Below are positions 1-64,000 of a stretch of 64,000 nt of DNA, one piece after another (position 1 is the stretch's first letter; the number at the start of each line of letters is the position of its first letter). The notes beneath the pieces were generated by a model. It made no database searches. It saw nothing but the letters and a program-made list of their open reading frames with translations, and was not told where the DNA came from. The stretch is from a virus. Location of the stretch: IMG/VR virus record IMGVR_UViG_3300028042_000003, positions 42,166 through 106,165 of that record; one strand, given 5' to 3'. The translations under genes were made by a program, and so were the position numbers.

Positions 1-230
1 GGTTGAAAATTTGAGTTATGTATTCTCCATGTATTGGAAACTAATGTTGACGTGACATCTGAAGATAGTTGTGGGGTATCTACTAATATAGTGCACATAT
101 CTAATATTGCTTGTGGTTGCATATTATTGATATTCATTGCTACTTTTTTATTGTAAATATATAATTGAAAGTCGTCGGTGTAACACCAATCAGCATGTAA
201 CGCGTTGGTCATTATGTTATGAATGCTCAC
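1..230 (-). CDS. Partial late tail protein, possibly gp54/gp19 tail-tube-like; runs off the window edge
   Basis: Not in the ORF track. GTG at 230 with AAGGA RBS (236-240) and late promoter TATAAATA at 247-254. Reads MSIHNIMTNALHADWCYTDDFQLYIYNKK... open to position 1. Family guessed from context. Confidence 0.5.
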   Translation of the reverse strand, partial: MSIHNIMTNALHADWCYTDDFQLYIYNKKVAMNINNMQPQAILDMCTILVDTPQLSSDVTSTLVSNTWRIHNSNFQ

Positions 231-246
231 TACTATCCTTTTTTAC

Positions 247-254
247 TATTTATA
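247..254 (-). promoter_or_regulatory. T4-type late promoter TATAAATA
   Basis: TATTTATA on the + strand just upstream of the minus-strand ORF starting at 230. Confidence 0.7.
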
Positions 255-257
255 GTA

Positions 258-902
258 TCAAGTAGTGGGGGTTTCTACGTCCTTCTTTATAAGTTGGAAT
301 AATATATTTCTCTCAAACGGTAATAACTCATTTACATCTCTATTGCTGTAATGTAGAAACTTACCAAAAGAAAAATACTCGTGATAGATGCTACTAAGAG
401 AAGATTTACTCAATGAGTCTCTTGGGTTGACTGTTACTTCGATTTCACTTTGGCAGGTCTGAACTCGGCATTCTTCTTTATACATGATTGGCAATAATAT
501 TTTATTATTTGAATTCATAACATCTTGTAAATTGTTGTATTCACTAAGCGGCAGTTCGTCAGTATTGATTATAAATTCTTCTATAGTTTCAAACAAACCA
601 ATGGGTATTGATGTGTCTAACTCATCTTGAGAAAAAATAGGTATTTGAAATTCGTTTACTGCAGAACATTTTGGACATTCTACCCTAACATCCAACACAT
701 CAGAGACGGACATTTCTCTAAGTTTCAGCATTAGATATAATGCTTCTGGTTCGTTTTTTGGTGATGTGTTTGATATTATTGATAGAATTTCATATAATGT
801 GGAATCATCATCAGCAAGTAAAGTTTCCTTTTCTTGCTTTGTGTTGTATGGTTTTAGTTTTTTTACCTTGTCATGAAGATAATTCATAGGTAAGCTGAAC
901 AT
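258..902 (-). CDS. Baseplate hub assembly protein (T4 gp26/gp51-like)
   Basis: LMLKLREMSVSD...VECPKC zinc-ribbon pattern; C-terminal 'ELLPFERNILFQLI' resembles the gp51-type tail; baseplate context. Confidence 0.6.
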   Translation of the reverse strand: MFSLPMNYLHDKVKKLKPYNTKQEKETLLADDDSTLYEILSIISNTSPKNEPEALYLMLKLREMSVSDVLDVRVECPKCSAVNEFQIPIFSQDELDTSIPIGLFETIEEFIINTDELPLSEYNNLQDVMNSNNKILLPIMYKEECRVQTCQSEIEVTVNPRDSLSKSSLSSIYHEYFSFGKFLHYSNRDVNELLPFERNILFQLIKKDVETPTT

Positions 903-1673
903 TTATTTCACTAATTCTTCAAATATACCAGTCATTATGTCCACTTCTGTAGTGCCTTTTGATTTACAAGCATCACAAACATAATCCACTTCCATCTCAA
1001 ATTTTGCGTAACAATCTTTTAGTTCCGATATTAGTTCCGATACGTCCTTTAGGGGAGCATCGTCTAGGTAGTTGATAACACCAGTGATGTCTTTTTCTTC
1101 AATTTCAATTCTTGATGATAACTCAATGTCTTCGTTAGTTGTAATTCCATCATAATCTTCTGCGTTTGTTATTTCAACCACATTGGCATCATATGTTGAT
1201 TTTTTGGGAACAACAAAGTTGATTTTGTCACTAAATTTATGTGGAAGTTTTGCTGGGGTGTAGCTATATTTTGATGTGTCTGTTTTGATATGAACTAACG
1301 ATCCACATTTTTCACATTCTACATCGAAGTTTACTGTGCTACCAATCGATAATTCTTTTAGTTTCAATAATATAAGTTTTGTTTCATATTCATCAAACAA
1401 CAAATCTTCTGTGACTTGGTCGTAAATGAGCACTTCGAGAACAGCTTGAAAATCAACATCCTGAAGTCTTTCAACAAATTCAAAAACCTTTTTTGTTTTC
1501 TTTTTTGTTTTACCATTCCATGGAGAAAGTGTAACGTCGGTATTACCAACTCTAACAACACCCAAAGCATTTGGTTGTGTCATTTCTTTTGGTGTTTCTT
1601 TAGGTTTTTGTATACCTGCTTCTGATTTTCTCGCTGATTTCATTGCTTCTATTGTTTTTTCGTCTTCTGTCAT
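903..1673 (-). CDS. Baseplate hub assembly protein (T4 gp26/gp51-like)
   Basis: LLKLKELSIGS..VECEKC and YVCDAC CxxC pairs; paralog-like with the adjacent ORF. Confidence 0.6.
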   Translation of the reverse strand: MTEDEKTIEAMKSARKSEAGIQKPKETPKEMTQPNALGVVRVGNTDVTLSPWNGKTKKKTKKVFEFVERLQDVDFQAVLEVLIYDQVTEDLLFDEYETKLILLKLKELSIGSTVNFDVECEKCGSLVHIKTDTSKYSYTPAKLPHKFSDKINFVVPKKSTYDANVVEITNAEDYDGITTNEDIELSSRIEIEEKDITGVINYLDDAPLKDVSELISELKDCYAKFEMEVDYVCDACKSKGTTEVDIMTGIFEELVK

Positions 1674-1706
1674 TATTATTCCTTTTGTAATTATAACACG
1701 TTTACC

Positions 1707-2582
1707 TTAAACGGTTCTTAGTTTCCATTGTGCTTTTAGTGCCTTTGACATACGTCGTCTTTGGATGTATATGCTATTATCTAATATTTTATTATACATT
1801 TTTATTGTAAATTTCTTTGTCTTTGATGAAGTATTTCTTATAGATTTCCCAACTCTTGAAAGAACCTTTCCTTTTGTTGCTACTTCATCATATAAAATGC
1901 TACTAATTACTCCACCAACTACTCCACCAGCGATTGCTACGGGTAATGTACCAGTTAGTATCCCAGCAAAAGTACCAAGTCCAATACCAGCAGTCATAAG
2001 AGCTTCTTCTGGGTCTATACTCATTATAGCATCTATCCCCGAATCGATAGTATCTGAATTTGCTTCAGCTGTAGACCCACCTAAAGCAGCACCTAAAGCA
2101 GCACCAAGTGGCCCTCCTAATAACATACCAAACATTCCTCCACCTAGAGCACCAATCACACCAGCTCTAGACTCGTTCTGAACACTAGATTCTTTTATAA
2201 TGAGTTTTGGGTCAAGTTTAGCAAAAACAACACCAGCCATCGCATCACAAACATTATAGTAATCTTCTTTGAGAATCTTTTCTATTTCATTCCCTTGGTG
2301 TGGTAACATCAACTGGTGCTCCATAGATTTTATAAGACCTGATATGTTTTTTTGAAGTATCTTATTTTCACCAAGACTTTGGTATTTTTTGATAGATTCT
2401 AGTAAATTGGTATCTAACAATTTTATACTTTTCTTGAATATTTTTTGATCATCTTTAGCTACATATTTGGTGAGTTTACCTAAATTTTTTATAATTGTTT
2501 TTCGTTCTTTGATTATTTTATCAATACCGCTAGCATTAGCTTCATTCATATAACCAGTAAAACCATTGAAACTTCTTTCCAT
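1707..2582 (-). CDS. Late protein with glycine-zipper hydrophobic segments; putative virion/internal protein
   Basis: GVIGALGGGMFGMLLGGPLGAALGAALGG and GIGLGTFAGILTG..IAGGVVGGVI; basic C-terminus; late promoter at 2613-2620. Confidence 0.5.
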   Translation of the reverse strand: MERSFNGFTGYMNEANASGIDKIIKERKTIIKNLGKLTKYVAKDDQKIFKKSIKLLDTNLLESIKKYQSLGENKILQKNISGLIKSMEHQLMLPHQGNEIEKILKEDYYNVCDAMAGVVFAKLDPKLIIKESSVQNESRAGVIGALGGGMFGMLLGGPLGAALGAALGGSTAEANSDTIDSGIDAIMSIDPEEALMTAGIGLGTFAGILTGTLPVAIAGGVVGGVISSILYDEVATKGKVLSRVGKSIRNTSSKTKKFTIKMYNKILDNSIYIQRRRMSKALKAQWKLRTV

Positions 2583-2594
2583 TTTGTAATCCTT

Positions 2595-2620
2595 TATAAA
2601 TACAATATAACATATTTATA
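2595..2620. promoter_or_regulatory. Face-to-face pair of T4-type late promoters: + at 2595-2602, - at 2613-2620
   Basis: TATAAATA on + and TATTTATA on +, in the 60-bp gap between divergent late genes. Confidence 0.7.
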
Positions 2621-2642
2621 TAAAAAATAGAAGGAGTAACTT

Positions 2643-5600
2643 TTGGCAGGAATAGGAAAACAACTAGCTGGTGCGTACAAATCAATGAGAGAATCTGAGT
2701 ACCAAAAAGCAGAAGAAGATAAACTCTTAGGCAAACTTGGTGAAAAGAAATTACCGAAAACGGTACAACAAAGACAAAGACAATCTAGATGGGAAACAAA
2801 AGAATCAATAAAGGAAGTAAAAAACTCATTTGGTGATATAAACTTCCAAACTTTTTATGTAAATGCAGAAACTGGTGCAGAACGAGATAAACTAAAGCGT
2901 TTAAATGATGTGAATATCAATCTTGCTGAAGAAATAAATAAATCACTAGCTGAAATTGCGGATAATACTAAAGTATCAACCAAACAAAATACACAAATAA
3001 ATAAATCAAATAAAGACCAAAAAAAGCTAAACAAAAATTTAGAAACAATTATAAAGAATGCTGGGTGGGGAATAAATGGTTCATCGGGTAGAAAGGGCAA
3101 AAAAGGTAAAGCTGGAATTGCTGGTAGTATTGAAAAAATGATACACCACGCTGGACAGGTGGGTAAAGACGGAGCTCTTGGTGGAATGAATTGGATATCC
3201 GCAATGATTCTAAAATGGAAATTAGTATTTGCTCCTTTACTTCATGTAGGTGCTGCGGCTCTAAAAACTCTAGGTAAAACATTCTTATTCTTTGCTAAAA
3301 CTCCATTCAACATAGTTTATTCTGGTTGGAAGTTTGTTGTTGGTATAGGCTCACTGGGAAAAGCAGCGGTTGGTGGTTTGCTGGGATTAGCATCTATGTT
3401 AGGGAAACCTGGATTTGGTAAAGCATTATTAGGTTTTGTGAAAAGCCCCCTTAAATTTTTGGGTAGTTTGATGACTGGAAAAGTTAGTAAGTGGTCTGCA
3501 TTATTGATACTACCAGCAGCAAGAGCATTTGCGAACCTTTTGGGTGTGAAAGATGATCAAATCAAAGAGGTTATAATGTTCTTTAGAGATAATGTTCTCG
3601 GTGCAGCAGGTGATGCGTGGAATGGTATAACCCAATGGTGGTCAACTTACGCATCAAAGGTATCATGGGAAACTTTTGGTAACGAAGCACAACTGTTCTT
3701 TTCAGAGCTCAAAAAAGATCCACTCAAAGCTGTTTTTGGTGGTGCTGGTAAGTTATTTAAGGTATTAGCAAATATGACTGTTGATTTACTAAAAGTCGTA
3801 AAACAAGCAACATGGAATGATATACTAAAGCCAATCTTAATGAATGCTTTGGATTTCAATTTTGGGCCAACCGGAACAAATCTAGCTGAACTAATGATGG
3901 GAAAAGAAGACTTCAAAAAGTATAGCAAAACAAACTTTACACAAAGACACGTAGAAGATATGTTATTTCATGATTATGTGGCTGCGTTCAATATAGATTA
4001 TGATCTATGGAAAACAGCAGATTTAGCCCTAAAATCACATCCAGCCCCCGATCGAGCAAAAAGAGCTAGAGATCTAAAAAACAGATCTAAAAAATCTATG
4101 AGAAAGAATTTAAATTTAGCAATCAAACAATATAAAAAAACTTCACATGGTAGAAGAGCTGGGAGCTCCGGAACAAATACTATAAAAATACTAGAGCAAA
4201 TACTAGATATGGTGGAAAATAATACTCAAGCGTTAGCCACCTATACCGGCAATAATATAAATTATGTCACTAACGAAGGTAACCGAATGCACCGTTTAGC
4301 AAAAGAACGAGGAAACTCTTCAAGGTTGGATATGGGTACTGTGGCTAGACAATTAGATCAAAAAGCATATGATGTAGCTCTAGCAAAGAGAAAGAAAGAA
4401 GTAGATGCTTGGAAAGAAATATGGAAAAAAGAGAATTTGCTAATTAGTAAAATAAAAGCTCTAATGAACGCAACAGCTGAAGGCACCATTACTCCAGCCG
4501 GTGAAATACTATTAAAAAATCTTAGAGCTGAATTCAATAAAAGAACTGGAAGAACATGGTTATCACAAGACGAATATAAAGTAGAGAGAAAGGCTGTGGG
4601 TGCCTTTACACTTTTTGGAGAAGCGCTTATTTCTACGCGTAGCAATTCAAAAATTGATAACTCTATACTAAATACCGCAACAAACAAATATAATGAATTC
4701 AAAAAATCAGTAGATATAGATTATGCTTCACATTTAGGTAAGGCTAAAACAGCTATGGGCGCAATAACATCAATGGGCGTAAAAGACTTTGATGGTGGTA
4801 AAGGTGCTGTTCAGATAGTTACTCTAAATGGGAAAAATGGGGTAAAATATCCAGATGGATCCGTAAAATTAGGCGGACATAGAAATTGGAGAAATAACAA
4901 CCCAGGAAATTTAAAGTATGGAAGTTTCGCTAAATCACATGGAGCAGTAGGTTCAGATGGTGTATTTGCTATATGGACTTCACTAAAAGATGGATATAAA
5001 GCTCAAGCTGATTTACTTCAAAGTAGAAATTATAAAAATCTTACTTTACAACAAGCGATTCATAGATATGCGCCAAATAGCGAAAATGATACACAAGCTT
5101 ATATCAATTATTTGGTAAATAATACTGGAGTATCTCCTTATAAAGTAATGAGAACGTTTAGCGCGGCTGAAATGATGAATCTTGTAAAATGGATGTCTAA
5201 AAAGGAAGGTATGAAACCCGGAACTGTGCTAAATTCTAAACAAGCAGCATCAAAGAATCTTCAAATTGTTTCTGGATTGATGGGCGCTGTGAACCAAGCT
5301 AAAGATTACCTAAAAACTGGTACAGCTATGGCTTCAGGAAGTTCCATGAAATTGGCGGTAATGAAATTATTTGCGGGAACTGGCTTTTTGGCGGCTACAG
5401 CCAAAGCATTTGGTGGTACATGGTCTGGTATGTCCTCTGGTGTATCTGCTCAAGTTGGTAAAGATTGGGGTGGGTCTGGTTCTGTTGGTATAGCAAGAGC
5501 GATGGTAGGTAATGTAGGATATTCATGGGGTGGAAAAGGAAATGACGCTGGGTTGGATTGTTCAGGGTTTGTTCAAAAGGTTATGAAACAAGCGGGAATA

Positions 5601-6173
5601 CAAGATTTTCCAGGAGGCACCAAAACCCAATTGACTTATTTATTAAAAGCCGTAAGAGAAGGCAGGGCAGATGTTATCACTAACATTTCAGATCTAAAGG
5701 GTGGTGATATTATAATGTTTGATGGACACGTTGGGATAATGGGATCAAATAATACCTTGATACACTCATCGGGTGGAGAAGATTGTACTGGTCCAGCTGC
5801 TGCTGGTAAACCCGGATGTAGGGGAGTAATAGAAGTTCCAAGTGGACCTTATCTTTCAAAACGTTCACCAGTTGGGATGTTTAGGATGAAAGGTGTTACC
5901 ACTAGAGCCAATTCGAATACTACACAAAATTCTGTAGCCGCTACAATGGCTCTTATGGGATCAACAATAACAAAACCAATAGGATCAATGTATATCCCAG
6001 AACTAGGTGGTATTATCCCAAATGGTTCTTTGGAAATGCAAGTTATTCAAAATAGAAATCAAGTAATAGAGAGACAACTGGCGGCACTAAATAGTAATGT
6101 AGCTACCGTTATGAAAAAAACAAATATACCACAAAACGATAACCTAACTGGCATTATCGACATACCACAATAA
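2643..6173 (+). CDS. Tape-measure-like tail protein with C-terminal lysozyme-like and NlpC/P60 peptidoglycan hydrolase domains
   Basis: TTG start with AAGGAG RBS; helical/hydrophobic N-half; RNWRNNNPGNLKYG motif; GYSWGGKG..GLDCSGFVQKV...GHVGIM NlpC/P60 Cys-His motif. Confidence 0.75.
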   Translation: MAGIGKQLAGAYKSMRESEYQKAEEDKLLGKLGEKKLPKTVQQRQRQSRWETKESIKEVKNSFGDINFQTFYVNAETGAERDKLKRLNDVNINLAEEINKSLAEIADNTKVSTKQNTQINKSNKDQKKLNKNLETIIKNAGWGINGSSGRKGKKGKAGIAGSIEKMIHHAGQVGKDGALGGMNWISAMILKWKLVFAPLLHVGAAALKTLGKTFLFFAKTPFNIVYSGWKFVVGIGSLGKAAVGGLLGLASMLGKPGFGKALLGFVKSPLKFLGSLMTGKVSKWSALLILPAARAFANLLGVKDDQIKEVIMFFRDNVLGAAGDAWNGITQWWSTYASKVSWETFGNEAQLFFSELKKDPLKAVFGGAGKLFKVLANMTVDLLKVVKQATWNDILKPILMNALDFNFGPTGTNLAELMMGKEDFKKYSKTNFTQRHVEDMLFHDYVAAFNIDYDLWKTADLALKSHPAPDRAKRARDLKNRSKKSMRKNLNLAIKQYKKTSHGRRAGSSGTNTIKILEQILDMVENNTQALATYTGNNINYVTNEGNRMHRLAKERGNSSRLDMGTVARQLDQKAYDVALAKRKKEVDAWKEIWKKENLLISKIKALMNATAEGTITPAGEILLKNLRAEFNKRTGRTWLSQDEYKVERKAVGAFTLFGEALISTRSNSKIDNSILNTATNKYNEFKKSVDIDYASHLGKAKTAMGAITSMGVKDFDGGKGAVQIVTLNGKNGVKYPDGSVKLGGHRNWRNNNPGNLKYGSFAKSHGAVGSDGVFAIWTSLKDGYKAQADLLQSRNYKNLTLQQAIHRYAPNSENDTQAYINYLVNNTGVSPYKVMRTFSAAEMMNLVKWMSKKEGMKPGTVLNSKQAASKNLQIVSGLMGAVNQAKDYLKTGTAMASGSSMKLAVMKLFAGTGFLAATAKAFGGTWSGMSSGVSAQVGKDWGGSGSVGIARAMVGNVGYSWGGKGNDAGLDCSGFVQKVMKQAGIQDFPGGTKTQLTYLLKAVREGRADVITNISDLKGGDIIMFDGHVGIMGSNNTLIHSSGGEDCTGPAAAGKPGCRGVIEVPSGPYLSKRSPVGMFRMKGVTTRANSNTTQNSVAATMALMGSTITKPIGSMYIPELGGIIPNGSLEMQVIQNRNQVIERQLAALNSNVATVMKKTNIPQNDNLTGIIDIPQ

Positions 6174-6183
6174 AGGAATAAAA

Positions 6184-7539
6184 ATGGCAAAAAATGGAAT
6201 AGAACTATTCAATAGAGGTACACAAGGTTTAAACAAAGTAGTATCTGGAGCCCTTGAAAAACCAAAGGCGACACTAAAATATCCTCATGGATCATACCCA
6301 GCAGCTAAATACGTTGAAATATCTGTTTATTCTGGTGATCTTGCGGCAAGTATTCAAGGAATAACTGATGGAGTTTCCCAAATACAAGGGGCCCTTCAAG
6401 ATAAACTTGGCGAAATAGGTGGTGCTGTCATTAGTGGTAATGCTGCTAGTGTTGGATCCGCAGTATCAAATAGTGGTTCGGCAGCTATGGCACTTGGAAA
6501 TGGAATTGTTTCAATTATTGGTGGAGCAGCTTCAAGCTTTCAACAAACGGTTGGTGCGTTAGGTACTGGACATTTAGGGAACGGTAGTGTGGCAAATCAT
6601 GCTAAGACTATTGTTACTAGTATGTTTTTACCATTACCAAATGAAATACAAGAATCAATGAGTCACAGTTATGATGAAGAAGCTGGATGGTTTGGTACTG
6701 TAAAGCCTCATATACCCGGTGTAACAAAAGGGATAGATACCGTAGTAGATATGGCATCAATTATTTCAAAAATGTCTGGATCTAGAAGTATAACTTTTGA
6801 CAGAAATAGAGTTTCTATGTACACAGAATCGGCTTTTAGAAGTGTGAACCTATCTTGGAATTTAGTTCCAAACGACGCTGCAGAATCAAAAGCCATTCAT
6901 GATATTGTAAAAACACTAAAAAAATATTCTAGTCCAGCATCAGTATCTGGGAAAATACTTTTGAAAAGTCCACATTTCTTTAGGGTAAAATTTGGAAATA
7001 AACTTATGGACGAAGCTTTACAATTTTACGAAGTAGTTATAACAGATATAGGCATAGATTACTCACCTGGTGGTGGTATGGAAATGAATTACGATGATAC
7101 CCCTAAAACAGTTTCTTTATCAATTACATTCAAAGATAGAGAACCAAAACTTATGGAAGATTGGAGTAAGGCACCACCTAGAGCTAGTACTGGTTCTACA
7201 CCAAGTTGTACGAGTGGTTCCGCAACAACTGGCGCAACTGGACCTGGCAGTTCGGTGTCAACTCAAACAGCTGGGGCAGGTGGAGGAGCAAACTCCGCAG
7301 CTAATACTGGTATACCACAAGCTCCAGAACCAGAGATGTTGGATGAAGATTGGAGAAATGGAACCATTGATGCTGATGATATATCAGTTGATTGGGGAAA
7401 ATCAACAGTTGATGCGCCCAACACGCAAAATCAAGAAGGCCCTAGTGTAATAAATACTATAACAAAATCGCCAATAGATTTATCAGATAAACTACCAGCA
7501 GAGTCACCATACGCTGGTGATTTCAATTCATTCGCATAA
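6184..7539 (+). CDS. Baseplate tail-tube cap (T4 gp48-like)
   Basis: MFLPLPNEIQESMSHSY..., FRSVNLSWNLVPNDAAESKAIHDIVKTLKKY..P, VITDIGIDYSP motifs typical of the gp48 family. Confidence 0.75.
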   Translation: MAKNGIELFNRGTQGLNKVVSGALEKPKATLKYPHGSYPAAKYVEISVYSGDLAASIQGITDGVSQIQGALQDKLGEIGGAVISGNAASVGSAVSNSGSAAMALGNGIVSIIGGAASSFQQTVGALGTGHLGNGSVANHAKTIVTSMFLPLPNEIQESMSHSYDEEAGWFGTVKPHIPGVTKGIDTVVDMASIISKMSGSRSITFDRNRVSMYTESAFRSVNLSWNLVPNDAAESKAIHDIVKTLKKYSSPASVSGKILLKSPHFFRVKFGNKLMDEALQFYEVVITDIGIDYSPGGGMEMNYDDTPKTVSLSITFKDREPKLMEDWSKAPPRASTGSTPSCTSGSATTGATGPGSSVSTQTAGAGGGANSAANTGIPQAPEPEMLDEDWRNGTIDADDISVDWGKSTVDAPNTQNQEGPSVINTITKSPIDLSDKLPAESPYAGDFNSFA

Positions 7540-7549
7540 AGGAATAAAA

Positions 7550-8047
7550 ATGAAACAAACAATATACGACTTCGAACCAATAATAAACCAATTGGAAAAC
7601 GACAGAAAAGGCGAAATATATAAAGTAAGAGATTATTTTGAATTTTATCATACTGGTATCGAACAGTTACCTTTTACTAACGAAAGTTTATACTTTGCCA
7701 CCAATAGGTTCATGAATGAACGTTCTGAGGTAATAACAAACGCATTCTTTGAAGATCCAAATCTTAGTGATATTGTCCTAGCATTGAATAATGATGTATA
7801 TCTTTGGGATGCTCCTTTTGATAACGCAACACAAGAAATGATTGCTAATAACCAAATAGCAAATATTGAAGAAACACAAAAACAGGTTCTCTCGCCAGAA
7901 CAGAAAAAGTATTATCTAAGAAAAATAAACAAATCACTTGACGAACAAAATACTAAGCAAAGCATCATTGTATTGCCCAAATTTAAAAACCTAGCTAGAG
8001 TTCAGCGCCTAATGAAAAAGTATCTAAATAGTAGAAGGGTTTACTAA
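7550..8047 (+). CDS. Baseplate wedge protein (T4 gp53-like)
   Basis: Start reassigned to the ATG at 7550 (AAGGA RBS); ERSEVITNAFFEDPNLSDIVLALNND..WDAP LysM-like gp53 pattern. Confidence 0.65.
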   Translation: MKQTIYDFEPIINQLENDRKGEIYKVRDYFEFYHTGIEQLPFTNESLYFATNRFMNERSEVITNAFFEDPNLSDIVLALNNDVYLWDAPFDNATQEMIANNQIANIEETQKQVLSPEQKKYYLRKINKSLDEQNTKQSIIVLPKFKNLARVQRLMKKYLNSRRVY

Positions 8048-9189
8048 TGAGTTTAGGAGTCAACAAAAAATTATCAGAAGCTTGGGCTTGTAGAGATTAT
8101 TTTGTGGAGTATAATAATTGTGAGTTAGAAGAATCAGCTTTTGTTGATTTTGAAGCAGTTTATGGTGGTTCCAAGGTTCAAGCTAGTTTCATATTTTTGG
8201 ATAATGAGGGTTTTACATCCACTCTAAATGGATCTGGAGCAAACCCAACCGAAGGCGGAATCCTAAAAGTGGGGTATACTGATTGCTTAGGTTGTTCAAT
8301 TGATAACGAATTTTATATTTCCAAAATGACTCAACAAACGGATAAGAAAGACCAAAAACTAGTTCATTTGGAATTAGTAGATATGGCATCAAGGCGTATG
8401 GAAGGAACATTCAAGGGTAAGGGATACCCAGACACTAAATTCAATGATGCCATAAAACAACATCTTCAAACAATAAATGTGGATGGAATAACGGTTATTC
8501 CAAAAAAAGTAGAACAAAAAATAAACATGGTTGTGTCACAAGGTAAAAACTTTTTTGAGACACTCCAAGAAACATCATTAGAAAAGGGATATAAAGTAAT
8601 TGTTGACCGTGCTGCTTCGTATATAGCACCAAAAGAGGTCTTGAGTTTTGATGTTCTAAAAAATGATGGTGAAGTTTTCATATTTGATACAACTGATATT
8701 GCGGCAAACCGTATTGTACAATTCCAAGTAGGTGGGTTTAATAGTGATGTTTTATTACAAAATGTAAAATCGGAAGTTCACTCAGATCAAGACCAAACAG
8801 TGAACTCCAAAGACTCAAAAGATGGTATCAAACAAACAACCATAAAAGAAAAGGCTAAAGAATCAAAGAACGACAAAAATATAACTTCTGGCACTAAAGT
8901 ATCGGAAGGCATACACCAAGTAGGAACAAAATTGATTCTTAAACCTAACGAAGAAAAGAAATACTTCAATAGTCTAAAAGGCGCCCAAACTATGAGAATT
9001 TGGGTTCCGGGTAGAAACATAAATAGGATAGGTGTAAAGTGTGAAGTTAATCTACCAAGACCAAAGTTTTATTCAGGTAATGAATATGATAAGGTATTTA
9101 GTGGAGAATGGGAAACTTATTATGTAAGAGATAAGATAATTGGTTGGTACTTTATGCAAGAATTATATCTCAGAAGACCAGGAAAATAA
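8047..9189 (+). CDS. Baseplate hub protein (T4 gp27-like)
   Basis: Lies between gp53-like and gp5-like genes; C-terminal IWVPG..IGVKCEVNLP...FSGEW...VRDKI pattern. Confidence 0.55.
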   Translation: MSLGVNKKLSEAWACRDYFVEYNNCELEESAFVDFEAVYGGSKVQASFIFLDNEGFTSTLNGSGANPTEGGILKVGYTDCLGCSIDNEFYISKMTQQTDKKDQKLVHLELVDMASRRMEGTFKGKGYPDTKFNDAIKQHLQTINVDGITVIPKKVEQKINMVVSQGKNFFETLQETSLEKGYKVIVDRAASYIAPKEVLSFDVLKNDGEVFIFDTTDIAANRIVQFQVGGFNSDVLLQNVKSEVHSDQDQTVNSKDSKDGIKQTTIKEKAKESKNDKNITSGTKVSEGIHQVGTKLILKPNEEKKYFNSLKGAQTMRIWVPGRNINRIGVKCEVNLPRPKFYSGNEYDKVFSGEWETYYVRDKIIGWYFMQELYLRRPGK

Positions 9190-9211
9190 AAAGGAAAGTA
9201 AAGGAACGTAA

Positions 9212-11446
9212 ATGATAAAAGAATATGATGCTGTTGTAATAGATAACAAAGACCCAGAGGCTCGAAACAGAGTAAAAATAAGAGTTCAAGGTCATCACCA
9301 AACAGAGATGCCAGAGAGTGAACTCCCTTGGTGTTTGGTTCAACCCAGAATTGGTGCCAACTCAGGAAAGGGTCAAAAGGATACTCTAACTATTGGTCAG
9401 ATGTGTAAAGTACAAGCTTTGGATAAAGCAGAAACAGAATTCAAAGTAACGGGAGGATCAAACGCATTCCGAGACCCAAACAACACAAAGGGTAAACCTT
9501 ATTCTGTTATAGAAAATACTGAATTACAAAGTGTTCCGATACCAGATCTTGCGTCACTAGACCCAGAAAAACTGGCAAGAACTATTTTTGTGCCTCTGAT
9601 GGACAAACTTACAAAGAAAATAGTAGAACCTGTCAAACCATTTATTGGAACTTGTGGGACTGTGGACCCAAATGCAGATAAAGATGATGGTGGGTGTGGT
9701 GGTGGCCCTCCAGGTTGTGGTGGACCCGGAATACCAAAACCTGGTTCTGATGGATTATGTCATCAAAACGAGTATCAACAAAAGATTAGGTGTAGACCAA
9801 AAGCTTTAAATACAAATGGTGGAAAAATAGACTGTAAAAAATACAATTCTATTTGTGGAACAAAACCAATCACCTATAATATGAAATATGATTGGGAAAA
9901 AAGTATCCAAACCTTATCTGGTGGCGAAATGTGGATTCCATGTTTATCAGATGATATAGATGTTCAACCTGCTTGTAATAATCAGTGTTCTGGTTCTAGT
10001 TGTGATCCAAGCATAACCGCGGATACTAGTTCTGGCGTATGGGAAGCTAGTGGATCAAGTTGTAGCGGGATAGATTCTGGCTGTAAAAAACGACCCCTAG
10101 TTTGTGATGGTTTAGCTTTGTGTTTGCCTGAGAATACAAAATGTAGCAAAACATATCAAGATACTTCAGACCCTTCTGTACCGGGTGGAGTTACTAAATG
10201 TGGACTTCAAACAAATAAAATAAAACTTATTGGTCAGTCTAAACTTAGACTCAATCCAGATATACCTGGAAATACTGTTCAACCTCCTATCGTTGTTGAA
10301 TGTGAATACTTCTGTGGAAGTAATACCTGTCCAGATGCTATGGGTTGTCCAGGTGGACCTGATGCTCCGTTTGTTGCTAAAAAACTAATACCATCATATA
10401 AGTCGGTTACATTACCACCACCAAAACCAGAAAGTGGAATTAGAAAAACTCTTACAATCACTTTAGACGAAGTAAAACTAAAACAAACAGATACAATTAC
10501 TTATATAAAGTCAAATATTGTTAGTTTGCAATCAATTCATACACAAACTTTGGCTAAATTTGCTACAATCAAAAAATTACCAGAGATAATATTTGGTAAA
10601 ATAACAGCTGATCTTGGAAACTTACTAGCAGACCAAGCTGACAAATACATTGAAGAAATGTTTGGTGCTTTATCAAACCAAGCAGATAGAATTTTGGGAC
10701 AAGTGCAAGCATCCGCTATACGGTCAATAAACATTGCTGTAGCTGGAGCAGAGAAAGTTGTTGATAACGCTTTAGGTGCTTTAGGTGAGTTGGATATTGA
10801 CCTTGGAGGTGTAGAAAAGATACCAATTAAGATTATGGACCAAATTGTTGGTGGGTTTGGTCTTGGTGCTGTCCCAGGAGCCTTCTTCCACGAGGTTCTC
10901 AGAACTGACTTTATGGGACAAACAGAAAACAAAATTGTTACTCAATATGAAAACGGTATAGCTCAAGTAGTAGATACAAGTCGCGGAAACAAGTCTTGGA
11001 GTATTGGGACTAATGATGGAGCAAGAATTGAAATAGCAAGTAATGGAACTACTCTCATAAAAGCTCCTAATGATGTTCAAATTGCTACAGAATCGGGAAC
11101 TGTTTCAGTCACTGGCGCTAACCAAATAACAATTATTGATGGAAAAGCGACTATTCACTGTGACTCTTTTACTGTTGCTGCGAAAACAGTTGATATTTCA
11201 GCGGATGCTATAGCACTAAATGGAGATGTTGAAATCTCAGGAAAACTTGGTGTAGGTAAAGGAATTGAAGCACAAGAAAAAATATTTTCTAAAATTGATG
11301 TTGTAACGCAAAAATACTTAGCAAACCCAGCATTTCCAAACGATCCATCTAAAGAAACTCCAATATATGGCCAAAGCGTCTCATTATTTGGACACTTACA
11401 CCCAGTATCGGGTTCAGGTGGTAACGTAGGTCCAGCACACGGATAA
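9212..11446 (+). CDS. Baseplate central spike (T4 gp5-like) with OB fold, Cys-rich insert, beta-helix and HxH tip
   Basis: N-terminal VIDNKDPEARNRVKIRVQGHH..ELPWC OB-fold motif; beta-helix repeats near the C-terminus; ends FGHLHPVSGSGGNVGPAHG. Confidence 0.75.
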   Translation: MIKEYDAVVIDNKDPEARNRVKIRVQGHHQTEMPESELPWCLVQPRIGANSGKGQKDTLTIGQMCKVQALDKAETEFKVTGGSNAFRDPNNTKGKPYSVIENTELQSVPIPDLASLDPEKLARTIFVPLMDKLTKKIVEPVKPFIGTCGTVDPNADKDDGGCGGGPPGCGGPGIPKPGSDGLCHQNEYQQKIRCRPKALNTNGGKIDCKKYNSICGTKPITYNMKYDWEKSIQTLSGGEMWIPCLSDDIDVQPACNNQCSGSSCDPSITADTSSGVWEASGSSCSGIDSGCKKRPLVCDGLALCLPENTKCSKTYQDTSDPSVPGGVTKCGLQTNKIKLIGQSKLRLNPDIPGNTVQPPIVVECEYFCGSNTCPDAMGCPGGPDAPFVAKKLIPSYKSVTLPPPKPESGIRKTLTITLDEVKLKQTDTITYIKSNIVSLQSIHTQTLAKFATIKKLPEIIFGKITADLGNLLADQADKYIEEMFGALSNQADRILGQVQASAIRSINIAVAGAEKVVDNALGALGELDIDLGGVEKIPIKIMDQIVGGFGLGAVPGAFFHEVLRTDFMGQTENKIVTQYENGIAQVVDTSRGNKSWSIGTNDGARIEIASNGTTLIKAPNDVQIATESGTVSVTGANQITIIDGKATIHCDSFTVAAKTVDISADAIALNGDVEISGKLGVGKGIEAQEKIFSKIDVVTQKYLANPAFPNDPSKETPIYGQSVSLFGHLHPVSGSGGNVGPAHG

Positions 11447-11461
11447 CAAAAACTCTATTCT

Positions 11462-11469
11462 TATAAATA
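11462..11469 (+). promoter_or_regulatory. T4-type late promoter TATAAATA
   Basis: Exact match upstream of the gp25-like gene. Confidence 0.7.
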
Positions 11470-11485
11470 ACACAAAAGGATAGAG

Positions 11486-11917
11486 GTGTACACATATAAA
11501 GACATAAGTTCAGTTTTCAACCATGGAAAACTAGCAAGATACAAAGATGACTACGATTTGGAAGCTATAAAAAATAGCCTCCGAAATATTTTTGTTATTC
11601 AACAAAATGAAGTACCTGGAAAACCAAATTTTGGTAACCCAATTCAGCGTGATATATTTGATTTATTTGATAATCTAACTGAAGCTACTTTATATACTGC
11701 TATTGAAAATGCTATCGAAAAGTACGAACCAAGAGTAACACTCAAAGACCTCAAAATCACATTTGCGCCAGAATATAATAGAATTATTATTGATATTAGA
11801 TATGAGGCTATTATGGCTGATGCTACCATCACTGAGAACCTGCTAATACCATTTAGCCATAACAACTTCACTTATCTCAACGGACGTAAGATAGAAGAAT
11901 ATAGAATGCCAAACTAA
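11486..11917 (+). CDS. Baseplate wedge subunit (T4 gp25-like)
   Basis: AIKNSLRNIF...GEVP-like..PNFG...IENAIEKYEPRV gp25 signature; GTG start. Confidence 0.85.
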   Translation: MYTYKDISSVFNHGKLARYKDDYDLEAIKNSLRNIFVIQQNEVPGKPNFGNPIQRDIFDLFDNLTEATLYTAIENAIEKYEPRVTLKDLKITFAPEYNRIIIDIRYEAIMADATITENLLIPFSHNNFTYLNGRKIEEYRMPN

Positions 11918-11926
11918 GGAATAAAA

Positions 11927-14335
11927 ATGAGAAAAGAATTTAAGAATATAGAAGCGTCGTTGATACCATATGACCAAAATGAGATAGAAACCCTAATGAA
12001 ACAACTAATGTTCCAAAATGGAATGACAGATGTTATGTATGAAGGCTCAAATGTTTCTCAACTAGCTTCAGTAATAAGTTATGCCATCGCTTCGTTGAAT
12101 GTGAATACCGCAATCAATTTACAAGAAACCATATTGCCCTTAGCAACAAAAAGAATGAACATTCTTATGGGAGCAAGACAACTTGGGTACGAGCCAAGAG
12201 CGGTTACTTCTTACAAATATCAACTAGAAATCAAACCTATGTTTTATACTGGTCATGAGGTTCTTGTTTACGAGGTACCACTCTCTGAAGATCCTAGTGC
12301 ACAACTTATAGTAGACGTCCAAGATGATGTATTTCACTTTGGGTATAAGATAGAACCATACACAGAATTTAGAAATGGTGAAAGAAGCTACTGGTACACT
12401 GGTCCAGCTATTACAATCAACCCAGACAATGGTCCTGGTCAACCAAAAGGGTTTACTAACCTAGATGTTTTAGAATCAAGACAAAAAGACGGGCGAACTG
12501 ATATTATAGCAACTATAGAAGTAATTGAAGGTCAACTCACTAGATCACATCAAGATACTGAATTACAAGTACAAGCTATTGATTATATAGATGAAAAGAC
12601 AACTAAAACAAAGCAAGATTACCTAGTTCCTTATGTGAACGTTGAACAAAATGAAGGTATCCAAGCTTACTTGACATATATCGATAAAAATGGAATGACA
12701 AGAACTAGAGAACATTGGACAGTTTCAAAAAGTTTACTAGTTGACGAAACCTTGACTTATAACCAAAGAAAATTCGCAAGAATGGAAAACATTATCCTAG
12801 GTTACCCCGCTGTATTTTTTGAATTTGCTGGATTAGGTAATGGTATAAGATCTAAAACTCAAATTGAATTTGACATCTTACAAAGTTCAGGATCACTTGG
12901 TAGAGCCACAGAAAACTTTGAAGTAGTGGACAGTAGAGGTTCAGAAATTTTTGAAGTTATGGAATACTCTATGATTCAAGAAGGTAGACTAGCTGAATCT
13001 GATAAAAGTATCAAAGAAAATGCTATTGTATTTCATAACACTGGTAACCGTGCTGTCACTAGATCGGATTATACAAGTATTTCTAAAAAGCATGAAGCTG
13101 TAAAAGAAGCCGATGCGTGGGGCGGTGAAGAAGAAACTCCAAGACAAAAGGGTGAGATTTGGGTATCCGCAACTCCAAGAAAGCAATACAGAGAATATAA
13201 AGAAGAGTTCAATATAACTACTCAAACTTATACACTTCAAGTTGGAACATTGGATAAAAATGTAGATAACAACAAAGACGCCCTGCTATATATTCCAAAC
13301 GAAAACCAACCAGAAAAGAACTTCCAGAACTGGTATCTAACTGAACAAGACTGGAGTGGTTTTACTGATAAACATACAAGAATACATAATGATGGTCTTA
13401 GAGATTACTTAGATACATTCAAGATAATTTCTATGGGTCTAAATTATAGACATCCATTATATATTGATTTTGAGTATAATATAGAAGTAGTAAAATATGA
13501 TATTCACACAAACCCTGAAGTTACTAATAAACAAGTATTTGATACAATAAATAATTATTTTGTGAATACTTTAGAGCAATTTGAAGGTGATTACCTAAAC
13601 AGTAATCTACAAAGAGTAATTGACCAAGGGCTTGGTTTTGATACTGGTGTGAATTTTGAAACGAAACTATATGGTGTATTATGTGAAGAAATGATAGATC
13701 CTTATTATGTTGAACACCCTCAAGTTTATCCTGGGGCGGTTGTTGGTTCATCACCTATAAAGAAAGAAAGAATTATTATAAACTTAGCATGGCCATATGA
13801 GGATATACTCCCAGATGGTATCGATGAGAAAGTAGATTCGACACTACTTCCACGGATTGATACTGATATGTTTACATATGGTTCTACTACCGCAACAGCT
13901 AGTAATAAACTCCAAGTTGATTACATAAAAATGGAAGATATTGTCAACAGAACAGTTAGAGAAATTCCTATATACCTTGGTGCTAAAGTCAATGCAAACC
14001 AAGTAGGTGTTTATCGATTAGATGTAAAGAAAAATATTATAGAATTAGACCTAGACTTTGGTTTACCTGGAACTAACAAAAATAACCAAATGAAGATAAA
14101 GTTTTTTGGGCATCATCAATTTTACCCAACTGATCATCCTACACATGGGCTTCGCCAAGATCCACAGTTCCCAAATGACCCTACAAAAACAATAGGGCCA
14201 GACGAGATACCAGCTAGAGATTATAATAGATTCAAAATTGTTTATGCTAAAGCACCAAATGATGCACACACAATAAATGCTCCATTCACAAAGAATGTTA
14301 TCCCTAGACTCAAAAAAGTCAAGTTCAATTACTAA
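11927..14335 (+). CDS. Baseplate wedge subunit (T4 gp6-like)
   Basis: DVMYEGSNVSQLASVISY..., ARQLGYEPR, NRAVTRSDY, AWGGEE gp6 motifs. Confidence 0.85.
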   Translation: MRKEFKNIEASLIPYDQNEIETLMKQLMFQNGMTDVMYEGSNVSQLASVISYAIASLNVNTAINLQETILPLATKRMNILMGARQLGYEPRAVTSYKYQLEIKPMFYTGHEVLVYEVPLSEDPSAQLIVDVQDDVFHFGYKIEPYTEFRNGERSYWYTGPAITINPDNGPGQPKGFTNLDVLESRQKDGRTDIIATIEVIEGQLTRSHQDTELQVQAIDYIDEKTTKTKQDYLVPYVNVEQNEGIQAYLTYIDKNGMTRTREHWTVSKSLLVDETLTYNQRKFARMENIILGYPAVFFEFAGLGNGIRSKTQIEFDILQSSGSLGRATENFEVVDSRGSEIFEVMEYSMIQEGRLAESDKSIKENAIVFHNTGNRAVTRSDYTSISKKHEAVKEADAWGGEEETPRQKGEIWVSATPRKQYREYKEEFNITTQTYTLQVGTLDKNVDNNKDALLYIPNENQPEKNFQNWYLTEQDWSGFTDKHTRIHNDGLRDYLDTFKIISMGLNYRHPLYIDFEYNIEVVKYDIHTNPEVTNKQVFDTINNYFVNTLEQFEGDYLNSNLQRVIDQGLGFDTGVNFETKLYGVLCEEMIDPYYVEHPQVYPGAVVGSSPIKKERIIINLAWPYEDILPDGIDEKVDSTLLPRIDTDMFTYGSTTATASNKLQVDYIKMEDIVNRTVREIPIYLGAKVNANQVGVYRLDVKKNIIELDLDFGLPGTNKNNQMKIKFFGHHQFYPTDHPTHGLRQDPQFPNDPTKTIGPDEIPARDYNRFKIVYAKAPNDAHTINAPFTKNVIPRLKKVKFNY

Positions 14336-14344
14336 AGGCACAAA

Positions 14345-16153
14345 ATGATTTTAACGCATAGACAAAATTACTGTGAGATAGAAAAAACTAGGATTCTTAG
14401 AGCCCCAGTTTTCAAACATCATATTAGTAATATAAGTCCTTACAAAGTGTACGCAGATAATATTGAAATGTTTGATGCGTTTGCTGATACAGTCGCTAAC
14501 TTCTCTCCGATTTCAATGAACATTATAGATTATTGGAACAAATCAATGAGAACTCATGATACCTACGTTTGGGTTCCAATTGATGGATCTGAGAATATAG
14601 ACATCAATGACCCAGCATTTGGTTGGAGAGAGAGTGAAAACCATGGTCTAAAAAATATAAGTTTGGCGCAAAACCCACCAGGTATGGCACCTGATGGTAC
14701 TATGTTACCAGATGGATTTCCAGTTGCTACTGGTGATGGTAGACTTTTTGGAGAAGGTCGTAGATCTTACATTAGAGGCTCCAATGAAAGAGAAGATGGA
14801 ACGTGTTTAGATGAAAACCAAAGATTTTTTATCAATCCTATTATTGGTGTTCAAGATAAGTTAGCAATGACTTATCTAAATAACTTCTATTCTGTATATT
14901 TTGATGCTAGACAAGATCCAACACTAAGACATAGATTATTGACAATATCAAAAGAAGTCAAAGCTTTAGACCCTAAAATGTTTTTCAATAAACCTAACAA
15001 CCTTTTTACAGAAGAAAAAACTGTAGCGAATAAAACATTTATTATGAAAAAGGGTACAGACTTAGGTCTAAAGTATGCTCAAAAATCTGCTTATGATGCT
15101 GAGCTTCAAGGACCAATGTCTAGATTTTATATGAAATTGACAACACCTGCTCCACTAGAATATGCTATAAATAGTAATGTATTAGAAGATATTTTTGAGA
15201 AATTTGTAAAACCTCTAGCTCATCCAATAGGATTTGTATATGATTATAAATCAGTTTGTATGGTTTTGGGCGCTGAGGATATTGATCATCCAATGGTATC
15301 ACATGCGTTTGTATCAAAACGCATAGAGGTAAATTGTTTATGTCAAAGAGAACTTATTGAAGCTTCTGGAGTGGAGGATAATACTAAAGAAGAACATGAT
15401 ACTCCGGATGAAGAAACTGAATCTAAATATAAAATAGAGTGTGGTGGGCAACACCAACCAGTGCCAAAAGTTTTTGCGCTTTCTGAATCTGATTTAGTTC
15501 TAACACCAATTCCAGACCCAAATATTCCAGGTGCGACAATATCTGTAAAATATATGCAAGGTCTATGGGACGGTATTGCTGAGGATGCTTGGGGTACCGA
15601 AGATTCTAATGGTGTTATACAATTCAATATTCTAAAAGACATAAAAAAATCTATTGGAGAGTTTAGAAAGGGAATACACGAGTACACAAAATACATATTT
15701 GAAAATAATAACTATTTGATTGCTTGGGTTATACAATCTAAAGTTCAAGATGAAGCACCAAAAGTAATTATTGAATACTATAGAGTGGATTACGATACAC
15801 TTTCAGGATGGACAAAAATTGTTACTTTTGAAAACGATATTCATTGTAATATTGCTGATAACTTAGAGGCAACAAGAGAGTCTCAAATTACAGAAAAATT
15901 TTCAATAAAATGTGTAGCTTCTAAAAATGGTGACTTTATTATGGATCCAAATCCAACGGGACCAGACGCAGCAAACGCAAACGGACCAGACGTGTTAGCA
16001 CCAATACACTCAGGTGATGTTATTGGACAAGATGTTGATGGAAACGATGTTATCAAATACAGAGGGTTTATGACAAACCATATACTAGCTGGTCATAGAA
16101 GACCGTACGGTGGTAAAATAGTAGGTTGGTCAATTTTAGATGACTCAATATAA
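14345..16153 (+). CDS. Baseplate wedge subunit (T4 gp7-like)
   Basis: FIMKKGT...YAINS...FVKPLAHPIGF motif (gp7 HPxG); follows gp6. Confidence 0.6.
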   Translation: MILTHRQNYCEIEKTRILRAPVFKHHISNISPYKVYADNIEMFDAFADTVANFSPISMNIIDYWNKSMRTHDTYVWVPIDGSENIDINDPAFGWRESENHGLKNISLAQNPPGMAPDGTMLPDGFPVATGDGRLFGEGRRSYIRGSNEREDGTCLDENQRFFINPIIGVQDKLAMTYLNNFYSVYFDARQDPTLRHRLLTISKEVKALDPKMFFNKPNNLFTEEKTVANKTFIMKKGTDLGLKYAQKSAYDAELQGPMSRFYMKLTTPAPLEYAINSNVLEDIFEKFVKPLAHPIGFVYDYKSVCMVLGAEDIDHPMVSHAFVSKRIEVNCLCQRELIEASGVEDNTKEEHDTPDEETESKYKIECGGQHQPVPKVFALSESDLVLTPIPDPNIPGATISVKYMQGLWDGIAEDAWGTEDSNGVIQFNILKDIKKSIGEFRKGIHEYTKYIFENNNYLIAWVIQSKVQDEAPKVIIEYYRVDYDTLSGWTKIVTFENDIHCNIADNLEATRESQITEKFSIKCVASKNGDFIMDPNPTGPDAANANGPDVLAPIHSGDVIGQDVDGNDVIKYRGFMTNHILAGHRRPYGGKIVGWSILDDSI

Positions 16154-16170
16154 AAAAATAAGGAAAAATA

Positions 16171-17004
16171 ATGTTAGATAGAGTAAATAAAGTAAAAGGG
16201 TATTTCAAATATACCCTTAGAGACGCAAAAACAAGAGAAATTATTGAGACGTATGAAGCACCAAACCAAATTATGTCAGAGGTTCCTAAAATGTACTTTG
16301 AATTAGTATCTGGACTTGACACATTCTCTGGCAAAACTGTTGACACTATCACCCCGTTACAACCAGAAGACTTTAGGCTTTGTTCTATTGCTTTGGGTAA
16401 TAGAGGTGCTGAATTATTACTAGATGAAGATGGTGAAATAGTAAAAGACGAAAACAACGATAGAGTATATGTCGCAAAACCAATAAACCCACTTGATACC
16501 AAACTAAATGCTATGAAACGAGTAGACACCCACTTTGCTGGACAGGCATATCAAGCTACTTGGGAAAAACTAACAGAAAATGAGAGCATGAAACCAACTG
16601 GTGTTGTTGGTCAACCATATCCTGGGTGTAAAATTCTAACGGAAGGTATTATGAAGAGTGATGCAGTTCCACCTGAAGCTTTCAATAGCAAGGGAAAAAA
16701 TAGTACATCATCATACCACTCTGAGTCAGGAATGGATGTCAATACCACAGTAAAAGATGGAGTTATAACATTCTTATTTGAGTTACTAGAAAAAAGTGGG
16801 AATCATATAGACTGGAGTGAAGCGGCTTTATTTGTTAGACATAAACAAGACCCTGGGTTCTCTAACCACAACACTGCTCTAACTTTGACACCCGAAGGTG
16901 AATATAACCTCGGTACTATTTTTAGTATGAAAACTTTTAGACCAGTGCATAAGACTAGTGCTTGTGTTCTAGAATTAGAGTGGAAACTAGATTTTCGATT
17001 ATAA
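16171..17004 (+). CDS. Baseplate protein (gp8-like / tail-associated)
   Basis: Last gene of the wedge operon; IALGNRG..., WSEAALF, FSMKTFRPVHKT..LELEWKLDF. Confidence 0.45.
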   Translation: MLDRVNKVKGYFKYTLRDAKTREIIETYEAPNQIMSEVPKMYFELVSGLDTFSGKTVDTITPLQPEDFRLCSIALGNRGAELLLDEDGEIVKDENNDRVYVAKPINPLDTKLNAMKRVDTHFAGQAYQATWEKLTENESMKPTGVVGQPYPGCKILTEGIMKSDAVPPEAFNSKGKNSTSSYHSESGMDVNTTVKDGVITFLFELLEKSGNHIDWSEAALFVRHKQDPGFSNHNTALTLTPEGEYNLGTIFSMKTFRPVHKTSACVLELEWKLDFRL

Positions 17005-17811
17005 TAATTTAGCGTACCAGCCAATAAAAACATCTTTTTTGTTTTTTACTAATAAGTTATGATAGTTTTTGTTTTGATAAATACGTGACCCACCGTTTTT
17101 GTAACTTACCATAAGTTGTGGACGTGGCAGCCCAAATTTGGTGCATAATTGGTTGAAATTTCCAGTGGATAAGTATTTTAGGTTTCCCAACGAGTCATAA
17201 ATAATCACAGTTTTAGCATGGGCGTTTTTGGTTCCTTTGGGAGGGTTCTTCTCCAATCGCATAATAGCCTTATTCTTTATAATAAGTTTTGTGCTTTCTT
17301 TATGTTTCTTTCCATACATTGGATTGTTATGACCAACTTGACAGGGTTTATTATTTGAAATTTTATTTTTGGTGATGAATGCATTTATTGGTCCATGAGA
17401 TTCAATTATACCATTTTTGAAATCTACTTGTCTTTCTAGTGGTAACTTTTGTCTATAGTCTACCATAATCGGCGGTTTTCGTAGGGCTCTCGCCAACTTT
17501 ATTTTATTCTCTTCATACAAAATAGAACTAAAACATCTTCTATTTCCAGTTGGTGAAAAACTCATTATATGAAATGCTCTCAACATTTTTGTTTTATTAT
17601 TACCACTACAAATTTTTGTCAATAAGTAATGACATATAAAGTGTTCTTTGGCGGTTAGTAGCACTAAATTGCTTGGGTCTTTATCTAAATTTGGTGCTAT
17701 TGATTTTGGAATGATGTGGTGATTCTCATAATAAACACCATCACCTTTTACTCGGTTATCATGGACAGCTCGATTTATTATTTGGTTATATATTCTTCGA
17801 TATTTACTCAT
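16999..17811 (-). mobile_element. Free-standing HNH homing endonuclease with NUMOD3-like DNA-binding motif
   Basis: YYENHHIIPKSI..DPSNLVLLTAKEHFICHYLL; NNPMYGKKHKESTKLII; likely start at ATG 17811, just after the gp3-like stop. Confidence 0.85.
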
Positions 17812-17812
17812 T

Positions 17813-18352
17813 TCAACCTCTAAGCATTGGTACGTCTTTGGCGTATCTATGTTCATCTTCAATAGCATCTAGAGATCTTTGGTCGTGGTCGTAATACATT
17901 ACGGAAAACGTAAGGGTTAGTGTCTGCAGAGTATCTTCTGGATCATTTGGGGCTACTATAATCCCACCAAAGTCTTGTAATCTACATGAGTGGAACCAAA
18001 ACTTTTGTTGTGATTTACCCTTTCCATCTAGAAATTCTACCCATAATTCAAACTTTTTGAAGTGAGAGAACTTACCGTTTTCCACATTTAGCCCTTCTAG
18101 GAAATAATGATACACGTCTTTGTAGACCTTCCAGTCTTTGTCAATGCTTAGTTCAACCGTAAGATCTGTATAATTACAAGTGTCAGGTGCCATTGTAGTT
18201 GCTGCGCCAGATCTTGAGCCATTTCTTGGAACGTCCATACTAATTGATGGTATTTCTATAGCGTGTACATTCCACCATAAGTCTGGCAAATTTAGTGATC
18301 CAAATCTTATATTGGTGCTGGTACTATAACTATTATTACTTGATTGTTGCAT
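17813..18352 (-). CDS. Tail completion / tube terminator (T4 gp3-like)
   Basis: Start reassigned to ATG 18352 (AAGGA RBS; late promoter 18375-18382); AIEIPSISM...YTDLTVELSIDKDWKVYKDVYHYF pattern. Confidence 0.65.
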   Translation of the reverse strand: MQQSSNNSYSTSTNIRFGSLNLPDLWWNVHAIEIPSISMDVPRNGSRSGAATTMAPDTCNYTDLTVELSIDKDWKVYKDVYHYFLEGLNVENGKFSHFKKFELWVEFLDGKGKSQQKFWFHSCRLQDFGGIIVAPNDPEDTLQTLTLTFSVMYYDHDQRSLDAIEDEHRYAKDVPMLRG

Positions 18353-18374
18353 GTAGGTCCTTTTATCCTTTCTG

Positions 18375-18382
18375 TATTTATA
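18375..18382 (-). promoter_or_regulatory. T4-type late promoter TATAAATA
   Basis: TATTTATA on + upstream of the gp3-like gene. Confidence 0.7.
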
Positions 18383-18418
18383 ACACCAAACATTCACCTA
18401 ATGACGAAATAAGGAAAC

Positions 18419-18440
18419 TTTAAGGTGTTTTTTGTATAAT
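18419..18440 (+). promoter_or_regulatory. Short-class promoter TTTAAG-N10-TATAAT; other copies at 23306, 27383, ~29918, 33025, 57300, 61941
   Basis: TTTAAGGTGTTTTTTGTATAAT; the TAAG-to-TATAAT spacing is the same in all seven copies (the ~29918 copy reads CATAAAG), mostly upstream of replication/modification operons. Confidence 0.7.
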
Positions 18441-18459
18441 AATATACAAAGGAAAAACA

Positions 18460-19224
18460 GTGCAAAAATACTTATTAGAACCAGTACTTTCAAGTGAATT
18501 GATATTAGTTCGAAACGCCAAAAAACTCAAAGAAGATCCAAGTTTATTACATGAATCAAACCTAGATCGTATTGAAGAACTCCGTGAAGAATTTTATCAG
18601 TTAGACTTACTTTCAGTTGGGGGCCAAAAGGGTCTACAAAAACAAAAAAGACAAGTTAGAGACGAAATTACAGATCTCAGCTCTGAAACATTCACAGCAA
18701 GAAATAACAATCTGTTTGGGATGATGATTACAAATATGGCAGACAAAATTTTATCCAGACCTCAGTTCAGCAACTACACATACAAAGACGAAATGAAATC
18801 ACTAGCTTTACAACACATTCTAAGTTATTGCTGGAACTTTGACCCGTACAGAGTTTCTAAAATAACAAACCAACCTATCTCAGCATTCGCATATATCTCG
18901 ACGATCATTTTTAATGCTTGTATTGCTACTATCAATAAACAGAAGAAAGAGCAAGCCAAGAGTAAAGAAAGCTTTTTGGAACATCAAAAGTTGATACACA
19001 GAGATCCGAATTGTTCCACGTTTGGAGCAGACTTCGAAAATGCTAAAATGAAATACGACCTACCTAATCTTATACAAGATGACCTTCTAAAAGAAATCAA
19101 AAGCCACACCATTACAGAAGCTACAGAATTTTGGATTCCCGCGGACTATAAAATTACTGAGAAAGAAACAGACTTCGTATTGAAGTACGCATATAATCTT
19201 AGTATCAGACGACTAAAGGACTAA
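18460..19224 (+). CDS. gp55: Late-transcription sigma factor (T4 gp55-like)
   Basis: FGMMITNMADKILSRPQFSNYTYKDEM...NFDP...AFAYISTIIFNACI gp55 signature. Confidence 0.85.
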   Translation: MQKYLLEPVLSSELILVRNAKKLKEDPSLLHESNLDRIEELREEFYQLDLLSVGGQKGLQKQKRQVRDEITDLSSETFTARNNNLFGMMITNMADKILSRPQFSNYTYKDEMKSLALQHILSYCWNFDPYRVSKITNQPISAFAYISTIIFNACIATINKQKKEQAKSKESFLEHQKLIHRDPNCSTFGADFENAKMKYDLPNLIQDDLLKEIKSHTITEATEFWIPADYKITEKETDFVLKYAYNLSIRRLKD

Positions 19225-19225
19225 G

Positions 19226-19735
19226 ATGCATCAAATGTCTCAAAAGGAAATAAAAGACCTCAGAGAGTTATTGCTAAAAAGAAATAAAGGGAAGTGTCCA
19301 ATTTTGGACATTCCACTCCACCCAACAGACGCTGCTTTAGACCACGCCCACGAATCTTCAGAATGTAGTGAAACTGCAGAAGGTCAAATACGTGGAACGA
19401 TTCATAAGTTTGCTAACAGTTTAGAAGGCCAAATGCGTTCTAAATTTAGACGATCTGGTGTTGCTAAGTATATCAGTTTTGAAGATTTTCTTTTCAATCT
19501 TTATACTTATCTAATGGACTCAAGAGAATTATATCTTCATCCAAGTCATAAACCAAGACCAAGAAAGCTAATGAAGCAAAGCTATAACAAGCTAAAAAGA
19601 GAAATAACCAACTGGAACAGACTAGCGGCTAAGCCCATAAAGATGCCAGATTATCCTAAGTCAAAAAGACTTACTAAAAAACTAAAGGAACTTTATGAAA
19701 AATTCGCCATATACCCAGAATTTTATAGCAAATAA
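19226..19735 (+). CDS. Recombination endonuclease VII (T4 gp49-like)
   Basis: KCPIL...AALDHAH...GQIRGTIHKFANSLEG EndoVII motif. Confidence 0.8.
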   Translation: MHQMSQKEIKDLRELLLKRNKGKCPILDIPLHPTDAALDHAHESSECSETAEGQIRGTIHKFANSLEGQMRSKFRRSGVAKYISFEDFLFNLYTYLMDSRELYLHPSHKPRPRKLMKQSYNKLKREITNWNRLAAKPIKMPDYPKSKRLTKKLKELYEKFAIYPEFYSK

Positions 19736-19961
19736 CGAGTTAGAGATAGTAGAACTACTAAATGAGATATCCAAAATACCAGAAAAAAGTCTTTTGGATA
19801 AAATAGTAACTTACTGCGAAAAGTTTGACTTGGACCCACAAGATATAGGTGATGCGTTAGGTGACTCTGAACAATTCAAGATGATGTTGCATACAGAACT
19901 TGAACTAAATCATGTATTTCCAATGTCCAAAGAACCTACAATACAAATAGACGAGTGGTAG
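19695..19961 (+). CDS. Late-transcription coactivator (T4 gp33-like)
   Basis: LLDKIVTYCEKFDLDPQDIGDAL...LHTE pattern; located next to gp55. Confidence 0.65.
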   Translation: MKNSPYTQNFIANNELEIVELLNEISKIPEKSLLDKIVTYCEKFDLDPQDIGDALGDSEQFKMMLHTELELNHVFPMSKEPTIQIDEW

Positions 19962-19962
19962 G

Positions 19963-19996
19963 TTTAATGTTCGTGTAAGTTCTTTTATGTTATAAT
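19963..19996 (+). promoter_or_regulatory. Long-class early promoter, consensus TTTAATGTTCGTGTAAGGTATATTATGTTATAAT (34 bp); copies at 19963, 21920, 28869, 32651, 42413, 44387, 46808, 48422, 53254, 60476, 63403
   Basis: Eleven similar intergenic copies, each spanning exactly 34 bp to the end of TATAAT and followed by an AAGGA RBS. Confidence 0.85.
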
Positions 19997-20019
19997 AGTA
20001 CATAACAAAAGGAGAACAC

Positions 20020-22768
20020 ATGAACTTTACAAAAACAGAAGTCGAACAAATGAGAATCGAAATGACCGAAGCTATGAACAAAGTAGCTAAAAAATATGGA
20101 GCAGTAGCTTCTTTCGGAGGTATTCGATATGGTCTTGAAGTGACCAGTAAGGTAACAATTTCAAAAAAGACTGAAGATCAGTACGGCGAATTTACACTTA
20201 CAAAAGCAGCTAAAACACTCAAAGATAGATTACCAGTAATGGGTCTAAAAGCAGATGTTCTAAATGAACCGTTTACGTTCAAAGGCGATACAATAGTTAT
20301 CAAAGGATACAACACAAGAGCTAGAGCGTATCCAATTGAATATACTAAGAACGGACGGAATTATAAATGTTCTGTTAGTTACATGAAAGATATGGTTATA
20401 GAGAACAGACCAGAGTTGTTCCTATGAGACCTAAAATCGGAGATGTTTTTGCGATAGACAATAAAGACCCAATCACATACCATATATATTTTCAGGTAAC
20501 TAAATTACCAAGAGGTGCCGTGCATGGTAAGGTAATAAAAGTCCTAAAAATGAACCACAGCAAAGATGATGTAGGTAAAGAAGTAGTATTTCCGAAGTAC
20601 GCTGTGTTTGGTGAGTTATCTGAAAGGTGGTACAACACTATCAGATTACCTAAATCTAAATACCCGGAGTATTACTTATGAGACCTAAAATCGGAGATGT
20701 TTTTGAGGTAGAAGGTGATGCACCAACTGGTCCATTTCATATATATTTTCAGGTAACTAAATTACCAAGAGGACACGTCCATGGCAAGGCACTAAAAATA
20801 CTCAAAATGAACCACAATAACTATAAAGTAGGTGATATAGTGGCATGGCCGAAACGAGCTTTGTTTGGTGAACTAACACAAAGATGGTATGATGTAACTA
20901 GATTACCTAAATCTAAATACCCGGAGTATTACTTATGAGAATAAAACCTATGAAAATAACTAAAATTGGGTTATACAAAACTAGATCAGGAGATATAACA
21001 GAAATTGTCGATATTCGTGACGAACATCTTGGTATTTGGCCTATTATTGACAAAGGTGGTTTTTCATATACCAGATATGGTGGGGCTTCTTCAAATTATA
21101 ATTCACAAGATGATAAACCAGCAGAAGAACACCACCGAGATGTTGATTTGGTAGAATACATATCACAAGAAACCCATCCGGAGTATTACCTATGAAACTA
21201 AATCAAACAAAAATAAATAAATTTTATCTAATTACTAGTGAATTGACCCAATGGAACAATGCTGTTGTAAAAATCACCAAAGCTTCAGAACAAAATCGGA
21301 AGTCTGTTCAGTTGGACGTTATATCCACTTCACATGGACTAGTAGAACTAGGCCCAACTGTTATCAGTATAGATTCCGTCATTGGTGAGCATGGAATTTA
21401 CACAGAAATTACCCAAGAAAAAGACCCAGAAAGGTTCCTATGAGATACGAAGACCTAGATAAATTAGAGGTTGGTATGATGGTATCAGTTTCAGCTAAAG
21501 ATGGTTTATTCACTGAACATCCAATCGGCATCATAGCAAAACTACAACCCAATAAATCTTACCAAGTAGTGGTAGACTTCAAAATCAAAGGCGTACCTTT
21601 CAAAATAACAGAAATTGATAAGATTCTATCAAAAGAAGAATACCCGGAGTACCATCTATGAGCTGGAGAACACTAGGCACCAAAGTTGATATCAGTGATG
21701 CTAAAATAGACCATATTTACCGTATTTGGACTGACGGTGGACGGTTCCAAGAACTAATAAGAATTACCAAATTATCCACAGACATCAAAACTCAAGATAA
21801 AAACGTACTATGTGAAACACTAGCAGGAGAACCAGGTTATCACATGGAGTGGAATGTTTCTGCTACAGATGGTGAATTTTTCTATATTGGGAATAAAGAA
21901 ACCCATCCAGAGTATTATCTTTAATGTGTTTGTAAGGTATATTATGTTATAATAGTAAAAGGAATAAAAATGACCAAACAAGAACAAGAACAAGAACCAA
22001 AGTTCAAAGTAGGAGAGTTATGGAGACCATACCCAATAGAGCATTGGTCTTTACAAGCAGAAGGTCGAACAGAAGACTTCTGTAAGGGCAAAAAATTCAA
22101 ACAAGGCTTGACTTTAGAAATGGTGGGAACAATAAAAAACCAAGAACCCATCAAAATAACCACTGTCAGGAATGATCATATAGTAGCTAATGATGGTGGC
22201 TTTTCATGGGATATGCACTCACTAGGGGAGAAGCTAACAATAGAAGAATACCCGGAGTATTACCTATGACTCGTATAGTAAAAAACCTTCAGGAACTACG
22301 GAAGCTATTGGTACCAGAAGCTGTTGTTGAACACTACGAAAAGGGAACTTACCAGTTCCCTTCACTTTTCCAAATTGAAGATGGTAGGTTTCTTGGACAC
22401 CAACAACTATCAACAAAGGGTAAAATGCACTCATATGAACAACTCGCAGACTGGGGCTTTGATACCAGCGAGATAGACCAATTTTACAAAAAATATCCGG
22501 AGTATTTATTATGAATGAAACAGATGAAATAGAAAAGTTACATAAAAAAATGAATATAAACTCAATGTATGGAAGCTATGGAAGCTATAGGGATACGATA
22601 CCTACAAGCGCAGCAATAGCAATGGCTGTACATAGAGCTGGGCTTTACGCTGAGATTCAAACAATCAAAAAACATAACCCATTATCAAAAGAAGATAAAG
22701 AACGAATAGCAGAACTAAAGAACGAAGTAAAACACCACGAATTATATTATCCGGAGTATTACCTATGA
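20020..22768 (+). other. Array 1: ten small ORFs ending PExxL-stop (20020-20427, 20424-20681, 20678-20938, 20935-21195, 21192-21443, 21440-21661, 21658-21924, 21970-22269, 22266-22514, 22511-22768)
   Basis: C-termini RPELFL, YPEYYL, YPEYYL, HPEYYL, DPERFL, YPEYHL, HPEYYL, YPEYYL, YPEYLL, YPEYYL; mostly ATGA stop/start overlaps. Confidence 0.9.
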
Positions 22769-23301
22769 TGGTATTTTCACAGATGCATATGTCCATCGTA
22801 AATGTAGCATTCTCATTTAGTCACAATGAACTAACTCACATCAAAGATAACAGTATAGAGAGAGACCAATACCTTTTCAAATATAAGAGGTGGGAAACCA
22901 TGCCATCCATGGATTTCAAATTTTTACTTTTACAATTGACTTACAAATACCATGCTAATAAATTTGATTTATTCAAGCTTCTAAATGAAATAACACCAGA
23001 AGAACTACAAGAACTGAAACTAGAAAAACAAAAAATCATTTTATATACAAAAACACTTCAAGAAGATATGGATCTACTCAAAACAAAAGTAATAACTCCA
23101 GCTTTGGTGTCGAAATTATTCACTAATAAAGAAATTTCTATATTGGGGTTTTATTATTATATGTGGCATTTCAAAGTAGCAAAAAAACTATCAAGAATTC
23201 AAGAAAGGAAACTAAAACAAGTCCAGCTATTTTTCAAATTTCTACCCAAAATTGAAAACCATATAGCTACAATTTACGAACGAAACCAACGTCAGATATG
23301 A
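22765..23301 (+). CDS. Putative helicase loader (T4 gp59-like)
   Basis: Size and position near clamp-loader and helicase genes; weak resemblance only (KLFTNKEISILGFYY). Confidence 0.45.
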   Translation: MMVFSQMHMSIVNVAFSFSHNELTHIKDNSIERDQYLFKYKRWETMPSMDFKFLLLQLTYKYHANKFDLFKLLNEITPEELQELKLEKQKIILYTKTLQEDMDLLKTKVITPALVSKLFTNKEISILGFYYYMWHFKVAKKLSRIQERKLKQVQLFFKFLPKIENHIATIYERNQRQI

Positions 23302-23354
23302 AAACTTTAAGAATAAAAGTGTATAATTAGTAATAAGAAAACAAAGGAATAAAA

Positions 23355-24293
23355 ATGTTATCAGTAAACGAAAAAGAATTTATTTGGATTGAAAAATACA
23401 GACCAAAAAATATCGACGATATAGTCCTTCCAGAAGCAGTAAAGAATGATGTGAAAGCATGGATAAAACAAGGTGAGATTCCTAACCTTTTGTTATCAGG
23501 TAAGATTCCTGGGACAGGTAAGACTTCTTTATGTCATACAATTATTGAAGAACTCGGAGCAGATGCTTTATTCGTCAATGCCAGTCTTGAGAGTAATATT
23601 GACCTACTAAGAAATAGAATACTTGGGTTTGTATCCACCGCCAGCTTTGATGATAGACCTAAAATTGTAGTTCTAGATGAAGCAGATTTCTTGAACCCAA
23701 ATTCTACCCAACCTGCCTTACGTGGATTTATTGAAAAGTTCAGTAAAAACGCTAGATTTATATTGACTTGTAATTATAAAAATAAACTAATTGAACCTCT
23801 AAGAAATAGACTTATTGAAATTGATTATGACGAGATGTACCAAAATAACAAAGCAGATATGCTAAAACAAACGGCAAAAAGAACCATAGAGATTCTGAAA
23901 AACGAGGAAATCAAATACGAAATGGCTGATCTAAAGTGGTTGTTGCAACACTTCTATCCAAGTAACAGAAAGATCATCAACTCATTACAAGAATACAGTA
24001 ACACTGGTGCTCTTTTGATAAACAAAGATGAAGCAGACCAGGACTCCCTAGCAAGCTTGGTAATTGAAAACATCATGAAAAAAGACTTCAAAGGTCTAAA
24101 AGCAACTATAGAAAAAACTGCTGATAGTTCAAGTATCTTCAGAATGTTATATGACCAAATAGAAACGTTTCCACTTGCGGTAAGACCACAAATCATAGTA
24201 TGTATTGCTAAATACCAAAGCTACGACAGCATGGTAAGGGACCGTAATATCAATTCAGTTGCGTGTGCTACTGAAGTTATGAGCATCATATGA
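23355..24293 (+). CDS. gp44: Sliding-clamp loader large subunit (T4 gp44)
   Basis: WIEKYRPKNIDDIVLP, GKIPGTGKTS Walker A, VVLDEAD Walker B, RFILTCN. Confidence 0.92.
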   Translation: MLSVNEKEFIWIEKYRPKNIDDIVLPEAVKNDVKAWIKQGEIPNLLLSGKIPGTGKTSLCHTIIEELGADALFVNASLESNIDLLRNRILGFVSTASFDDRPKIVVLDEADFLNPNSTQPALRGFIEKFSKNARFILTCNYKNKLIEPLRNRLIEIDYDEMYQNNKADMLKQTAKRTIEILKNEEIKYEMADLKWLLQHFYPSNRKIINSLQEYSNTGALLINKDEADQDSLASLVIENIMKKDFKGLKATIEKTADSSSIFRMLYDQIETFPLAVRPQIIVCIAKYQSYDSMVRDRNINSVACATEVMSII

Positions 24294-24763
24294 GTTGGGT
24301 AGATTGGCCTGAGGACGAGGCTACACCCCAAGAGGAAAAAGTATCCACGGCCCCAAAAGGCTTGACTTCTTGGCAGGTAATGTCTAGTTTATTCAAACCT
24401 GAGATAAAACCTAACAAAGAAGAAATAGCTGGAATCAATAGTTTCTTTTTGTGTTCTTATTTGAGTAACAACAGACACTCTATGCCTATAGCATCAGCAT
24501 TGAACCTTTGGTATAACATTCCAGTTCCGGTGCAGTATAGATTTGCTAAAGATTATAGTGATATGGTAGGTATGGCAAAGAAGATAAAGTTCATTAGCTT
24601 CAGCAAGAAAAAACTACCAGAAGAAATGATAAAGATTATAGATAATATTAGTAAAATTTATAATATCAACAACCAAACTGCTATGGAATATTTCAACTTG
24701 ATGTCAGATGATGAAAGAAACAAGATGTATAACTTCTATGAACATGGAATTCAAAAGGGATAA
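24290..24763 (+). CDS. gp62: Clamp loader small subunit (T4 gp62-like)
   Basis: INSFFLCSYLS...LN...IPVPVQYRF...ISKIYNINNQTAMEY pattern, directly after gp44. Confidence 0.75.
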   Translation: MSWVDWPEDEATPQEEKVSTAPKGLTSWQVMSSLFKPEIKPNKEEIAGINSFFLCSYLSNNRHSMPIASALNLWYNIPVPVQYRFAKDYSDMVGMAKKIKFISFSKKKLPEEMIKIIDNISKIYNINNQTAMEYFNLMSDDERNKMYNFYEHGIQKG

Positions 24764-24765
24764 AA

Positions 24766-26112
24766 ATGGAACAAGAACAACCAGAACAAGATATAAAACA
24801 TATCCTAGAAACGGAAGTAATAACTAATCTTCTAAAAGACAAAAAGTATTTCACTACAGTAATACACCAATTAGAACCTGATACATTCACGGATCCAGGT
24901 TGTAGAACAACTTTTGAACACATCAAAGAGTATTACCTAGAATATACCAGTGTACCAAATCTAAAAGAGCTTCTTTTGACGTTCAAAGACGCCACAAAGG
25001 AAATAAAGCAACAAGTCAAACCTATTATTGTTCAAGCCCAAGGTGGCTCTAATATCAATTCTGATTTGTTAGTGGACCTTACAGAAAAATTTATCAAAAT
25101 GAGTAAATTTGCTAAGGCTATTATCAAAGGGGCAGATGCTTTAGGTTCACACGATGAAGAACTAATGACAGAATCATACGCCCTAGCAGAAGAAGCCATC
25201 AAAGTATCACTAAGTGAAGACCTGGGAGTAGGGTTAGATGAAATTGAAAAAGTATTCCTGGAGTTCAAAGACAAACCTGGTATCAAGTTGGATATTCCAA
25301 GCTTTGACCAAATGATAGGATCTGGATTTACACCCAAAACACTCCACGCGGTAATGGCTGCATCAGGTGTAGGTAAATCAGCAGCAATGGTAGCATTTGC
25401 TGTACAATGGTTACTTCAAGGTAGAGATGTGGTTATAGCATCACTTGAAATGTCAGAAGCCGAAATGTATAAAAGAATATACGCAAATCTTTATGATATT
25501 GACATTGCCACATTGGGAACTATAGACCAACAAGTAATCAAAGTAAAATTTGAAGCCATCAAAGGTAAAATTGGTAGACTAGTGGTAAAAGAATTTCCAA
25601 CGGGTGGATTGACACCCCTAGGGTTGGATAGTTTCTTGGATAAACTCAAGACAGAGAAAGACATGGAAAAGCCGATAGTAATGGTGGATTATTTAGGTAT
25701 TATGGCCAGTGACAGAATGAAGAGTTTAGATAATAGTTATGCTTACTTTGGTTCAATCGCAGAAGAACTAAGAGCGATAGCACAAAAAAGAGATATTGTT
25801 ATGTTCACTGCGTTACAACTGAACAGAGGGGCTATCAACAACTTAGAAGCAGATCAAAGTGCTCTAGCGGAGAGTATGCGCATACTTATGATCCTGGATA
25901 GTGCATTTATTATTGCTCAAACACCTCAAATGAAAGAAGAGGGCAAAATGAAGATCAATTTCGTTAAAAACAGAATGGCCGGAAAGACTTGGAGCTTCGA
26001 TATCTCCTTCGATTACCGTAAATTTCGATTTGTGGACACTTTCAGTGTAAATGGTGATAATGTCACCGCAGGTGAGAATGACTTTGCTTCTCAACTAGCT
26101 GGTTTGATGTAA
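24766..26112 (+). CDS. gp41: Replicative DNA helicase (T4 gp41, DnaB family)
   Basis: AASGVGKS Walker A, ASLEMSE, VMVDYLGIM, TALQLNRG, KNRM. Confidence 0.92.
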   Translation: MEQEQPEQDIKHILETEVITNLLKDKKYFTTVIHQLEPDTFTDPGCRTTFEHIKEYYLEYTSVPNLKELLLTFKDATKEIKQQVKPIIVQAQGGSNINSDLLVDLTEKFIKMSKFAKAIIKGADALGSHDEELMTESYALAEEAIKVSLSEDLGVGLDEIEKVFLEFKDKPGIKLDIPSFDQMIGSGFTPKTLHAVMAASGVGKSAAMVAFAVQWLLQGRDVVIASLEMSEAEMYKRIYANLYDIDIATLGTIDQQVIKVKFEAIKGKIGRLVVKEFPTGGLTPLGLDSFLDKLKTEKDMEKPIVMVDYLGIMASDRMKSLDNSYAYFGSIAEELRAIAQKRDIVMFTALQLNRGAINNLEADQSALAESMRILMILDSAFIIAQTPQMKEEGKMKINFVKNRMAGKTWSFDISFDYRKFRFVDTFSVNGDNVTAGENDFASQLAGLM

Positions 26113-26984
26113 TGAAAGAGATTCTTCATCCAGAAAAAGTTCACGACATTATTCTCAAAAGTGGAAAAATAAACTCAAATAAGGCGAAGCTTTATAAGCC
26201 TCATGATGACTGGTATTGGTGTGACACTATTTCTGAGTATGTATATTGCGTAAGAAACAATATAACGTCATTTCCGAAATGCAAAAATAAAGTATGTAAT
26301 GAAATTAGAACGTGGACTCGCTCAATAAAAACTGGGTATTCGAATACTTGTAGCTGGAAATGTGATTATGAGCATAAAAAGCAATCAACCAAAACCCAAG
26401 AAATTACAAAAGAAGACATACCAACATTATATAAATCAGACAATAAAATAGACCAAAGCAAAACATTGGCGTTTCATTTACCAAACAATCATTGGGCAAA
26501 AACATTTTCGGAGTGGGTTTACTGTATGAATAATAACGTATTATCACAACCGTCATGTTCGTGTGGTTCACCATTGAGATATCATGGCAGTAGTGGTTAT
26601 TCAAAAAAATTCTGTTCGTACGAGTGTTCAAATTCATCAAAAATTACAAAATCAAAAATGACAGCATCTCGACGAGCTAATGGTGGGTGGAGATCAGAAG
26701 ATGAAATAAGTGATTATAGTGTTTACACGTCTCTTATAGAATTCTTTACTTCAAAACAAAAAATATATAACCTACCAAATGTCGAAAATCGAGGGAAATG
26801 TGGCGTTGAAGGAGCATATCAACTAGACCACATAATTTCTAAAAAGGAGGGGTTCAAAAGAAGTATTCTTCCACATATCATAGGTGATATCAAAAATCTT
26901 CAAATTATTCCATGGGAACAAAACCAAAAGAAGCGAGATCAATGTTACTCAATTATTGAATACTGTAACCATATCGCAACCTAA
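26112..26984 (+). mobile_element. HNH homing endonuclease with two N-terminal Cys-rich repeats
   Basis: C-terminal YQLDHIISKKEGF...KNLQIIPWEQNQKK; repeats SEYVYCVRNNITSFPKC and SEWVYCMNNNVLSQPSC. Confidence 0.75.
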
Positions 26985-27373
26985 CGGTGAGTTCTAATAC
27001 GCTTACCACCAACAGTTTTACCTGATTTACGCTTCTTAGCCGCTTTTTTTCTATAGCGTTTATGTTTAGCTTTATTTTTCTTGTAATTTTGTTTAGCTTT
27101 CTTAGCTAGTTTACGCTTAGCTGATTTATTTACTTTTTTATTACGATTCATTTTTGATTTAGTCATCTTCATTTTTTTAGGTGATGCTTCGTCTAGGTCA
27201 TCTTCGGTATCGTACTTATCTTCAATAAATTCTAGGATGCTTTCCATTAGGTCGTCATATAGATCTGGTTCAATATCTTCAATGAGGCCAATGAGGTCTT
27301 CTTTTGTTATATCTTCAACTTCTTGATCTAGTATTTCTTGATCTATTTCTTCTAATAAATATGCTTTGAACAT
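26981..27373 (-). CDS. Prohead core/internal protein (T4 gp67/gp68-like): acidic N-half, very basic C-half
   Basis: MFKAYLLEE start resembles T4 capsid-targeting/gp21-cleavage sequences; late promoter TATAAATA at 27406-27413. Confidence 0.55.
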   Translation of the reverse strand: MFKAYLLEEIDQEILDQEVEDITKEDLIGLIEDIEPDLYDDLMESILEFIEDKYDTEDDLDEASPKKMKMTKSKMNRNKKVNKSAKRKLAKKAKQNYKKNKAKHKRYRKKAAKKRKSGKTVGGKRIRTHR

Positions 27374-27430
27374 TGTGATTCCTTTAAGGTTTATATGTTA
27401 TAATGTATTTATAAAACATAAAGGTATCAA

Positions 27431-27769
27431 ATGAAAACAGAAACACATAAAGAACAAATAACAGCTCCGGAAGTATCAGACACAGAAATTGTTGAAAATT
27501 TAGTATCAGAATACTACGCAAAACACCAAGAGTCTCCATTCAAAGACTTCCAAATGAAAGACGATGAACAAATGGCTGTGGATATGGATAGCGATTTCGA
27601 AGCTACAATACTTGCGGCATTTGGTGATGAGTCATCAAGAGTATTGGGTGATTATGTAGGTGACCTTATCAGAAATCTTATGGAAAACCTATCTGAAGAA
27701 GAACTTACAGAACTAAAAAAACTACAAGCCAAAGAAGATTGTGATTCAGACGAGTGTTGTAAAAACTAA
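27431..27769 (+). CDS. Hypothetical acidic protein
   Basis: ORF with promoter (27383) and RBS. Confidence 0.6.
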   Translation: MKTETHKEQITAPEVSDTEIVENLVSEYYAKHQESPFKDFQMKDDEQMAVDMDSDFEATILAAFGDESSRVLGDYVGDLIRNLMENLSEEELTELKKLQAKEDCDSDECCKN

Positions 27770-27778
27770 AGGACTATA

Positions 27779-27970
27779 ATGAAAATCCAAGAACAAAAAA
27801 TAAATGAACAAGTGGTTGATCTTACAGAAATCAATCGCCAACAAGCAGACTATATTATCGAATTGGAAATGGAACTGGCAGATCTAACAGATAAATGGAA
27901 GTACCTAAAAGAAGAAATGGAAGACATAACCAAAGAAACACAAATAAGAGAGGAAACAAATGCAATCTAA
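27779..27970 (+). CDS. Hypothetical coiled-coil protein
   Basis: AAGGA RBS; heptad pattern. Confidence 0.55.
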   Translation: MKIQEQKINEQVVDLTEINRQQADYIIELEMELADLTDKWKYLKEEMEDITKETQIREETNAI

Positions 27971-28259
27971 GCCAACAGAAATCAAAATTACTAAGCTAAT
28001 CACAAACCAAATCATCTTGGGCAAGACAATAGAAACAGAGACTCACATCACCATAACTGATCCATACATGATTATACCATCAGTGAGTGAACTTCAAATT
28101 TTCCCATATGATGAAGCTATCCTGGGTAAGAAATTAGAAGAAATCAAAGTACCAATTGATAACACTATTTACACTACAGAAGCACCACAAAAAATCAAAA
28201 CAATCTATCTAGAAGATAAAATGAATCTAGTAACGCCAGATAAAAAGATCATTCTGTGA
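27960..28259 (+). CDS. Hypothetical protein, possibly Sm-like fold conserved in T4-like phages
   Basis: IKITKLITNQIILG...ITITDPYMI beta-rich pattern. Confidence 0.5.
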   Translation: MQSKPTEIKITKLITNQIILGKTIETETHITITDPYMIIPSVSELQIFPYDEAILGKKLEEIKVPIDNTIYTTEAPQKIKTIYLEDKMNLVTPDKKIIL

Positions 28260-28873
28260 ATGTGACTCTATTACATCATACTCCACTTACCATTACAGAC
28301 CAAGCAATATCTAAGTGCTGGGACAAAGAATGTGACATAAACAACCCAAACGAAGAAAAAATCAATAGAGTTGTAAATAAATTCAAGCACCAATCAACAG
28401 TTGAGCACTTGTCTTACAACTTCGAGATCAAAGGGGTGAGTAGAGCGTTACTACAAGAATTAGCAAGACATAGAATTGCTTCTTACTCGGTGAAGTCTAC
28501 TAGATATACTCTCAAAGAACTCAAAAAAGAACTCACTTTCAATGACTTCAGTAATGACTTCCAGTATAAACGCTCTAGGGAATATGTGGTGTACACAGAA
28601 AACCAGGCCGTAGACGAAGCTATTTTCTATGCGTTAGCAGAACTCCAAGTACTTATCAAAGCTGGTATAAGTAATGACGTAGCTAAATACGCATTACCAG
28701 AGGCATATAAAACAGAACTTATTTGGACGGTCAACGCAAGATCACTGAAAAACTTTCTAAGCCTAAGAACAGATAAATCGGCTTTATGGGAAATAAGAAA
28801 TTTAGCGCATAAAGTGTATAGGACTATACCAGAAGATCATAAGTTTATTTTCACAAATGATGTAAAAATTTAA
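28256..28873 (+). CDS. thyX: FAD-dependent thymidylate synthase ThyX
   Basis: HQSTVEH, QELARHRIASYSVKSTRY, NARSLKNFLSLR. Confidence 0.95.
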   Translation: MNVTLLHHTPLTITDQAISKCWDKECDINNPNEEKINRVVNKFKHQSTVEHLSYNFEIKGVSRALLQELARHRIASYSVKSTRYTLKELKKELTFNDFSNDFQYKRSREYVVYTENQAVDEAIFYALAELQVLIKAGISNDVAKYALPEAYKTELIWTVNARSLKNFLSLRTDKSALWEIRNLAHKVYRTIPEDHKFIFTNDVKI

Positions 28874-28928
28874 TGTTCCTCTAAGGTATGTTATGTTATA
28901 ATAGTAAACAAAAATAAAAAGGCAACAA

Positions 28929-29699
28929 ATGAAATTATCAGTACCAACACCAACACTATTCCCAGAAGACAACTCAATACATGCAGAGCATCACTCATTA
29001 TTTTGGGAAAATAAACCCCATGAGATGTTACCACTAGGTGAAGAAGCACCAGGCTTTTTTGAAGAACAAAAACCATTTACGATTTTCAAACTATTCCTTG
29101 GCGACTTTGGAGAAAATGGAAACGGAATGCAGCGTATCATCAACAAACTACAATCAGCAAAACCAGAAGATGTACTTGAGTTTCATATTTCAAGCCATGG
29201 TGGATTTGTAGAAGAACTCCTTGAGCTTTATAACCTTTGTGACACTATGTTCCACGGTAAAGTAGTCACTTTCGTAAACTTTGGTTACTCAGCAGGTGGT
29301 TGGGCATTCCTAATTGGTAAAGAGAGAGTAGTATATGAACACAGTGACTTGATGTTCCACAGTTACTCAGGTGGTGCTTACGGTAAACGTGACGATATGA
29401 TAAACCATCTTGAGCACAGTGATAAAAGAATCAACACTTTCCTTCTTGGAACACTTGAACCTTACTTCACAAAGAAAGAAATTAAGAAAATGAATAAAGG
29501 TAAAGATTACTGGTTGAACAGTACACAAATGCTTGAGCGTGGAATTGCTACTCACATAATGCTAAAAGGGAAAATTGTCCCAGCAGATGAGTTCTTGAAT
29601 CCAAAGTCAGAAAAAGAAAAAGCTAAAGAAGCCAAAGCATTAGAAAAAGCAATAGCAAAAGCGAGAAAAGCAGCAGAAGCAGCAGCAAAGGTAAAATAA
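28929..29699 (+). CDS. ClpP-family serine protease
   Basis: FHISSHGG, GYSAGGWAFLIG (catalytic Ser), LMFHSYSGG (His), DYWLNSTQMLERGIAT. Confidence 0.8.
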   Translation: MKLSVPTPTLFPEDNSIHAEHHSLFWENKPHEMLPLGEEAPGFFEEQKPFTIFKLFLGDFGENGNGMQRIINKLQSAKPEDVLEFHISSHGGFVEELLELYNLCDTMFHGKVVTFVNFGYSAGGWAFLIGKERVVYEHSDLMFHSYSGGAYGKRDDMINHLEHSDKRINTFLLGTLEPYFTKKEIKKMNKGKDYWLNSTQMLERGIATHIMLKGKIVPADEFLNPKSEKEKAKEAKALEKAIAKARKAAEAAAKVK

Positions 29700-29911
29700 T
29701 GACCTACTCTCAAGAAGACCTCAGTAATTACCTAAGAGAAAAATACTTCAAAGATGACTACATGGGCTTCGGCCTGGAGTCTGGGTATTACACTCTTAGC
29801 GTAAACGGTAAAAAATATGAAATCAAAATAGAAACATTCCAGCAATACCAAGACCTCCAGGATTACGTAGAAACTGAATTCTTGAAAAAGTTCCCTGAAT
29901 TGTTTTTGTAA
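29699..29911 (+). CDS. Small PExxL-tailed protein (singleton)
   Basis: Ends KKFPELFL-stop and is followed by a promoter, not a coupled gene. Confidence 0.75.
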   Translation: MTYSQEDLSNYLREKYFKDDYMGFGLESGYYTLSVNGKKYEIKIETFQQYQDLQDYVETEFLKKFPELFL

Positions 29912-29954
29912 GAAAACATAAAGACTATTATGTTATAATATAAAAAGGAAACAA

Positions 29955-32639
29955 ATGAGATTATTTGAGGACAGCTGGACTGTCAAAGGCAAAACCTACA
30001 TCAGAGAATATTCTGAAGACCTAAAGAAATCAATCAAGCGTGAAACTCCCCACAAATCAGAATACTATGTTCAGGATACATTAGGAACCTATAAAGGTTT
30101 CCTTGATGGTAAGTCCCTTCGTAAAGTAGAAGGTTCAGCGTATAACATCAATGGAGCATATGGTGAAAAGTCAGCTAAATATGTAGCAATCCGAGATGAA
30201 TATTTCGGTAAAGAGCGATATAATAAAGCACCTAACACTTGGTATCTAGATATTGAAACTAAAGTGGGATATAACAGTACCGGATTCCCAAACGCAGAGG
30301 ATGCGGCAGAAGAGATATGTCTAATACAATTATGGGATACTAACACAAAAAAGGGTTATGTCATTGGTTTAGAAGAATGGTATAACAGAAAAGATTACAC
30401 CTACGACTTCGATTTGGAATATATCAAATGTACAGATGAACGAGACCTTATCGAAAAGTTTCTTGAGATGTTCAAAGAGCTAGATCCATTTATGATCTAC
30501 GCATGGAACGGTGATGGATTTGATTACCCTTACATTTTCAACAGACTAAAGAATCTTAAGATCAATACAAATAGACTAAGCAACTACGGTTCAGCTACAT
30601 TGAAAACTAAAAAACTAGATAATGGTCAGTTGGTTCATAGTGTTCAAAGTCAAGGACACCAGTTTATGGATATGATGGTTGTTTATAAGAAATTTGTTTA
30701 CTCTAATGTACCAAATTATTCCCTGGATACTATAGGTGAAATAGAAACTGGCGATAAAAAAATCAACCATGATAACTATTTGAAGTTTGATGATTTCCGT
30801 ATTGGTAAATACAAAATCCTTGGGAACGAATCCCAAGAACAAAAGAACAAGAAACTTCATAAAGCGGCCGTAGCTCTTGAAACACTAGATAAAGAAGACC
30901 CAAGAAGAACAAAGCTACAGACATATATTCAACAAAAAAGTTACAGTGACTTCGTTGATTATGGTGTAAGAGACTTTGTGCTACTAAAGGGCATACATGA
31001 TGCTCAGAACTTCACAATGCTTATGACCAACATGGCAGACCAGATGGGTTGTTTGTTGGGTGATGTACTTGGTACACTCAAAGCATGGGATTCTTATATC
31101 ACTAATTACATAAGTAAAGACAATCTAATTGCTCCACCAAAAGAGTCAAGTGATGAACAACCTAATGTAGTAGGTGGGTTCGTTAGAGCCTCAGAGATAG
31201 GTAAACATAGATGGATTCTTAGTTCGGATGTCAACTCTATGTATCCACTTTTAGGTATGGCTAGTTTCAATATGTCACCTGAGACATGGATACCATATGC
31301 AGAAAGACATCCTGATGTACAAATGATATCAGATATACTAAAAACTCAAGATGAAGATAAAATACTTGAAATTACCACAGAACAATGGGCTAAAATCAAA
31401 GCAATTGCACAAGAACATAATGTAGCCCTTGGAGTTGGTGGTGCAGTGTACAGAAAAGACACCCAGGGAGTAATTCCTCAGTTGGTAACAAAGATTTACG
31501 GTGGACGTAAACAAGCCAAAAAAGAACAATTTCAATGGGAACAAAAGTCAATTGACCTCAAAGAACAAGGTAAAGACCACAGCCAAGAAGATCATTTTGC
31601 CACGTTGAAAAATACAGAACAAATGACAGCTAAGATCCAAATAAACAGTTTGTATGGCGCCCTAGCGGCTAAGCATTTCAGTATGTACAACGAACAAATA
31701 GCACAATCTATTACTGGTTCAGGTAGATACTTTATCAAAATGTTAGCAAATGACGTAGAAGATAAATTACAATCAATGATAAAAAGTAAAGAACCATATA
31801 TCGTAGCGGGTGACACGGATTCAATTTACTTTCAAATTGCTCCATTTATTGACAAATATACACAAGGTAAGACAATTACCGAAAAGACAAAGTGGGCAGA
31901 TGCGTTCTACAAAAAGGTAATAGAACCAGTAGTTCAAAAAAGCATCCAAACACTAGCTGAGAATCTAAACGCTTTTGACCCTAGTTACATCGGGGCAGAG
32001 CGTGAGATTATAGCAGATGCTGGTATGTTTGTAGCTAAGAAAAAATATGCAGCAAGAGTGAGAGACCTAGAAGGTAAGATTTATCCAGAAAATGACCCTT
32101 ATATGAAAATACAAGGACTAGAAATCATCAAAGGTGGAACTGCCCCATTCTCAAAGAAGTATCTCAAAGAAGCTGTTCCAGTTATTCTAGATTCAGATGA
32201 AGATGGAATTAGAGAATGGTTCAATAATGTAAGATCTAAATTTCTCCAGGTTCCATTAGATGAGATATCAAATACAGCTGGAGTATCTAAAGTGTACAAT
32301 CCAGATTGGGGTAAAGTTATCAATGGACGTAAGGTATCTATCCCTTTCGGTTCTAGGATTTGTGTAACTACAAATAAATATCTAGAAGCCCAGGAACTAA
32401 CAGAGAACTACTCAAAAATAGAAGGCGGCGACAAGATAAAGGTGTTATTCCTAAGACAACCTAATGCATTATCATCTGAAGCATTCGCGTACAATGATGT
32501 TAGATTTGCTGAGATGTTCAAGAAAGATATAGACTATGACACCACGTTCCAGAAGTTTTTTGTATCTCCTTTACAAGGTATGCTAGATGCTATTGGAATT
32601 GACCTAAATAAAAATACAGAAGAAATTGATATTTGGTAA
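29955..32639 (+). CDS. gp43: Family B DNA polymerase (T4 gp43-like)
   Basis: YLDIET exonuclease I, AWNGDGFDYPY, SSDVNSMYP, KIQINSLYGAL, AGDTDS, KKKYA. Confidence 0.97.
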   Translation: MRLFEDSWTVKGKTYIREYSEDLKKSIKRETPHKSEYYVQDTLGTYKGFLDGKSLRKVEGSAYNINGAYGEKSAKYVAIRDEYFGKERYNKAPNTWYLDIETKVGYNSTGFPNAEDAAEEICLIQLWDTNTKKGYVIGLEEWYNRKDYTYDFDLEYIKCTDERDLIEKFLEMFKELDPFMIYAWNGDGFDYPYIFNRLKNLKINTNRLSNYGSATLKTKKLDNGQLVHSVQSQGHQFMDMMVVYKKFVYSNVPNYSLDTIGEIETGDKKINHDNYLKFDDFRIGKYKILGNESQEQKNKKLHKAAVALETLDKEDPRRTKLQTYIQQKSYSDFVDYGVRDFVLLKGIHDAQNFTMLMTNMADQMGCLLGDVLGTLKAWDSYITNYISKDNLIAPPKESSDEQPNVVGGFVRASEIGKHRWILSSDVNSMYPLLGMASFNMSPETWIPYAERHPDVQMISDILKTQDEDKILEITTEQWAKIKAIAQEHNVALGVGGAVYRKDTQGVIPQLVTKIYGGRKQAKKEQFQWEQKSIDLKEQGKDHSQEDHFATLKNTEQMTAKIQINSLYGALAAKHFSMYNEQIAQSITGSGRYFIKMLANDVEDKLQSMIKSKEPYIVAGDTDSIYFQIAPFIDKYTQGKTITEKTKWADAFYKKVIEPVVQKSIQTLAENLNAFDPSYIGAEREIIADAGMFVAKKKYAARVRDLEGKIYPENDPYMKIQGLEIIKGGTAPFSKKYLKEAVPVILDSDEDGIREWFNNVRSKFLQVPLDEISNTAGVSKVYNPDWGKVINGRKVSIPFGSRICVTTNKYLEAQELTENYSKIEGGDKIKVLFLRQPNALSSEAFAYNDVRFAEMFKKDIDYDTTFQKFFVSPLQGMLDAIGIDLNKNTEEIDIW

Positions 32640-32696
32640 TCTTTTGGTTGTTTAATGTTCCTCTAAGGTATATTATGTTATAATAGTGTATTATTA

Positions 32697-32725
32697 GAAG
32701 AACTAGGTAACTAGACAGACTTCAT
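32697..32725 (+). other. Conserved 5'-UTR stem-loop, copy 1 (copy 2 at 53300-53333)
   Basis: GAAG-AA-CTAG-GTAA-CTAG-ACAGA-CTTC-AT between the long-class promoter and the RBS. Confidence 0.6.
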
Positions 32726-32745
32726 TACATAAAAAAAGGAACAAA

Positions 32746-33018
32746 ATGGCAAAAATTCATAACCAAGCAAAATTAGAGAGCTCAGTAGTAAGATGTGATA
32801 CACTAGGTGGAAACATGATTGAGCGTAGAGCAGAACTAATGGTGCGAAAACTAGCGTTACTAGACGAAAATCAAGATGCGGTAATGGACTATATCTTTGG
32901 ACGTTCCAATGAAAACCCACTAGAAGAAATCACTGCAGCTATCAACGAAGACCAAGAAGAATACTTGGACACCTGCGCACAAATGACAATAGAAGTACTA
33001 GCATCTACTAGAGAATAA
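32746..33018 (+). CDS. Hypothetical early protein
   Basis: Long-class promoter, structured leader and AAGGA RBS. Confidence 0.65.
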   Translation: MAKIHNQAKLESSVVRCDTLGGNMIERRAELMVRKLALLDENQDAVMDYIFGRSNENPLEEITAAINEDQEEYLDTCAQMTIEVLASTRE

Positions 33019-33147
33019 GAAAAATTTAAGGTTTATTTGTTATAATAAATAGTAAACAGAAAGTAAACAGATAAGCATAAATGAAATAGTTTGAAAGCTC
33101 TAAGAGCGCTTATACTTCAAAAAGACCCACGTGGCAAAAGGAACAAA

Positions 33148-33738
33148 ATGAAAAAAATTATGTTAGTAGCTATCGCAGCAATGACAGTAGCTATCGCAGG
33201 CCCAGTAGTTGAAGCACAAATCATCGAACCAGCAGTTGTAGAGACAGAGGCACAAGCTCCATCTGATATGTACTTTGGTTTTGGTTATACGTTTGATTCA
33301 ATTATTACTGGTTCACAGTACCTAACGGGAACAACAGATTCAGCCAGCACATTCACACAAGTTGGATACAATTTCAATCCATACGTAGCAGTAGAAGGTA
33401 GATATTCTTTCGGTTTAGAAACTGGAATTGATACTCAAGCAGATGATACTTTTGCGGTATATGTAAAACCACAATACCCAATCTCAGCAGACCTAACAGT
33501 TTATGGATTACTTGGATACGCATGGTCAATCGCAGATGGTGATTACGTAGCAGGAATTGAATTTACTGGATTCGCTTATGGATTAGGTGCTAAATATGCA
33601 CTATTTACTGATGTTGACGTATTTGCGGACTACACAAATGTTTATTCTGAAGAAAAAACAATTGGTACTGTCGTAGGTGGTGTTGATGTTGATGAAGATT
33701 TATACTCTATAAATGTTGGTGTAACATACAAATTCTAA
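33148..33738 (+). CDS. Outer-membrane beta-barrel protein (8-stranded OmpA-TM/Ail/Lom-like)
   Basis: Start reassigned to ATG 33148 (AAGGA RBS); Sec signal MKKIMLVAIAAMTVAIA; alternating beta-strands GYNFNPYVAVEGRY, YGLLGYA, YGLGAKY; C-terminal VGVTYKF beta-signal. Confidence 0.85.
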   Translation: MKKIMLVAIAAMTVAIAGPVVEAQIIEPAVVETEAQAPSDMYFGFGYTFDSIITGSQYLTGTTDSASTFTQVGYNFNPYVAVEGRYSFGLETGIDTQADDTFAVYVKPQYPISADLTVYGLLGYAWSIADGDYVAGIEFTGFAYGLGAKYALFTDVDVFADYTNVYSEEKTIGTVVGGVDVDEDLYSINVGVTYKF

Positions 33739-33755
33739 AAATACCAAGTATTTTT

Positions 33756-33776
33756 AGGGCCCACTTGGTGGGCCTT
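33756..33776 (+). terminator. GC-rich hairpin, probable intrinsic terminator
   Basis: AG-GGCCCAC-TTG-GTGGGCC-TT directly after the OMP stop codon. Confidence 0.6.
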
Positions 33777-33798
33777 GTAAAGTATTTAAAGGAATAAA

Positions 33799-34038
33799 AT
33801 GTCACAAACAGATATGTCTGGCATGTTTCGGGATTGTTTTCAACTTGTAGGAGCGGATATGATAGAAGGTGTTTATACGTTTTCTGTTTCAGGTGAAACT
33901 ATAGAATTTAATCAGATAGAAATTGATAAACTAAAAATCCAAGACCCTTTGTTCACATTCAAAGATAAAGATATAAAAAACCTCAGGATAACAACTAACA
34001 ATCTAATGAAAGAACAATATCCCGAGTATTTACTCTAA
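33799..34038 (+). CDS. Small PExxL-tailed protein (singleton)
   Basis: Ends EQYPEYLL-stop; converges on a minus-strand gene, so nothing downstream is coupled. Confidence 0.75.
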   Translation: MSQTDMSGMFRDCFQLVGADMIEGVYTFSVSGETIEFNQIEIDKLKIQDPLFTFKDKDIKNLRITTNNLMKEQYPEYLL

Positions 34039-34511
34039 GCTTCAATAACTAACTTAGCGCCTGATTTTACAATAAATACACCATTCATTTCACCACCAGT
34101 TACGTCACTTGGGTGATTATTTCCTAGTTTCTTTAGGTAACCGGTACTATCCTCAATTCCCTTTTTCCAATATGTCGTAGCTGTTTCAGGATCACGTCCT
34201 ATGTTTTGATTAGCTGGATCGGTTGGATCACCTTTTAGTGATTGCCATACAAAATTGCTAGCACCATGTCTAACTATTGCTCCATCATAATAACTAGTTG
34301 TATCATCCCACGGAAGAATACCGTTTTGTTGAAGAGCCACTGACGACATCATCACTTTATTAAGCATCCAGTTGAAAGTTGCGTGACTTGGTTTCTCACC
34401 ATAATCAAAACCATGTGCAATTTTAGCATTTTTTGGTTTTTTTCTGTCTTGAGGTGTTGCTGGAGTTTTAGCCCAGATATCGGTTAGTTGTATAATGTAT
34501 TCGTTTGTCAT
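34035..34511 (-). CDS. Tail-fibre-associated protein
   Basis: KIAHGFDYGEKP..ATFNWMLN...GILPWDDTTSYYDGAIVRH pattern of tail-fibre N-terminal domains. Confidence 0.6.
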   Translation of the reverse strand: MTNEYIIQLTDIWAKTPATPQDRKKPKNAKIAHGFDYGEKPSHATFNWMLNKVMMSSVALQQNGILPWDDTTSYYDGAIVRHGASNFVWQSLKGDPTDPANQNIGRDPETATTYWKKGIEDSTGYLKKLGNNHPSDVTGGEMNGVFIVKSGAKLVIEA

Positions 34512-34520
34512 TTTATTTCC

Positions 34521-35330
34521 TTATGTTTTTTGTATGTAAACCAACGAGTAATAAGTTGGCATATTTAGCTTACCAGTTCCACCAGATGACGAAAGAGTTA
34601 CTGTATGGGTTCCCATATCTTCGGGTTTTACACTATGCGATCCAGTGTTCACCGTGTGTGTGTGGTCTGGAGCTTCATTTACTTCTTCTGTTTTAGCGCG
34701 TGTGTCTAATGCGTCAGGGTCTTTGTAGCCCTTTTTGTGTTCACAATGAAAGTTCATAAAGTCATTCCATCCATCATATGACAAACACTGATTACAAGTT
34801 GGGGCTGGTGGTGGGTCGTGTGGGTATACTAGATCAGTCCAATATTGGCAAGTTGATTTTGCCGCTAGTTTTACCGCTTTCTTCTCACGGATATCTGCAT
34901 GAGTATGATCCGCAATTATACCCGACGTCACATCATCTGGATTTACTGTGTGTGTGTGTTTTCCACCAGCCTCAAAACTTACAACGTGGCCATGATTTGT
35001 AACACCAGAAATGCTATGATTACCACCAGTTGTTTTTTGTTTAGATGATACGGTAGTTGCTTCTATAAACATATCTACTAGATTGGGTGTTCCGTGGCTT
35101 CCATTACACAAGACCCAACCTGGCGGTACACTATTACCATAAAACATCATTATCGATCCTTTTGTGGCTATAGTATTACCAATAACTTTAGAAACATCAA
35201 GTTCTACGTGTTCCGCAATTGGATTTAGGTTATGCAAACTACAATAGCTGTGATTTTTAGCGAAGCTTGTTGTTTGTTCTGAGCCAAGGATAATATTTCC
35301 CTTGGCATTTGGGTGTTTTGAAAAATTCAT
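34521..35330 (-). CDS. Tail-collar domain fibre protein with HxH motifs
   Basis: KGSIMMFYGNSVPPGWVLCNGSHGTPNL collar; HGH, HTH, HTH, HTHT; MPTYYSLVYIQK end. Confidence 0.8.
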   Translation of the reverse strand: MNFSKHPNAKGNIILGSEQTTSFAKNHSYCSLHNLNPIAEHVELDVSKVIGNTIATKGSIMMFYGNSVPPGWVLCNGSHGTPNLVDMFIEATTVSSKQKTTGGNHSISGVTNHGHVVSFEAGGKHTHTVNPDDVTSGIIADHTHADIREKKAVKLAAKSTCQYWTDLVYPHDPPPAPTCNQCLSYDGWNDFMNFHCEHKKGYKDPDALDTRAKTEEVNEAPDHTHTVNTGSHSVKPEDMGTHTVTLSSSGGTGKLNMPTYYSLVYIQKT

Positions 35331-35989
35331 TAGTTGACCTTTATAATATAAGCTAATTCATAGTAAGGAGGAAAATTTCCATTTGTTGGTTGTGCTGATG
35401 TTTTGCTAACCGTAACTGTGTGACCATGAGCATCTGACTTAGAAGAGACTTTTGCGCCTAGTGTCAATGAATGGTTATGTTTGCCGGATTCGCCTAGTGG
35501 TGCAGGAGAACCTTCGCCGTAGTTATAGTTATTTGGTCCCACATTTACGCTTCGCAGCTTTACACCATCAGGTGGACATTTGTAGGTTACATGCGTGTGT
35601 TTCCCCTCTGGTTCTGAGGTGATTGTTCCAAAACTAACTGTATGAGCATGATTGGTTGATTCCGTTGTATTTGCAACAACATGATTGTGGGTTGGTATTT
35701 GGCTATCTGAATGCCCACCAGTTTGCTTGTCCGTAGAAAATGTAGCACCAAGCACAAACTTTCCTCTAAGATCTGGAGTTCCTGGACTCCCATCACAAAA
35801 TTTCCAATCATTTGGAACAGAGTTCAAGTCACCCTTGAACATAACAATAGCACCAACTGGAATTTCTTCAGCTGGTTTTGCTTCATTTATGGGCACTTCT
35901 ATTTGAGCTGTGCTGTCGGAAAGATCTACTAATCTTATGCTTCCATTTTGGTGGTTGTCGTTTTGAACAGATAAGCCATTTTGTGACAT
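35330..35989 (-). CDS. Tail-collar domain fibre protein with HxH motifs
   Basis: PVGAIVMFKG..VPNDWKFCDGSPGTPDLRGKF; HNH, HAH, HTH, HNH, HGH; PPYYELAYIIK end. Confidence 0.8.
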   Translation of the reverse strand: MSQNGLSVQNDNHQNGSIRLVDLSDSTAQIEVPINEAKPAEEIPVGAIVMFKGDLNSVPNDWKFCDGSPGTPDLRGKFVLGATFSTDKQTGGHSDSQIPTHNHVVANTTESTNHAHTVSFGTITSEPEGKHTHVTYKCPPDGVKLRSVNVGPNNYNYGEGSPAPLGESGKHNHSLTLGAKVSSKSDAHGHTVTVSKTSAQPTNGNFPPYYELAYIIKVN

Positions 35990-36672
35990 TATGATACCCT
36001 CATTATAAAAAATATTTTTGTGTGTTTAGGAATATTTTTGTTTATTCCAATAACCCCACCACCAACTGTTTGGTCTGCATGTGTGTGTGTACTTTTTTCA
36101 GATGTTTTTTTCTCTGGAATTTTAAATACGTGACCATGGTTCCCACCTCCAGTAGTTTTTCCAGGGGTGAATCCTTGGTTTAATGTGATTCTCCCGCAAT
36201 CACATGGTCCACAAATATCACACGTTTGTCTATTATCGTCATATTTACCAACATGAGGTTGTGGGTGTGAGTGATCAAGCTGATATGCCGTGTATACTGT
36301 TTTTGGAATTAGTTTGTGTGTATGGCCAGCTGCTTTTGTTATTGTAGGTGTATGTGTATGATTTGGTATTGATAAATCTGTATACCCTCCAGTTTTACCT
36401 GCGTTGGCATCATTAGGAGTGGATATACATCTAATAAACTTTCTATTTAGATTAGGCGTTCCATTGTGACCATCACATAGAAACCAACCCTCTACTAAGG
36501 TGTTTATGTTACCATTGAATAACATAATCGTTCCAATGGGGAAATCATCGTTGTTGATAAGTTTATAAAGATCAACGTCATTATTGTGATCATTTGATGT
36601 GCCATTGGCGTTGTTCTTACCACTGTTGACTAGTTTTGTACTACCACCAGAAGCATTTTTGATTATAAGCAT
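35989..36672 (-). CDS. Tail-collar domain fibre protein with HxH motifs
   Basis: PIGTIMLFNG..LVEGWFLCDGHNGTPNLNRKF; HTH, HTH, HSH, HGH, HTH. Confidence 0.8.
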   Translation of the reverse strand: MLIIKNASGGSTKLVNSGKNNANGTSNDHNNDVDLYKLINNDDFPIGTIMLFNGNINTLVEGWFLCDGHNGTPNLNRKFIRCISTPNDANAGKTGGYTDLSIPNHTHTPTITKAAGHTHKLIPKTVYTAYQLDHSHPQPHVGKYDDNRQTCDICGPCDCGRITLNQGFTPGKTTGGGNHGHVFKIPEKKTSEKSTHTHADQTVGGGVIGINKNIPKHTKIFFIMRVS

Positions 36673-36689
36673 TTTCGTTCCTTTTGTAG

Positions 36690-36697
36690 TATTTATA
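36690..36697 (-). promoter_or_regulatory. T4-type late promoter TATAAATA; further minus-strand copies at 27406-27413, 38633-38640, 42400-42407
   Basis: Exact TATTTATA on + upstream of minus-strand structural/lysis genes. Confidence 0.7.
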
Positions 36698-36699
36698 AC

Positions 36700-37332
36700 C
36701 TACAAAGATGCTATATAAAAATAATGTCTCTTTCTAGCTTTGTAAGAATGTGTTCGTTTATTTACTATTTTAGTCATTTCGTCTACGTTTTTAGCTGCGT
36801 ACATTTTATGGCTATAATAAAATGCCATAGCAGAAAGTAATGCGCCTTCTACTGTATTCATATCGTTTGATAAATCAGTTGGAGTAATATTTTTTTTTAA
36901 AACCGTTGACATAACCTTGGCTGTGTGTTTATAATTAGCTCTGCCGGTAAGTTGAATATACCCTGCTCCTCTAAATGTCCACCCATCATTAGGTTTTTTA
37001 TTTCCTAATCTACCACCATATGCTTTATTGGCTATTTTTCTTTGGTTGGCTCTGTGACCTCTACATCTACCGTCTCTTCTTGAAGATTTTGGATTTCTTT
37101 TGTAGTATCCAAAAATAGCTCTTAGAGCTTTACAACTATAATTTAGGTTTTCACGTTTTGGTGTCAAAGATACACCAACTTCTTCTTTGAGTTGAGCTAA
37201 AAAAGCATTTACTTGAAATTTAGAAGTAAAATTGAATTTTTTAGAGTGTTTATTGAATGTATCTACAAATATCTCTACTTCATCTACACTTGAGTGTTTG
37301 AAAATATGTTGAATTTTATCATACGTTAGCAT
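36700..37332 (-). CDS. Endolysin, glycoside hydrolase family 19 (chitinase/lysozyme-like)
   Basis: AFLAQLKEE, ENLNYS, DGWTFRGAGYIQLTGRANY GH19 motifs. Confidence 0.88.
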   Translation of the reverse strand: MLTYDKIQHIFKHSSVDEVEIFVDTFNKHSKKFNFTSKFQVNAFLAQLKEEVGVSLTPKRENLNYSCKALRAIFGYYKRNPKSSRRDGRCRGHRANQRKIANKAYGGRLGNKKPNDGWTFRGAGYIQLTGRANYKHTAKVMSTVLKKNITPTDLSNDMNTVEGALLSAMAFYYSHKMYAAKNVDEMTKIVNKRTHSYKARKRHYFYIASL

Positions 37333-37492
37333 CTGTTTGTCCTCTTATGAATTTATTGAATTCTTGGTATTCTTCTATTTCTTTATTCAGGAATTCATTT
37401 GCGTTTTCAAGTTTTTTAATTTGTAACTTTAGTTCTTTTATAGTAATAATAAGTTTTTGAAAATTAGCTGGAGTTAGTTCTACTACTTTCAT
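37319..37492 (-). CDS. 57-aa coiled-coil protein not in the ORF track; possible C-terminal half of an o-spanin
   Basis: MKVVELTPANFQKLIITIKELKLQIKKLENANEFLNKEIEEYQEFNKFIRGQTDANV; ATG overlaps the upstream TGA. Confidence 0.55.
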   Translation of the reverse strand: MKVVELTPANFQKLIITIKELKLQIKKLENANEFLNKEIEEYQEFNKFIRGQTDANV

Positions 37493-37662
37493 CTTTCTAC
37501 CACCTTATATTCAATATCAAGTGGTTTTTGGTATGGTGATTTATCTACTCTAAAAGTTACTAATTCTGGAGCTTGAGTTTCTACATATCTTGTACAATTA
37601 GATAGTGATAGTGTGAGCGCCATTACTAAAATTAGTGTCAATGTTGATGTGTAATTTTTCAT
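37489..37662 (-). CDS. 57-aa lipoprotein not in the ORF track; o-spanin (Rz1-like)
   Basis: MKNYTSTLTLILVMALTLSLSNC lipobox; starts inside the 3' end of the i-spanin-like gene in another frame. Confidence 0.65.
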   Translation of the reverse strand: MKNYTSTLTLILVMALTLSLSNCTRYVETQAPELVTFRVDKSPYQKPLDIEYKVVER

Positions 37663-37849
37663 TTTCTTTTTTCACCTTTATTTTATTCTGGTTTTGTTCT
37701 TTAGTAAAATTCTCAGAATGTTCTTTAGAATCGAGGACACGTTTTTTAGTATCCTTGATAATTTTTTTAGTGTCTTGTAGTTCACCCATTGGTTCTATAT
37801 AATACTTATTCACTAAAAATGCCATAACTAATAAAATAAGCCATTTCAT
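37598..37849 (-). CDS. i-spanin (Rz-like)
   Basis: N-terminal TM MKWLILLVMAFLV followed by a charged helical region; overlaps a lipoprotein gene near the endolysin. Confidence 0.55.
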   Translation of the reverse strand: MKWLILLVMAFLVNKYYIEPMGELQDTKKIIKDTKKRVLDSKEHSENFTKEQNQNKIKVKKENEKLHINIDTNFSNGAHTITI

Positions 37850-38304
37850 GCTAGTCTTTTTGTTGCGGTTTTTACATAATAATCATATAATTCTTGTGGG
37901 TCAACATCAGCTGGTTTTAGCCCTTTGACATTTGGACATTCAAAATGTTGCATTATTGCTGTTACTAATTCAGAACAAAAGTATTTATTTTTCACATCAA
38001 AGTCTGGAATGTCTAATCCAACACTCATAGCTCCAACATAATCATAAGCATTTCCTCTAATTTCGTCAATAAAATCTACTGCCGTTTGGTTAAATTTAGG
38101 GTTGATATCTACATCTAAGTAATCCCAAGTGTCATGCAAAGGGTATTCTACCCTTCTTGTGCTTACTCCTTTGGTAGGGGTTGCCCCTACCCAAACAGTA
38201 CCAATTATGATTTCTACATGGTCATAATTAGATTTGGTCAACTTAGCGATTATTTGTGACATCCAATTTTTAGTTGAATGCTTAAAAGCTAATGTTACTT
38301 TCAT
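37846..38304 (-). CDS. Permuted papain-like NlpC/P60 (YiiX/YebB-like) protein
   Basis: YDHVEIII (His first), YDYVGA, KYFCSELV (Cys later). Confidence 0.75.
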   Translation of the reverse strand: MKVTLAFKHSTKNWMSQIIAKLTKSNYDHVEIIIGTVWVGATPTKGVSTRRVEYPLHDTWDYLDVDINPKFNQTAVDFIDEIRGNAYDYVGAMSVGLDIPDFDVKNKYFCSELVTAIMQHFECPNVKGLKPADVDPQELYDYYVKTATKRLA

Positions 38305-38585
38305 TTTGAGTCACTTTCTTTTACCTCTAAATTGTCAAGGCGTTCGTCAATTTTGGCCATTGCGTGTTCTAAGACTATATCAAGATCTTCACGGCTTAGT
38401 CTAAGTTCTCTACGAACTTCACATTTTGTTACCGCTTTCTCTTTTACTTCGTCCACCTCTTGCTTTACTTCATTGTGTTGCATTTGACTATAGCTTTGTA
38501 ATACAAAAACTACTGAAACTGCAAAGCCCATGAAGAATTTATTCCAATCAATATTTCCGTCTGGTTTTTTTAATATTTCTGGCAT
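38301..38585 (-). CDS. Single-TM membrane protein, holin/antiholin candidate
   Basis: TM FFMGFAVSVVFVLQSY plus coiled coil; first gene after the late promoter at 38633 in the lysis block. Confidence 0.4.
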   Translation of the reverse strand: MPEILKKPDGNIDWNKFFMGFAVSVVFVLQSYSQMQHNEVKQEVDEVKEKAVTKCEVRRELRLSREDLDIVLEHAMAKIDERLDNLEVKESDSK

Positions 38586-38661
38586 GTTTTTCCTTTTTTT
38601 TTAAGATCCACCACTAATTTTAGTGATTTACTTATTTATATTATAACCAAACATTACTGTT

Positions 38662-38973
38662 CTACTGTGCTGGTTCTTCTGGTTCTGGTTGGTCTTCTGG
38701 TTCTGGTTGATCTTCGGTTAGAGATACAGAATATGCAGCATCTAATGTGTCCATAATTTCAGCGGCGTATGCCTTTGCTTCGTCTATAGTTACATCAACC
38801 ACTGTATAGGTTGTATCAACCCATCTAAAACTTGTCGCTCCAATATTTATTTTTGTGTTCATTTTGATACAAAACATTGTCGCTATTTCTTCATTGAACC
38901 AAAACCTATTGTCGCTTGTAACTCTTCCTTTCACTAGTATAGTGTCTCTTAGCATTCTGTCTAGTTCTGTCAT
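38662..38973 (-). CDS. Hypothetical late protein with C-terminal EDQPEP repeat
   Basis: Ends EDQPEPEDQPEPEEPAQ, encoded by an 18-bp tandem repeat. Confidence 0.55.
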   Translation of the reverse strand: MTELDRMLRDTILVKGRVTSDNRFWFNEEIATMFCIKMNTKINIGATSFRWVDTTYTVVDVTIDEAKAYAAEIMDTLDAAYSVSLTEDQPEPEDQPEPEEPAQ

Positions 38974-39800
38974 TAGTTTATTTCCTTTATGTATATGGTT
39001 GCGTAATTTTGGTCACTTGCCCAAGTCTGTAATGCGCCTCTACTTCCTAATCCATTGCTGGTGGTGTTTATATCATGACTTTTGTTCACGAGAGTCCATC
39101 CACTATAGGTTCTAGCGGTTAGCTCTACTCGAAGTGTGTAATCTGCCGTCAGATTTAGATGTTTTGTGATATCTAAAACTTTACTAGAAACATAAGTTGC
39201 TATTGTAGACGCTTTATAAGACATTGATGCTCCACCATAACCTTCGTTTCCTAGGTTATACCAAGTTCCGTTTACTTCGATGTTTGTGTTGACATACAAC
39301 CCACCCCAGTCTTGTCCATCATGTCTAGTAGGAATATTTAGCCCTAGTTCTATTTTTTTCTTGTGATTTATTGTATAGGTGTTGCTTATCATTAGCTGAC
39401 GTGCCGCTTTATTGTTGAAAGATTTGTTTCCTTTATCCACATACACAAATGAATTACCAGCTACAAGATCTTCTCCTTTTGGGCCTTTGGCTCCTTTTGC
39501 TCCCTTAGGACCTTTATCTCCCTTTTCTCCCTTATAGATAACCCAAAAACCAGTTTGATTAGTATCAGCTTGGTCACCTGAATTAGCACCCTTTTCAAAA
39601 ACATACTGCTCTTTAGTATCCTTTACTAGTCTAATTTCAAAATCTTCTGGGTTGAGTATACCTTCTAGTTCTGTTATGTTAGCTACTGGTCTTCCTCGTT
39701 TGGAGCTATGGTTTAGCTCTTCGATTGCTATATTTATTTTTTTTCTTGCTGATTGTCCAGTTTCGCTATCTGGCATCAACAACTTTAGTGGTTTTGACAT
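38973..39800 (-). CDS. Fibre/spike protein with short collagen-like repeat
   Basis: KGEKGDKGPKGAKGAKGPKGE followed by a beta-rich C-terminal domain. Confidence 0.65.
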   Translation of the reverse strand: MSKPLKLLMPDSETGQSARKKINIAIEELNHSSKRGRPVANITELEGILNPEDFEIRLVKDTKEQYVFEKGANSGDQADTNQTGFWVIYKGEKGDKGPKGAKGAKGPKGEDLVAGNSFVYVDKGNKSFNNKAARQLMISNTYTINHKKKIELGLNIPTRHDGQDWGGLYVNTNIEVNGTWYNLGNEGYGGASMSYKASTIATYVSSKVLDITKHLNLTADYTLRVELTARTYSGWTLVNKSHDINTTSNGLGSRGALQTWASDQNYATIYIKEIN

Positions 39801-39811
39801 AGTTTTCCTTT

Positions 39812-40015
39812 TTAGTTATCTCTAAACATTTTACAGTCCGCTTTCCATGGACTGTTTTCTTTATATTTTGTTCCGGATGTTCCACCCACTGAGTTTCTAC
39901 ATTTAGATTTGTTTGTGGGTAACGCGCCTATACCAAAAATAGTATTATTAGCCAAAGATTGTCCTTCAGCTGATGGTAACGCAAACTCAATATTTCCCGT
40001 TTTTATGCCCAACAT
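39812..40015 (-). CDS. Small hypothetical late protein
   Basis: AAGGA RBS; in line with the late operon. Confidence 0.5.
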   Translation of the reverse strand: MLGIKTGNIEFALPSAEGQSLANNTIFGIGALPTNKSKCRNSVGGTSGTKYKENSPWKADCKMFRDN

Positions 40016-40024
40016 TTTTATTCC

Positions 40025-41194
40025 TTATGGTTTTATAATTGATTCCGCGAATTCAACTTCACAACTCATTACAAAACTACTCGTATTGTCAACAGTTGAA
40101 ATAATTTCTGGCTCTACTTGTGAATCATCGTATGTGTCAAGTGGATTTGTTACAAATGCATCACGTACTTTATACCAAACAGTAGGTTCGCCAGTTTGAT
40201 AATCTTCTGTTTGAACAAGATATTCTTTGTAAGGACAATAATATATAGATGCTGAATCAGCTTCAGATCCTTGGTATCCCATAATAATTTGTCCTCTTGA
40301 TTCTGAGTAAGTTTCTGGAGTCATACCACCAGTTACTTTTGGTGGAATAGTATTTGGTTGTGGTAACTTACTAAAATCGTATTGGAAAACATCAATATCG
40401 CCCATAGTCAAAACATATCCGTTTTGTTTATCTGATGGTATTCTTCTTCCATCATCAAATGCTTCAGCACCTGAACTCATAGTAGAACCAATAGTTGAAC
40501 TTATAAAAGCCGCTATTCTAGGAGAAACTAAAATCCATGGTTGACCTGATTTACCAGTTGCTTTGAACAAGCCTTCTCTCAGTTCGCCAATAGCACCAAA
40601 TATATTAGTAGATTCTGCGTATGTGGTAATATCAACTGTTCCCTTCCGAGTGGAAATTTGAAGTAACCATTCAACGAAATCGAAGTTTATTTTATCTGCT
40701 ACTCTTCTCATACCAGTATTCAAGAAGAAAGAAGCCAGTGATTTGTTAGGTCCATTCCATACTTCCCCACCTGACTTTTGAAAGGCACTAAAGTTTTCTT
40801 TGAATTCAGTTCCAAAAAGTTGTTGAATATCTGTAGCTGCTTCCGTAGTCATTTTTAGCTCAACTGATCTAATTTTAGTGTCTACAAGTTTTCTAGTTAT
40901 TACTTCATCTTGTTCTGAGTTTGCATCTAAAGACGAAATTTGTGTTTCATCTCTTTGAACAAGCCCAAAAACAAACCCAGAAGGGCCTTGAAGTGGTTGG
41001 TTATACCCAATCATTGCTGGTAAACTTAGACTAATTGCTGTTCTTGCTATCTTTATGAGTGGAGCTGTTTGTGCGATATCTGTGGTGTTTGTGTCACCCT
41101 CTGAACCTGGTGGTGTTGTTCCACCTCCGATTCCATCAAATCCTGCTTCCGCTTCTTGTAGATCTACGATGTTTTCTGATAAAATTCTTTCCAT
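40025..41194 (-). CDS. Capsid-fold protein (T4 gp23/gp24 family), paralog B
   Basis: QPLQGPSGFVFGL resembles gp23 QPMxGPTGxxF; IIMGYQGSEADSASIYYCPY resembles gp23 GY.G.....AGxFYCPY. Confidence 0.75.
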   Translation of the reverse strand: MERILSENIVDLQEAEAGFDGIGGGTTPPGSEGDTNTTDIAQTAPLIKIARTAISLSLPAMIGYNQPLQGPSGFVFGLVQRDETQISSLDANSEQDEVITRKLVDTKIRSVELKMTTEAATDIQQLFGTEFKENFSAFQKSGGEVWNGPNKSLASFFLNTGMRRVADKINFDFVEWLLQISTRKGTVDITTYAESTNIFGAIGELREGLFKATGKSGQPWILVSPRIAAFISSTIGSTMSSGAEAFDDGRRIPSDKQNGYVLTMGDIDVFQYDFSKLPQPNTIPPKVTGGMTPETYSESRGQIIMGYQGSEADSASIYYCPYKEYLVQTEDYQTGEPTVWYKVRDAFVTNPLDTYDDSQVEPEIISTVDNTSSFVMSCEVEFAESIIKP

Positions 41195-41208
41195 TTATGT
41201 TCCTTTTT

Positions 41209-42378
41209 TTATGGTTTGATTAGTTTGTCTGAGAATATAATATCAGCTTGCATAATGAATGAACTTTTATTGTTTCCTGGAATTGCTTGTGTGTTTGTTC
41301 CTAATTCCACCTCAGTGATACTAGAATCGTATGTGTCAAGTGGGTTTGTTTCCCATGTGTCTCGCACTTTATAAAATATTTTACTTTGACCATCGAAGTA
41401 GTCTTCACCACCTTGTACTATTGTTTCATTATATGGCATATAATAAACAGATGATGTGCCAGCGTTTCCTCTGTATCCCATATAAATTACACCTTTATCT
41501 TCAGAATCAGATGCTGTTCCGCCAGTTACATTGCCGTAAAAATCATGTTGAAAAACTTTTATGTCCCCTATTGTAGTGACATAACCATTTTCGACACCTT
41601 TTGGGTTTATTTTACCACTTGTGAATATATCGGCATCTGAGTGTTGAGCACCGTAATATGTGCTAAGGTAAGATCCAATTTTTGGAGAAACTAAGATCCA
41701 ATATTGACCTGATTTACCAGTCGCTTTGAACAAGCTTTCTCTTAGTTCAGCTATTACACCAATAATTTCTTCCATAGCCGACCAATTAGCTATAGTAGCT
41801 TTACCTTTTTTAGTTGCCACATCAGCAATCCAATCAGTAAAATCTTTATTGATTTTAGATACAATTCTTTGTCTAGCCATACTCAAGAAGAATCTTGCTA
41901 GTTCGCCATTAGGTCCATTCCATACTTCCCCACCCGTTTGGATAAAGTTGTCATAGTTTTCTGGAAAATCACTACCAAATAAGTTTTGGATGTCCTGGGC
42001 TGTTTCGTTTGTTATGTCTAAAATTACTTCTCGGACTTGAGTTTCTGCTAATTTTCTTATTACCACAACGTCATCAACATCAGTGGGTATTTGTGTTCTG
42101 TCTTTCTGTTGAAGACCAAAAACGTACCCAACACTAGAAACCATAGGCTGAACATATGAAATCATATACGGTAAGCTTACAGAAATAGCATTCTTAGTCA
42201 TGATAGTTTTAGGTGCAGTTTTCGCAATATCAGTGGTTACTGTTGCTTGTTGTGATGATGTTGTTGTAGGTGTAACATTTTGAGGTTGACCAGTTCTTGG
42301 GTTCAGAGATGGTTGTGCTATTTGGTCAAAACCTTCTGATTCTTGTATCTGGTGTTCAAAGAGTATTTTTTCGCTCAT
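41209..42378 (-). CDS. Capsid-fold protein (T4 gp23/gp24 family), paralog A
   Basis: VQPMVSSVGYVFGL; IYMGYRGNAGTSSVYYMPY; late promoter at 42400-42407. Confidence 0.75.
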   Translation of the reverse strand: MSEKILFEHQIQESEGFDQIAQPSLNPRTGQPQNVTPTTTSSQQATVTTDIAKTAPKTIMTKNAISVSLPYMISYVQPMVSSVGYVFGLQQKDRTQIPTDVDDVVVIRKLAETQVREVILDITNETAQDIQNLFGSDFPENYDNFIQTGGEVWNGPNGELARFFLSMARQRIVSKINKDFTDWIADVATKKGKATIANWSAMEEIIGVIAELRESLFKATGKSGQYWILVSPKIGSYLSTYYGAQHSDADIFTSGKINPKGVENGYVTTIGDIKVFQHDFYGNVTGGTASDSEDKGVIYMGYRGNAGTSSVYYMPYNETIVQGGEDYFDGQSKIFYKVRDTWETNPLDTYDSSITEVELGTNTQAIPGNNKSSFIMQADIIFSDKLIKP

Positions 42379-42990
42379 TGTATTCCTTATCTTTTTACTT
42401 ATTTATACTTCCTTTAATGTGTTTCAAAGGTATATTATGTTATAATAGTACATAAAAGGATAATAATGAAAGTTCAACTAAAACCAGAAATTTGTAGCGC
42501 ATGGGACGAATATGACTCAAGATGTGGTATGACCTCAGGTATTTGGTACGATATGAAAACTGTACCAAAAGATTTACCAGGTTTGGATGCTTTAGATAAC
42601 CCTGGAGTAGATGTTATTATCCAAAACCCAGAAACACCAGATGAAGCATGGTTTGAGTTATCAGATCTCATTGGTGAAGACGGCGAAATAAACCAAAAAA
42701 ATTATCCAGAATTATATATATAAAGGAACAAAATGAAAGTTCAACTAAAACCATTGATATGTGGAGATTGGCCACCTGGAGACACCAGGTATAATTTGAA
42801 ACCAGGTGTTCAGTATGATATGCACATAACAGAACCTGATTGGGATGGGGATAAGCACATTGCTGCGTTAGCAAATCCCAATAAAAATAGTTCAGAACAC
42901 GCCTATTTCAAACTAGAAGATCTTATAGGCCCAGGTGGATTGGAAGTATCTCAAAAAAATTATCCAGAATTATATCTATAAAGGAACAAG

Positions 42991-43440
42991 ATGATAAGAC
43001 CGACTCGTTTGAATTACAAATTTTTTAGATCATTACTATGGCACCAAAATAAACATCACAAGCATGGCGTTTTTGCGCATTCTTTGAAAGTAGTTTACTA
43101 CCTAATGACGGTAAATAGATATGATTTGGTACCTGCTGGTTTTTTACATGATATTGGTAAGCCATTTGTAGCTTACCAAAAAGACGAAGACAAAGCTTCA
43201 GGTGATTATAGCTTTACCAACCATGAGGAGATCAGTTACCGCCTGATAAAAAACTTCGCTAGTGACAAAACCTGCGAAATGGTAAGATATCACTACCACA
43301 TTAGAGCAATGCAAAAAGCAAAAGAACGTAATCAAATTGGCAAATACAACCGTTACAAAAGACAATACGATAAACTGTCAACAGAGACAAAAGCGGATCT
43401 TAGAGTATTCCTAGCAGCCGATGATTGTGGTAAATTATGA
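42991..43440 (+). CDS. HD-domain phosphohydrolase
   Basis: HHKHGVFAHSLKV...GFLHDIGKP...HEEISY...RYH...ADD. Confidence 0.8.
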   Translation: MIRPTRLNYKFFRSLLWHQNKHHKHGVFAHSLKVVYYLMTVNRYDLVPAGFLHDIGKPFVAYQKDEDKASGDYSFTNHEEISYRLIKNFASDKTCEMVRYHYHIRAMQKAKERNQIGKYNRYKRQYDKLSTETKADLRVFLAADDCGKL

Positions 43441-45032
43441 TTGCCAAACCAGAATTTGATATCAACAAAATCAATGCTGGTGATACCGTCAAATGGAAAG
43501 ACTTAGGTGGAACGATATGGAAATCTCAGGTTATTGAAGTCAATTTGAAGCTTGGTACTGTCACTGTTGATTATGTCAACAGTTCAATAATTCTGTTAGC
43601 TTATAGAATACTTGACTGGTACACTAAAGAATCTCATCCGGAGTATTACTTATGATAATAGGAAGAGAAAGAATAGAAATAAGAAAAGTAAGAATCAAAT
43701 CACTGAAGCAAATCATAATGGACTCCAAAGGATTGTTACATGACACCCAGGTTAGACAATCAACTATAGACCAGAGTTCATTAGTTTTTGTGCCAGAAAT
43801 GGAACATCTATGTGGAACTGTTATTGATACCAATAGCTTATTTACTATTGGTAGCATCAAAGCTTGGAAAATAGATGAGTGGATGATAGCAGAAGAAATC
43901 ACCCAAGAAGATTATCCGGAGTATTACCTATGATAAAAGCAGACCTAATACACAAACATTGGTATCACGTCAGGTTGGGTATAGGACCTGAGGTAGTACC
44001 ACTACAACACGCCAAAGCATACGGGCCACCTAATACTGCTTGGTTTATTGGACCTAAAAAAAGTGTTCATATAAGCAGAATAGTAAAACATCTCTCACCA
44101 GATGATTACCCAGAATATTATCTATAAAGGAAAATTATGTCAAGAAATCTTATACTAGAAAGAAATGTAGGAACTTATTACTCCGTCAATGATGAGCTTT
44201 ATATTTTAGAAACATTTTCAGATGACCCAAGCACAGTGGTAGGAAGTTTGAGCTATCCAGGTCGGTTATTCAAAATGCATACCGTTTACCCAATAGTGCT
44301 TAGGGTTAGCAAAAATGGAATTACTGCTAGTGGGGATACCGCGTTTGAAGAGAATAAAGAAACTCACCCAGAACATTACCTCTAGGTTTAATGTTCGTGT
44401 AAGGTATATTATGTTATAATAGTATAACAAGAAACAGAAGGAGAACATATGAAACAAGGAATAATAAATCAACAGAATTTAGTATTTATTGAGTCAGCTT
44501 GGTATAATACGGTAGGTTTTGTGTTAGCCCAAGATGCTATTACCAGAGAATACAAATGCTACACCCACAAATTAGGTGGTGACCGTAATGACGATTACAC
44601 AGAAGATCAAGATATCAATAAGATACTTGCACATGGGAGTTACTTTCCACTTGAAGCGGCGAAAGCAATTTTTGCTTATGACACCAATAAGGATTTCATT
44701 TACGAAAATCCAGAATTATATCTATAAAGGAAAATTATGAAACTAAGACTAAAATACAACAAAATACTAGACTCATACTACATTGAGGAAAACTATGGAT
44801 TCTTCTTTTGGTCGCATGTTCAAGGACCATCGTTTACAATCGAGCCAAGACCAAATAGCGATAAAAAGTTAGTGTTCCCAGATCTACCAAGACCGTCAAT
44901 GCCAACTTTTGATGGTGGGTGGTACTTCAAAAACTATGACATAGCTTTACAAGGAATGCGAGATATGCTAACAGAATGTGAAAAAGCCAACGCAAAAGCT
45001 AAAGCCCACAAAATTACCAAAATGGAGACAAA

Positions 45033-45527
45033 ATGCTAACAAATTTACTAAGAAATGTACCAGGCTCAATCACTTGGATGGTTGTAGTATCAATCTTGAT
45101 GTGGTTCTTTACTTTTCAACTGGGTATCGTTTTAGTTTTGGTCATAATGACCTTCCTTGTTTGGGGTGGAGCAATAGAAGGCCTTCACTTAAATGACGTA
45201 AATTATGGTCATTTTATGCTTCTCGTTTCACTGTCGGTAATTGGCGGTTGGTCTTATTACAAAATTGATACATTCGTAGAATATAACAAAATAGTATCTG
45301 TTCAAAAAGGAACAGATTATAATGTCACGTATGACATAAACTCAGATAACATTACCATAAGACTAGCTACTAAACATAAAATAGTAAAATCTATAACAGT
45401 AAGCAAAGACAACCTAGAAAGAATAAAAGACATCACAGATGGTAAGTTCACCCTAGAAAGAAGAAAGTACAGTACATGGTATTCCCAAAACCTCGGGTTC
45501 GAAACTACATTCAAAATGGATAAATAA
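45033..45527 (+). CDS. Membrane protein with three predicted TM segments
   Basis: Hydrophobic N-terminal ~80 aa. Confidence 0.6.
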   Translation: MLTNLLRNVPGSITWMVVVSILMWFFTFQLGIVLVLVIMTFLVWGGAIEGLHLNDVNYGHFMLLVSLSVIGGWSYYKIDTFVEYNKIVSVQKGTDYNVTYDINSDNITIRLATKHKIVKSITVSKDNLERIKDITDGKFTLERRKYSTWYSQNLGFETTFKMDK

Positions 45528-48482
45528 TGAACAATTACACCCAAGAAAAAACTAGACTTTTATTGGTAAATCAAATATCAATAAAAACATTAGCAGATCA
45601 CATCCAAAGTGGTGGATATCTAACAAGTCCATTTATGGAGCTTTTCAAAGATTATCTAAATGAGGTGTCTCCAGTGATGTTCCCTTTAGCTGTTCCACTT
45701 GGAATTATAGAAATCTTAGTGTTGAAATATCGTCTAAAAAATGTAAGACAAAAATACCCAGAAAGGTTCCTATGAAAATATTTGGCATAATAAAAAGAAC
45801 ACCTAAGTTCCTAAAAGACACCATCGGTGCATTCACAAAAGAGTGCATAAAGGACTTGTCAAAAGAAGAATACCTAGAGGTCAAAGAAGCTTTTGTAATA
45901 ACACAAGACCAATCACCTAGAGAACAAATAAGAGAAAGTTACAACTTCGGTTGGTTTGGTGAAAATTTAGCTACTGGAGTTATGCAGCTAATGATGTGGT
46001 TTTATGGGTACAAAGCTTGGAGATTTGAGAAAAAATACCCAGAGGAATTACTATGAAAATTGACATTCACTCTACTGACCACCAAAAGTTCAGAGAAATA
46101 GTTTTTGGTGGGTATACTATAAAAACTTACGAAGAAGCTAAGAATTTTGTCAAAGAACTCGAAGGAGACTCAGATGTACAAGAAAATGGATTGTATAATG
46201 CCCTAAGAAACCCAAAAGATAAAAAGATACTAACTTTTTTTCTTTTTATCTTTCTGAAACTAATGATTATCTTTTTAGTATATAAAATAAATAAATTCAG
46301 AAAAAAATACCCAGAGGAGTTATTATGAGAATAAATTTTATAGACCGTGAAAATCCAGAAATGAGTGATTTTTTCATTAGGACAGAAAACATCGCCCAGG
46401 ACATTCCAACAGAATCAAAAACTGGTCTTCTCGAAGTTTGGAAAAGTGAGAAGCTCCAGGAGTACAAAGAAAGAAACATCAAAATACGCGCTTTGGTTGC
46501 TCAAAATAAAGAAACCCTAAAAGAAATAAAAGAAGGGTTCAATGAATTCGTCAAGGAAGAATACCCGGAGATGTTCCTATGAACCTAAAAGCCCTAGAAA
46601 CTCAAATTGTTGATGTATTATCATCTACGCCAACCAATACAACAGGTAAAGCAATTGGTTCGATGTCGACTGAAGAGATAATCCAAGAGTTCAGAGTAGC
46701 TTGTGAGCAAAATCTTGATGTAACTAGGGAATTTATTCTAGTTTATGTGAATCTAAAAAACCCAGAAGCCCAAGAAATAATCCAAGTGGAGTACCCGGAG
46801 TATTTCCTATAACCTTCGTGTAAGGTTAGGTGTGTTATAATAAGTAAAAAAAAGGAGCACCAGTGAAAATAAAAGTAAATGACAGAATCAAAATAAAAGA
46901 TGGTGTTTACTATGTTGAAGATAAGGTTGGTATTGTCAATCATGTGTACAAAGACGAGATACGATGTGATTTTCTTTACACAAAAGGTGACACCCAAAAC
47001 CTAAGAGTAGATCGCAACGATATAGAAGAACATCTAAATAAAGAAACCCATCCAGAGTATTTCCTATGATAGAAGCTATTCAAGGAAACATTTACAGAGT
47101 CAAACTAAGAGAAAATGAACCAGAGGAAAGCTGGATGTTGTGTACAAAAACAGTCAAAACAAAGTATTATTTTGACATACTCAAAACAAATTGTGGTTGG
47201 GAAACTGTAAAGAAAATTTGGTACACAAGAAAAAACTTCAATGAAATTCATGATGTGATTGAAGTTTTCAATCCAACAGATTACCCAGAGTATTTTCTAT
47301 GAGACAAGTAAAAGTAGGAAACATCTATAAAAACCGCTGCGGTCAAGTAGTGAAAATAACCAAAACGAGTGATGAGTTAGCAGACGTGGATGTAATAAAA
47401 AGTAGTAAAAATTTAGACATGGAGCCATATAATTTTTGGATGGCTTCTGGTTCAAGGTGTGATTCAAGCTTATTAGAAATACCACTACACAAACAATCGG
47501 ATGATGATGTGCTAATAGACCAAGTACTAACAAAAGAAGATTATCCAGAATATTACTTATAAGGACTAAAATGGACGAATACAAAAAGAAAGAATTCAAA
47601 AGGTGGACCCAAGCTAAAGTCAACGATGTGGTTGTGTACAATTATGACCCAGAAGAAGACAACACAAACTACATCGGATTGATAAAAAATATCTCCCAAG
47701 AGGGTGTGTACATTGATGATCTTTATTGTATAGAAAATAAAGACGAAAATATAGAAGAACAAATTCTAATAAACGAAACAAATGTAGATATATTTATTTT
47801 GGTAAAGGTATTGTATAACCACAAACCTTTACTAGAAACCATCCAAGAAGATTACCCGGAGTTTTTCCTATGAGACCAGGCGAAGTGTACAGAAACAGAA
47901 GAGGAGACATCGTCCAAATTATGGCAGTAGATAACGATCTTGCGCATCTTGAAGTTATAAAATTCAAGAACCCCAATCAACCTGGACCAAAAAGGTATAA
48001 TTTTTGGTCAAAATCTGGGTCGAGATCATATGGAAGATATAATCACCCAAACGACATCATTGAGCGCCACCAAAAACAAGAGGATGTAATATTGATTATC
48101 TTATCAAAAGAAGATCATCCGGAGTATTACTTATGATAGATAACTTCAAAAAATGGCAAGACCTAAAAGTAGGGGACGTCGTTCTTTACCGATACGACCC
48201 AAAGGATTCAGATGTTTTGTTTATTGCTTGCATCACTGAAAAAACAGAAGAAAAGGTAGAGTTTTATGATATTCATTCGTTTTCTGAATATCTAGAGCCA
48301 GAACCAGAGGTGTTTGTAAACGCTGTGAATGAAGATCATTTTATTCTAGAAAGGGTACTCATGCAAGCACCTTCTATTTTATCGGTGGTAAAAACAAGAT
48401 TTCCGGAGTTATTCCTCTAGGTTTAATGTTCGTGTAAGGTATATTATGTTATAATAGTACATAACAAATAAAAAGGATACAA

Positions 48483-49901
48483 ATGAAAACACAAGAAACT
48501 AAAAATTTACCAATTGATAGAGGACCGTACGAGGAAACTTTTGTCAATATGATGAGTTCACCTAAATATGTACAACAACACTTTTATGCGTTCGTAATTG
48601 CTAAAATGCAAGTATCGATAAACAGAAGTGTTCCAACAGCAGGTGCTGGGTTTTATGATAATAACTATCAATTAGTTATAAATCCAGACTTTTTCAACCC
48701 ACTGCCACTTGAGCAAAGAATGGGTATTCTAATCCACGAAGTAGATCATATTATTTTACAACACCTTGGAAGAAAAGGTGAAAGAGATCATAAATTATTC
48801 AACGTGGCTTGTGATATTGCATTGAACCAAATGATACCAAAAGATTGGTTACCAGATGGTGCTTTATATCCAGAGACTTTCAAATTACCAGATGGTAATT
48901 TTTGGCCAAAAGATCTAACAGCTGAACAGTATTACCAATTAGCTAAAGACGAGAAAGATAAGCAAGAGAAAGAAAAAGACGACCAAGACACAGAAGAAAA
49001 ATGTGATAACTGTGGTGGTTCTGGAGAAGAGCCACAAGACGGTGACCAAGAAGGCGAAGAAGGCGAAGGTGAAGGCCAAGGCGAAGGTGAAGAAAAAGAA
49101 GGTAAAGAACCTTGTAAAGAATGTCAAGGTACAGGTGCTAAACCTGGAACTGGATTCCAACCATCAAATGGTAACCCTAACCTTACTGGACAAGAAGAAA
49201 TCACTATTGATTCACATGATATGTGGGATAAAATGTCAGACGAAGACCAAGAAATGGCTAAAGAGATGATGTCAAAAACATTAGAACAAGCTATGGAAAA
49301 GTCAAGAGGTAACGCTCCAAGTAACATTGAAATGATTATGGAATTATGGAGAAAGAAAGCTAAACTTAGTTGGAAACGTATTTTGAAAAAGTACCTTTCA
49401 AGTAAAAAGGGTCAACGTGTAGCAACAATCAAGAAGAGAAACAGACGTATTAGAACCCTTGGAGTCAAAGGTTCAAAAACAGCGTATGATACTCCAGAAG
49501 TAGTTGTTGGTCTTGATACCAGTGGTTCAATGAGCAACGAAGAAATTGCAGAAGCTTTAGTTGAGATCAACGAAGTATGTAAAATTTCAAACAGTAACTT
49601 GAAATTGGTTCAAATTGACACTACCATAAAAGGTCTAGAAGAGTATGACCCTAAAAAGAAAAACTTCAAAAGACGTGGTTGTGGTGGTACTTACATGGGC
49701 GCAATGGCTAAATTCTTGAAAGATGAAAAGATAAAGTATGATGTGCTAGTAATGATCTCAGATATGTACATTGAAGATGTATCAACAGATGAGAACTGGA
49801 AAGGTCTCAAAAAACCAACACTATGGTTGAACACAAGTGGCGCCGATGTTGAATGGGATGGTCTAAAAAACCACAAAATTTATAACATTAGTGATGCGTA
49901 A
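48483..49901 (+). CDS. VWA-domain protein with N-terminal metallopeptidase-like HExxH domain (MoxR partner)
   Basis: ILIHEVDHII...FNVACDIALNQ; VGLDTSGSMS MIDAS; GCGGT; SDMY. Confidence 0.85.
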   Translation: MKTQETKNLPIDRGPYEETFVNMMSSPKYVQQHFYAFVIAKMQVSINRSVPTAGAGFYDNNYQLVINPDFFNPLPLEQRMGILIHEVDHIILQHLGRKGERDHKLFNVACDIALNQMIPKDWLPDGALYPETFKLPDGNFWPKDLTAEQYYQLAKDEKDKQEKEKDDQDTEEKCDNCGGSGEEPQDGDQEGEEGEGEGQGEGEEKEGKEPCKECQGTGAKPGTGFQPSNGNPNLTGQEEITIDSHDMWDKMSDEDQEMAKEMMSKTLEQAMEKSRGNAPSNIEMIMELWRKKAKLSWKRILKKYLSSKKGQRVATIKKRNRRIRTLGVKGSKTAYDTPEVVVGLDTSGSMSNEEIAEALVEINEVCKISNSNLKLVQIDTTIKGLEEYDPKKKNFKRRGCGGTYMGAMAKFLKDEKIKYDVLVMISDMYIEDVSTDENWKGLKKPTLWLNTSGADVEWDGLKNHKIYNISDA

Positions 49902-52900
49902 TGAGAATCCAAGATAACCAGGTATACAAAACGATTGGTGGCAATATGGTAAAGGTCACCAAATCGGACAAACCAGGGGACTCTTTATGGCCGTTTAGTG
50001 GTACCATCAATGATGTATTCATTACCTGGAGCATTATGGGATGTGCAAGTGCTCAGATAAACTCTCCCAGCAGTACCCAAGAAGCTTATCCCCATAACCA
50101 TAATTTAGTAGAACACCTAAAACAAGAAGAATACCCGGAGTATTACTTATGATTGAAAATGCGCTAAATAGTCAGCTAAAACCTGGACTTTGGAAGATAG
50201 AGTGGGACGGAACTGTTGAACACTTCGAGCATATTGTTGAGTGTCGTTTGATATCAAACAGAAAAAGACTAAAAACACTGAAACAAGTAGCCGGTAAGCT
50301 AAATGAAGAATATTACAATAACTGGTCGTTATCAAGAAACATGGAGGCCCAAGCAACATATATTGGACCAATAGAAAATTACCCGGAGTATTACTTATGA
50401 GATTCACAAAAGATGATATTGGTACATTGGTAAAGGTCTATGATAATCTCCAGCATGAAACATACTATCCAATAATTGAAGGCTTTGATGATAGCGAGTT
50501 ACCAATGAACTTGTCAGTAAATGGTGAAGATTGGTTATCGTTCAACATAAATGGAAGATGGGGTGAATTTGAAATCACAAAAATCTACCCAAAAGAAAAA
50601 TATCCGGAGTATTACTTATGAGAAAAGAAAGACCAGAAAAATTTACAAAAGATGATATCAATTTAGTAGTTCAAGTAGAAGTTTACGACAACGACGAATT
50701 GAATCACTCTATAACGGCTGAGATAGTTGAGTTCAATATTGACAATGGTGAGAATCACCCATTACGGGTCAAAGATATCAATTCAGGTTCTGGGTTTATA
50801 CTAAAAGATGATGGTACATGGAAAAATGAATCAAGCAATTTATTCATTGAGATCACAAAAATATATCCAGAAGACAATTACCCGGAGTATTACTTATGAG
50901 ACAAAAACCAAAAAAAGGAGACTACATCAAAACACTAAATGGCATAGCTAAAGTTTATGAGGTTCATACCGCCAACGGAGCAAATCCCGTTTATGCGTAT
51001 GCAGTTAGATTCCTGGAGTTTCAAGACACCAGTGTAATACCTGCGTCTGCTATTCTTGAAGTTCTCAACTTAGATGATTACCCGGAGTTGGTGTTATGAG
51101 AATGTTCAAACCAGATGAAGTATATCTACTAAAGAATAACAAGATTGCTACCGTTGTAAATGTATTTTCTTATTCGGTAGACCTATTGATAGATGGAAAG
51201 ATTGTGATTTTTAGTAGTTACGGTGAAAATAAGATGGAAAATTACCGAAACCCAAACCTTGGGTTTGATTATGGTATTGTTGGCACAATCAACCTGGAAG
51301 AATTCCCGGAGTACCAATTATGATTGCTAATATTGGATGGATACTAGAATTCAAAAATGAGTTATGTGAAGTTATTGATATAGATTATTTCGAAACCGAT
51401 GAATATCTTATTAGAATAATCTCAGACAAAAGAGAATTTAGAGTAGGTGGATCTGAACTTAGACCACCTGACCCAATAAAATACCCGGAGACAAGTTTAT
51501 GACAGAAGAATTTATCGCTACATCAAATCACAGCAAAATACCAGCACCTATTTTGCTAAAGTTTTCTATTATTGGTATTGATGTTTATTCAAACCTGAAC
51601 ACCAAAGGAACAGTAGCTAATTTTTTTAGAAAAAAGGCTACATCAAAAGGTGAATACCCAGATGGTAATCATATTGGTTACATTCAATACGAAAACGTCA
51701 ATGACCTATACGAGATCTTTGCGGCAAGATACCCAGAGGAGACACTATGAATCCACCCATCCAAACTGACATCATAAGAGCAAATAGTCAGACCATAACA
51801 AGCATATCCCAACTTTATGTTGGTGTTTTGCTTTTAGAAAATAAAATGATCGCCGAGATAACAAAAATATCCAAAGATGGAATTGCTTTTGTGGTAGTCA
51901 ATGACGATTCAACAACCCCTTGGAGTCGAGGTCAAAACGGAACAATCAACACAGAACAATTCCAAGAAACTCTAAAGGCAGGTGACCATACGATGGTTAT
52001 AATAGGCAAAAAAGAAGATTACCCAGAGTTTTACCTATAAGGACAAAAATGAAAAAGAAAAAACTAAGATATGAAAGATACGCTAAGTTTATGGAACCAG
52101 AAGAATACAGAAGAATCAAACCTGGAGACATTATCCTTTATAGAGCTGATTTTATTCAATTATCCAAAGCTAAAGTTGCTTCGGTATGGGGTGGATGGGT
52201 TCTTATCAAAACAAACCATTGGCAAAAGCGTGTATATTTTAGCCAAATAGCAAAAGTTGTAACAAGACAATACCCAGAGGAATTACTATGAAACCAGAAC
52301 ACTACAGAGAGCATGACCTAAGACCTGATTCGGTTTCAATGAAAATTTTTAGGAACTTAGACTCATTAGATTGTATCGTAGCAGGTGGATACTGCTTATC
52401 TAAAGTTCAACGATTATACGGAAACCTTGCTTCTGAATATAATGATATTGATGTTTTTGTTCTAACGCAAGAAAGCTACAATGAAGTTCATAAAGTTCTT
52501 TCTAAGCTTGGTGTTTTAGATTATGATACCATATTAGCTGCTTCTTTTACTGTACAAGAGATAGGCCAAATGCGCCAAAGTGTTCAACTCATAAAACCAT
52601 TTAGGGATGTTTCTAGCTATGATGAGCTAATAGAAGACTTTGACTTGGATAATAGCAAATACTGGACTTATGCACCATGGAACAAAATTTACACAAAACA
52701 AGCAAACACTAGACTTCATGTTGTCACTCCAAATAAAAAAGTAAAATGGAATTATCACTTCTTAGAAAGAATGTTGAAATACCAAAACGAGAAGAAACTC
52801 CAACTGGATTTTGACCAGTATCCTCAGTTACTTGGTCTAATAAAGAGCACCAATAAAGAAAGATACAATATGGGTCCAACAGAATACAACCCAAAAGATC

Positions 52901-53229
52901 AAACAAAATACCACCTGGATAATGTATTATTAGAAATGATCAAAGAGGTTCTCAAAACAAGAAATCAAATCAGCAAGAAAATAGATAAAGAAACCCAAAT
53001 GGGAAAAGCTGGTTATATGCATCTCCAAAGAATTATGGAGCGATCACATGATATGCTAAGTTTATCTAGTGTTTCTATTTTCTTGTTTGATTACTGGGCC
53101 CAAGAGGAATGTCATACTGCTAAAGGGAATGATCTGGTTGTGGCACTTGGAGCAAAACTATCAAGCAAAAAATATTATCTAGCAAATCTAGGTAGGGTAA
53201 AAAGAACATACCCTGAATTATTATTATAA
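49901..53229 (+). other. Array 3: eleven consecutive ORFs ending PExxL-stop (49901, 50149, 50397, 50618, 50896, 51096, 51320, 51499, 51747, 52049, 52288)
   Basis: C-termini YPEYYL x4, YPELVL, FPEYQL, YPETSL, YPEETL, YPEFYL, YPEELL, YPELLL. Confidence 0.9.
52288..53229 (+). CDS. Nucleotidyltransferase-superfamily protein (CCA/poly(A)-polymerase head-like) carrying the PExxL tail
   Basis: IVAGGYCL...EYNDIDVFV (GG..DxD), VQLIK, IEDFDLDNSK. Confidence 0.65.
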   Translation: MKPEHYREHDLRPDSVSMKIFRNLDSLDCIVAGGYCLSKVQRLYGNLASEYNDIDVFVLTQESYNEVHKVLSKLGVLDYDTILAASFTVQEIGQMRQSVQLIKPFRDVSSYDELIEDFDLDNSKYWTYAPWNKIYTKQANTRLHVVTPNKKVKWNYHFLERMLKYQNEKKLQLDFDQYPQLLGLIKSTNKERYNMGPTEYNPKDQTKYHLDNVLLEMIKEVLKTRNQISKKIDKETQMGKAGYMHLQRIMERSHDMLSLSSVSIFLFDYWAQEECHTAKGNDLVVALGAKLSSKKYYLANLGRVKRTYPELLL

Positions 53230-53299
53230 AAAGAATTTCAATAAAAGGCTAGGTTTAATGTTCGTGTAAGGTACTTTATGTTATAATAGTACATAACAA

Positions 53300-53333
53300 G
53301 AAGAACTAGTAAGAGTTACTAGACAGACTTCAT
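53300..53333 (+). other. Conserved 5'-UTR stem-loop, copy 2
   Basis: GAAG-AA-CTAGTAA-GAG-TTACTAG-ACAGA-CTTC-AT upstream of the AAA ATPase RBS. Confidence 0.6.
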
Positions 53334-53350
53334 ACTAATAAAGGATAAAA

Positions 53351-54466
53351 ATGAAAATTTCAAAAATCAAAGTAGCTATGGATATAGCACAAGCAGCAAA
53401 TGATAACGTACACATGATTGGACCACATGGTATTGGTAAAACTGAATACGTGAAAGCGTGGGCAAAAGAAAAAGGTTATCACCTTGAGGTATTACAACTT
53501 CCAATTCTTGAGACATCAGATCTTATTGGTATGCCTGATATTACTGAAACAGAATTTGGAAAAGTTACTGTGTTCGCAAAGCCTGAATGGTTAGTTCGTA
53601 TGGACCAAGCAAACAAAGCTGGTAAGCACTGTGTAGTATTTATGGATGAACTTGGTCGTTCGAGTATGGAAATTAGACAAGCGTCTCTTCAAATTGTACT
53701 TGAGAAAAAAGTTTCAGAACATGCACTTCCAGAGTTAGATGGTATCCAGACATTATGTGTCGTTGCCGATAACCCAAGTGATACTTATGATACAGCTGAC
53801 TTTGATGCAGCACTTGAAGATAGATTCCAAACTTACCCAGATATCACAGCAGATATCAAAGACTGGTTGAAGTATGCCAGAGAAGTTGGTGTTGAAGCAG
53901 TAGTAACTGACTTCTTAGCAGAATACCCAGAAAACTTACACTTTGTTGATGAGTCAGATGGTGAAAAGGGTTCAAGCCCAAGAGCGTGGAAGAAACTCTC
54001 AGACGGTATGCAAAAATGTACAGATAAAGGGTTCATGAGAACACTTATCGTATCAAAAGTTGGTAAAACAGTAGGTTCAAGTTTCAATCACTTTTTCAAC
54101 AACTACATTGATATTGTAAAACCTGAAGATGTACTTGAGAATATCGGTAAAGCGTCTATCGCAACTGAGAAAGACCAAGAGAAAGCGGCTAAAAAACTTT
54201 CTAAGTTGACTAAAGGTATCGAGGTTATCTCAGCACAAGAGTTAGCACAGAAAATTATCGCTAATATCAAAGAAAACAAAGAAGGTTTCACAAACGAGAC
54301 AATGATTGTTTACTTGGCTTCTATAAACCTTGAGACTGCAGCAGCAATCCTAAAAGGTTGGAAAGATGGGGACAAAGAAGAAACTGAGTTTTACTACGGT
54401 GGATTCATAAAAGGACAGCCTAACAAATGGTTGATTCGTAAAATTACTTCTAAAGTAACACAGTAA
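53351..54466 (+). CDS. MoxR-like AAA+ ATPase
   Basis: GPHGIGKT Walker A, ETSDLIGMP, VFMDELGRS Walker B, ADNP, FDAALEDRF, SPRAW. Confidence 0.88.
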   Translation: MKISKIKVAMDIAQAANDNVHMIGPHGIGKTEYVKAWAKEKGYHLEVLQLPILETSDLIGMPDITETEFGKVTVFAKPEWLVRMDQANKAGKHCVVFMDELGRSSMEIRQASLQIVLEKKVSEHALPELDGIQTLCVVADNPSDTYDTADFDAALEDRFQTYPDITADIKDWLKYAREVGVEAVVTDFLAEYPENLHFVDESDGEKGSSPRAWKKLSDGMQKCTDKGFMRTLIVSKVGKTVGSSFNHFFNNYIDIVKPEDVLENIGKASIATEKDQEKAAKKLSKLTKGIEVISAQELAQKIIANIKENKEGFTNETMIVYLASINLETAAAILKGWKDGDKEETEFYYGGFIKGQPNKWLIRKITSKVTQ

Positions 54467-56469
54467 TGAAGTGGGGTATAAACCCACCGAGGTTCGCAGG
54501 TAGTCAAGTTTACTACCGGGACTTGGTGGTTTTTGCTGTGCAAGAAAATTCAGTTATAGGAGCAGAAAAGTTTGACCTTGACGGTTTTTCAAAACCAATG
54601 TCGACTTTAGATATTGAATTCAACCCTCTTTTGACAACAGAATTCAAAGAGATTCAACACCCAGTTGAAAACATCACAGATAATATCGTTCGGACTACTT
54701 GGTTGTTCAACAGTAAAGAAGAAGCATTTATTCAAAAGGTAGTCTTATTGGCTCATATCAAAGAGTACTTTTACAAAAAACAAATAGAAGATAAGAAATA
54801 CTTCGATACCAAAATACCTAAAGATATCAACACAAAGCTAGAAAAATTACAAGAAAAATACCCAGAGGTTATGTTATGATACACGCAAAAGTCAATACAG
54901 CACTTAGGTTATCAGAAATTTTAGGGTTGAATGTACGATATAATTCAGCTGAAAACCTTTATTTTATACAAAAACTAGATGAGTGTATAATTGTTCCAGC
55001 TGATAAACCTCAAGTGGGTGTTCTTAGATACCTAAAAGAACACCACCCAGAGGTAACACTATGATTCCAGAATCATTGAGCCCAAGAGACTATCAAATTG
55101 GTAAATGTTATCTAGCTAAATGGAAAGATAACAGAAAAGATCTTTGGATTTTTGCACCCATTGAAAAACATGACGTTTATATTACTTGCAAAGACATAAT
55201 AATTCTAAAGGGTGATACACCAATGGATGAATATGATATTTATTATGATACCAATAACGCATTTGAAATTGTAAAAGAAGTATCAAAAGAAACCCATCCG
55301 GAGTATTTCCTATGAAATTTGTCCTAATACAGCCAAAGGAATGGTTCGAGAAAAATGCATACGAAGACGAAGACGGAGATTATTGGGGATCAGAAAAACA
55401 GTATAAAGCATATAAAAAAGAACTAAATAAAGACTCCCATGATTCAGAAAAGTTACATAAATTATCTACCTACTTTTGCTTAGACAATACCCTTTTGGAC
55501 GACTGGTATGGTATTGTTGATATTACCAATGAGCAAAAGCAGTATTACGAATGGGCAGTAAAGAAAAAGCTCCCAAAATCTAAATACCCGGAGTATTACC
55601 TATGAAAAAACACGATATTATCAAACTATCAAGCCCAACTTTTGAGGGTGTTGGTATCGTCATTAGAGCCTCTGGCACTGCAATTAGTTGTCGAACATTA
55701 CACCAAATAACCGAACGAAGACCTACCGATAGATTTGTCTTCTCAACGGATGACGTAAATATCAAGTTTGAAATCCTACCTAAAAAAGATTACCCGGAGT
55801 ACCACCTATGAAAAAACACGAAGCACCAGAAAACCAACAGCATCTTTTCGATACTGAACTTTTCGCATACAGACGGAAGTCACCTACTTATGCTAAATTC
55901 ACCATAGAAGATATACGCGGCTTACCTGAAAATGGTTATGGTTCTGTTGTTACTCTTGTTGTATCAAAAAACGGTAACCGAAAGAAAACGCTTTATACTG
56001 TTCAGTTTGCTTGTGAGCTTACTGATTGGGGTTATAAGTTATTCAGTACCAAAAATAAGTGGAGCACCAGTTTAGGTGAACACTTCCAAAAAATGGAAGC
56101 TTCAAAAGAATACACCAATGATGCAAGAACCACCTCATCGTATAAAAAAGAACTACAAGAAAACAAAGACAGATTCCCGGAGTACTGGTTATGAGCATGA
56201 TAGACGTGACAGACATGAAATCACTACAAGATGGCTTACCGACGATAAAGGAAGGTGATGTGTTATCCATAATGTGGAATGATGGAAACCAAGAAATAAT
56301 CGCAGAAGTGATGGTATCATCCACAACTGGAATAAGAACAAAAGACCTAAGAGTTCTACAAGGTAAAAAAAGCTACAGTAAAATTGGAGCTAGAGGTTTC
56401 TATGAGAATCTTGATACACACTATTATAGATCAATCGATATAAAAAAATACCCGGAGTACATATTATGA
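54466..56469 (+). other. Array 4: seven consecutive ORFs ending PExxL-stop (54466, 54876, 55061, 55312, 55602, 55808, 56191)
   Basis: C-termini YPEVML, HPEVTL, HPEYFL, YPEYYL, YPEYHL, FPEYWL, YPEYIL. Confidence 0.9.
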
Positions 56470-56657
56470 TACAAATAAACAAAACTTACCAATACAATAA
56501 AAACGATTTACAATTTACCTTTAGAATTTTCTCGGAGGGGAAGCTGAGTTACCATATCATTACCGAAACTTTTGATTTGTATAAAGTCTCAAAAACAGAA
56601 ATGATAAATAACTTACAAAACAAATATATTCATTTATATAATAAGGAAACCAAATGA
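56466..56657 (+). CDS. Hypothetical protein (untagged)
   Basis: Coupled to the preceding gene by an ATGA overlap. Confidence 0.5.
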   Translation: MIQINKTYQYNKNDLQFTFRIFSEGKLSYHIITETFDLYKVSKTEMINNLQNKYIHLYNKETK

Positions 56658-57055
56658 AAATAAAAACAACAGACTTATGGAAACATATCGGAGAAATAAT
56701 CCTGGTTCCAGAAGACCAAAGATATGATATAGACGAAATGGATGAAGTGAACTTACCAAGAGGTACATACCAAATAGTAGAAGTACATGACTTTGGTGCG
56801 TTATTTTATGACATCGCGAATAATGTTTTAGTAGATGCCGATTATCTACAAGATACAAGTTTCACCTGGATCATAACACCACCAATGGAAAGACTTGAAC
56901 TTCTGGAAGATGCGTTGACTAAGCACATTCTTGGGTTATCGGCTGAGGGTTGGAAAGAAATAGAAAACCCAACTGAACACAGCCTAGACTTGACTCCGCT
57001 TTTAGCTAAACTCAAAACGGTTCAAATTATGAGAAAAAGTATCGAAGAGTTATAG
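56654..57055 (+). CDS. Hypothetical protein (untagged)
   Basis: AAGGA RBS; ORF within the operon. Confidence 0.6.
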   Translation: MKIKTTDLWKHIGEIILVPEDQRYDIDEMDEVNLPRGTYQIVEVHDFGALFYDIANNVLVDADYLQDTSFTWIITPPMERLELLEDALTKHILGLSAEGWKEIENPTEHSLDLTPLLAKLKTVQIMRKSIEEL

Positions 57056-57289
57056 ATGGCACTGCACAAAACAAACCAACCCAAAACCACTGAAATCGTT
57101 GTAACTTTTATTAGTAATGACGAAATGAAGAGATATGGGTGGGATGAGTACAGACATGATTTCCCTGAAATTGTCAATAGGAGACATTTCATTTATAGAA
57201 AGAATGGCACATTCCTTCCGGCGTACATGGTAAAGAAAGAATACACTCTAGAAGAAGGTCAGGAGAAGTTCCCTGAACTATTTCTGTAG
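57056..57289 (+). CDS. Small PExxL-tailed protein (singleton)
   Basis: Ends EKFPELFL-stop, followed by a promoter. Confidence 0.75.
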   Translation: MALHKTNQPKTTEIVVTFISNDEMKRYGWDEYRHDFPEIVNRRHFIYRKNGTFLPAYMVKKEYTLEEGQEKFPELFL

Positions 57290-57339
57290 TCAAGAAACAT
57301 TTAAGAATAAAATAGTATAATAATACATAAAGGAACAAA

Positions 57340-58113
57340 ATGGTAAACATAATGGAAATATTTGGCTCGATTCAGGGCGAAGGTGAGAGAACCGGATACC
57401 CTAGTATCTTTGTAAGAAGTGGATTGTGTAACTTCACGTGCGAAGGCTTCGGTGTAGAATATAAAGACCCCAAAACGGGCGAAAGGAAATTTGGGTGTGA
57501 TTCGTATTACTCAGTCAACCCTGGTTTCAAAAAAGATTGGTCTTCTTATGTAGATTATAAAGATTTAGTGAAAGATATACTCAAAGAGGTCCCAGATTAT
57601 GGTGATTTTAGTATGACAAAAGCTGATATCGTCTTTACCGGTGGTGAGCCAATGATACACTGGAATGATGAGGTATATCAAAGAACCTTAGCTTATTTCA
57701 TCAGTAGAGGACACCATGTCACTATTGAAACAAACGCAGCAATGGATATTGAATTTACAAGAGAGTACCAAAAGAAGATTCAGTTTTCGCAATCAGTGAA
57801 GCTCAGTAATTCAGGGGAAGCTAAACACAAAAGAATCAATATTGAAACACTCACAAAAATAGCAGAAAATGCTCCTTCTTCTTATTTGAAATTTGTTATA
57901 GCTAAAGATACATGGGACGTAGATTTCAAAGAAATCAAAGAAATTCTAGAAGATATTCCGGCTTATGTTCAAATTTGGCTTATGCCTTTAGGCGATACAA
58001 GAGAAACAATGGCATATAATCAAATGTTCACATTACAGAAATGTACAGAGTTAGGTTTCAACTATGCTCATAGAGTTCACATTACTTTATTTGATAACGA
58101 GGCTGGCGTATGA
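57340..58113 (+). CDS. queE: 7-carboxy-7-deazaguanine synthase QueE (radical SAM)
   Basis: EIFGSIQGEGERTGYPSIFVRSGLCNFTC..GCDS, VFTGGEP, TIETN, HRVHITLF. Confidence 0.9.
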   Translation: MVNIMEIFGSIQGEGERTGYPSIFVRSGLCNFTCEGFGVEYKDPKTGERKFGCDSYYSVNPGFKKDWSSYVDYKDLVKDILKEVPDYGDFSMTKADIVFTGGEPMIHWNDEVYQRTLAYFISRGHHVTIETNAAMDIEFTREYQKKIQFSQSVKLSNSGEAKHKRINIETLTKIAENAPSSYLKFVIAKDTWDVDFKEIKEILEDIPAYVQIWLMPLGDTRETMAYNQMFTLQKCTELGFNYAHRVHITLFDNEAGV

Positions 58114-59720
58114 CAAAGAACATGACTCTAAGATATATCCCTAGTGCATTCCAATCGGCTGGGTCTTTTCTTACTGTTCACAAATATTACCCAAAACTAG
58201 CAGAAGATATGCTACTTGGGTTGGCTAATCAACACAAAGATATTGATATTGGTGTTCTATACAATGCGTTCTCAGAGAAATCAGACGCACCAGAGTTCAA
58301 TGCTATTTGTCGTCCTTTGGGCATAAAACAATATGCTGATTCAGGTGGACTCCAGGTTATGTCAATAGGTGCAGAAATTACTCCAGAAATCAAAAAAGAG
58401 ATATTTCATACTCAAATGGATAACTGCGATTACGCAATGTCATTTGATGAAATACCAGTTGGTTCAACACAAGAGGGTGAAGGTCTAAGACAAATGGACA
58501 CAAGATTCTTTATTGATGAGTGGTTCAAAACAAAAGCTATAGAATCAGGTAAAAATATTGTAGAGCAAATCAAAGTATTCAAAAAAGATCCAACTTCAAA
58601 AGCAAAAATCTTATTTATTATACAGTCAAGGAATTTTAAAACAGCAAGAGAGTGGTCTTGGTTTATGTTCCAAGAAATCAAAAAAGAACCTGATTATGAG
58701 AAATATATAGGTGGGTTAGCACTTGGAAACACCGGAGCTGGTGGACTAAGAAATGTTATTGACTTTACACTTAGATTCCAAAACGAATTAGACTTTTTAC
58801 CACTAAGCTGGAGAAAGAAAGTTCACATCTTGGGTGCTGGTAGTGTCAGTAGATTACTTGGTGCTTTATGTGTCTCAGATGAATATTTCCTACCTGGAAC
58901 TACAATTACGTGTGACTCCACTACACAGACAAGAGGACCAGTTTTTGGAAACTTTTTACTTTACCACCCAGAAACAGAATCTATGGAAAGCATTAGTCCA
59001 AGCAGAGGAATCAATCCTGAGAGTCTAAAAATGTGTGAAGCTCAATGGAAATATGCTAAACCGTATTTTGATAAGCACAAAAATGAGTACAGTCTTATCC
59101 CAACTGATGTTGATGACTTTAGAAATCATTACACAGAATATGCGGATAATGGACTAAGAAAAAAAGTTGATTTTGTTGATCTAATGGGCAAGTCAGATGA
59201 GTGTGATTATGAATACAGTAAGCGTTCTAGAATGTCGAGGTTCTTTTGGGCGATGACAATGATGCATAGTTTCTTAGATTTTATAGAATCTATCAAAGAC
59301 CGTTCAGATAAATATAGAGCAGGTAACCATGCAGAGCAGGTAAAAATACTAAGATCTCTAAAGCGAAGTTTACCTCAAAAATTATACAAGCCAGCAGAGA
59401 AACTTATGGCACTAAGATCACATAATCAGTATATCCAATCAGAGAATTTAGCTGGAAGTGGGCATCCTTATACGACAATACTCCCTATAGAGTCTCAGAA
59501 CGACGTCATTGACGGGATATTAGAGTACAAAGGCACCAAGTATCAAACGGATTTATACCAAGGACAACTTCTTGGACGTGAATTAGAGTCACTTACAGCA
59601 GGAAAAGACGAGATGTTCCCAAAAGACACCAGAAGCAAAATACTTGTTTTATTACAAGGGCTAGTCTTAGATGTTCAAAAAACAGAAAAAATAACAAAGG
59701 TAGAATTAGATGAGTGGTAA
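58110..59720 (+). CDS. TGT-fold transglycosylase, DpdA-like DNA 7-deazaguanine insertion enzyme
   Basis: YADSGGLQV, MSFDEIP, FIIQ, GGLALG, HILGAG, TCDST match TGT-family motifs; lies between queE and folE. Confidence 0.75.
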   Translation: MTKNMTLRYIPSAFQSAGSFLTVHKYYPKLAEDMLLGLANQHKDIDIGVLYNAFSEKSDAPEFNAICRPLGIKQYADSGGLQVMSIGAEITPEIKKEIFHTQMDNCDYAMSFDEIPVGSTQEGEGLRQMDTRFFIDEWFKTKAIESGKNIVEQIKVFKKDPTSKAKILFIIQSRNFKTAREWSWFMFQEIKKEPDYEKYIGGLALGNTGAGGLRNVIDFTLRFQNELDFLPLSWRKKVHILGAGSVSRLLGALCVSDEYFLPGTTITCDSTTQTRGPVFGNFLLYHPETESMESISPSRGINPESLKMCEAQWKYAKPYFDKHKNEYSLIPTDVDDFRNHYTEYADNGLRKKVDFVDLMGKSDECDYEYSKRSRMSRFFWAMTMMHSFLDFIESIKDRSDKYRAGNHAEQVKILRSLKRSLPQKLYKPAEKLMALRSHNQYIQSENLAGSGHPYTTILPIESQNDVIDGILEYKGTKYQTDLYQGQLLGRELESLTAGKDEMFPKDTRSKILVLLQGLVLDVQKTEKITKVELDEW

Positions 59721-60480
59721 AAAATTTACGGACAGAGCACAAGCTCAAATGAAATATGTCAAAGAGGGTTACAACCCTAAAGACTTCGAAGAATACTATG
59801 ACGAATATCTCAAATGCCCAGCATTCAAGATCAACCAAAACGTAGAAGAAGTAGGCGGCATCAGTGAAGAAGCTCATTTTATTATGCGCACTATAGCCCA
59901 AGAAAAACTCAAAGAAGTTTTTGAAATTATGAAAATAGACCTAACAGATGATAACGTCACAGAAGATGAATCTTTTGGTAACATTGGAACACCAGGTAGA
60001 ATCATCAAAATGTGGACAGGTGCTGGATTACATGACGACCGCGAATTACTTTCAGGTAGATGGTCTAAAAAGCCAAGATTAGCTAAGTTTCCAAATACAC
60101 ATGATACTCATATTCCAATCACCAAAAGGGTAGATCTAACTGCCGTTTGTTCACATCACATGGCACCGTTTTCTACTACATTCAGAGAAGATGCTTATGC
60201 TGTCATTTCATATATCCCAGCTGATTTTGTGTTGGGTATATCTAAACTACAAAGACTTACTGATTGGATTTCACAACGTGGATGGTTGCAAGAAGAACTC
60301 AGCCAGAAAATTTATCAAGAGATAGCAGAAGTAGCAGAAACTGATTCTGTTTACGTCAAGCTTTATAACGTGGTTCATACTTGTGAATCTCTAAGAGGGG
60401 CAAAATCAAAAGATGGCGCGTTTACCTCAGAATACTACGGCGGGAAGTACAAAAAAGCAAAGGTTAGAGCACAGCTTTAA
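59710..60480 (+). CDS. folE: GTP cyclohydrolase I FolE
   Basis: TPGRIIKM, VCSHHMAPF, LGISKLQRL, RGWLQEEL, HTCESLRG. Confidence 0.92.
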   Translation: MSGKKFTDRAQAQMKYVKEGYNPKDFEEYYDEYLKCPAFKINQNVEEVGGISEEAHFIMRTIAQEKLKEVFEIMKIDLTDDNVTEDESFGNIGTPGRIIKMWTGAGLHDDRELLSGRWSKKPRLAKFPNTHDTHIPITKRVDLTAVCSHHMAPFSTTFREDAYAVISYIPADFVLGISKLQRLTDWISQRGWLQEELSQKIYQEIAEVAETDSVYVKLYNVVHTCESLRGAKSKDGAFTSEYYGGKYKKAKVRAQL

Positions 60481-60528
60481 TCTTCGTGTAAGGTATATTA
60501 TGTTATAATAATACATAAAAGGAACATA

Positions 60529-61041
60529 ATGTTAGTAAACACCAAAAAGCTAAACGTCTGGGGCCAAGAAGGATTTGACCTCACCGAAAAAGCTGAGAGA
60601 AAAATAACCGAAATGGTTTTTGGAACTATTGATCATGTCACTAAGGGTAACTCACCAGGTTATGACGTCCAAGCTATGGGCCTTAAGATAGAAGTAAAAT
60701 TCACAAACTCCAATACAATTTTTATTGAAACCTCAAGATTTGATGGAACCCCAAGTGGGCTTTCTGTCACTCAAGCAGACTATTACCTTGTTGTGCATAC
60801 TGGTTATTTCAATAAAAAAATAGGAAAGGTAAAACTTATCAAAACCTTGGACCTACATGACCTAAATAAATCTATGGTCTGCAAAGAAAAAGTTTATAAG
60901 CCGTGGGCACAAGGTTCGCCTGGAGCTAGAGGTTTCGTCATTGACCGAGAATTAAAAAACGATGGATGGGTTGGTAACATCAACTTCAACGAAGAACATA
61001 ACGCATTTGATCTTAGCAAATGGACATACAAAAAAGGATAG
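60529..61041 (+). CDS. PD-(D/E)xK restriction-like endonuclease
   Basis: PGYDV..KIEVK catalytic motif; IETS..GTPSGLSVTQADYY. Confidence 0.65.
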   Translation: MLVNTKKLNVWGQEGFDLTEKAERKITEMVFGTIDHVTKGNSPGYDVQAMGLKIEVKFTNSNTIFIETSRFDGTPSGLSVTQADYYLVVHTGYFNKKIGKVKLIKTLDLHDLNKSMVCKEKVYKPWAQGSPGARGFVIDRELKNDGWVGNINFNEEHNAFDLSKWTYKKG

Positions 61042-61044
61042 AAT

Positions 61045-61524
61045 ATGAAATTTGGAAAAAAAGAAGAAGTAATTATTACAGATACGGTAACACTAGGTGG
61101 ACTAGAATTTGTCAAGGTAGGTTCTTATAAAAAGAAAACATCAAGAAATAAAGGGTCTGGTAAATCAGAACGTATTTGTTTGGAACTCGATATTGGACAA
61201 GCAAACCTTGTTCAGAAAAAAGGAGTTTATACTTTTATCGAAACTTCAAAGGCTACTATTAGATATATTGGAAAATCTCTATCAGAAAGGGGTGTCAAAA
61301 GTAGATTAGACGCCCATCACAAATCCACAAACAACAAAGCAAACACAACGAAAAAATACACAGATTTCAGAAAATATCTTCATAATTGTGATGTGTATGT
61401 ACATATTCCAAAAAATACTTCGTATAAAGGCTTAGCTATTAATCCTTCATCTTCGATTGAAGAAGCTCTAATTGAAAAGTATAAACCTACAGCAAATACT
61501 ATAGAGTCTCTAAAAAACAAATAA
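61045..61524 (+). CDS. GIY-YIG nuclease
   Basis: GVYTF...RYIGKS...SRLDAH...IEEALIEKYKP. Confidence 0.75.
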   Translation: MKFGKKEEVIITDTVTLGGLEFVKVGSYKKKTSRNKGSGKSERICLELDIGQANLVQKKGVYTFIETSKATIRYIGKSLSERGVKSRLDAHHKSTNNKANTTKKYTDFRKYLHNCDVYVHIPKNTSYKGLAINPSSSIEEALIEKYKPTANTIESLKNK

Positions 61525-61532
61525 GGACAAAC

Positions 61533-61928
61533 ATGACGGACATGCATTACTCTAAAGACCGAGACTCGAGGGTCAAAGAAACCGGTGAGGTATTCACACC
61601 TCCTGAACTTGTCAACAAGATGCTAAATGAACTAGATTATGATTGGGAAAATAAACCCCAAAGAACGTTTCTTGACCCTACTTGTGGCTCGGGAAACTTT
61701 CTTGTTGAAATAGCCAAGCGAGGTATCCACCCAGAAAATATTTATGGCGTTGACCTAATGCAAGATAATATTGACACTACCAAATCACGTCTCTTGGACA
61801 TTCATCTTGCGAACGGGGTGTCGATAGAAGACATAGAGTTCCATCAAGAAAGAAACCTGGTACAAGGTGACGCATTGACGTATGATTACAGTTTTTGGGA
61901 AACACCAGAACTAGAAGAAATTTGGTAG
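61533..61928 (+). CDS. Short SAM-binding DNA-methyltransferase-like protein lacking the catalytic NPPY motif
   Basis: GEVFTP, FLDPTCGSGNFL, IYGVDL, VQGDAL, then ends ~15 aa later. Confidence 0.7.
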   Translation: MTDMHYSKDRDSRVKETGEVFTPPELVNKMLNELDYDWENKPQRTFLDPTCGSGNFLVEIAKRGIHPENIYGVDLMQDNIDTTKSRLLDIHLANGVSIEDIEFHQERNLVQGDALTYDYSFWETPELEEIW

Positions 61929-61982
61929 GCCTTAGGTGACTTTAAGAATATAATGTTATAATAACAAAACAAAAGGAATAAA

Positions 61983-62612
61983 ATGAAAACAATAATTGAT
62001 AAAAGCTTCAGCTTCTGTTATGGCCACAGAGTTCATAACCAAAGATTAGATACAAATTTTACAGAATCAGGTGATGCTTGTTTAGCTTGTAGACATCTAC
62101 ATGGACATGAGGGACTAATCAAAGTATTTCTTGAAGAAGAACCAGGTTCAACAAACCTCAAAGACACCGGAATGGTAACGGATTTCAAACACCTCGGGTG
62201 GTTCAAAAACTTCCTTGATGATACCCTAGACCATAAAATGATTCTGGATATCAAAGACCCACTTGTATCAGAAGAATTAGGTTGGTTGCTAAATCATGAA
62301 GCGCACCTTGATTTTAGTCTCCTACACAAAATGCCAGAGGGTTTTTGGGTTCCAGATATGACACAAATAACACAAGGGATAAAAACTTTACAAGATGGAT
62401 ATGGTGGCCCGTCAGTAGATTCTCCGAAAAGCAAAGCAATTCTTGAGAAATACGAAGGTATTATTTTAGTTGATTTTGTCCCTACATCAGAAAACTTATC
62501 AGCTTGGTTACTTAGCGTAGCACAAGAAAAAATGAAAGATCTCCCTGGAGTAAAGGTACAAGCAGTAGAATATTGGGAAACACCAAAAAGTCACTGTAGA
62601 GTAGAGGCGTAA
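61983..62612 (+). CDS. queD: 6-carboxytetrahydropterin synthase QueD
   Basis: FCYGHRV...CRHLHGH, GMVTDFKHL, LDH, PTSENL, WETPKS. Confidence 0.9.
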   Translation: MKTIIDKSFSFCYGHRVHNQRLDTNFTESGDACLACRHLHGHEGLIKVFLEEEPGSTNLKDTGMVTDFKHLGWFKNFLDDTLDHKMILDIKDPLVSEELGWLLNHEAHLDFSLLHKMPEGFWVPDMTQITQGIKTLQDGYGGPSVDSPKSKAILEKYEGIILVDFVPTSENLSAWLLSVAQEKMKDLPGVKVQAVEYWETPKSHCRVEA

Positions 62613-62613
62613 T

Positions 62614-63072
62614 ATGGATACAGATATGCAACACGTCACCTGGCAAGAATACAACGATGATATTTATAACCTCAAACAACAAATAGAAACTCAAGATAAA
62701 CCTCACCTGGTGACTCTTTACAGAGGTGGTCTTCCAATGGGTACACACCTGAGCAATATACTTGATATTCCATTGAGTATCATTGACTTTCAAAGTTATC
62801 ATGGTGAGGTAACTGAAGCTAAGATTATAAAAAATGCAGGTATTTCTGCTGAGAATACATTAGTGCTAGTAGATGATATATTTGATAAAGGGCTAACGAT
62901 AGCTAAATCAGTTCATTTATTACGAGAACTTTACCCAAATAATAAACTCAAGATTTATACATTATATAATAATAACCATATGAGTCATTTACACGATAAT
63001 TATGCTTTTGAAGTGATATCGTTGAACCGAAGCAATGGTTTGTGGATATCGTTTCCTTGGGAAAGCGTATGA
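62614..63072 (+). CDS. Type I phosphoribosyltransferase (Gpt/XPRT-like)
   Basis: LYRGGLPMG, VLVDDIFDKGLTI PRPP-binding loop, WISFPWE. Confidence 0.85.
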   Translation: MDTDMQHVTWQEYNDDIYNLKQQIETQDKPHLVTLYRGGLPMGTHLSNILDIPLSIIDFQSYHGEVTEAKIIKNAGISAENTLVLVDDIFDKGLTIAKSVHLLRELYPNNKLKIYTLYNNNHMSHLHDNYAFEVISLNRSNGLWISFPWESV

Positions 63073-63407
63073 GAAGAGAAGATGCCATGGCTGAGGACGT
63101 GAAAAACCGTCCTTTGGAACCTGCAGAAACTGTACAAGAAGGACATAACAAGATGCTTGTTATTGCCATTGATATTGATGGATGCGCACTAGAACATCCA
63201 GAAAGGGTCAATCGGTTATTCTATAAGAAAAACACAAGTATTATTCTACACACAGCAAGACCTGAGATTATGCGTAACGTAACAATCAAAGAACTCCAAG
63301 AATTAGGTATTCAATACGATACTCTAAAGATGGATAAACTCAAAGCATCTTATTACATTGATGATAAAAATGCCAACTTTGATTTAGAATTTATGGACCT
63401 AATTTAA
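63069..63407 (+). CDS. HAD-superfamily phosphatase-like protein
   Basis: IAIDIDG, LHTARP, YYIDDK; probable start at ATG 63069 overlapping the PRTase stop. Confidence 0.65.
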   Translation: MRREDAMAEDVKNRPLEPAETVQEGHNKMLVIAIDIDGCALEHPERVNRLFYKKNTSIILHTARPEIMRNVTIKELQELGIQYDTLKMDKLKASYYIDDKNANFDLEFMDLI

Positions 63408-63438
63408 CCTTCGTGTAAGGTTGATTATGTTATAATAG

Positions 63439-63974
63439 TAAAAGGATAAAATATGAAAAAAACAACATTAGCACTAGTATTGCTAGCATCAATTACACTA
63501 CAAGCTCAAACAGTTTATACCTGCGTGGTTGGACATAGTTATAGGTTCGAGGGAGAAGAACTCGTATATAATTTTCCACCAAACTCCGAGGATGTAAAAT
63601 TCCAAGTTCAACTAACCATCGAATTGCCCCACGTGCGTGCTATTAGATATCGCATTTCCAACCAAACGATTTCATATGAGGTCAATACTGAGGTACCAGA
63701 AAATAACCCTTATGAGGAACCCAATATTATTATGGGCGTGAACGAACCTATGACAAACCACGTAGAAGTGATTAAGTTGAATACCATCACTGGGTTTATG
63801 TCTATCAATAATTTGTGGACAAAAAAAACATTACTTGGGGATAGAATCGACATAACCAAAGACGAATACCAATGTGAGAAACACTAAAAGGATAAAATAT
63901 GAAAAAAACAACATTAGCACTAGTATTGCTAGCATCAATTACACTACAAGCTCAAACAGTTTATACCTGCGTGG
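63439..63974 (+). repeat. 90-bp exact direct repeat (63439-63528 and 63885-63974) covering the RBS and signal peptide
   Basis: TAAAAGGATAAAATATGAAAAAAACAACATTAGC...ACCTGCGTGG identical in both copies, offset 446 bp. Confidence 0.9.
63453..63887 (+). CDS. Secreted protein with Sec signal peptide
   Basis: MKKTTLALVLLASITLQA signal; Cys near both ends of the mature chain; long-class promoter upstream. Confidence 0.7.
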   Translation: MKKTTLALVLLASITLQAQTVYTCVVGHSYRFEGEELVYNFPPNSEDVKFQVQLTIELPHVRAIRYRISNQTISYEVNTEVPENNPYEEPNIIMGVNEPMTNHVEVIKLNTITGFMSINNLWTKKTLLGDRIDITKDEYQCEKH

Positions 63975-64000
63975 AGATTGGTGCGGGAGATCTTGTCAAT
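63899..64000 (+). CDS. Partial secreted protein sharing the same leader; runs off the window edge
   Basis: MKKTTLALVLLASITLQAQTVYTCVEIGAGDLVN... Confidence 0.65.
   Translation, partial: MKKTTLALVLLASITLQAQTVYTCVEIGAGDLVN

Follow-up and report, generated by a model that had tools for sequence, protein, structure and literature searches.

The closest described counterparts of the phage locus analyzed here include the vWA-MoxR "ternary" conflict systems, which combine a zincin with small variable proteins that carry a conserved FxSxx-COOH terminus (Haft and Basu 2011; Kaur, Burroughs, Iyer and Aravind 2020, PMC7159879). In these systems, as in the phage, small, fast-diverging proteins that share only a C-terminal peptide are encoded together with zincin, vWA, and MoxR components, and the proposed logic, capture and/or processing of the peptide by the zincin/vWA-MoxR machinery, is the same as that suggested below; peptide capture by VWA/MIDAS has a precedent in print (PMC7159879). 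However, the FxSxx-COOH systems, which are predictions themselves, are bacterial (mostly actinobacterial), comprise one or a few precursors with other motifs, and in many cases contain radical-SAM partners, whereas the system described here is phage-borne, has the zincin fused to the VWA domain, and displays the motif [YHF]PExx[LI] on as many as half of a region's ORFs. Another related group consists of the MoxR-VWA chaperone pairs, such as NorQ/NorD, CbbQ/CbbO, and RavA/ViaA, and the Rea1 MIDAS (PMC13036017, PMC9976466, PMC4660213). Here, a peptide or an acidic group is held on the VWA/MIDAS, or a C terminus on the AAA+ ring, and the client is then remodeled at the expense of ATP; in NorQD, the C terminus of the partner docks on the post-sensor-1 loops of the MoxR ring (PMC13036017). 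Like the phage genes, these pairs encode a MoxR-class AAA+ ring and a VWA protein with a DxSxS..T..D MIDAS. However, each of them is devoted to a single client complex (for metal insertion or Rubisco activation), they lack the zincin domain and the proteome-wide tag of the phage system, and a tail-like motif is not known for them.

C-terminal tails that are read by a single hub protein include the ssrA/ClpX degrons, SSB-Ct (DDDIPF-COOH), the T4 gp45 clamp-binding tails, and the acidic tails of T7 gp2.5 and gp4. In these cases, as proposed here for the phage, one partner recognizes a short peptide at the end of various proteins and the free carboxylate is important, but such tails are confined to a few functionally related proteins, whereas the phage tail has another sequence and is found on 25 to 50% of accessory genes. 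We found no description of this tail in print.

The window, a stretch of 64,000 nucleotides, covers positions 42166 to 106165 of a 125,228-bp contig (G000) from an uncultured T4-like phage. The preliminary description listed 49 ORFs at positions 20020 to 57289 that end in PExx[L/I]-stop, and the ORF list was reproduced exactly, including the sizes (48 ORFs of 60 to 137 amino acids [aa] and one of 313 aa), the last residue (Leu in 48, Ile only in 42466-42723), and the layout of four arrays and three singletons. Array 1 (20020-22768) comprises 10 tailed ORFs (starts at 20020, 20424, 20678, 20935, 21192, 21440, 21658, 21970, 22206, and 22511; some of these, such as 22206, were possibly called too long), mostly joined by a 4-nt ATGA overlap, with 20424 and 20678 being tandem paralogs by BLASTP of the bodies. 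Array 2 (42466-48420) contains 18 tailed ORFs in three runs (starts at 42466 and 42733; at 43437, 43652, 43879, 44137, and 44449; and at 45527, 45772, 46053, 46325, 46579, 46863, 47066, 47299, 47571, 47870, and 48133) and is broken by three untagged genes (42991-43440, 44737-45039, and 45033-45527). The same BLASTP comparison revealed the paralog pairs 42466/42733, 47299/47870, and 47571/48133, and a transmembrane helix was predicted by eye in bodies 46053 and 45527. Array 3 (49901-53229; 11 ORFs with starts at 49901, 50149, 50397, 50618, 50896, 51096, 51320, 51499, 51747, 52049, and 52288) forms an operon headed by the gene for a DUF2201 protein, a zincin metallopeptidase with a VWA domain (48483-49901) and a candidate reader of the tail; its last ORF (52288-53229) encodes the 313-aa Gad2-like nucleotidyltransferase (NTase), which ends in RTYPELLL. 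Array 4 (54466-56469; 7 ORFs with ATGA overlaps throughout and starts at 54466, 54876, 55061, 55312, 55602, 55808, and 56191) is headed by the gene for a MoxR-type AAA+ ATPase (53351-54466), the candidate partner of the reader. The singletons encode proteins of 70 aa (29699-29911, KKFPELFL, directly 5' of the DNA polymerase gene), 79 aa (33799-34038, EQYPEYLL, convergent with minus-strand genes), and 77 aa (57056-57289, EKFPELFL). The arrays, the singletons, and the DUF2201 and MoxR genes are on the plus strand, as is a phage promoter-like element, GTAAGGTATATTATGTTATAAT, at 48434-48455, one of ten copies (the others are at 19975, 21932, 28881, 32663, 42425, 44399, 53266, 60488, and 63415) versus zero expected, which lie 5' of tail arrays and of the DUF2201 and MoxR operons. 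Array 3 is putatively cotranscribed with DUF2201 from 48434-48455, and the distribution of the copies suggests that the putative clients and the putative reader belong to one transcription class.

Across the whole contig, 59 ORFs end in the tail, including the 49 in the window, against approximately 0.1 expected. The PExx[LI] motif occurs 82 times in the 197-gene set, 59 of them exactly at the C terminus, whereas the internal motif rate predicts 0.11 terminal cases (binomial P = 5.6e-141), and only one near-terminal case was seen in this set, consistent with the claim of strict C-terminal placement. The tail is thus present on about 30% of G000 genes (59/~197), nearly all of them small, located in the early region, and mutually unrelated in sequence: it is found on 57 of 94 genes of up to 140 aa versus 2 of 103 longer ones, and on 59 of 152 plus-strand genes versus none of the 45 minus-strand (structural) genes, in agreement with its reported absence from core genes. 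The conserved terminal stretch spans approximately 10 to 13 residues, with hydrophobic residues at -13 and -10 followed by [KQR]-[EK]-x-[YHF]-P-E-x-[YFL]-L-COOH; position -6, described earlier as usually Y/H/F, is Tyr in 36, His in 12, and Phe in 7 of the 59 tails. The bodies are of different types (beta-rich, helical, membrane), and with the last 12 aa removed BLASTP links only 7 pairs, as expected from their described lack of relatedness. None of the 49 tailed ORFs in the window had a PHROG match or a convincing match to a Pfam family, the Pfam search yielding, with regard to the SH3/KOW-like openings suggested earlier, one weak KOW match (E = 0.004); the suggested likeness to YopX failed, with a YopX match in 0 of 49. 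The polymerase and the gp33-like protein of this phage end in a different tail, acidic with a terminal Trp, which is a better candidate for clamp binding than the PExxL tail.

Genes can be translationally coupled through an ATGA overlap with a Shine-Dalgarno sequence inside the upstream gene, and 39 of the 59 junctions in G000 have exactly this arrangement, with CCG/CCA-GAG, 8 nt ahead of the next ATG, providing GGAG from the P-E codons (the usual ribosome-binding site in G000 is AAGGA). As a pure by-product of coupling, the tail would simply be GGAG, an 8-nt spacer, and ATGA read in the upstream frame, and the strong enrichment of CCG (25/39) and GAG (36/39) at the overlaps over the G000 background (5% and 24%, respectively) fits this reading. 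However, coupling accounts for codon choice, not for amino acids, and the tail is kept where coupling is absent: the 20 nonoverlapping tails of G000 use background codons (CCG in 2/20, GAG in 7/20) with P and E still invariant, and the same pattern is seen in the cultured Vibrio phage phiKT1024, which has no overlap with the next gene at 48 of its 81 tails. Among the singletons, 29699-29911 (CCT GAA ... TTG TAA) has no overlap with the next gene and therefore retains its tail with no role in ribosome binding, 57056-57289 (CCT GAA ... CTG TAG) likewise lacks an overlap, and 33799-34038 (CCC GAG ... CTC TAA) has no plus-strand gene downstream. Tails with Gln or His in place of Glu, found in one lineage, are unable to encode GGAG. 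ATGA forces only an NNA last codon, yet the last residue is Leu in 58 of 59 G000 tails, spelled by six codons, and mainly Ile in phiKT1024 (70/81; ATA/ATT/ATC, 18/17/5). The 17 untagged ATGA junctions of G000 end in residues of every kind, with no such tail there or anywhere in T4. A mere by-product of gene overlap is thus contradicted by the codon data and is extremely improbable. A functionless legacy of cassette shuffling, in which the junction DNA is a recombination site that hands the tail to inserted genes, would account for the near-identical junctions of ~21 to 30 nt at many boundaries (one of them has 12 further matches), the identical ends of tandem paralogs, and the extremely fast turnover of small genes between related phages. 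This is distinctly improbable as well: copies within a genome vary freely at synonymous sites, whereas P/E never change and the terminal residue very rarely does, which argues for purifying selection on the peptide rather than homogenization of DNA, and the tail persists in homologs with 31 to 40% body identity and at GC contents from 25% to 45%. The loss of the motif in homologs with altered junctions, envisaged in the preliminary description as grounds for rejection, did not occur, since the tail is conserved whatever the DNA junction. Recombination may nevertheless be the route by which the tail spreads. These data support the earlier view of a protein-level, strictly C-terminal, portable module on otherwise unrelated small proteins; across genomes, clustering the bodies of 334 tailed ORFs yields 296 clusters, of which 270 have a single member.

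The tail is found in several phage groups, with dozens of tailed genes in lineage-specific versions in other phages that encode the MoxR ATPase/VWA-metallopeptidase pair, including phiKT1024 (81 ORFs). Its states, (E,L), (E,I), and (Q/H,I), are genome-wide, and unrelated protein families switch together. Leu is terminal in G000 and G002 (18/18), whereas Ile predominates in phiKT1024, G001 (31/38), and G003 (16/25); G001 and G003, which were found through the DNA pattern of the tail, have only 15 and 5 genes, respectively, in common with G000. In the lineage L063/L065/L085, all tails read P-Q/H-x-x-I, and most of them do not overlap the next gene. Families shared across genomes match the state of each genome (NNPQYFI versus KFPENFI, NHPQYFI versus NNPERFI, FPHRLI versus MPEMSI). 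Such coordination suggests that the tails share a single trans-acting reader.

The DUF2201 protein (PF13203, 6e-23; PF09967, 4.8e-9) consists of a zincin domain (HExxH), an acidic Gly-rich linker, and a VWA domain with an intact MIDAS (DxSGS..T..D), and both motifs are invariant in the alignment; the MoxR-type ATPase matches Pfam AAA_5 (27 bits, cutoff 22) and PHROG 1297 ("ATPase"). Close homologs of the pair are encoded in every tail-rich genome or large contig checked, MoxR being invisible in several tail-rich fragments that are too short (L072, L081), and the phyletic patterns of the two genes match. Of ~196 G000 genes, only these two are common to phiKT1024, G001, G002, and G003 and absent from T4. 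DUF2201 homologs are rare, being present in 148 of 50,697 phage records. The Gad2-like gene led to a non-T4 contig with 40 of 85 ORFs tailed that had, as predicted, DUF2201 and AAA_5 genes upstream. T4 (0 of 736 ORFs) and CP220 lack both the tails and the two genes. The module does not suffice for tails: Alteromonas phage AD45-P4 and loci L073/L080 combine close DUF2201 and MoxR with 0 to 3 tails, and PBS1, phiA019, and a Moorella phage have distant versions and no tails. The co-occurrence, counted without phylogenetic correction, could partly reflect shared ancestry.

The Gad2-like NTase is the only tailed family conserved over 8 phage lineages. Its database label is PF26128 ("Gad2"), after the Gabija anti-defense nucleotidyltransferase (Yirmiya et al., bioRxiv 10.1101/2023.05.01.538930); like that enzyme, the window protein is phage-borne and has NTase motifs (in its alignment, GG..S, DxD, and FDLxxS) and the NTase fold, but it is only a remote relative, and anti-Gabija activity is not inferred for it. 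In its AF2 model, the N-terminal domain is confident (Foldseek, class-II CCA-adding/TENT5 NTases, E = 6e-7), the C-terminal half has low confidence, and the tail, also with low confidence, appears as two helices, the second one short, separated by a kink at Pro. A P[EQH]xx[LIVMF] end is present in 114 of the best 150 family representatives, and ~22 more show a P-to-A variant; judging from these sequences, the tail is the native C terminus of a large Gad2-like subfamily. This subfamily adjoins MoxR in G000, phiKT1024, G003, L067, L078, and L190. The tail is absent from Gad2-superfamily NTases of the module-less SPbeta-like Goe11, S. thermophilus SW17, Vibrio 495E54-1, and Aeromonas 2L372D; the likely Gad2 homolog of the SPbeta-like phage, Goe11_c01130 (397 aa), is missed by the profile of the tailed subfamily.

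That the tail is read by some common trans-acting factor, whatever its nature, is probable. The reading that we favor, at just short of an even chance, is that the tail is a portable docking peptide, dependent on a free C terminus and recognized in trans, with the MoxR/VWA-zincin module as its most likely reader; the assignment of the reader to MoxR/DUF2201 is itself tentative and slightly less than even. A reader in the host, such as an AAA+ protease, chaperone, or hub to which the tail would serve as a degron or for docking, is unlikely. Bacterial C-terminal degrons often end in hydrophobic residues, as the tail does (ssrA ends in LAA-COOH), lineage-specific states could equally well track different hosts, and phages with close DUF2201/MoxR are sometimes nearly tail-free; the link to the phage genes would then be ancestry or an indirect functional one. 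However, this leaves unexplained why very different tail-rich phages all carry the same gene pair and why Gad2-type NTases have the tail only alongside it, and no host candidate emerges. The NTase, found in most tail-rich genomes, co-occurs with tails almost as well as the pair and therefore is itself a possible reader or writer; its own tail would fill a groove, either in cis or within an oligomer, where the small proteins would dock as substrates or regulators (e.g., to be nucleotidylylated). The tail is a hallmark of its subfamily, and NTase-fold enzymes that modify proteins exist (MntA/HepT). Such a role is nevertheless quite unlikely: G001 has 38 to 39 tails and no detected Gad2-like gene in 224 kb (contig 85% complete), the tail lacks a conserved nucleophile (-6 can be Phe, and -3/-2 vary), an enzyme bearing its own substrate motif would be unusual, and the C-terminal half of the model is poorly predicted. 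A partnerless intramolecular cap, a generic helix-kink-turn that stabilizes small proteins or shields their termini from proteases, would agree with the Pro-Glu pair, a favored helix N-cap, with the modeled NTase tail, and with hydrophobic positions -13, -10, -6, -2, and -1 that could pack on any body, but it is improbable given the diversity of the bodies, the uniformity of the tail within a genome together with the in-step switching of E to Q/H and L to I across unrelated families, and the exact-terminus requirement, which fits carboxylate recognition better.

Under the favored docking reading, the tail would be a short linear motif that works as protein and is read by the phage's own MoxR ATPase together with DUF2201, whose zincin could also clip the client. 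The Glu-to-Gln/His change in one lineage argues against Glu as the MIDAS ligand; the alpha-carboxylate of the tail is a possible one. We infer that the ancestral client was the Gad2-like NTase, from which the tail would have spread, in several lineages, onto dozens of fast-evolving small early proteins that may thereby gain access to the same machine, to be activated, to pass on the targets that they have bound, or to be disposed of at a set time. The recruitment of the P-E codons as the Shine-Dalgarno sequence of the next gene would be a secondary use that lets the tail be maintained at little cost and spread easily. Of the preliminary interpretation, the portable protein-level C-terminal module and the untagged core genes stand, "effector library" is interpretation, and docking for packaging, ClpP, or the clamp gained no support. 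Found also in other phages that carry one MoxR/VWA gene pair, the tail therefore looks like an undescribed address label shared by unrelated phage proteins.

The preliminary description listed 49 ORFs on the + strand, between positions 20020 and 57289 of the window, whose products end in PExxL, and an ORF scan of the window returned the identical set. It comprises 48 proteins of 60 to 137 amino acids (aa) plus a single larger one of 313 aa, and each of them ends in PExxL except the product of 42466-42723, which ends in Ile; the whole contig (125,228 bp) encodes 59 tailed ORFs. PExx[LI] occurs 82 times in the cleaned set of 197 genes and 59 times at the very C terminus, against 0.11 terminal occurrences expected from the internal rate of the motif in that set (P = 5.6e-141). 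The tail is indeed strictly terminal, as a single gene of the 197 has a near-terminal but non-terminal PExx[LIVMF]. In the same set, it is carried by 57 of the 94 genes of up to 140 aa versus 2 of the 103 longer ones, and by 59 of the 152 + strand genes versus none of the 45 virion genes on the - strand. The informative stretch spans ~10 to 13 residues: position -11 (or -13/-10) is hydrophobic, -9 is K/Q, -8 is E, and -6 is Y/H/F, and P, E, Y/L, Y/F, and L complete the tail. The product of 19226-19735 (169 aa), which is also retained in Vibrio phage phiKT1024, the contig G001, and T4 (E values from 1e-11 to 3e-29), ends in FAIYPEFYSK, i.e., YPEFY plus two extra residues and no terminal Leu, the sole such case in the genome.

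The bodies of these proteins were described as unrelated, and BLASTP searches with the last 12 residues removed join just 7 pairs among the 59. The 334 tailed ORFs from all sequences compared fall into 296 body clusters, 270 of them singletons, and inspection by eye distinguishes beta-rich and helical bodies, as well as some in which basic residues come after a hydrophobic helix. This number of clusters and the differing body types rule out a single diverged paralog family. For the 49 tailed proteins of the window, a PHROG search gave no match and a Pfam search none above noise. The proposed connection to YopX, whose ENPELL terminus presumably resembles the tail, found no support: none of the 49 matches YopX (PF09643) at an E value of 0.01 or lower. 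An AlphaFold2 (AF2) model of the tailed protein 47299-47562, built from its single sequence, had a pLDDT of 39.5, too low for the model to be of use.

In 35 of the 49 tails in the window and 39 of the 59 in the genome, the coding sequence ends in xTA-TGA and overlaps the start of the next gene by ATGA, which places CCR-GAG 8 nt before the next ATG. A Shine-Dalgarno-like GGAG/GAGG located 5 to 10 nt before a stop-overlapping start is accordingly present at 39 of the 59 junctions and missing from the other 20; the usual ribosome-binding site of this genome is AAGGA, 6 to 7 nt upstream. Against a background of 5% CCG among Pro codons and 24% GAG among Glu codons, overlapping tails use CCG in 25/39 and GAG in 36/39 cases, and nonoverlapping tails in 2/20 and 7/20 cases, respectively. 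The protein motif thus survives the change of the DNA junction: nonoverlapping tails show background codon usage, with P and E invariant and the final Leu encoded by all six of its codons. The overlap itself constrains the last codon to NNA alone, yet the residue is always Leu, while 17 untagged ATGA junctions have K, I, L, V, T, A, Q, or P as the last residue. Because nonoverlapping tails keep P, E, and L at background codon usage, the tail peptide is under purifying selection, and its function as a Shine-Dalgarno sequence is secondary, added by dual coding, and not the cause of the tail. The tail is a clear-cut case of such coding in nature, with one stretch of sequence serving both as a protein motif and as the ribosome-binding site of the next gene.

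The phage itself belongs, as a remote relative, to the T4 superfamily, with a PolB 42% identical to that of phiKT1024 and matches to baseplate, DnaB-like helicase, and major head proteins. Megablast of the arrays against cultured phages gave no match. A scan of IMG/VR with the DNA pattern of the tail yielded close relatives with the same tails and also very different contigs, so that the tail, which the preliminary description proposed to seek in related genomes, is now seen in G001, G002, G003, and phiKT1024. The window's own contig (125 kb, GC 35%) has 59 tailed ORFs with 58 terminal L and 1 I; G002 (40.7 kb), 18, all with L; G001 (224 kb, GC 28%), 38, with 31 I, 4 L, and 3 V; and G003 (56 kb, GC 44%), 25, with 16 I, 7 L, and 2 V. 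The cultured phage phiKT1024 (191 kb, GC 35%) encodes 81 (70 I, 7 V, 3 L, and 1 F), all annotated as hypothetical and 48 of them without overlap of the next gene. No tails were found among 736 ORFs in the 149 of 169 kb read of T4, although small overlapping early genes are many in that phage, or in the 140 kb read of Campylobacter phage CP220.

The terminal residue is therefore genome specific, being L in the window's contig and G002, whereas I predominates in phiKT1024, G001, and G003. A further lineage (loci L063, L064, L065, and L085), whose DUF2201 protein is 42 to 43% identical to that of the window, has many, mostly nonoverlapping, ORFs ending in [YFNH]-P-Q/H-x-x-I. In families that span genomes, the tail tracks the genome and not the family (NNPQYFI versus KFPENFI, NHPQYFI versus NNPERFI, and FPHRLI versus MPEMSI). 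DNA homogenization cannot account for these coordinated states, since tail copies inside one genome vary freely at synonymous sites; judging from the sequences compared, they point to a common trans-acting factor.

A tblastn profile of ~196 genes of the contig left only two that occur in phiKT1024, G001, G002, and G003 but not in T4. These are DUF2201 (COG3864; 48483-49901, +), which combines a PF13203 zincin domain (82.3 bits; cutoff, 23.2) with a PF09967 VWA domain (36.8 bits; cutoff, 26.4), and a MoxR-type AAA+ ATPase (53351-54466, +; AAA_5, 27.0 bits; cutoff, 22), which was found together with DUF2201 in all genomes profile-searched. By comparison, G001 and G003, both found through the DNA pattern of the tail, have 15 and 5 genes in common with the contig, versus 18 for the tail-less T4. 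The HExxH motif and the MIDAS motif DxSGS..T..D of DUF2201 are retained, with H85, E86, H89, D345, S347, S349, T403, and D427 invariant in six diverse sequences. DUF2201 and MoxR each head an operon of tailed genes behind a promoter-like element, GTAAGGTATATTATGTTATAAT, which consists of an extended -10 and, upstream of it, a conserved box. It has ten + strand copies (at 19975, 21932, 28881, 32663, 42425, 44399, 48434, 53266, 60488, and 63415; 0 expected) and probably represents a phage-specific promoter class; six further sites, TGTTATAAT, do not have the upstream box.

Around viral DUF2201 homologs, tails abound near the closer ones (15, 14, 10, 9, and 7 per locus), whereas the distant ones have none nearby. 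A profile search of 25 genomes and loci found a close DUF2201 in every tail-rich sequence and MoxR wherever the fragment extends far enough. PBS1, Aeromonas phage phiA019, and Moorella phage MTATph1 have distant versions and no tails. The pair looks necessary but not sufficient for tails, because every tail-rich sequence has it as far as the fragments extend, while the N4-like Alteromonas phage AD45-P4 and the loci L073/L080 encode close versions with just 0 to 3 tails. Consistent with the prediction, a contig reached through one Gad2-like nucleotidyltransferase (NTase), in which 38 kb hold 85 ORFs, 40 of them tailed, carries DUF2201_N and AAA_5 17 to 26 kb upstream and is syntenic with AD45-P4 (PolA, UvrD, and rIIA). 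When only the MoxR protein served as query, a related-locus search retrieved a single distant locus, which has no tails. DUF2201 (472 aa) was modeled together with Mg, Zn, and the tailed protein 47299-47562; the predicted complex scored 0.24, against a mark of 0.34, and counts neither for nor against binding. As for the tail loads, AD45-P4 (KF005319; L057 and L058) and the Logan contig SRR14954404_13844 (L189, L191, and L192) are syntenic over rIIA, Gad2-like, UvrD, PolA, and RNR genes and both encode DUF2201 and MoxR, but the former has 3 tails in 100 kb and the latter 40 in 38 kb. Given so enormous a difference between syntenic phages, tail libraries can expand or collapse quickly.

The Gad2-like NTase (~300 aa; 52288-53229, +) is the sole tailed family found in eight lineages, AD45-P4 included, and adjoins MoxR in the window's contig, phiKT1024, G003, and the loci L067, L078, and L190. 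This protein and its relatives carry the precomputed Pfam label PF26128, "Gad2". Gad2 is an anti-Gabija protein with an NTase domain, described from SPbeta-like phages (bioRxiv 10.1101/2023.05.01.538930). The motifs of Pol-beta-type NTases (hGG..S, DxD, and a third acidic residue) are present, G33, G34, D53, D55, and D119 being invariant in the alignment. The AF2 model has a confident N-terminal domain (pLDDT 80 to 95 for residues 10 to 140), and in Foldseek it matches class II CCA-adding enzymes and TENT5 (E value of 6e-7, probability 1.0); a PDB sequence search gave no match. Homologs with 40% and 31% identity end in FPELLL and YPEALL. Profile search of 1.84 billion representatives retrieved 2,762 relatives; among the best 150 of these, 114 end in P[EQH]xx[LIVMF], so the tail is the native hallmark of this NTase subfamily, and ~22 more end in [YF]AEYFI. 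In the latter subgroup, Pro is replaced by Ala, and in L185 (an ENA contig of 1.4 kb), a small ORF just downstream ends in KPEEFI; the tails of the NTase and of the small proteins need not match within one genome. NTases of the same superfamily from phages without the module (SPbeta-like Goe11, S. thermophilus SW17, Vibrio 495E54-1, and Aeromonas 2L372D) have neither the tail nor tailed neighbors; the comparison could have refuted the link between tail and module but did not. A related-locus search of viral contigs with the NTase alignment found nothing new, and tblastn with one Gad2-like protein recovered the phiKT1024 group only.

Several other features of the window deserve mention. An acidic terminus tipped by Trp is found in four proteins, 19695-19961 (88 aa, IQIDEW), the DNA polymerase 29955-32639 (EEIDIW), 58110-59720 (536 aa, VELDEW), and 61533-61928 (131 aa, ELEEIW), and is a second shared terminus, possibly the clamp-binding tail of this phage. 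The adjacent 389-aa genes 40025-41194 and 41209-42378 (-), of which the first matches the PHROG "major head protein", have similar C termini (ESIIKP and DKLIKP, respectively), pointing to a tandem duplication of the capsid gene. The region 57340-63072, located after the last tailed ORF and a putative 7-deazaguanine DNA-modification cluster, has several genes in common with the distant jumbo contig G001 (E value of 3e-80 for 57340-58113 and 5e-25 for 58110-59720).

That shared terminal tails can be read by one partner is a known principle. In known MoxR-VWA pairs, the client is held through an acidic MIDAS ligand or a C terminus is docked on the AAA+ ring, and ATP-driven remodeling follows (PMC7159879, PMC13036017). 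The vWA-MoxR conflict systems, predicted to include a zincin peptidase and small fast-diverging proteins sharing a C-terminal FxSxx-COOH (PMC7159879), are similar to the present case, where zincin, vWA, and MoxR are also encoded together with small variable proteins that have a C-terminal peptide in common. However, the zincin and vWA domains are fused here, and the tail is [YHF]PExx[LI] and not FxSxx, RxD, or acidic; its sequence resembles ssrA-like degrons in its hydrophobic end alone. By this analogy, the tail would dock its bearer on the MoxR/DUF2201 machine, after which the bearer might be activated, clipped by the zincin domain, disposed of at a set time, or used to deliver host targets bound to it. 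That the motif has to be strictly terminal suggests recognition of the alpha-carboxylate, and the E-to-Q/H switch argues against the Glu side chain as a metal ligand. K273 of DUF2201 is invariant in 13 "E-type" and 3 tail-poor phages and becomes Q in the two "Q/H-type" sequences; in that lineage, MoxR likewise has F/Y in place of K359. These changes could be charge matched with tail position -4; they amount to a single evolutionary event and are not significant.

We tentatively favor, as possible but short of probable, a widespread phage addressing system in which MoxR and the VWA-zincin recognize one C-terminal peptide and thereby handle the Gad2-like NTase and dozens of small fast-evolving early proteins. 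These clients would be activated, clipped, or serve as adaptors bringing host targets to the peptidase, with peptide and reader coevolving between lineages (L/I at the tip and E/Q/H at -4). Recognition of the tail by a host protein is an unlikely but serious alternative. The Gad2-like NTase itself is an improbable reader or writer, and G001, which has tails and no detected NTase, speaks against it as the reader. A tail acting as an intramolecular cap is still more doubtful, fitting poorly with the coordinated switches. Cassette shuffling at a conserved junction, which may be the route by which the tail spread, has a slim chance of being the whole explanation, as it leaves the selection at the amino acid level unexplained. 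Translational coupling alone has next to no chance: the codon data contradict it and rule out the tail as its by-product. A capsid-targeting or packaging role was rejected for want of evidence, as all tailed genes lie on the + strand, downstream of the early/middle-type promoter-like element, and the - strand structural block has none.

A literature search found no description of a tail that marks 25 to 50% of a phage's accessory genes, recurs in unrelated groups of phages, and is associated with both a MoxR/VWA-zincin pair and a Gad2-like enzyme. The apparent Gad2-like origin of the tail, its Q/H variant, the phyletic test, and the non-T4 carriers are new. Most small early phage genes are orphans without a handle for study, whereas in several unrelated marine phage groups, cultured Vibrio phages included, a quarter to half of them share one peptide, in a system linked to a known antidefense enzyme family (Gad2). 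One peptide reagent could recover the partner, one fusion tag could probe the pathway, and the unexplained function of phage MoxR/DUF2201 would become testable.

Follow-up and report, generated by a model that had tools for sequence, protein, structure and literature searches.

A row of small genes in the genome of a T4-like phage raises the question of why almost the same ~21-nt sequence stands at so many gene boundaries, and whether it acts there as a hotspot at which genes are shuffled like integron cassettes, as the initial annotation of the locus proposed. The window analysed here (64,000 nt) corresponds to bases 42166-106165 of a linear IMG/VR virus record of 125,228 bp, which is ~70% complete and has a GC content of 35.5%. 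The record contains T4-type genes for the gp44 clamp loader, a DnaB-like helicase, a family-B DNA polymerase, gp23-like capsid proteins and gp32. The DNA polymerase is at most 43% identical to that of any cultured phage, the best matches being T4-like phages of Vibrio and Campylobacter; the cultured-phage collection contained no near match, and its matches to gp44 were weak and came from cyanophages only. An IMG/VR scan anchored on gp44 retrieved no relatives, and the exact VWA-like protein was absent from the records searched. A search for gp23-like proteins in other IMG/VR records, which are fragments, gave zero matches; the profile search for RegA and RegB gave no match either, its controls likewise matching nowhere. 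Related contigs (designated L001, L002 and so on) were found in ENA and JGI metagenomes, one of them titled hydrothermal-vent metagenome, and in a Campylobacterales MAG. The latter was the only true relative among 40 GTDB genomes matching an 18-mer, mostly by single hits and in about the number estimated for chance. The source is probably a deep-branching T4-like phage lineage of hydrothermal-vent and related metagenomes.

The 21-nt junction TACCCGGAGTATTACYTATGA was matched 21 times at three or fewer mismatches (seven matches were exact and all were on the plus strand), against 0 matches in dinucleotide shuffles. The sites that had been named when its recurrence was first noticed are all present, at 20661, 20918, 22249, 50132, 50879 and 55585, and the pattern extends beyond them: in the 125-kb record, PExxL precedes the stop codon of 59 ORFs, all 59 on the plus strand. 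These tails are found mostly in four arrays (20.0-22.8, 42.7-48.4, 49.9-53.2 and 54.5-57.3 kb):

Array 1, 20020-22768, plus strand: 11 small genes with predicted translational coupling, with one promoter-like break at 21925-21969.
Array 2, 42733-48420, plus strand: tail-bearing genes, including the series A B A' B' at 47299-48420.
Array 3, 49901-53229, plus strand: ten small cassettes and a 313-aa gene.
Array 4, 54466-57289, plus strand: downstream of a MoxR-like gene; content varies among 10 related contigs, with relative order kept.

Exact tracts of at least 20 nt are common to 35 junction pairs, and of at least 24 nt to 12 pairs. Each array is headed by a separate promoter-like repeat of ~45 nt:

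Promoter-like repeat, 19960-20022, plus strand: head of array 1, with a core of ~45 nt containing TGTTATAAT and a 63-nt perfect copy at genome positions 116375-116437.

Within array 1 no promoter-like site coincides with the junctions, and no Pfam family matched the cassettes of this array.

Read in frame, TACCCGGAGTATTACYTATGA encodes Y-P-E-Y-Y-L-stop, its TGA being overlapped by the ATG of the next gene, and a GGAG Shine-Dalgarno (SD) sequence lies inside CCG-GAG, 8 nt before the downstream ATG. Such a stop/start overlap, with an SD at functional spacing within the upstream ORF, predicts translational coupling of the neighboring genes. Two consecutive copies, which follow the paralogous genes A and B described below, illustrate the arrangement:

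Junction between A and B, 20661-20681, plus strand: codons Y-P-E-Y-Y-L, GGAG 8 nt before the ATG, ATGA stop/start overlap.
Junction between B and the next gene, 20918-20938, plus strand: exact consensus.

The 59 tails fall into 39 with the ATGA overlap and 20 without it. A GGAG at the regular position, 8 nt ahead of the ATG, was counted in 25 of 39 overlap tails, compared with only 2 of the 20 others; the GAG codon is used at 36/39 overlap vs 7/20 non-overlap junctions (Fisher p=7e-6), and the CCG codon at 25/39 vs 3/20 (Fisher p=4e-4). Genome-wide, CCG makes up 5% of Pro codons and GAG 22% of Glu codons; in the tails the respective values are 47% and 73%. In the non-overlap class a TAA or TAG stop is followed by a separate AGGA-type ribosome-binding site (RBS), and the peptide is retained as CCA-GAA-TAT-TAT-CTA; in PERFL variants (n=3), GAA-AGG forms an alternative SD-like purine run. 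As the codon bias tracks the junction type, silent sites are recruited as SD only at gene overlaps; and since CCA-GAA still encodes the peptide ahead of a separate RBS, the peptide is selected in its own right. A literature search on the tail peptide yielded nothing relevant. Neither a promoter, nor a terminator, nor an attC-like hairpin was detected in the junction by the promoter check and folding. Primarily, then, the junction is a composite under selection, made up of tail codons, SD and ATGA overlap.

This composite is conserved across the lineage. The IMG/VR record UViG_3300028042_000053 has no gene bodies alignable with those of this genome; it contains ~24 ORFs whose tails follow the same pattern of codons, and nine matches to the 18-nt degenerate junction CCNGARTWYTWYYTATGA. 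The tail was also found in L018 and L019 (GC content 26-28%), where it includes Ile-ending ATATGA variants, and in contigs L028 and L033 of the Campylobacterales MAG. Taken together, junction nucleotides and tails recur beside unalignable gene bodies in L001/L002, L018, L019 and L028/L033. Since they are kept in lineages whose gene bodies can no longer be aligned, the identity of the junctions comes mainly from selection on tail peptide, SD and overlapping start, and the module belongs to the lineage as a whole instead of having spread recently.

The genes that precede the two junctions shown above, and a third gene with the same ending, are the following:

Paralog A, 20424-20681, plus strand: ORFan of 85 aa, MRPKIGDVF...LPKSKYPEYYL, with no Pfam family and three clusters in 5.8 billion proteins.
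Paralog B, 20678-20938, plus strand: 86 aa, in tandem with A.
Tail on an unrelated body, 55312-55605, plus strand: ends in LPKSKYPEYYL.

A and B had been described as a recent tandem duplication with identical 5' and 3' ends. The ends do match: A and B agree completely over nucleotides 1-28, over a block of 35 nt in the interior and over a 41-nt 3' tract running 2 nt past the stop codon, and at the ends the codons are the same at 20 of 20 conserved residues vs 24 of 34 in the middle. The dating has to be revised, because overall the genes are only ~78% identical in nucleotides and 62% in amino acids, which makes the duplication old. The presence of the same tail on an unrelated gene 35 kb away was borne out: 55312-55605 has 24 exact nucleotides plus TATGA in common with the tails of A and B, with synonymous differences further upstream, and its body shows no BLAST similarity to theirs. 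With tails trimmed, six paralog pairs were detectable in the genome, all tandem or adjacent (rank distance 1-2), in register and with the unit ending at the repeat; the series A B A' B' at 47299-48420 is a two-gene duplication, and adjacent paralog pairs also occur in L001, L002 and L033. No paralog was detectable for 45 of the 57 tail genes. Duplication therefore appears to be local and in register, not dispersive, since all six pairs are tandem or adjacent and these 45 genes are singletons. A profile of the A/B family did not reach the H cassettes (MIKPSIGD...) and only marginally (E=0.04) the additional gene of L003 described below, so that paralogy dispersed across the arrays of the genome is unsupported.

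Gene content at the junctions was compared with a near-identical strain, represented by contigs L003/4/5, L021 and L009 of ENA sample ERZ27262682, which cover ~54 kb of the window at 99.8-99.97% identity outside a few diverged patches. Over 24 kb around array 1, L003 is 99.9% identical to the window, and the sole gene-sized difference is an additional gene at one junction:

Polymorphic junction, 21175-21195, plus strand: additional 72-aa gene in L003 at 21176-21195.

The gene (MIPKIGDV...DYPEYYL) resembles the A/B profile mostly at its N-terminus. It is part of a 215-nt unit which is flanked by an exact 20-nt direct repeat, ATCCGGAGTATTACCTATGA; the ORF is intact and has both a tail and a start overlap of its own. 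Thus, the comparison of breakpoints that the initial annotation had suggested places the indel exactly at a junction. Two SNPs, at 21196 and 21203, follow directly after it, against a background of ~1 SNP per 2 kb; a similar micro-patch is located in the helicase gene (25614-25629). Because of the two adjoining SNPs, the indel is more suggestive of exchange with a third relative than of a simple repeat-to-repeat deletion. It is the one event resolved at the nucleotide level. The near-identical strains differ by one more gene-sized indel, at ~57.33 kb, where a hydrophobic ORF of 42 aa is bounded by ordinary SD-ATG microhomology in a 9%-diverged patch. Across arrays 2-4 the near-identical strain is colinear with the window, and no further junction events were found there.

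Among other relatives, cassettes are polymorphic at the level of the junctions, and differences of gene size coincide without exception with gene boundaries. Two examples at different scales are:

62-aa cassette, 54876-55064, plus strand: present or absent among close relatives.
Absence of array 1, contig L067 of a distant relative: flanking homologs present.

Public run coverage of the region consists of one run (X1), available as assembled contigs. One contig of this run joins 54880 to 55067, skipping the 62-aa cassette. L012 and a Logan contig encode an identical 140-aa anchor protein and differ in the 62-aa gene after it, and in L006 the cassette is replaced by two others, nucleotide similarity ending at 54881. 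The junctions flanking this cassette share only ~6-9 nt. Other joints in X1 (47798 to 48132, 50952 to 51598 and more) have unknown letters between their sides or short sides, and its assembled contigs hold no record of back-joining. In intermediate relatives, whose anchor genes are 44-97% identical to those of the window in amino acids, the cassettes after MoxR-B in array 4 read C D F G E... in the window, H. D. in L006 and C H.. E in L024; L025 and L026 carry E (partial ORFs), and L023 and L013 carry new genes. The subsets present in the 10 contigs follow one conserved order, C<H<D<F<G<E. Array 3 has five cassettes in L012 vs ten in the window, and in L007 the homologs of 51747 and 52049 stand in swapped order. 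The swap could have arisen by duplication followed by loss, and A B A' B' at 47299-48420 looks like an intermediate of this kind. In L011 the start of a mosaic boundary precedes the junction by at least 16 nt. The relative in the MAG, whose gp44 is 56% identical, lacks the whole of array 1 between homologs of 19695-19961 and 22765-23301, and contains two tandem homologs of cassette 21970-22269 in a different context. This pair hints at movement between arrays, as does the LPKSKYPEYYL tail on an unrelated body. In sum, the comparison of arrays among relatives, called for at the outset, revealed content that varies by whole cassettes and a relative order that is mostly kept.

The explanation that we consider best, with a probability of roughly 0.6, is a selected boundary module whose homology raises the rate of cassette events through general recombination. 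The ~21 nt encode the conserved C-terminus [YHF]-P-E-[YFL]-[YFL]-L, CCG-GAG supplies the GGAG SD 8 nt before the next start, and (C/T)TATGA makes the stop codon overlap with the next ATG, giving long operons of small ORFan genes that are translationally coupled, as predicted from their overlaps. The module stands in direct orientation at ~40-50 gene boundaries, an arrangement through which the arrays evolve by deletion, tandem duplication and replacement of whole cassettes in register. Such events are most likely made more frequent by unequal exchange or slippage between these short stretches of homology (18-27 nt, up to 41); the agents would be the general replication-recombination machinery of the phage, and selection would retain the in-register products only. 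Such a system would be neither site-specific nor integron-like. Of the shuffling hotspot originally claimed, the gain, loss and duplication of whole cassettes at junctions stand, and a mechanistic role of the micro-homology is plausible; that crossovers use the homology of the junctions itself as their substrate is what we infer. Tracts of 20-27 nt are short for efficient T4-type homologous recombination. The record encodes gp32; RecA, Rad51, UvsX and UvsY had no match in this ~70%-complete record, and a GIY-YIG domain was represented by one sub-threshold hit far from the arrays.

The resemblance that suggested an integron is real insofar as promoterless cassettes of one orientation stand behind a shared promoter and are present or absent as wholes. 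A site-specific cassette system is nevertheless scarcely credible here. The absence of an integrase, noted earlier for the window, holds for the entire 125-kb record (~70% complete), in which neither PF00589 (Phage_integrase) nor PF00239 (Resolvase) had a match, the controls being matched. Five junctions folded as single-stranded DNA yielded no more than a 5-bp stem of low stability (-0.1 to -4.3 kcal/mol), four of the five being indistinguishable from shuffles, in place of an attC-like hairpin. Insertion at the first position (attI) was not seen, the subsets of array 4 being in conserved order with internal differences, and the paralogs are tandem rather than dispersed; the comparison with an integron array was thus abandoned. 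Nor is it at all probable that the one-gene indel in L003 is a mis-assembly across repeats. Both sequences are metagenome assemblies and the contigs of ERZ27262682 break inside arrays, but collapse in assembly is unlikely because a repeat of 20 nt does not reach the usual minimum k of 21; moreover, the additional sequence makes up a complete ORF, equipped with a tail and a start overlap, and cassette polymorphism was found independently in other samples. Somewhat less remote, yet improbable, is concerted evolution, in which the boundaries were homogenised by recent duplication or gene conversion and not by selection on each copy. The ends of A and B, with codons identical at all 20 conserved residues vs 24 of 34 in the middle, would fit it, as would tail subclasses that recur at the nucleotide level, e.g., GAA-ACC-CAT-CC(G/A)-GAG; however, 18-21-mers recur in unalignable lineages with GC contents of 26-36%, the synonymous choices track the junction type, and 45 of the 57 tail genes have no detectable paralog.

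The strongest competitor, which we regard as possible, though considerably less probable than the boundary module with a part in recombination, gives the junction no recombinational role at all. Co-infecting relatives would exchange genes by illegitimate recombination or through flanking homology, and only in-register indels would survive because others break translational coupling. Selection fully explains the conservation of the junction, and several of the events described above point the same way: the SNPs at 21196 and 21203 adjoin the L003 indel, the 62-aa cassette is polymorphic between poorly matching junctions, and the mosaic boundary of L011 lies off the junction. As the indel of the 42-aa ORF lies at an ordinary, conventional RBS, a good part of the pattern could be due to selection for products that are in register. 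Against this, a direct repeat of 20 nt without mismatch flanks the sole indel resolved to the nucleotide, the duplications that can be detected are without exception precise tandem units, and exact homology of 20 nt or more is available at 35 junction pairs, of the kind exploited at PeSLs (PMC2839356). A more far-reaching proposal, which we think unlikely, is that the junction is a plug-and-play boundary: any gene that it bounds could leave its array, perhaps in the form of a mini-circle carrying a single junction, and enter a co-infecting relative at whichever junction, where it would at once gain translation, operon membership and a C-terminal tag. The junction would then be a recombinase-free counterpart, at the level of translation, of integrons and PeSLs, kept partly for evolvability.

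For the boundary module that we prefer, the nearest parallel described is the modular shuffling that PeSLs mediate in T4-type phages. These elements are intergenic regulatory cassettes, present in repeated copies with ~100 bp conserved, and consist of a promoter and a stem-loop (PMC2839356; Comeau et al., 2014, PMC4122927). They bound ORFans that differ between close T4-type relatives (PMC2839356; PMC4122927), and their homology is exploited by these phages (PMC2839356). The junction likewise is a brief expression signal, repeated in direct orientation, that separates the ORFan genes of hyperplastic regions; single ORFans bounded by the repeat (the 72-aa gene of L003 and the 62-aa cassette) distinguish close relatives, a moved gene would retain its expression signals, and general homologous recombination is proposed, no integrase having been found. 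In contrast to the PeSL, whose sigma70-like promoter and terminator stem-loop act on transcription, the junction combines an SD and a stop/start overlap, which would act on translation; it is ~20 nt long instead of ~100 bp, and it lies inside the upstream ORF, encoding a conserved protein tail, rather than between genes. Mini-circles have been shown for PeSLs, whereas the junction is known here from assembled contigs. The separate 45-nt promoter repeat is a nearer analogue of the PeSL than the junction is.

Two further kinds of arrangement are related to the junction in part. Overlaps of the ATGA or TAATG type with the downstream SD inside the upstream ORF are common in phage and bacterial operons, and the junction resembles them in its stop/start overlap, in the SD within the last codons of the upstream gene and in codon choice bent toward the SD. 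It differs in that the spacer and the flanking codons are fixed, the peptide is kept even without coupling, and the whole is reiterated ~40 times per genome. With integron arrays it has in common the single orientation, the mostly promoterless small genes behind a common promoter and the presence or absence of cassettes; unlike them, it has no IntI-type recombinase, no attC hairpins and no first-position bias, and duplicates are tandem.

Most of the unknown genes of T4-like phages lie in hyperplastic regions, for whose modular turnover PeSLs are, to our knowledge, the only device described. In the present lineage the reiterated unit is a coding and translational boundary instead of a promoter-terminator, so that one 20-nt element ties together protein tagging, translational coupling and cassette-level plasticity. 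If its homology does not drive the exchanges, the arrays are a clean natural example of gene gain and loss confined by selection to in-register products. If it does, a functional constraint can become a recombination scaffold, and the junction would offer a simple rule for locating cassette boundaries in the genomes of uncultured phages.

The likelier analogue of PeSL, the promoter plus stem-loop repeat behind modular shuffling in T4-type phages, is not the ~21-nt gene junction itself, but a ~45-nt repeat that resembles a promoter, reads TTTAATGTTCGTGTAAGG...TGTTATAAT, includes an extended -10 and stands at the head of the arrays and operons. Copies of this repeat lie at the following window positions:

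19960-20022, promoter-like repeat
21925-21969, promoter-like repeat
28869-28917, promoter-like repeat
42406-42456, promoter-like repeat
44385-44440, promoter-like repeat
48422-48470, promoter-like repeat
53254-53303, promoter-like repeat
60473-60524, promoter-like repeat

Compared with the junction, the repeat is the longer substrate for recombination; the copy at 19960-20022 forms a perfect 63-nt pair with genome positions 116375-116437, 54 kb away. The motif is also present in the distant IMG/VR contig UViG_3300028042_000053.

Of the 39 overlap junctions in the window, 14 have AGA (Arg) as the codon directly after the overlapping ATG, which often extends the conserved junction to TATGAGA. 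C is the last base of the -2 codon at 22/24 overlap junctions, against 7/16 of the non-overlap type.

Compared with window positions 57289-57340, the near-identical strain from ENA sample ERZ27262682 (contig L009, 3884-4045) contains an additional hydrophobic 42-aa ORF within a 127-nt unit flanked by SD-ATG microhomologies, and in a contig of public run X1 approximately five copies of the octamer ACGCAGTG are inserted at window 57288-57290. In the 5' portion of the MoxR-like gene (53452-53700) a patch diverged by 5.6% from L009, a strain otherwise identical, coincides with contig ends of the same sample, suggesting that the locus is mosaic at the strain level. In the DnaB-like helicase gene, seven SNPs were found within 16 nt (25614-25629) between two strains otherwise 99.9% identical; either short-tract conversion or assembly mixing of strains could account for this micro-patch.

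A relative of the phage, with a gp44 56% identical to that of the window phage, is spread over several contigs (L028, L033 and L067, the last being contig C280) of the 2.4-Mb Campylobacterales MAG JAOZKZ01, a weak hint at the host. It possesses arrays of PEYFL-tailed genes, and array 1 (20020-22768) is entirely missing between conserved flanking genes. Two viral contigs with a GC content of 26-28%, L018 (IMGVR_UViG_3300033146_003000) and L019 (IMGVR_UViG_3300026521_000471), likewise carry the C-terminal tail and the overlap junction of the window phage; tail genes occur there on both strands, and the tails include variants with final Ile or Val (YPELFI with ATATGA). The tail system thus extends beyond the lineage of the window phage.

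Follow-up and report, generated by a model that had tools for sequence, protein, structure and literature searches.

At translationally coupled junctions, where the Shine-Dalgarno (SD) sequence of the downstream gene resides in the upstream ORF, the 3'-terminal codons of the upstream gene are biased. The internal proteins of phage T4 carry a capsid targeting sequence, which is N-terminal and is cut off by the prohead protease at L/I-x-E. The hyperplastic regions of T4-type phages harbour promoter/stem-loop (PeSL) cassettes, which are intergenic regulatory DNA (PMC2839356, PMC4122927). HslU's C-terminal tail, EDLSRFIL, inserts into HslV, the residue at position -3 being critical (PMC4106860). 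The gene ends described below resemble each of these systems in part.

In the 125-kb genome of a T4-like phage, 57 ORFs end in the pattern [Y/H/F]-P-E-x-x-L-stop (hereafter the tag), 49 of them in the window, i.e., the whole stretch of 64,000 nucleotides analysed here. All tags are on the + strand, with none on the - strand, and about a quarter of the phage's proteins carry one at the C-terminus. The regular expression P-E-x-x-[LIMFV]-stop, applied to stop-to-stop ORFs, gave exactly 49 matches in the window, the very number in the original prediction, and 59 genome-wide, 57 of which are real tags; the chance expectation of tag-like gene ends from amino-acid composition is 0.08. Every tag coordinate predicted originally was correct within 2 nt, with CCAGAA tags placed at 42706, 42964, 44110, 44368, 44710 and 47545, and CCTGAA tags at 29894, 53212 and 57272. 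The consensus of the last six codons is [Y/H/F]-P-E-x-(Y/F/L)-L-COOH, in which position -1 is L, position -2 is Y or F in 41 of the 57 tags, and most tags have Y, L or F at position -3. The motif [YHF]PE..L occurs 52 times C-terminally and once internally. Gene ends are bimodal: 57 match P, E and L together and only four match two of the three, none of the four being tag-like, and no decayed tags were found among the gene ends. A literature search returned no occurrence of the motif strings.

The tagged genes of the window form four arrays, besides singletons. Array 1 (20020..22768) contains 11 tags, ten of them ATGA-coupled and one, at 21924, preceding a promoter. The 21 tags of array 2 (42466..48420) are a mixture of coupled, own-RBS and promoter-followed ones, with the two uncoupled CCGGAG tags (46795 and 48403) among them. 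Array 3 (49895..53229) has 11 tags, the last of which belongs to a 313-aa Gad2-like protein (52288-53229; ..TYPELLL, CCT GAA, uncoupled), and all seven tags of array 4 (54466..56469) are ATGA-coupled. Singleton uncoupled tags are found at 29891..29911 (..KFPELFL-stop; CCT GAA .. TTG TAA), followed by a promoter and then the DNA polymerase gene, at 34018..34038 (..QYPEYLL-stop; CCC GAG .. CTC TAA), at a convergent gene end, and at 57269..57289 (..KFPELFL-stop; CCT GAA .. CTG TAG), followed by a promoter.

Both kinds of junction are found at the beginning of array 2. The tandem paralogs 42466-42723 and 42733-42981 end in ..NYPELYI-stop (42703..42723; CCA GAA .. ATA TAA) and ..NYPELYL-stop (42961..42981; CCA GAA .. 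CTA TAA), respectively, and the next genes, starting at 42733 and 42991, respectively, have their own AAGGA RBS past the stop codon. Gene 43437-43655 ends in ..SHPEYYL-stop (43635..43655; CCG GAG TAT TAC TTA TGA), and the ATG at 43652, with GGAG 8 nt upstream, overlaps this stop codon (ATGA). The gene thereby opened, 43652-43933, is in turn coupled to the start at 43930 (..DYPEYYL-stop, 43913..43933; CCG GAG .. CTA TGA). The same ..DYPEYYL-stop closes gene 43930-44127 (44107..44127), this time uncoupled and written CCA GAA .. CTA TAA, with AAGGA and an ATG at 44137 behind it. Genes 44137-44385 and 44449-44727 also have uncoupled tags, the former operon-terminal (..THPEHYL-stop, 44365..44385; CCA GAA .. 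CTC TAG) and the latter followed by AAGGA and an ATG at 44737 (..ENPELYL-stop, 44707..44727; CCA GAA .. CTA TAA). Past the operon-terminal tag, a promoter-like element can be read on the + strand at 44386..44420 (GTAAGGT and, after 6 nt, TGTTATAAT as an extended -10), which recurs after the tags at 21924, 46812, 48420 and 53229.

The original prediction proposed that the tag is overlaid with a signal for coupling where needed. Here, 'uncoupled' means that the SD is not inside the tag and nothing more; for the own-RBS tags, reinitiation 8-9 nt downstream may still provide coupling. In the window, 35 tags are ATGA-coupled and 14 are uncoupled, six of the latter with an RBS belonging to the next gene (TAA(A)GGA..ATG) and eight before a promoter or a convergent gene. 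The tag at 21924 was counted as uncoupled with a promoter next, because the TAATG there opens an ORF of only three codons; the ORFs downstream of coupled tags have at least 40 codons and are mostly tagged themselves. Genome-wide, 39 of the 57 tags are coupled (38 by ATGA and one by TAATG) and 18 are uncoupled.

Codon choice proved to be associated with coupling. In the window, Glu is written GAG in 33/35 coupled versus 5/14 uncoupled tags (Fisher exact test, P = 4e-5), Pro is written CCG in 24/35 versus 2/14 (P = 1e-3), and an SD core lies inside the tag in 32/35 versus 2/14 (P = 4e-7). The corresponding figures for the genome are 36/39 versus 5/18 for GAG (P = 1.4e-6), 25/39 versus 2/18 for CCG (P = 2e-4), and 34/39 versus 2/18 for any SD core, be it GGAG, GAGG or AAGG (P = 4e-8). 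Against the genome's background usage (GAG 22% and GAA 78% of Glu; CCG 4.6% of Pro), coupled tags depart strongly (binomial P = 1e-20 for GAG and 3e-24 for CCG), whereas uncoupled tags match it (P = 0.57 and 0.20, respectively). Of the coupled tags in which Pro is CCA, 9 of 14 rebuild an SD core as GAG-G.. or GAA-AGG, compared with none of 16 uncoupled tags (P = 1.4e-4). The GGAG of coupled tags sits inside the upstream ORF, 8 nt from the downstream start, i.e., 3-4 nt further upstream than the usual RBS position in this genome, which has AAGGA, spaced by 5-6 nt, as its canonical RBS.

The association extends to relatives. With the ascertainment pattern removed, GAG is used in 91/97 coupled versus 22/47 uncoupled tags (P = 5e-10), and three distant lineages, which were not ascertained by tag DNA, use CCG in 11/16 versus 2/22 (P = 3e-4). 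Counted per body cluster, the association has P = 3e-13, although the tags are not phylogenetically independent, which the cluster-level and disjoint-pair analyses lessen and do not remove. In nine pairs of coupled and uncoupled homologs, the codons switch and the peptide stays, and such switches within families were seen in nine clusters. As predicted, the uncoupled tags at 46795 and 48403 keep CCGGAG, but they are not alone in their Glu codon, as three more uncoupled tags (21924, 34038 and 52040) keep GAG, with CCA or CCC. Both CCGGAG tags are followed by promoters and count against strict codon relaxation. The one at 48403 keeps CCGGAG also at four orthologous loci of related contigs (L036-L039; two with the same protein), which we regard as unexplained rather than contradictory, because the orthologs are only 81-84% identical in protein.

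The claim that selection acts on the peptide itself was borne out by Nei-Gojobori counts on 54 disjoint homologous pairs. The P, E and L codons showed 38 synonymous differences and a single non-synonymous one, and their pN/pS was 0.009, compared with 0.54 in the gene bodies. Position -3, with a pN/pS of 0.58, is as free as the gene bodies and is the least constrained position of the tag. Among coupled-coupled pairs, pS was 0 at the Glu codon and 0.16 at the Pro codon, as opposed to 0.43 in gene bodies, and such freezing of synonymous tag sites was seen only in coupled pairs. These counts demonstrate that P, E and the terminal L are maintained by purifying selection at the amino-acid level.

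Homologs of uncoupled genes were not found to lose P, E or L freely. None of the 238 body-homologous ORFs lacks the tag, and homologs at 25-40% identity still carry it. When the uncoupled 313-aa protein served as the query of an exhaustive HMMER search, 26 homologs were obtained, matched mostly via the N-terminal domain, of which 19 end in PE..L and four more in a near variant. An apparent loss of the tag in L036 was rejected, as a 1-nt deletion in an A-run has left the tag DNA intact; this frameshift stems from faulty assembly or arose very recently, and is not an evolutionary loss. The tag is old, being present in at least six divergent T4-like phage lineages with GC contents of 20-36%. Position -4 is E, Q or H depending on the lineage, and the tags of sister lineages, P-Q-Y-F-I or P-H-L-F-L, are unable to encode an SD; the use of the SD is thus an add-on of the P-E lineages. 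The variation at this position suggests that a lineage's choice among forms of a peptide motif can be guided by its requirement for an SD. L035 (a Balneolaceae MAG) was rejected as a tag carrier, as it matches the junction pattern by chance, with no tagged ORF. Searches for DNA polymerase and Gp23 were negative in the distant contig G001, a 37%-complete fragment that is uninformative on absence. The capsid genes gave no match by blastn against the phage collection, and a related-locus search with the capsid protein gave none.

We consider it very probable that the tag is a protein-level C-terminal motif under selection, the silent positions of which have been turned into the SD of the next gene only at overlaps. 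The ATGA overlap restricts the Leu codon to YTA. In coupled tags, Pro and Glu settle on CCG-GAG through their third positions, which are free to vary, so that GGAG comes to lie 8 nt ahead of the start; where CCG-GAG is absent, E, V or R is taken at the tolerant position -3, which yields GAGG or AAGG. With a separate AAGGA RBS for the next gene, a promoter or a convergent gene behind the tag, the codons relax to the AT-rich synonyms of the genome and the peptide does not change. The embedded SD presumably drives reinitiation, as suggested by the sequence statistics; a search of sequencing runs for this DNA returned no RNA run.

Three other accounts of the repeated gene ends deserve consideration. 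First, the tag could be a DNA-level recombination joint, i.e., the boundary repeat of mobile gene cassettes in the role of PeSL, with the peptide as a passenger. Most tag junctions have zero intergenic DNA, and what is repeated comprises the six final codons and the beginning of the gene that follows. Where four relatives (L036, L039, L021 and L027) depart from the window by an indel or a replacement, the breakpoints fall on tag junctions. For instance, 46053-46328, a predicted membrane protein gene, has been lost between two identical KKYPEELL tags, and an extra 70-aa gene in L036 has tags on both sides. It is at the repeated junction that relatives differ by insertion, deletion or replacement of genes, which explains the shuffling of ORFan arrays. 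Nevertheless, selection for DNA identity would not produce 38 synonymous differences against one non-synonymous difference at P/E/L, and the peptide is kept with different codons across genomes of 20-36% GC and in homologs of 25-40% identity. We therefore regard the joint as an unlikely origin of the tag; the repeated sequence more plausibly gave rise to recombination at the junctions than owes its existence to it.

Second, all carriers could belong to one expanded paralog family, in which the tail is a structural element of a single fold instead of a portable tag. The genome has five paralog pairs, several tagged proteins start with similar MRxK..GD.. barrel-like N-termini, and an AlphaFold2 model of one tagged family places the tail as a confident short helical turn after the C-terminal helix. 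However, pooled deduplication left 54 genome tags under the genome's label, the bodies of which form 49 clusters unrelated by BLAST, and 236 tagged proteins in total fall into 151. The carriers range from 60 to 313 aa, and the bodies, at least 49 of them otherwise unrelated, include putative barrels of the SH3/Sm-like kind, small predicted membrane proteins and a candidate Gad2-like enzyme, the homologs of which were found via its N-terminal domain. For this candidate Gad2 protein and its homologs, precomputed Pfam annotation lists PF26128 (marked weak for one), and our own hmmscan against Pfam did not return PF26128. No common Pfam or PHROG family emerged, searches of 20 tagged proteins against Pfam and PHROGs giving nothing significant. 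Foldseek with a model of the family of 47571-47873 matched nothing beyond Sm/SH3-like barrels, and these weakly (E about 0.1), and look-alikes in a protein atlas are uninformative because all scores were below 0.9. A single family is therefore a highly improbable source of the tag.

Third, the notion that the peptide is a mere footprint of the next gene's initiation region, read in the upstream frame fixed by ATGA, draws on the overlap of 38 of the 57 tags with the next start, the SD core in 34 of the 39 coupled tags and the many repeats of one 21-nt junction, but is largely refuted and extremely unlikely, since (i) the 18 tags without an overlapping start, two of them at convergent gene ends, use background codons (Leu being written with all six) and still keep the peptide, as the original prediction had argued, (ii) the preferred AAGGA at 5-6 nt would spell K-D/E, not P-E, and untagged ATGA-coupled genes use AAGGA without a PExxL ending, and (iii) the PQ and PH variants of sister lineages cannot encode an SD, and 14 of the 18 tags of one distant phage are uncoupled.

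With this artefact removed, a tag borne by about a quarter of the phage's proteins becomes a legitimate target for finding its reader. The peptide would serve for docking or as a degron, with a single partner, common to all carriers, reading it. Our best candidate for the partner, put forward tentatively, is the phage's own pair of a MoxR-type AAA+ ATPase (AAA_5; 53351..54466, + strand), directly followed by array 4, and a VWA-metallopeptidase (DUF2201_N and DUF2201; 48483..49901, + strand), both untagged. The pair is present in every tag lineage sampled, and the VWA-metallopeptidase, in which HExxH and the DxSxS MIDAS motif are invariant among 74 homologs, is located within the tag arrays of this genome and of all the tag-bearing lineages sampled. 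A co-fold of the VWA-metallopeptidase (74-row alignment, Zn and Mg) with the 87-aa tagged protein of 47299-47562 gave a median score of 0.00, speaking neither for nor against binding. No convincing covariation was found between tag type (PE versus PQ/PH) and alignment columns of the VWA-metallopeptidase and MoxR; the scan returned only conservative L/V, F/Y and I/L columns, fewer than for a phylogenetic split. It is attractive, albeit speculative, to regard the tag as an addressing signal read by these two proteins or by a host ring protease. If so, one common control, be it by destruction at a set time, by activation or by delivery, would govern around a quarter of the proteome, for the most part early or anti-defence proteins of small size. 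It would then be an ancient system of a broad T4-like clade, the P-E lineages having secondarily used the Glu codon to chain tagged genes through translational coupling.

Among known systems, the HslU tail shares with the tag an acidic pair, then hydrophobic-x-x-aromatic-hydrophobic-Leu, and a free carboxyl end. HslU of a Campylobacterales MAG holding related phage contigs ends in EDLSRYIL, to be compared with the tag EDYPEYYL. This is a resemblance only: the tag fits the HslU/HbYX docking motif at -2 and -1, whereas its -3, mostly Y, L or F, evolves freely although that position is the critical one of HslU, and the invariant Pro and Glu have no counterpart in HslU. The T4 capsid targeting sequence is likewise a short constant peptide on many variable small T4-like phage proteins; the tag differs in its extreme C-terminal position and in its presence on a quarter of the proteome. 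As with PeSL, short repeats flank ORFan genes in variable T4-like regions and gene turnover breaks at them. Unlike PeSL, the tag is coding and selected for its amino acids, and its junctions are mostly without a promoter or terminator instead of comprising an intergenic early promoter and stem-loop. With translationally coupled junctions (ATGA/TAATG), the coupled tags share the 4-nt start/stop overlap, an SD core 8 nt upstream in the last codons and a synonymous constraint confined to sites with an overlap. What sets them apart is that the tag codons spell an independently conserved peptide on about 57 unrelated proteins, and that the SD has been fitted into the motif and not the reverse, the genome's ordinary AAGGA at 5-6 nt being left unused. 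In the tag, nature offers an unusually clear-cut case of 18 nt that carry two codes at once, in which selection on amino acids can be separated from that on RNA because the motif occurs with and without an overlapping start, both in one genome and in single gene families.

The tag, a C-terminal [Y/H/F]-P-E-x-x-L on otherwise unrelated phage proteins, was sought mechanically as P-E-x-x-[L/I]-stop, and 49 ORFs in the window, all on the + strand, were found to end in this way. The virus record is a single contig of 125,228 bp with ~35% GC (the window being its bases 42166-106165), and 57 true tags were identified genome-wide, against 0.08 such gene ends expected from composition. [YHF]PE..L occurred 52 times at C-termini and once internally, and the coordinates in the original prediction were all right within 2 nt. 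In 39 cases (35 in the window) the ATG of the next gene, an ORF of at least 40 codons, overlaps the tag stop as ATGA or TAATG (coupled). Among the uncoupled tags, nine (six in the window) precede a gene with its own AAGGA and a start 8-9 nt away, and nine (eight in the window) have no close downstream start, seven of these being followed by a promoter-like element and two lying at convergent gene ends. The usual RBS of the genome is AAGGA, spaced 5-6 nt from the ATG. The HD-domain protein at 42991-43440, inside a run of tagged genes (42466-48420), is untagged (ending in ..CGKL) yet ATGA-coupled to the next gene, and therefore the tag is not needed for coupling; no SD core was detected at this junction.

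The original prediction held that the Pro and Glu codons of the tag follow coupling, and Fisher's tests were significant in both the window and the genome. Glu was encoded by GAG in 36/39 coupled versus 5/18 uncoupled tags (genome P = 1.4e-6; window P = 4e-5), Pro by CCG in 25/39 versus 2/18 (P = 2e-4; 1e-3), and an SD core, counted as GGAG, GAGG, AAGG or AGGA, lay within the tag in 34/39 versus 2/18 (P = 4e-8; 4e-7). Against the codon usage of the genome (GAA 78%, GAG 22%; CCA 62%, CCT 27%, CCG 4.6%), coupled tags were extreme outliers (binomial P = 1e-20 for GAG and 3e-24 for CCG), whereas uncoupled tags were no different from background (P = 0.57 and 0.20). The Leu codon was always YTA in coupled tags, as the ATGA overlap requires; all six Leu codons, and Ile once, were used in uncoupled tags. 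Nine of the 14 coupled tags with a non-CCG Pro codon restore the core as GAG-G.. or GAA-AGG through E, V or R at residue -3 (counting Leu as -1), a restoration seen in 0/16 uncoupled tags (P = 1.4e-4). Thus, the SD sometimes shapes the peptide too, only at a tolerant position. CCG-GAG was kept at two uncoupled, promoter-followed tags (46795-46812 and 48403-48420), the latter in all four orthologous loci (L036-L039; 81-84% protein identity; two share the same protein), which may stem from insufficient divergence or from a different constraint at the RNA level.

Selection on the peptide itself was evident from Nei-Gojobori counts over 54 disjoint pairs of homologs with, on average, 62% identity between bodies. 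The tagged proteins are fast-evolving in their bodies (pS 0.43, pN 0.23, pN/pS 0.54), whereas 38 synonymous differences and one non-synonymous difference (L/I) were counted over the codons of P, E and L (pN/pS 0.009). Position -3 was body-like (0.58), and positions -2 (0.26) and -6 (0.19) were intermediate. Between coupled members, the Glu codon underwent no synonymous change in 37 pairs, with ~5 expected, and the Pro codon had a pS of 0.16; in coupled/uncoupled pairs, both codons differed in the majority of pairs. Two constraints acting on the same codons leave this signature. Gene ends were bimodal, with 57 matching P, E and L and four, none tag-like, matching two of the three, indicating that there are no decaying tags; likewise, none of the 238 ORFs with body homology to a tagged protein lacked the tag. 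In one ORF, at 968-1264 of the related stretch L036, the tag is lost from the reading frame: compared with its counterpart at 46053-46328, one nucleotide is missing from an A7 run immediately 5' of the tag, which shifts the frame and extends the ORF nine codons into the next gene with the tag DNA unbroken. The cause is an error of assembly or else a very recent frameshift.

Homologs of uncoupled genes also retain the tag. The orthologs of 48133-48420 (81-84% identity) all end in FPELFL. In the strongest test, the uncoupled 313-aa protein at 52288-53229 was searched exhaustively with HMMER against 1.84 billion representatives, which returned 26 homologs of 25-42% identity, mostly matched through the N-terminal 200 residues only. 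Nineteen end in PE..L, four in a near variant (PALLL, PWVML, PELLF, PELIF) and three in unrelated sequence. The observation is confirmed, and its interpretation, a selected peptide with the coupling signal layered on top, is supported.

Relatives were retrieved by searching for exact matches to the most frequent junction pattern, which yielded tagged arrays in three stretches of two viral contigs, 30 metagenome stretches and one MAG locus. With every tag matching the search pattern left out, GAG was used in 91/97 coupled versus 22/47 uncoupled tags (P = 5e-10) and CCG in 67/97 versus 6/47 (P = 1e-10). The 236 non-redundant tagged proteins, with the last eight residues removed, fell into 151 BLAST clusters, and the association held with one point per cluster and class (P = 3e-13). 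In seven of the nine clusters mixing both classes, the uncoupled member had no SD core and retained P, E and L. Three distant lineages found by protein homologs or an uncoupled-type pattern, rather than by CCGGAG (G001, L055 and, at 20% GC, L050), gave CCG in 11/16 versus 2/22 (P = 3e-4) and GAG in 12/16 versus 5/22 (P = 0.003).

Contigs around VWA-metallopeptidase homologs were sampled from 82% down to 24% identity. L050 and another distant contig, G001 (32-35%), bear P-E tags. Variant tags were found in L048 and L052 (43%), as ..[YFH]-P-Q/H-Y-F-I on up to 11/28 ORFs, nearly all of these genes having a promoter of their own downstream, and in L049 (33%), as ..P-H-L-F-L on 16/49 ORFs. In these three contigs, MoxR and VWA-metallopeptidase are 31-45% identical, and Q/H-for-E tags occur on a third of small ORFs. 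As CAR/CAY codons cannot form an SD, the tag exists there without the coupling signal. The two ATGA-coupled tags of L049 are P-G (CCAGGA) and P-D (CCGGAT), giving AGGA or GGA, so that the SD need is satisfied by changing residue -4. A sipho-like phage whose VWA protein is 24% identical, and which has no MoxR close by, bears no tags. MoxR and VWA-metallopeptidase lie within or adjoining the arrays in every sampled tag-bearing lineage; given the kinship among these lineages, this is as much co-inheritance as co-occurrence, and a covariation test of tag type against alignment columns of both proteins was empty.

After operon-terminal tags, and ahead of each new gene run, lies a conserved element resembling a promoter, which reads GTAAGGT, 6 nt, TGTTATAAT and then AGTA (21925-21965, 44386-44420, 46813-46850, 48421-48460 and 53255-53300). 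In related lineages, (C/T)TTTAAG, 11 nt and TATAAT stand immediately 3' of the tag stop codon, a spacing more reminiscent of a -30 activator box than of a -35 element.

Between the window and close relatives, homology blocks stop and resume at tag junctions, which bound gene gains, losses or replacements in L039, L021, L027 and L036 (window 46039-46056 and 46311-46328). L039 lacks the gene at 46053-46328, flanked in the window by two identical KKYPEELL tags; six genes lying between the tags at 21195 and 22768 are absent from L021; L036 has an additional 70-aa gene between tags and a tag-bounded, non-homologous replacement of 47066-47302. The junction thus acts as a recombination joint and in this behaves as do the PeSL cassettes known from T4-type phages (PMC2839356, PMC4122927). 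Since DNA-level selection cannot yield the synonymous/non-synonymous pattern at P, E and L, we regard recombination as a consequence of the repeat.

The phage is a distant T4-like one, as judged from a Pfam Gp23 match, a family-B DNA polymerase, a MoxR-type AAA+ ATPase and a VWA-metallopeptidase (DUF2201_N + DUF2201). The Gp23 match is to 40025-41194, the first and only scanned gene of an adjacent pair (with 41209-42378; - strand, 389 aa each, both ending in ..IKP), presumably the major capsid and vertex proteins. The DNA polymerase ends in ..EEIDIW (32622-32639) and a 49% identical relative in ..EELDEW (L046, 2317-2334), an acidic-Trp motif different from the tag. Runs of PE-type tags on contigs C132, C199, C307 and C334 of a Campylobacterales MAG hint at Campylobacterota as the host group, or at phage contigs binned with that MAG.

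The tag carriers are ORFans, apart from 52288-53229, the largest, which has a precomputed Pfam match to Gad2 (PF26128) and homologs down to 25% identity nearly all ending in YPE-x-L-L. Gad2 proteins of phages counteract Gabija (bioRxiv 10.1101/2023.05.01.538930), and the match would fit an early host-takeover or anti-defence role of the arrays. One tagged family is predicted to fold as an N-terminal helix, a small beta-barrel and a C-terminal helix, the tag forming a short helical turn (pLDDT 87). The MoxR and vWA-metallopeptidase pair is known from T4-like jumbo phages, with a proposed role in virion assembly (PMC7824862). The tag EDYPEYYL is similar to the tail with which HslU docks into HslV (PMC4106860), EDLSRYIL in the Campylobacterales MAG. 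However, the critical position of the HslU tail is the least constrained of the tag, and we therefore keep this likeness as a mere lead. The motif was not found in the literature searched. Terminal codons that double as an SD are a known kind of constraint; what is new here is that it is superposed on a C-terminal tag that is widespread and deeply conserved and that appears to be undescribed.

Follow-up and report, generated by a model that had tools for sequence, protein, structure and literature searches.

A MoxR-class AAA+ ATPase and a peptidase-VWA protein accompany a common C-terminal tail in marine phages and are candidate handlers of the tagged proteins

Introduction

Does a MoxR AAA+/VWA pair that is encoded amid arrays of small tagged genes act on the products of those genes? 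In this study we focus on a window of 64,000 nucleotides from a phage contig (IMG/VR record IMGVR_UViG_3300028042_000003; hereafter G000, 70% complete), in which a peptidase-VWA gene and an AAA+ gene lie among open reading frames (ORFs) whose products end in the same short peptide, PExxL. The original prediction was that the pair may recognise this tail and assemble, unfold or deliver the tagged proteins. A phage MoxR AAA+/vWA pair with an N-terminal metallopeptidase is a published module of the 'group 2.2' jumbo phages, for which a role in virion assembly with processing of structural proteins has been proposed (Iyer, Anantharaman, Krishnan, Burroughs and Aravind 2021, PMC7824862).

Results

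The peptidase-VWA gene (48483-49901, + strand) encodes a protein of 472 residues that ends in ...YNISDA, without a PExxL tail. An acidic low-complexity linker connects its zincin domain (DUF2201_N) with a VWA/MIDAS domain (DUF2201). The Pfam matches were PF13203 DUF2201_N (6e-23, 82 bits) and the VWA-like PF09967 DUF2201 (4.8e-9), and the PHROG match was phrog_1314 (3e-70). The HEVDH and DTSGS motifs occupy residues 85-89 and 345-349, respectively. Across 70 homologues, the zinc site is retained together with its third ligand (H85, E86 and H89 invariant, H94 at least 90% conserved), and N107, D111 and N115 as well as the full MIDAS motif (D345-x-S347-x-S349, T403 and D427) are likewise invariant. 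The structure model has a pLDDT of 85.5, and its VWA domain found its best fold matches in the VWA domain of NorD, integrin I domains and the MIDAS domain of Rea1. The gene product is confirmed as a predicted fusion of an HExxH zincin peptidase with a VWA/MIDAS domain, with intact catalytic motifs.

The AAA gene (53351-54466, + strand) encodes 371 residues ending in ...SKVTQ and is also untailed. Its Pfam match is weak (AAA/AAA_5, with an AAA_5 score of 27 bits against a cut-off of 22, while AAA_3 and bpMoxR fall under their cut-offs), and it matches phrog_1297 'ATPase' at 2e-48. Walker A (G27-G29-K30), Walker B (D99-E100), sensor 1 (N141), the Arg finger (R158) and sensor 2 (R211) are invariant in 16 homologues. 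In the AF2 model (pLDDT 87.8), a helix-2-insert hairpin follows helix 2 at residues 62-75, short strands precede sensor 1 at residues 119-134, and the C-terminal helical domain comprises about 120 residues; a helix-2 insert and a pre-sensor-1 β-hairpin are the defining criteria of MoxR-class (clade 7, AAA_5) ATPases (PMC7159879). The best match in the profile search was the AAA region of Midasin/Rea1 (1.5e-28), a giant single-chain eukaryotic protein, with MoxR 2r44 at 3.5e-10, and the top Foldseek matches were NorQ (1.4e-11, TM by target 0.65-0.68) and CbbQ2 (6l1q).

A VWA partner is encoded in every genome with the AAA gene, the AAA and VWA trees are congruent, and the two genes stand side by side in AD45-P1, AR9, JA-1, L198 and L203. 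On sequence and modelled fold, 53351-54466 encodes a MoxR-class AAA+ ATPase and the two genes make up a true MoxR AAA+/VWA pair, of the same two phage-encoded families as the group 2.2 pair, PHROGs 1297 and 1314, and AR9 g028/g029. The identities first proposed for the two genes, VWA/HExxH and MoxR-like AAA, are upheld by Pfam, PHROG, the invariant motifs and the fold matches.

A promoter-like element (TAGGTTTAATGTTCGTGTAAGGTA ... TATGTTATAATAGTACATAAC, with the extended -10 TGTTATAAT) precedes the VWA gene at 48418-48465 on the + strand. A copy identical over 48 nt lies at 53250-53297 (+ strand), followed by a leader of about 50 nt and then by the AAA gene, and more copies are found at 19959, 44383 and 60472 (0-3 mismatches in the half-patterns searched; 0 expected in shuffled sequence). 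The VWA gene is followed by 11 ORFs ending in [YF]PExxL-stop (49901-53229, + strand), which are 60-97 aa long except for the last, of 313 aa, and are mostly joined by ATGA stop/start overlaps; seven ORFs ending in PExxL-stop (54466-56469, + strand) come directly 3' of the AAA gene. The first of these seven (137 aa, 54466-54879) has a tagged homologue, 43% identical, at the same post-AAA position in the related contig L201. Two untagged genes, each placed after a promoter-like element and then followed by 11 and seven PExxL ORFs, are exactly what had been described, as seen from the ORF ends and the element copies. The pair is a known phage chaperone/co-chaperone module, set here in two operons under the early-type promoter of the tagged arrays. 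A comparison of 48000-55000 with GenBank phages returned no DNA similarity match.

The same block contains upstream tagged arrays (42466-48420, + strand; 19 tagged ORFs) with the element copy at 44383, and a separate tagged array (20020-22768, + strand) is headed by the copy at 19959. Between 42.3 and 57.3 kb, 37 of 45 genes (82%) are tagged, so any gene in this block would have tagged flanks. The pair is embedded in the tagged arrays, as originally noted, but this position is a weak argument for a functional link; its place at the head of operons, which is also correct, is a weak argument too, since the same element heads operons whose first gene is tagged. Both features would be expected if the pair and the tail were co-resident without direct contact, an explanation that could well be true, at somewhat less than an even chance. 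The pair would then do the job that it does in tail-less phages, be it early chaperone or processing work, or virion assembly as in the jumbo-phage proposal, while the tail would have a different reader, for instance a hub protein or protease of the host, or a phage protein too small and fast-evolving for the searches to detect. Pair and tail would travel together as parts of one exchangeable early-gene pool of marine phages.

The tail itself is far more frequent than chance would allow. In the window, 48 ORFs on the + strand and none on the - strand end in PExxL, and for ORFs of at least 40 aa on the whole contig the counts are 58 of 292 (+ strand) versus 0 of 299 (- strand); as a background, about 1% of the ORFs of untagged phages fit the looser pattern P...[LIVMF]-stop. 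Across phages the consensus is [YFH]-P-[E/Q/H]-x-[FYL]-[L/I/V]-COOH, with lineage variants in PE, PQ or PH and in the last residue (L, I or V); the tails of G026 have both E and Q after Pro. It is present in many uncultured phages and in the cultured Vibrio phage phiKT1024 (81 tags), and in several marine phage lineages it marks as much as a quarter of the proteome, mostly small early proteins. A literature search on the motif returned nothing relevant, and in the genome paper for the phiKT1024 group (Pv27) there is no mention of the pair or of a common ending.

The PE codons of the tail double as the ribosome-binding site of the next gene (GAG giving GGAG), and the tail could in principle be read by no protein at all. 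It would then be a by-product of gene organisation, either a ribosome-binding site combined with an ATGA coupling signal, or a common 3' end that aids cassette shuffling, and its link to AAA and VWA would be meaningless. In line with this, in most coupled genes CCGGAG puts a GGAG some 8 nt 5' of the overlapping ATG, the ATGA overlap forces the last codon to be NTA, and exact 18-21-nt copies recur within the window. However, Glu is encoded by GAG in 36 of 39 tails whose stop overlaps the next start versus 7 of 20 without overlap (29/33 versus 9/45 in phiKT1024, 10/12 versus 2/24 in G001), and all four Pro codons are in use. Because GAG is mainly found where stop and start overlap, and because all four Pro codons occur, the tail is, as judged from its codons, a selected peptide and a real peptide feature. 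Moreover, the non-overlapping tails use GAA and CCA/CCT, codons that do not make up a ribosome-binding site, which in these cases lies separately behind the stop; at the protein level the tail shows conservative substitutions (Y/F/H at -6; F/Y/L at -2); the tail Ile is encoded by ATA, ATT and ATC; and the tail is maintained across genomes of 28-43% G+C and also closes operons, beside promoters. A by-product of gene organisation is thus a very improbable origin of the tail.

Tag-bearing contigs were picked by the DNA pattern alone and counted if at least 50% complete; single-protein IMG/VR scans had given too few relatives, and alignments and tag patterns were more productive. The pair is present in all eight such contigs (G001, G004, G016, G026, G029, G010, G038 and G045), which represent only two to three independent lineages, and in none of 14 untagged controls, which were chance hits of the same scans at least 50% complete, consisting of smaller phages and proviruses and not size-matched. 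Both genes are also found in G000 and in phiKT1024. In the genomes found, the co-occurrence is strict in one direction, from tail to pair. The tagged genomes span T4-like myoviruses, an AD45-P1-like backbone and the distant G001, hence at least two unrelated backbones. When all ORFs of G000, itself only 70% complete, were searched by tblastn at 1e-4, a threshold at which short, divergent or fast-evolving proteins may be missed, only AAA and VWA matched in all five near-complete tagged genomes, whose backbones are very different. As the only two genes found wherever the tail occurs, AAA and VWA are the best candidates for handling it. Both the contrast of 8/8 with 0/14 and this shared-gene result argue against co-residence without contact, while the proteins that tblastn may miss leave room for it. 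In 10 of 13 tagged contexts the gene directly downstream of VWA bears the tail, and there is mostly no homology among these genes.

From pair to tail, the co-occurrence does not hold for the wider family. AR9 has the pair and 0 tags in 251 kb, JA-1 has the pair and 0 tags, and the G005 provirus has the pair and only one chance-level tail match in 113 kb; the vicinity of the pair was searched in VBP47, PhAER-3 and the rV5-like AlexBoehm, and no tags were found there. On the AD45-like backbone the pair is retained while the tags drop from 54 (G016) to 24, 4 and 3, with 4 in G029 and 3 in AD45-P1. The 10-kb surroundings of two close VWA homologues (60% and 51% identical) contain no tags; one of these homologues sits in a 2.4-Mb MAG bin with tag arrays on other contigs and is uninformative. 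A check of co-occurrence across phages, which the original prediction had called for, thus supports the step from tail to pair and, in the wider family, fails to support the reverse, given the untagged AR9, N4-like and rV5-like phages and the few tags of AD45-P1. Since the pair is kept in tail-less and tag-poor phages, it has, or can have, work without a large tagged repertoire. The many phages with the pair and without any tail, and its retention in AD45-P1 and G029, speak for co-residence.

In both trees most copies from tagged phages group in a single clade (support 87/88 for AAA and 91/91 for VWA), which speaks against co-residence, and the pair members of untagged phages are more distant, in other clades. 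The exception is AR9, which lies by or in the tagged clade: in the AAA tree, G001 branches outside this clade, together with AR9 and G006 at an unresolved fork, and in the VWA tree the untagged AR9 falls inside it. The AD45-like copies nest within the T4-like ones, which suggests joint transfer of the pair and the tail between backbones. The pair belongs to a sub-clade of the module that travels with the C-terminal tail. A comparison of AAA alignment columns with the E/Q/H tail type gave lineage-specific differences only, with too few independent switches for these to be informative.

Discussion

Our tentative reading, to which we give a probability of about 0.4, is that the pair has the whole class of tagged proteins as its targets. 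The peptidase-VWA protein, through its cleft or its MIDAS face, would capture the free hydrophobic C-terminus, or alternatively the tail would dock to the AAA ring, at a site for C-termini. ATP hydrolysis would then lead to the client being remodelled, released or delivered, or else presented to the zincin for clipping or degradation. Physical contact with the tail, the identity of the tail-reading protein and the fate of the client are points that we infer. A more specific version, which we consider rather unlikely, is a phage tag-and-reader system, in which a lineage-tuned C-terminal address would be read by a dedicated MoxR AAA+/VWA-zincin machine that remodels, clips or destroys the class. 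Such a machine would amount to a split, FtsH-like ATP-dependent protease/unfoldase with its own degron, and could exert timed control of early effectors. A reader that differs between phage lineages would fit the lineage-specific variation of the tail; a conserved host reader, as considered under co-residence, would poorly explain such variants within one gene pool.

The MIDAS domain of Rea1 captures the UBL domains of Ytm1 and Rsa4 via a conserved acidic residue. Here, in contrast, the residue after Pro is E, Q or H, which makes an obligatory carboxylate-metal contact unlikely and disfavours classical carboxylate-to-MIDAS-metal capture. A precedent for peptide binding is a VWA MIDAS site that takes extended peptides (PMC7159879). 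A complex prediction for the peptidase-VWA protein (alignment 70) with a 40-residue tail piece (alignment 55), Zn and Mg had a score of 0.03, the mark being 0.32, and as a run without controls it speaks neither for nor against binding.

NorQ-NorD and CbbQ-CbbO (PMC13036017, PMC9976466) are the complexes whose folds match both proteins best, at an identity of only 13-17%. In NorQD, the very C-terminus of NorD, with two last residues that are essential, docks to the NorQ ring (PMC13036017). Besides a helix-2 insert, this ring contains a post-sensor-1 loop, and the binding of a free C-terminus by the loop is a structural precedent for a MoxR ring that reads C-termini. However, what the ring recognises in both NorQD and CbbQO is the C-terminus of the VWA partner itself and not that of clients, and NorQD has a single client (cNOR), metal insertion as its outcome and a NorD without peptidase domain. 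In the MoxR-vWA ternary conflict systems, a zincin is found with small precursors of the FxSxx-COOH type (Kaur, Burroughs, Iyer and Aravind 2020, PMC7159879). As in our locus, MoxR, vWA and zincin stand beside fast-diverging small proteins that are conserved at the C-terminal peptide. Those systems are bacterial, though, with extra effector components and a peptide released by cleavage, whereas here the setting is the early region of a lytic phage, with a different tail motif and dozens of tagged genes per genome.

The ssrA-type degrons read by ClpXP and the clamp-binding tails of T4 gp43, gp55 and gp33 are also short free C-terminal peptides on unrelated proteins that serve one reading machine. 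Their sequences are unlike the tail described here, which differs as well in the share of the proteome that it marks and in its absence from core replication proteins. Indeed, a sliding-clamp-binding tail was rejected because PolB, the clamp-loader subunit, the DnaB-like and UvsW-like helicases and the sigma-like protein are all without it. Phage ClpP was rejected as a general reader, with a true ClpP in phiKT1024 and none in G001; G000 and AD45-P1 have only weak ClpP-like matches, probably to the prohead protease. A T4 prohead-protease motif (L/I-x-E) in the tail was dropped, as position -10 is not hydrophobic in G000. The AD45-like phages are also presumed to have no T4-type prohead protease.

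Compared with the group 2.2 pair, the two genes of G000 occupy separate operons at a distance of 3.4 kb, which grows to 46-100 kb in phiKT1024 and G001, and for the group 2.2 pair no link to a common C-terminal tail on early proteins has been described. The virion-assembly role proposed for the latter (PMC7824862) favours co-residence without contact. Yet the pair of AR9, which unlike ours goes with no tail, lies behind an annotated early promoter, a poor fit to a purely late assembly role.

Few AAA+ machines are as poorly understood as the MoxR/VWA pairs, and we know of no client for the phage versions. If the tail marks the clients of the pair, it would provide dozens of candidate substrates per phage together with a simple recognition rule, and the Vibrio phages phiKT1024, Pv27 and Va1 would be a testable cultured system. 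It would also explain the common ending of otherwise unrelated early phage proteins, and would give a handle on the small genes of unknown function in large marine phages. Should the tail be read by another protein, the strict co-occurrence of the pair with the tail still narrows the search for it.

Results

The VWA and AAA genes and their setting

The window is part of G000, a 125-kb IMG/VR viral contig estimated to be 70% complete, which has about 40 ORFs in common, at 25-50% identity, with its relatives the T4-like Vibrio phages phiKT1024, Va1 and Pv27. The VWA gene (48483-49901) encodes a protein of 472 aa matching PF13203, PF09967 and phrog_1314. In an alignment of 70 homologues, its HExxH motif (H85, E86 and H89 invariant, H94 nearly so) and a complete MIDAS (D345, S347, S349, T403 and D427, all invariant) are conserved, and the best fold matches of its model (pLDDT 85.5) are the NorD VWA domain, integrin I domains and the Rea1 MIDAS domain. 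The 371-aa product of the AAA gene (53351-54466) has a match to phrog_1297 and a weak one to AAA_5. Its Walker A and B motifs, sensor 1, arginine finger and sensor 2 are all invariant, and its profile retrieves Midasin AAA domains at 1.5e-28 as well as the MoxR structure 2r44. Its model (pLDDT 87.8) contains the helix-2-insert hairpin, with NorQ and CbbQ2 as top fold matches. Family matches, invariant motifs and fold matches thus establish that the two genes had been correctly read as a VWA metallopeptidase and a MoxR AAA+ ATPase.

As first described, neither protein of the pair carries the shared C-terminal peptide (the tail, PExxL-stop in the window), and the VWA and AAA genes are followed by runs of 11 and 7 tagged ORFs, respectively. 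A promoter-like element with an extended -10 box stands before each of the two genes, 48 nt being identical between these copies. The element is not confined to the pair: other copies, differing by 0-3 mismatches in the half-patterns used for the search, lie at 19959 and 44383, each before a tagged array, and at 60472. Through this common element the pair and the tagged genes are controlled alike, as a reader of the tail would need. The pair is indeed embedded in tagged arrays, but this position carries little weight by itself, since 37 of the 45 genes in the 42.3-57.3 kb block are tagged. A 149-aa HD-domain protein (42991-43440) is one of the eight untagged products of this block.

In 10 of 13 tagged contexts, the gene directly 3' of VWA itself carries the tail; these genes are mostly non-homologous to each other. 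Directly 3' of the AAA gene, the tagged 137-aa product of 54466-54879 has a 43%-identical tagged homologue at the same position in a related contig (L201, 18157-18651); in phiKT1024 and contig G004 this place is taken by another protein of 309-379 aa, whose tail is degenerate in G004 (YAEYFI). The region directly 3' of the tagged block (57340-60480) encodes a protein with a weak radical-SAM match, below the Pfam cut-off and possibly QueE-like, a 536-aa protein without Pfam match and a GTP cyclohydrolase I; the first two have homologues in contig G001, and the gene content of the region suggests a 7-deazaguanine (queuosine-type) base-modification cluster. Elsewhere (28929-29911), a gene for a ClpP-like protease (PF00574, 2.4e-10), probably a prohead protease, has a single tagged ORF directly after it (29699-29911, ending KKFPELFL).

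The tail is a peptide

PExxL endings are found on 58 plus-strand ORFs of G000 and on no minus-strand ORF. In the tail (for example that of 49901-50152), the CCG-GAG codons place a GGAG about 8 nt upstream of the next gene's start, which overlaps the stop as ATGA; this would suit a tail that is read by nothing. GAG encodes the tail Glu in 36/39 overlapped tails of G000 versus 7/20 without an overlapping gene, where GAA prevails; the corresponding figures are 29/33 versus 9/45 in phiKT1024 and 10/12 versus 2/24 in G001. Moreover, all four Pro codons are in use, and a separate ribosome-binding site comes after non-overlapped tails. From this codon contrast, the Pro codons and the separate sites, the tail is a peptide and not merely a nucleotide signal, its use as a ribosome-binding site being secondary; that nothing reads it appears quite improbable.

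The full motif spans about 10 residues, with K/R, E/K and Y/F/H ahead of Pro. Tagged proteins are otherwise almost all unrelated (499 distinct, in families of at most two or three members), and most measure 60-140 aa. Among the few tagged enzymes is a 490-aa UvrD-like helicase ending PEEFI (L109, 9378-10850); the main replication proteins lack the tail. A 283-aa DNA-polymerase-B fragment of G001 is also tagged (PEYRI; L013, 4573-5424).

DNA patterns for the tail recovered about 40 tagged viral contigs, and the cultured phiKT1024 has 81 tagged ORFs; by comparison, P...[LIVMF] ends about 1% of ORFs in untagged phages. The last residue differs by lineage, being L in G000, G002, G014 and L201, I in phiKT1024, G004, G001 and G016, and V or I in G026, G030 and G003. 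The residue after Pro is mostly E, but one lineage has Q (PQYFI) and another H (PHLFL). These variants were noted across the window (42466-57289 and 20020-22768), loci L198, L203 and L199 and contig G026. G026 is mixed, with 37 PE and 15 PQ tails; most of its PQ tails belong to one family of LRR-containing paralogues that end GKEHFPQYFI.

Co-occurrence of the pair and the tail

The original prediction, that the pair may read the tail, called for a comparison across phages. Among contigs found by the tail pattern alone and estimated to be at least 50% complete, 8/8 encode both genes (G001, G004, G016, G026, G029, G010, G038 and G045), as do G000 and phiKT1024. The eight may come down to two or three independent lineages. 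Of about 31 fragments below 50% completeness, 6 contain one or both genes, which is in line with their being pieces, and neither gene occurs in any of 14 untagged chance matches of the same patterns, a rough control at least 50% complete and not size-matched. Across 50,697 GenBank phage records, 257 have the AAA gene and 148 the VWA gene. Furthermore, when all G000 ORFs were compared with five near-complete tagged genomes, AAA and VWA were the only ones found in all five, by a tblastn search that could miss a small reader. The five differ greatly in backbone: G016 resembles AD45-P1, with which it has 30 ORFs in common, against only 7 with G000, while G001 has only 14 in common with G000.

Copies from tagged phages mostly cluster, with support of 87/88 in the AAA tree and 91/91 in the VWA tree. 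Tagged and untagged copies do not separate cleanly: G001 lies outside the tagged clade of the AAA tree and shares an unresolved fork with AR9 and G006, and the untagged AR9 falls within the tagged clade of the VWA tree. Copies from other untagged phages (JA-1, VBP47, PhAER-3, rV5-like AlexBoehm, a provirus and others) fall elsewhere. AD45-like copies nest inside T4-like ones, a pattern suggesting joint transfer of the pair and the tail between backbones.

Discussion

In the sufficiently complete genomes compared, the tail was accompanied by the pair, but the reverse does not hold: many phages have the pair without the tail. AR9, with 0 tags in 251 kb, sits on a long branch beside or inside the tagged clade, and the AD45-like backbone keeps the pair while tag counts run 54, 24, 4 and 3, the 3 of AD45-P1 still exceeding the roughly 0.25 expected. 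No tags were found within 10 kb of two close VWA homologues, one of which (L202/G037, 51% identical to that of the window) belongs to GCA_029935075.1. This 2.4-Mb NCBI MAG bin, probably of phage fragments or of mixed host and phage, has PE-tail arrays on several contigs (C199, C307 and C334). The pair and the tail could be co-resident, with another protein reading the tail; despite the 8/8 co-occurrence and the presence of both genes in all five near-complete tagged genomes, we hold this about as probable as a handling of the tail-bearing proteins by the pair itself.

Iyer et al. 2021 (PMC7824862) reported the pair from jumbo phages and proposed that it acts in virion assembly and processing; neither that work nor the genome paper of Pv27, of the phiKT1024 group, mentions any link with a common tail. 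VWA domains are held to bind extended peptides through their MIDAS sites (PMC7159879), and the NorQ-NorD complex provides a precedent for a MoxR ring reading a free C-terminus (PMC13036017), although the NorQ ring reads the end of its own partner and not that of a client. The phage VWA proteins themselves end in a conserved sequence, HK-I/V-x-N-I-x-x-A (48483-49901; L198, L203), unlike the client tail, and by analogy with NorD this ending may dock on the AAA ring. The E/Q/H variation after Pro argues against classical carboxylate capture by the MIDAS metal.

The arrangement first noted in the window is confirmed, and its interpretation finds support in part. In phyletic distribution, the tail is strongly tied to this sub-clade of the pair, in one direction only, and we infer, with a probability of roughly 40%, a mechanism in which the MoxR-VWA pair would handle the tail-bearing proteins of these phages.
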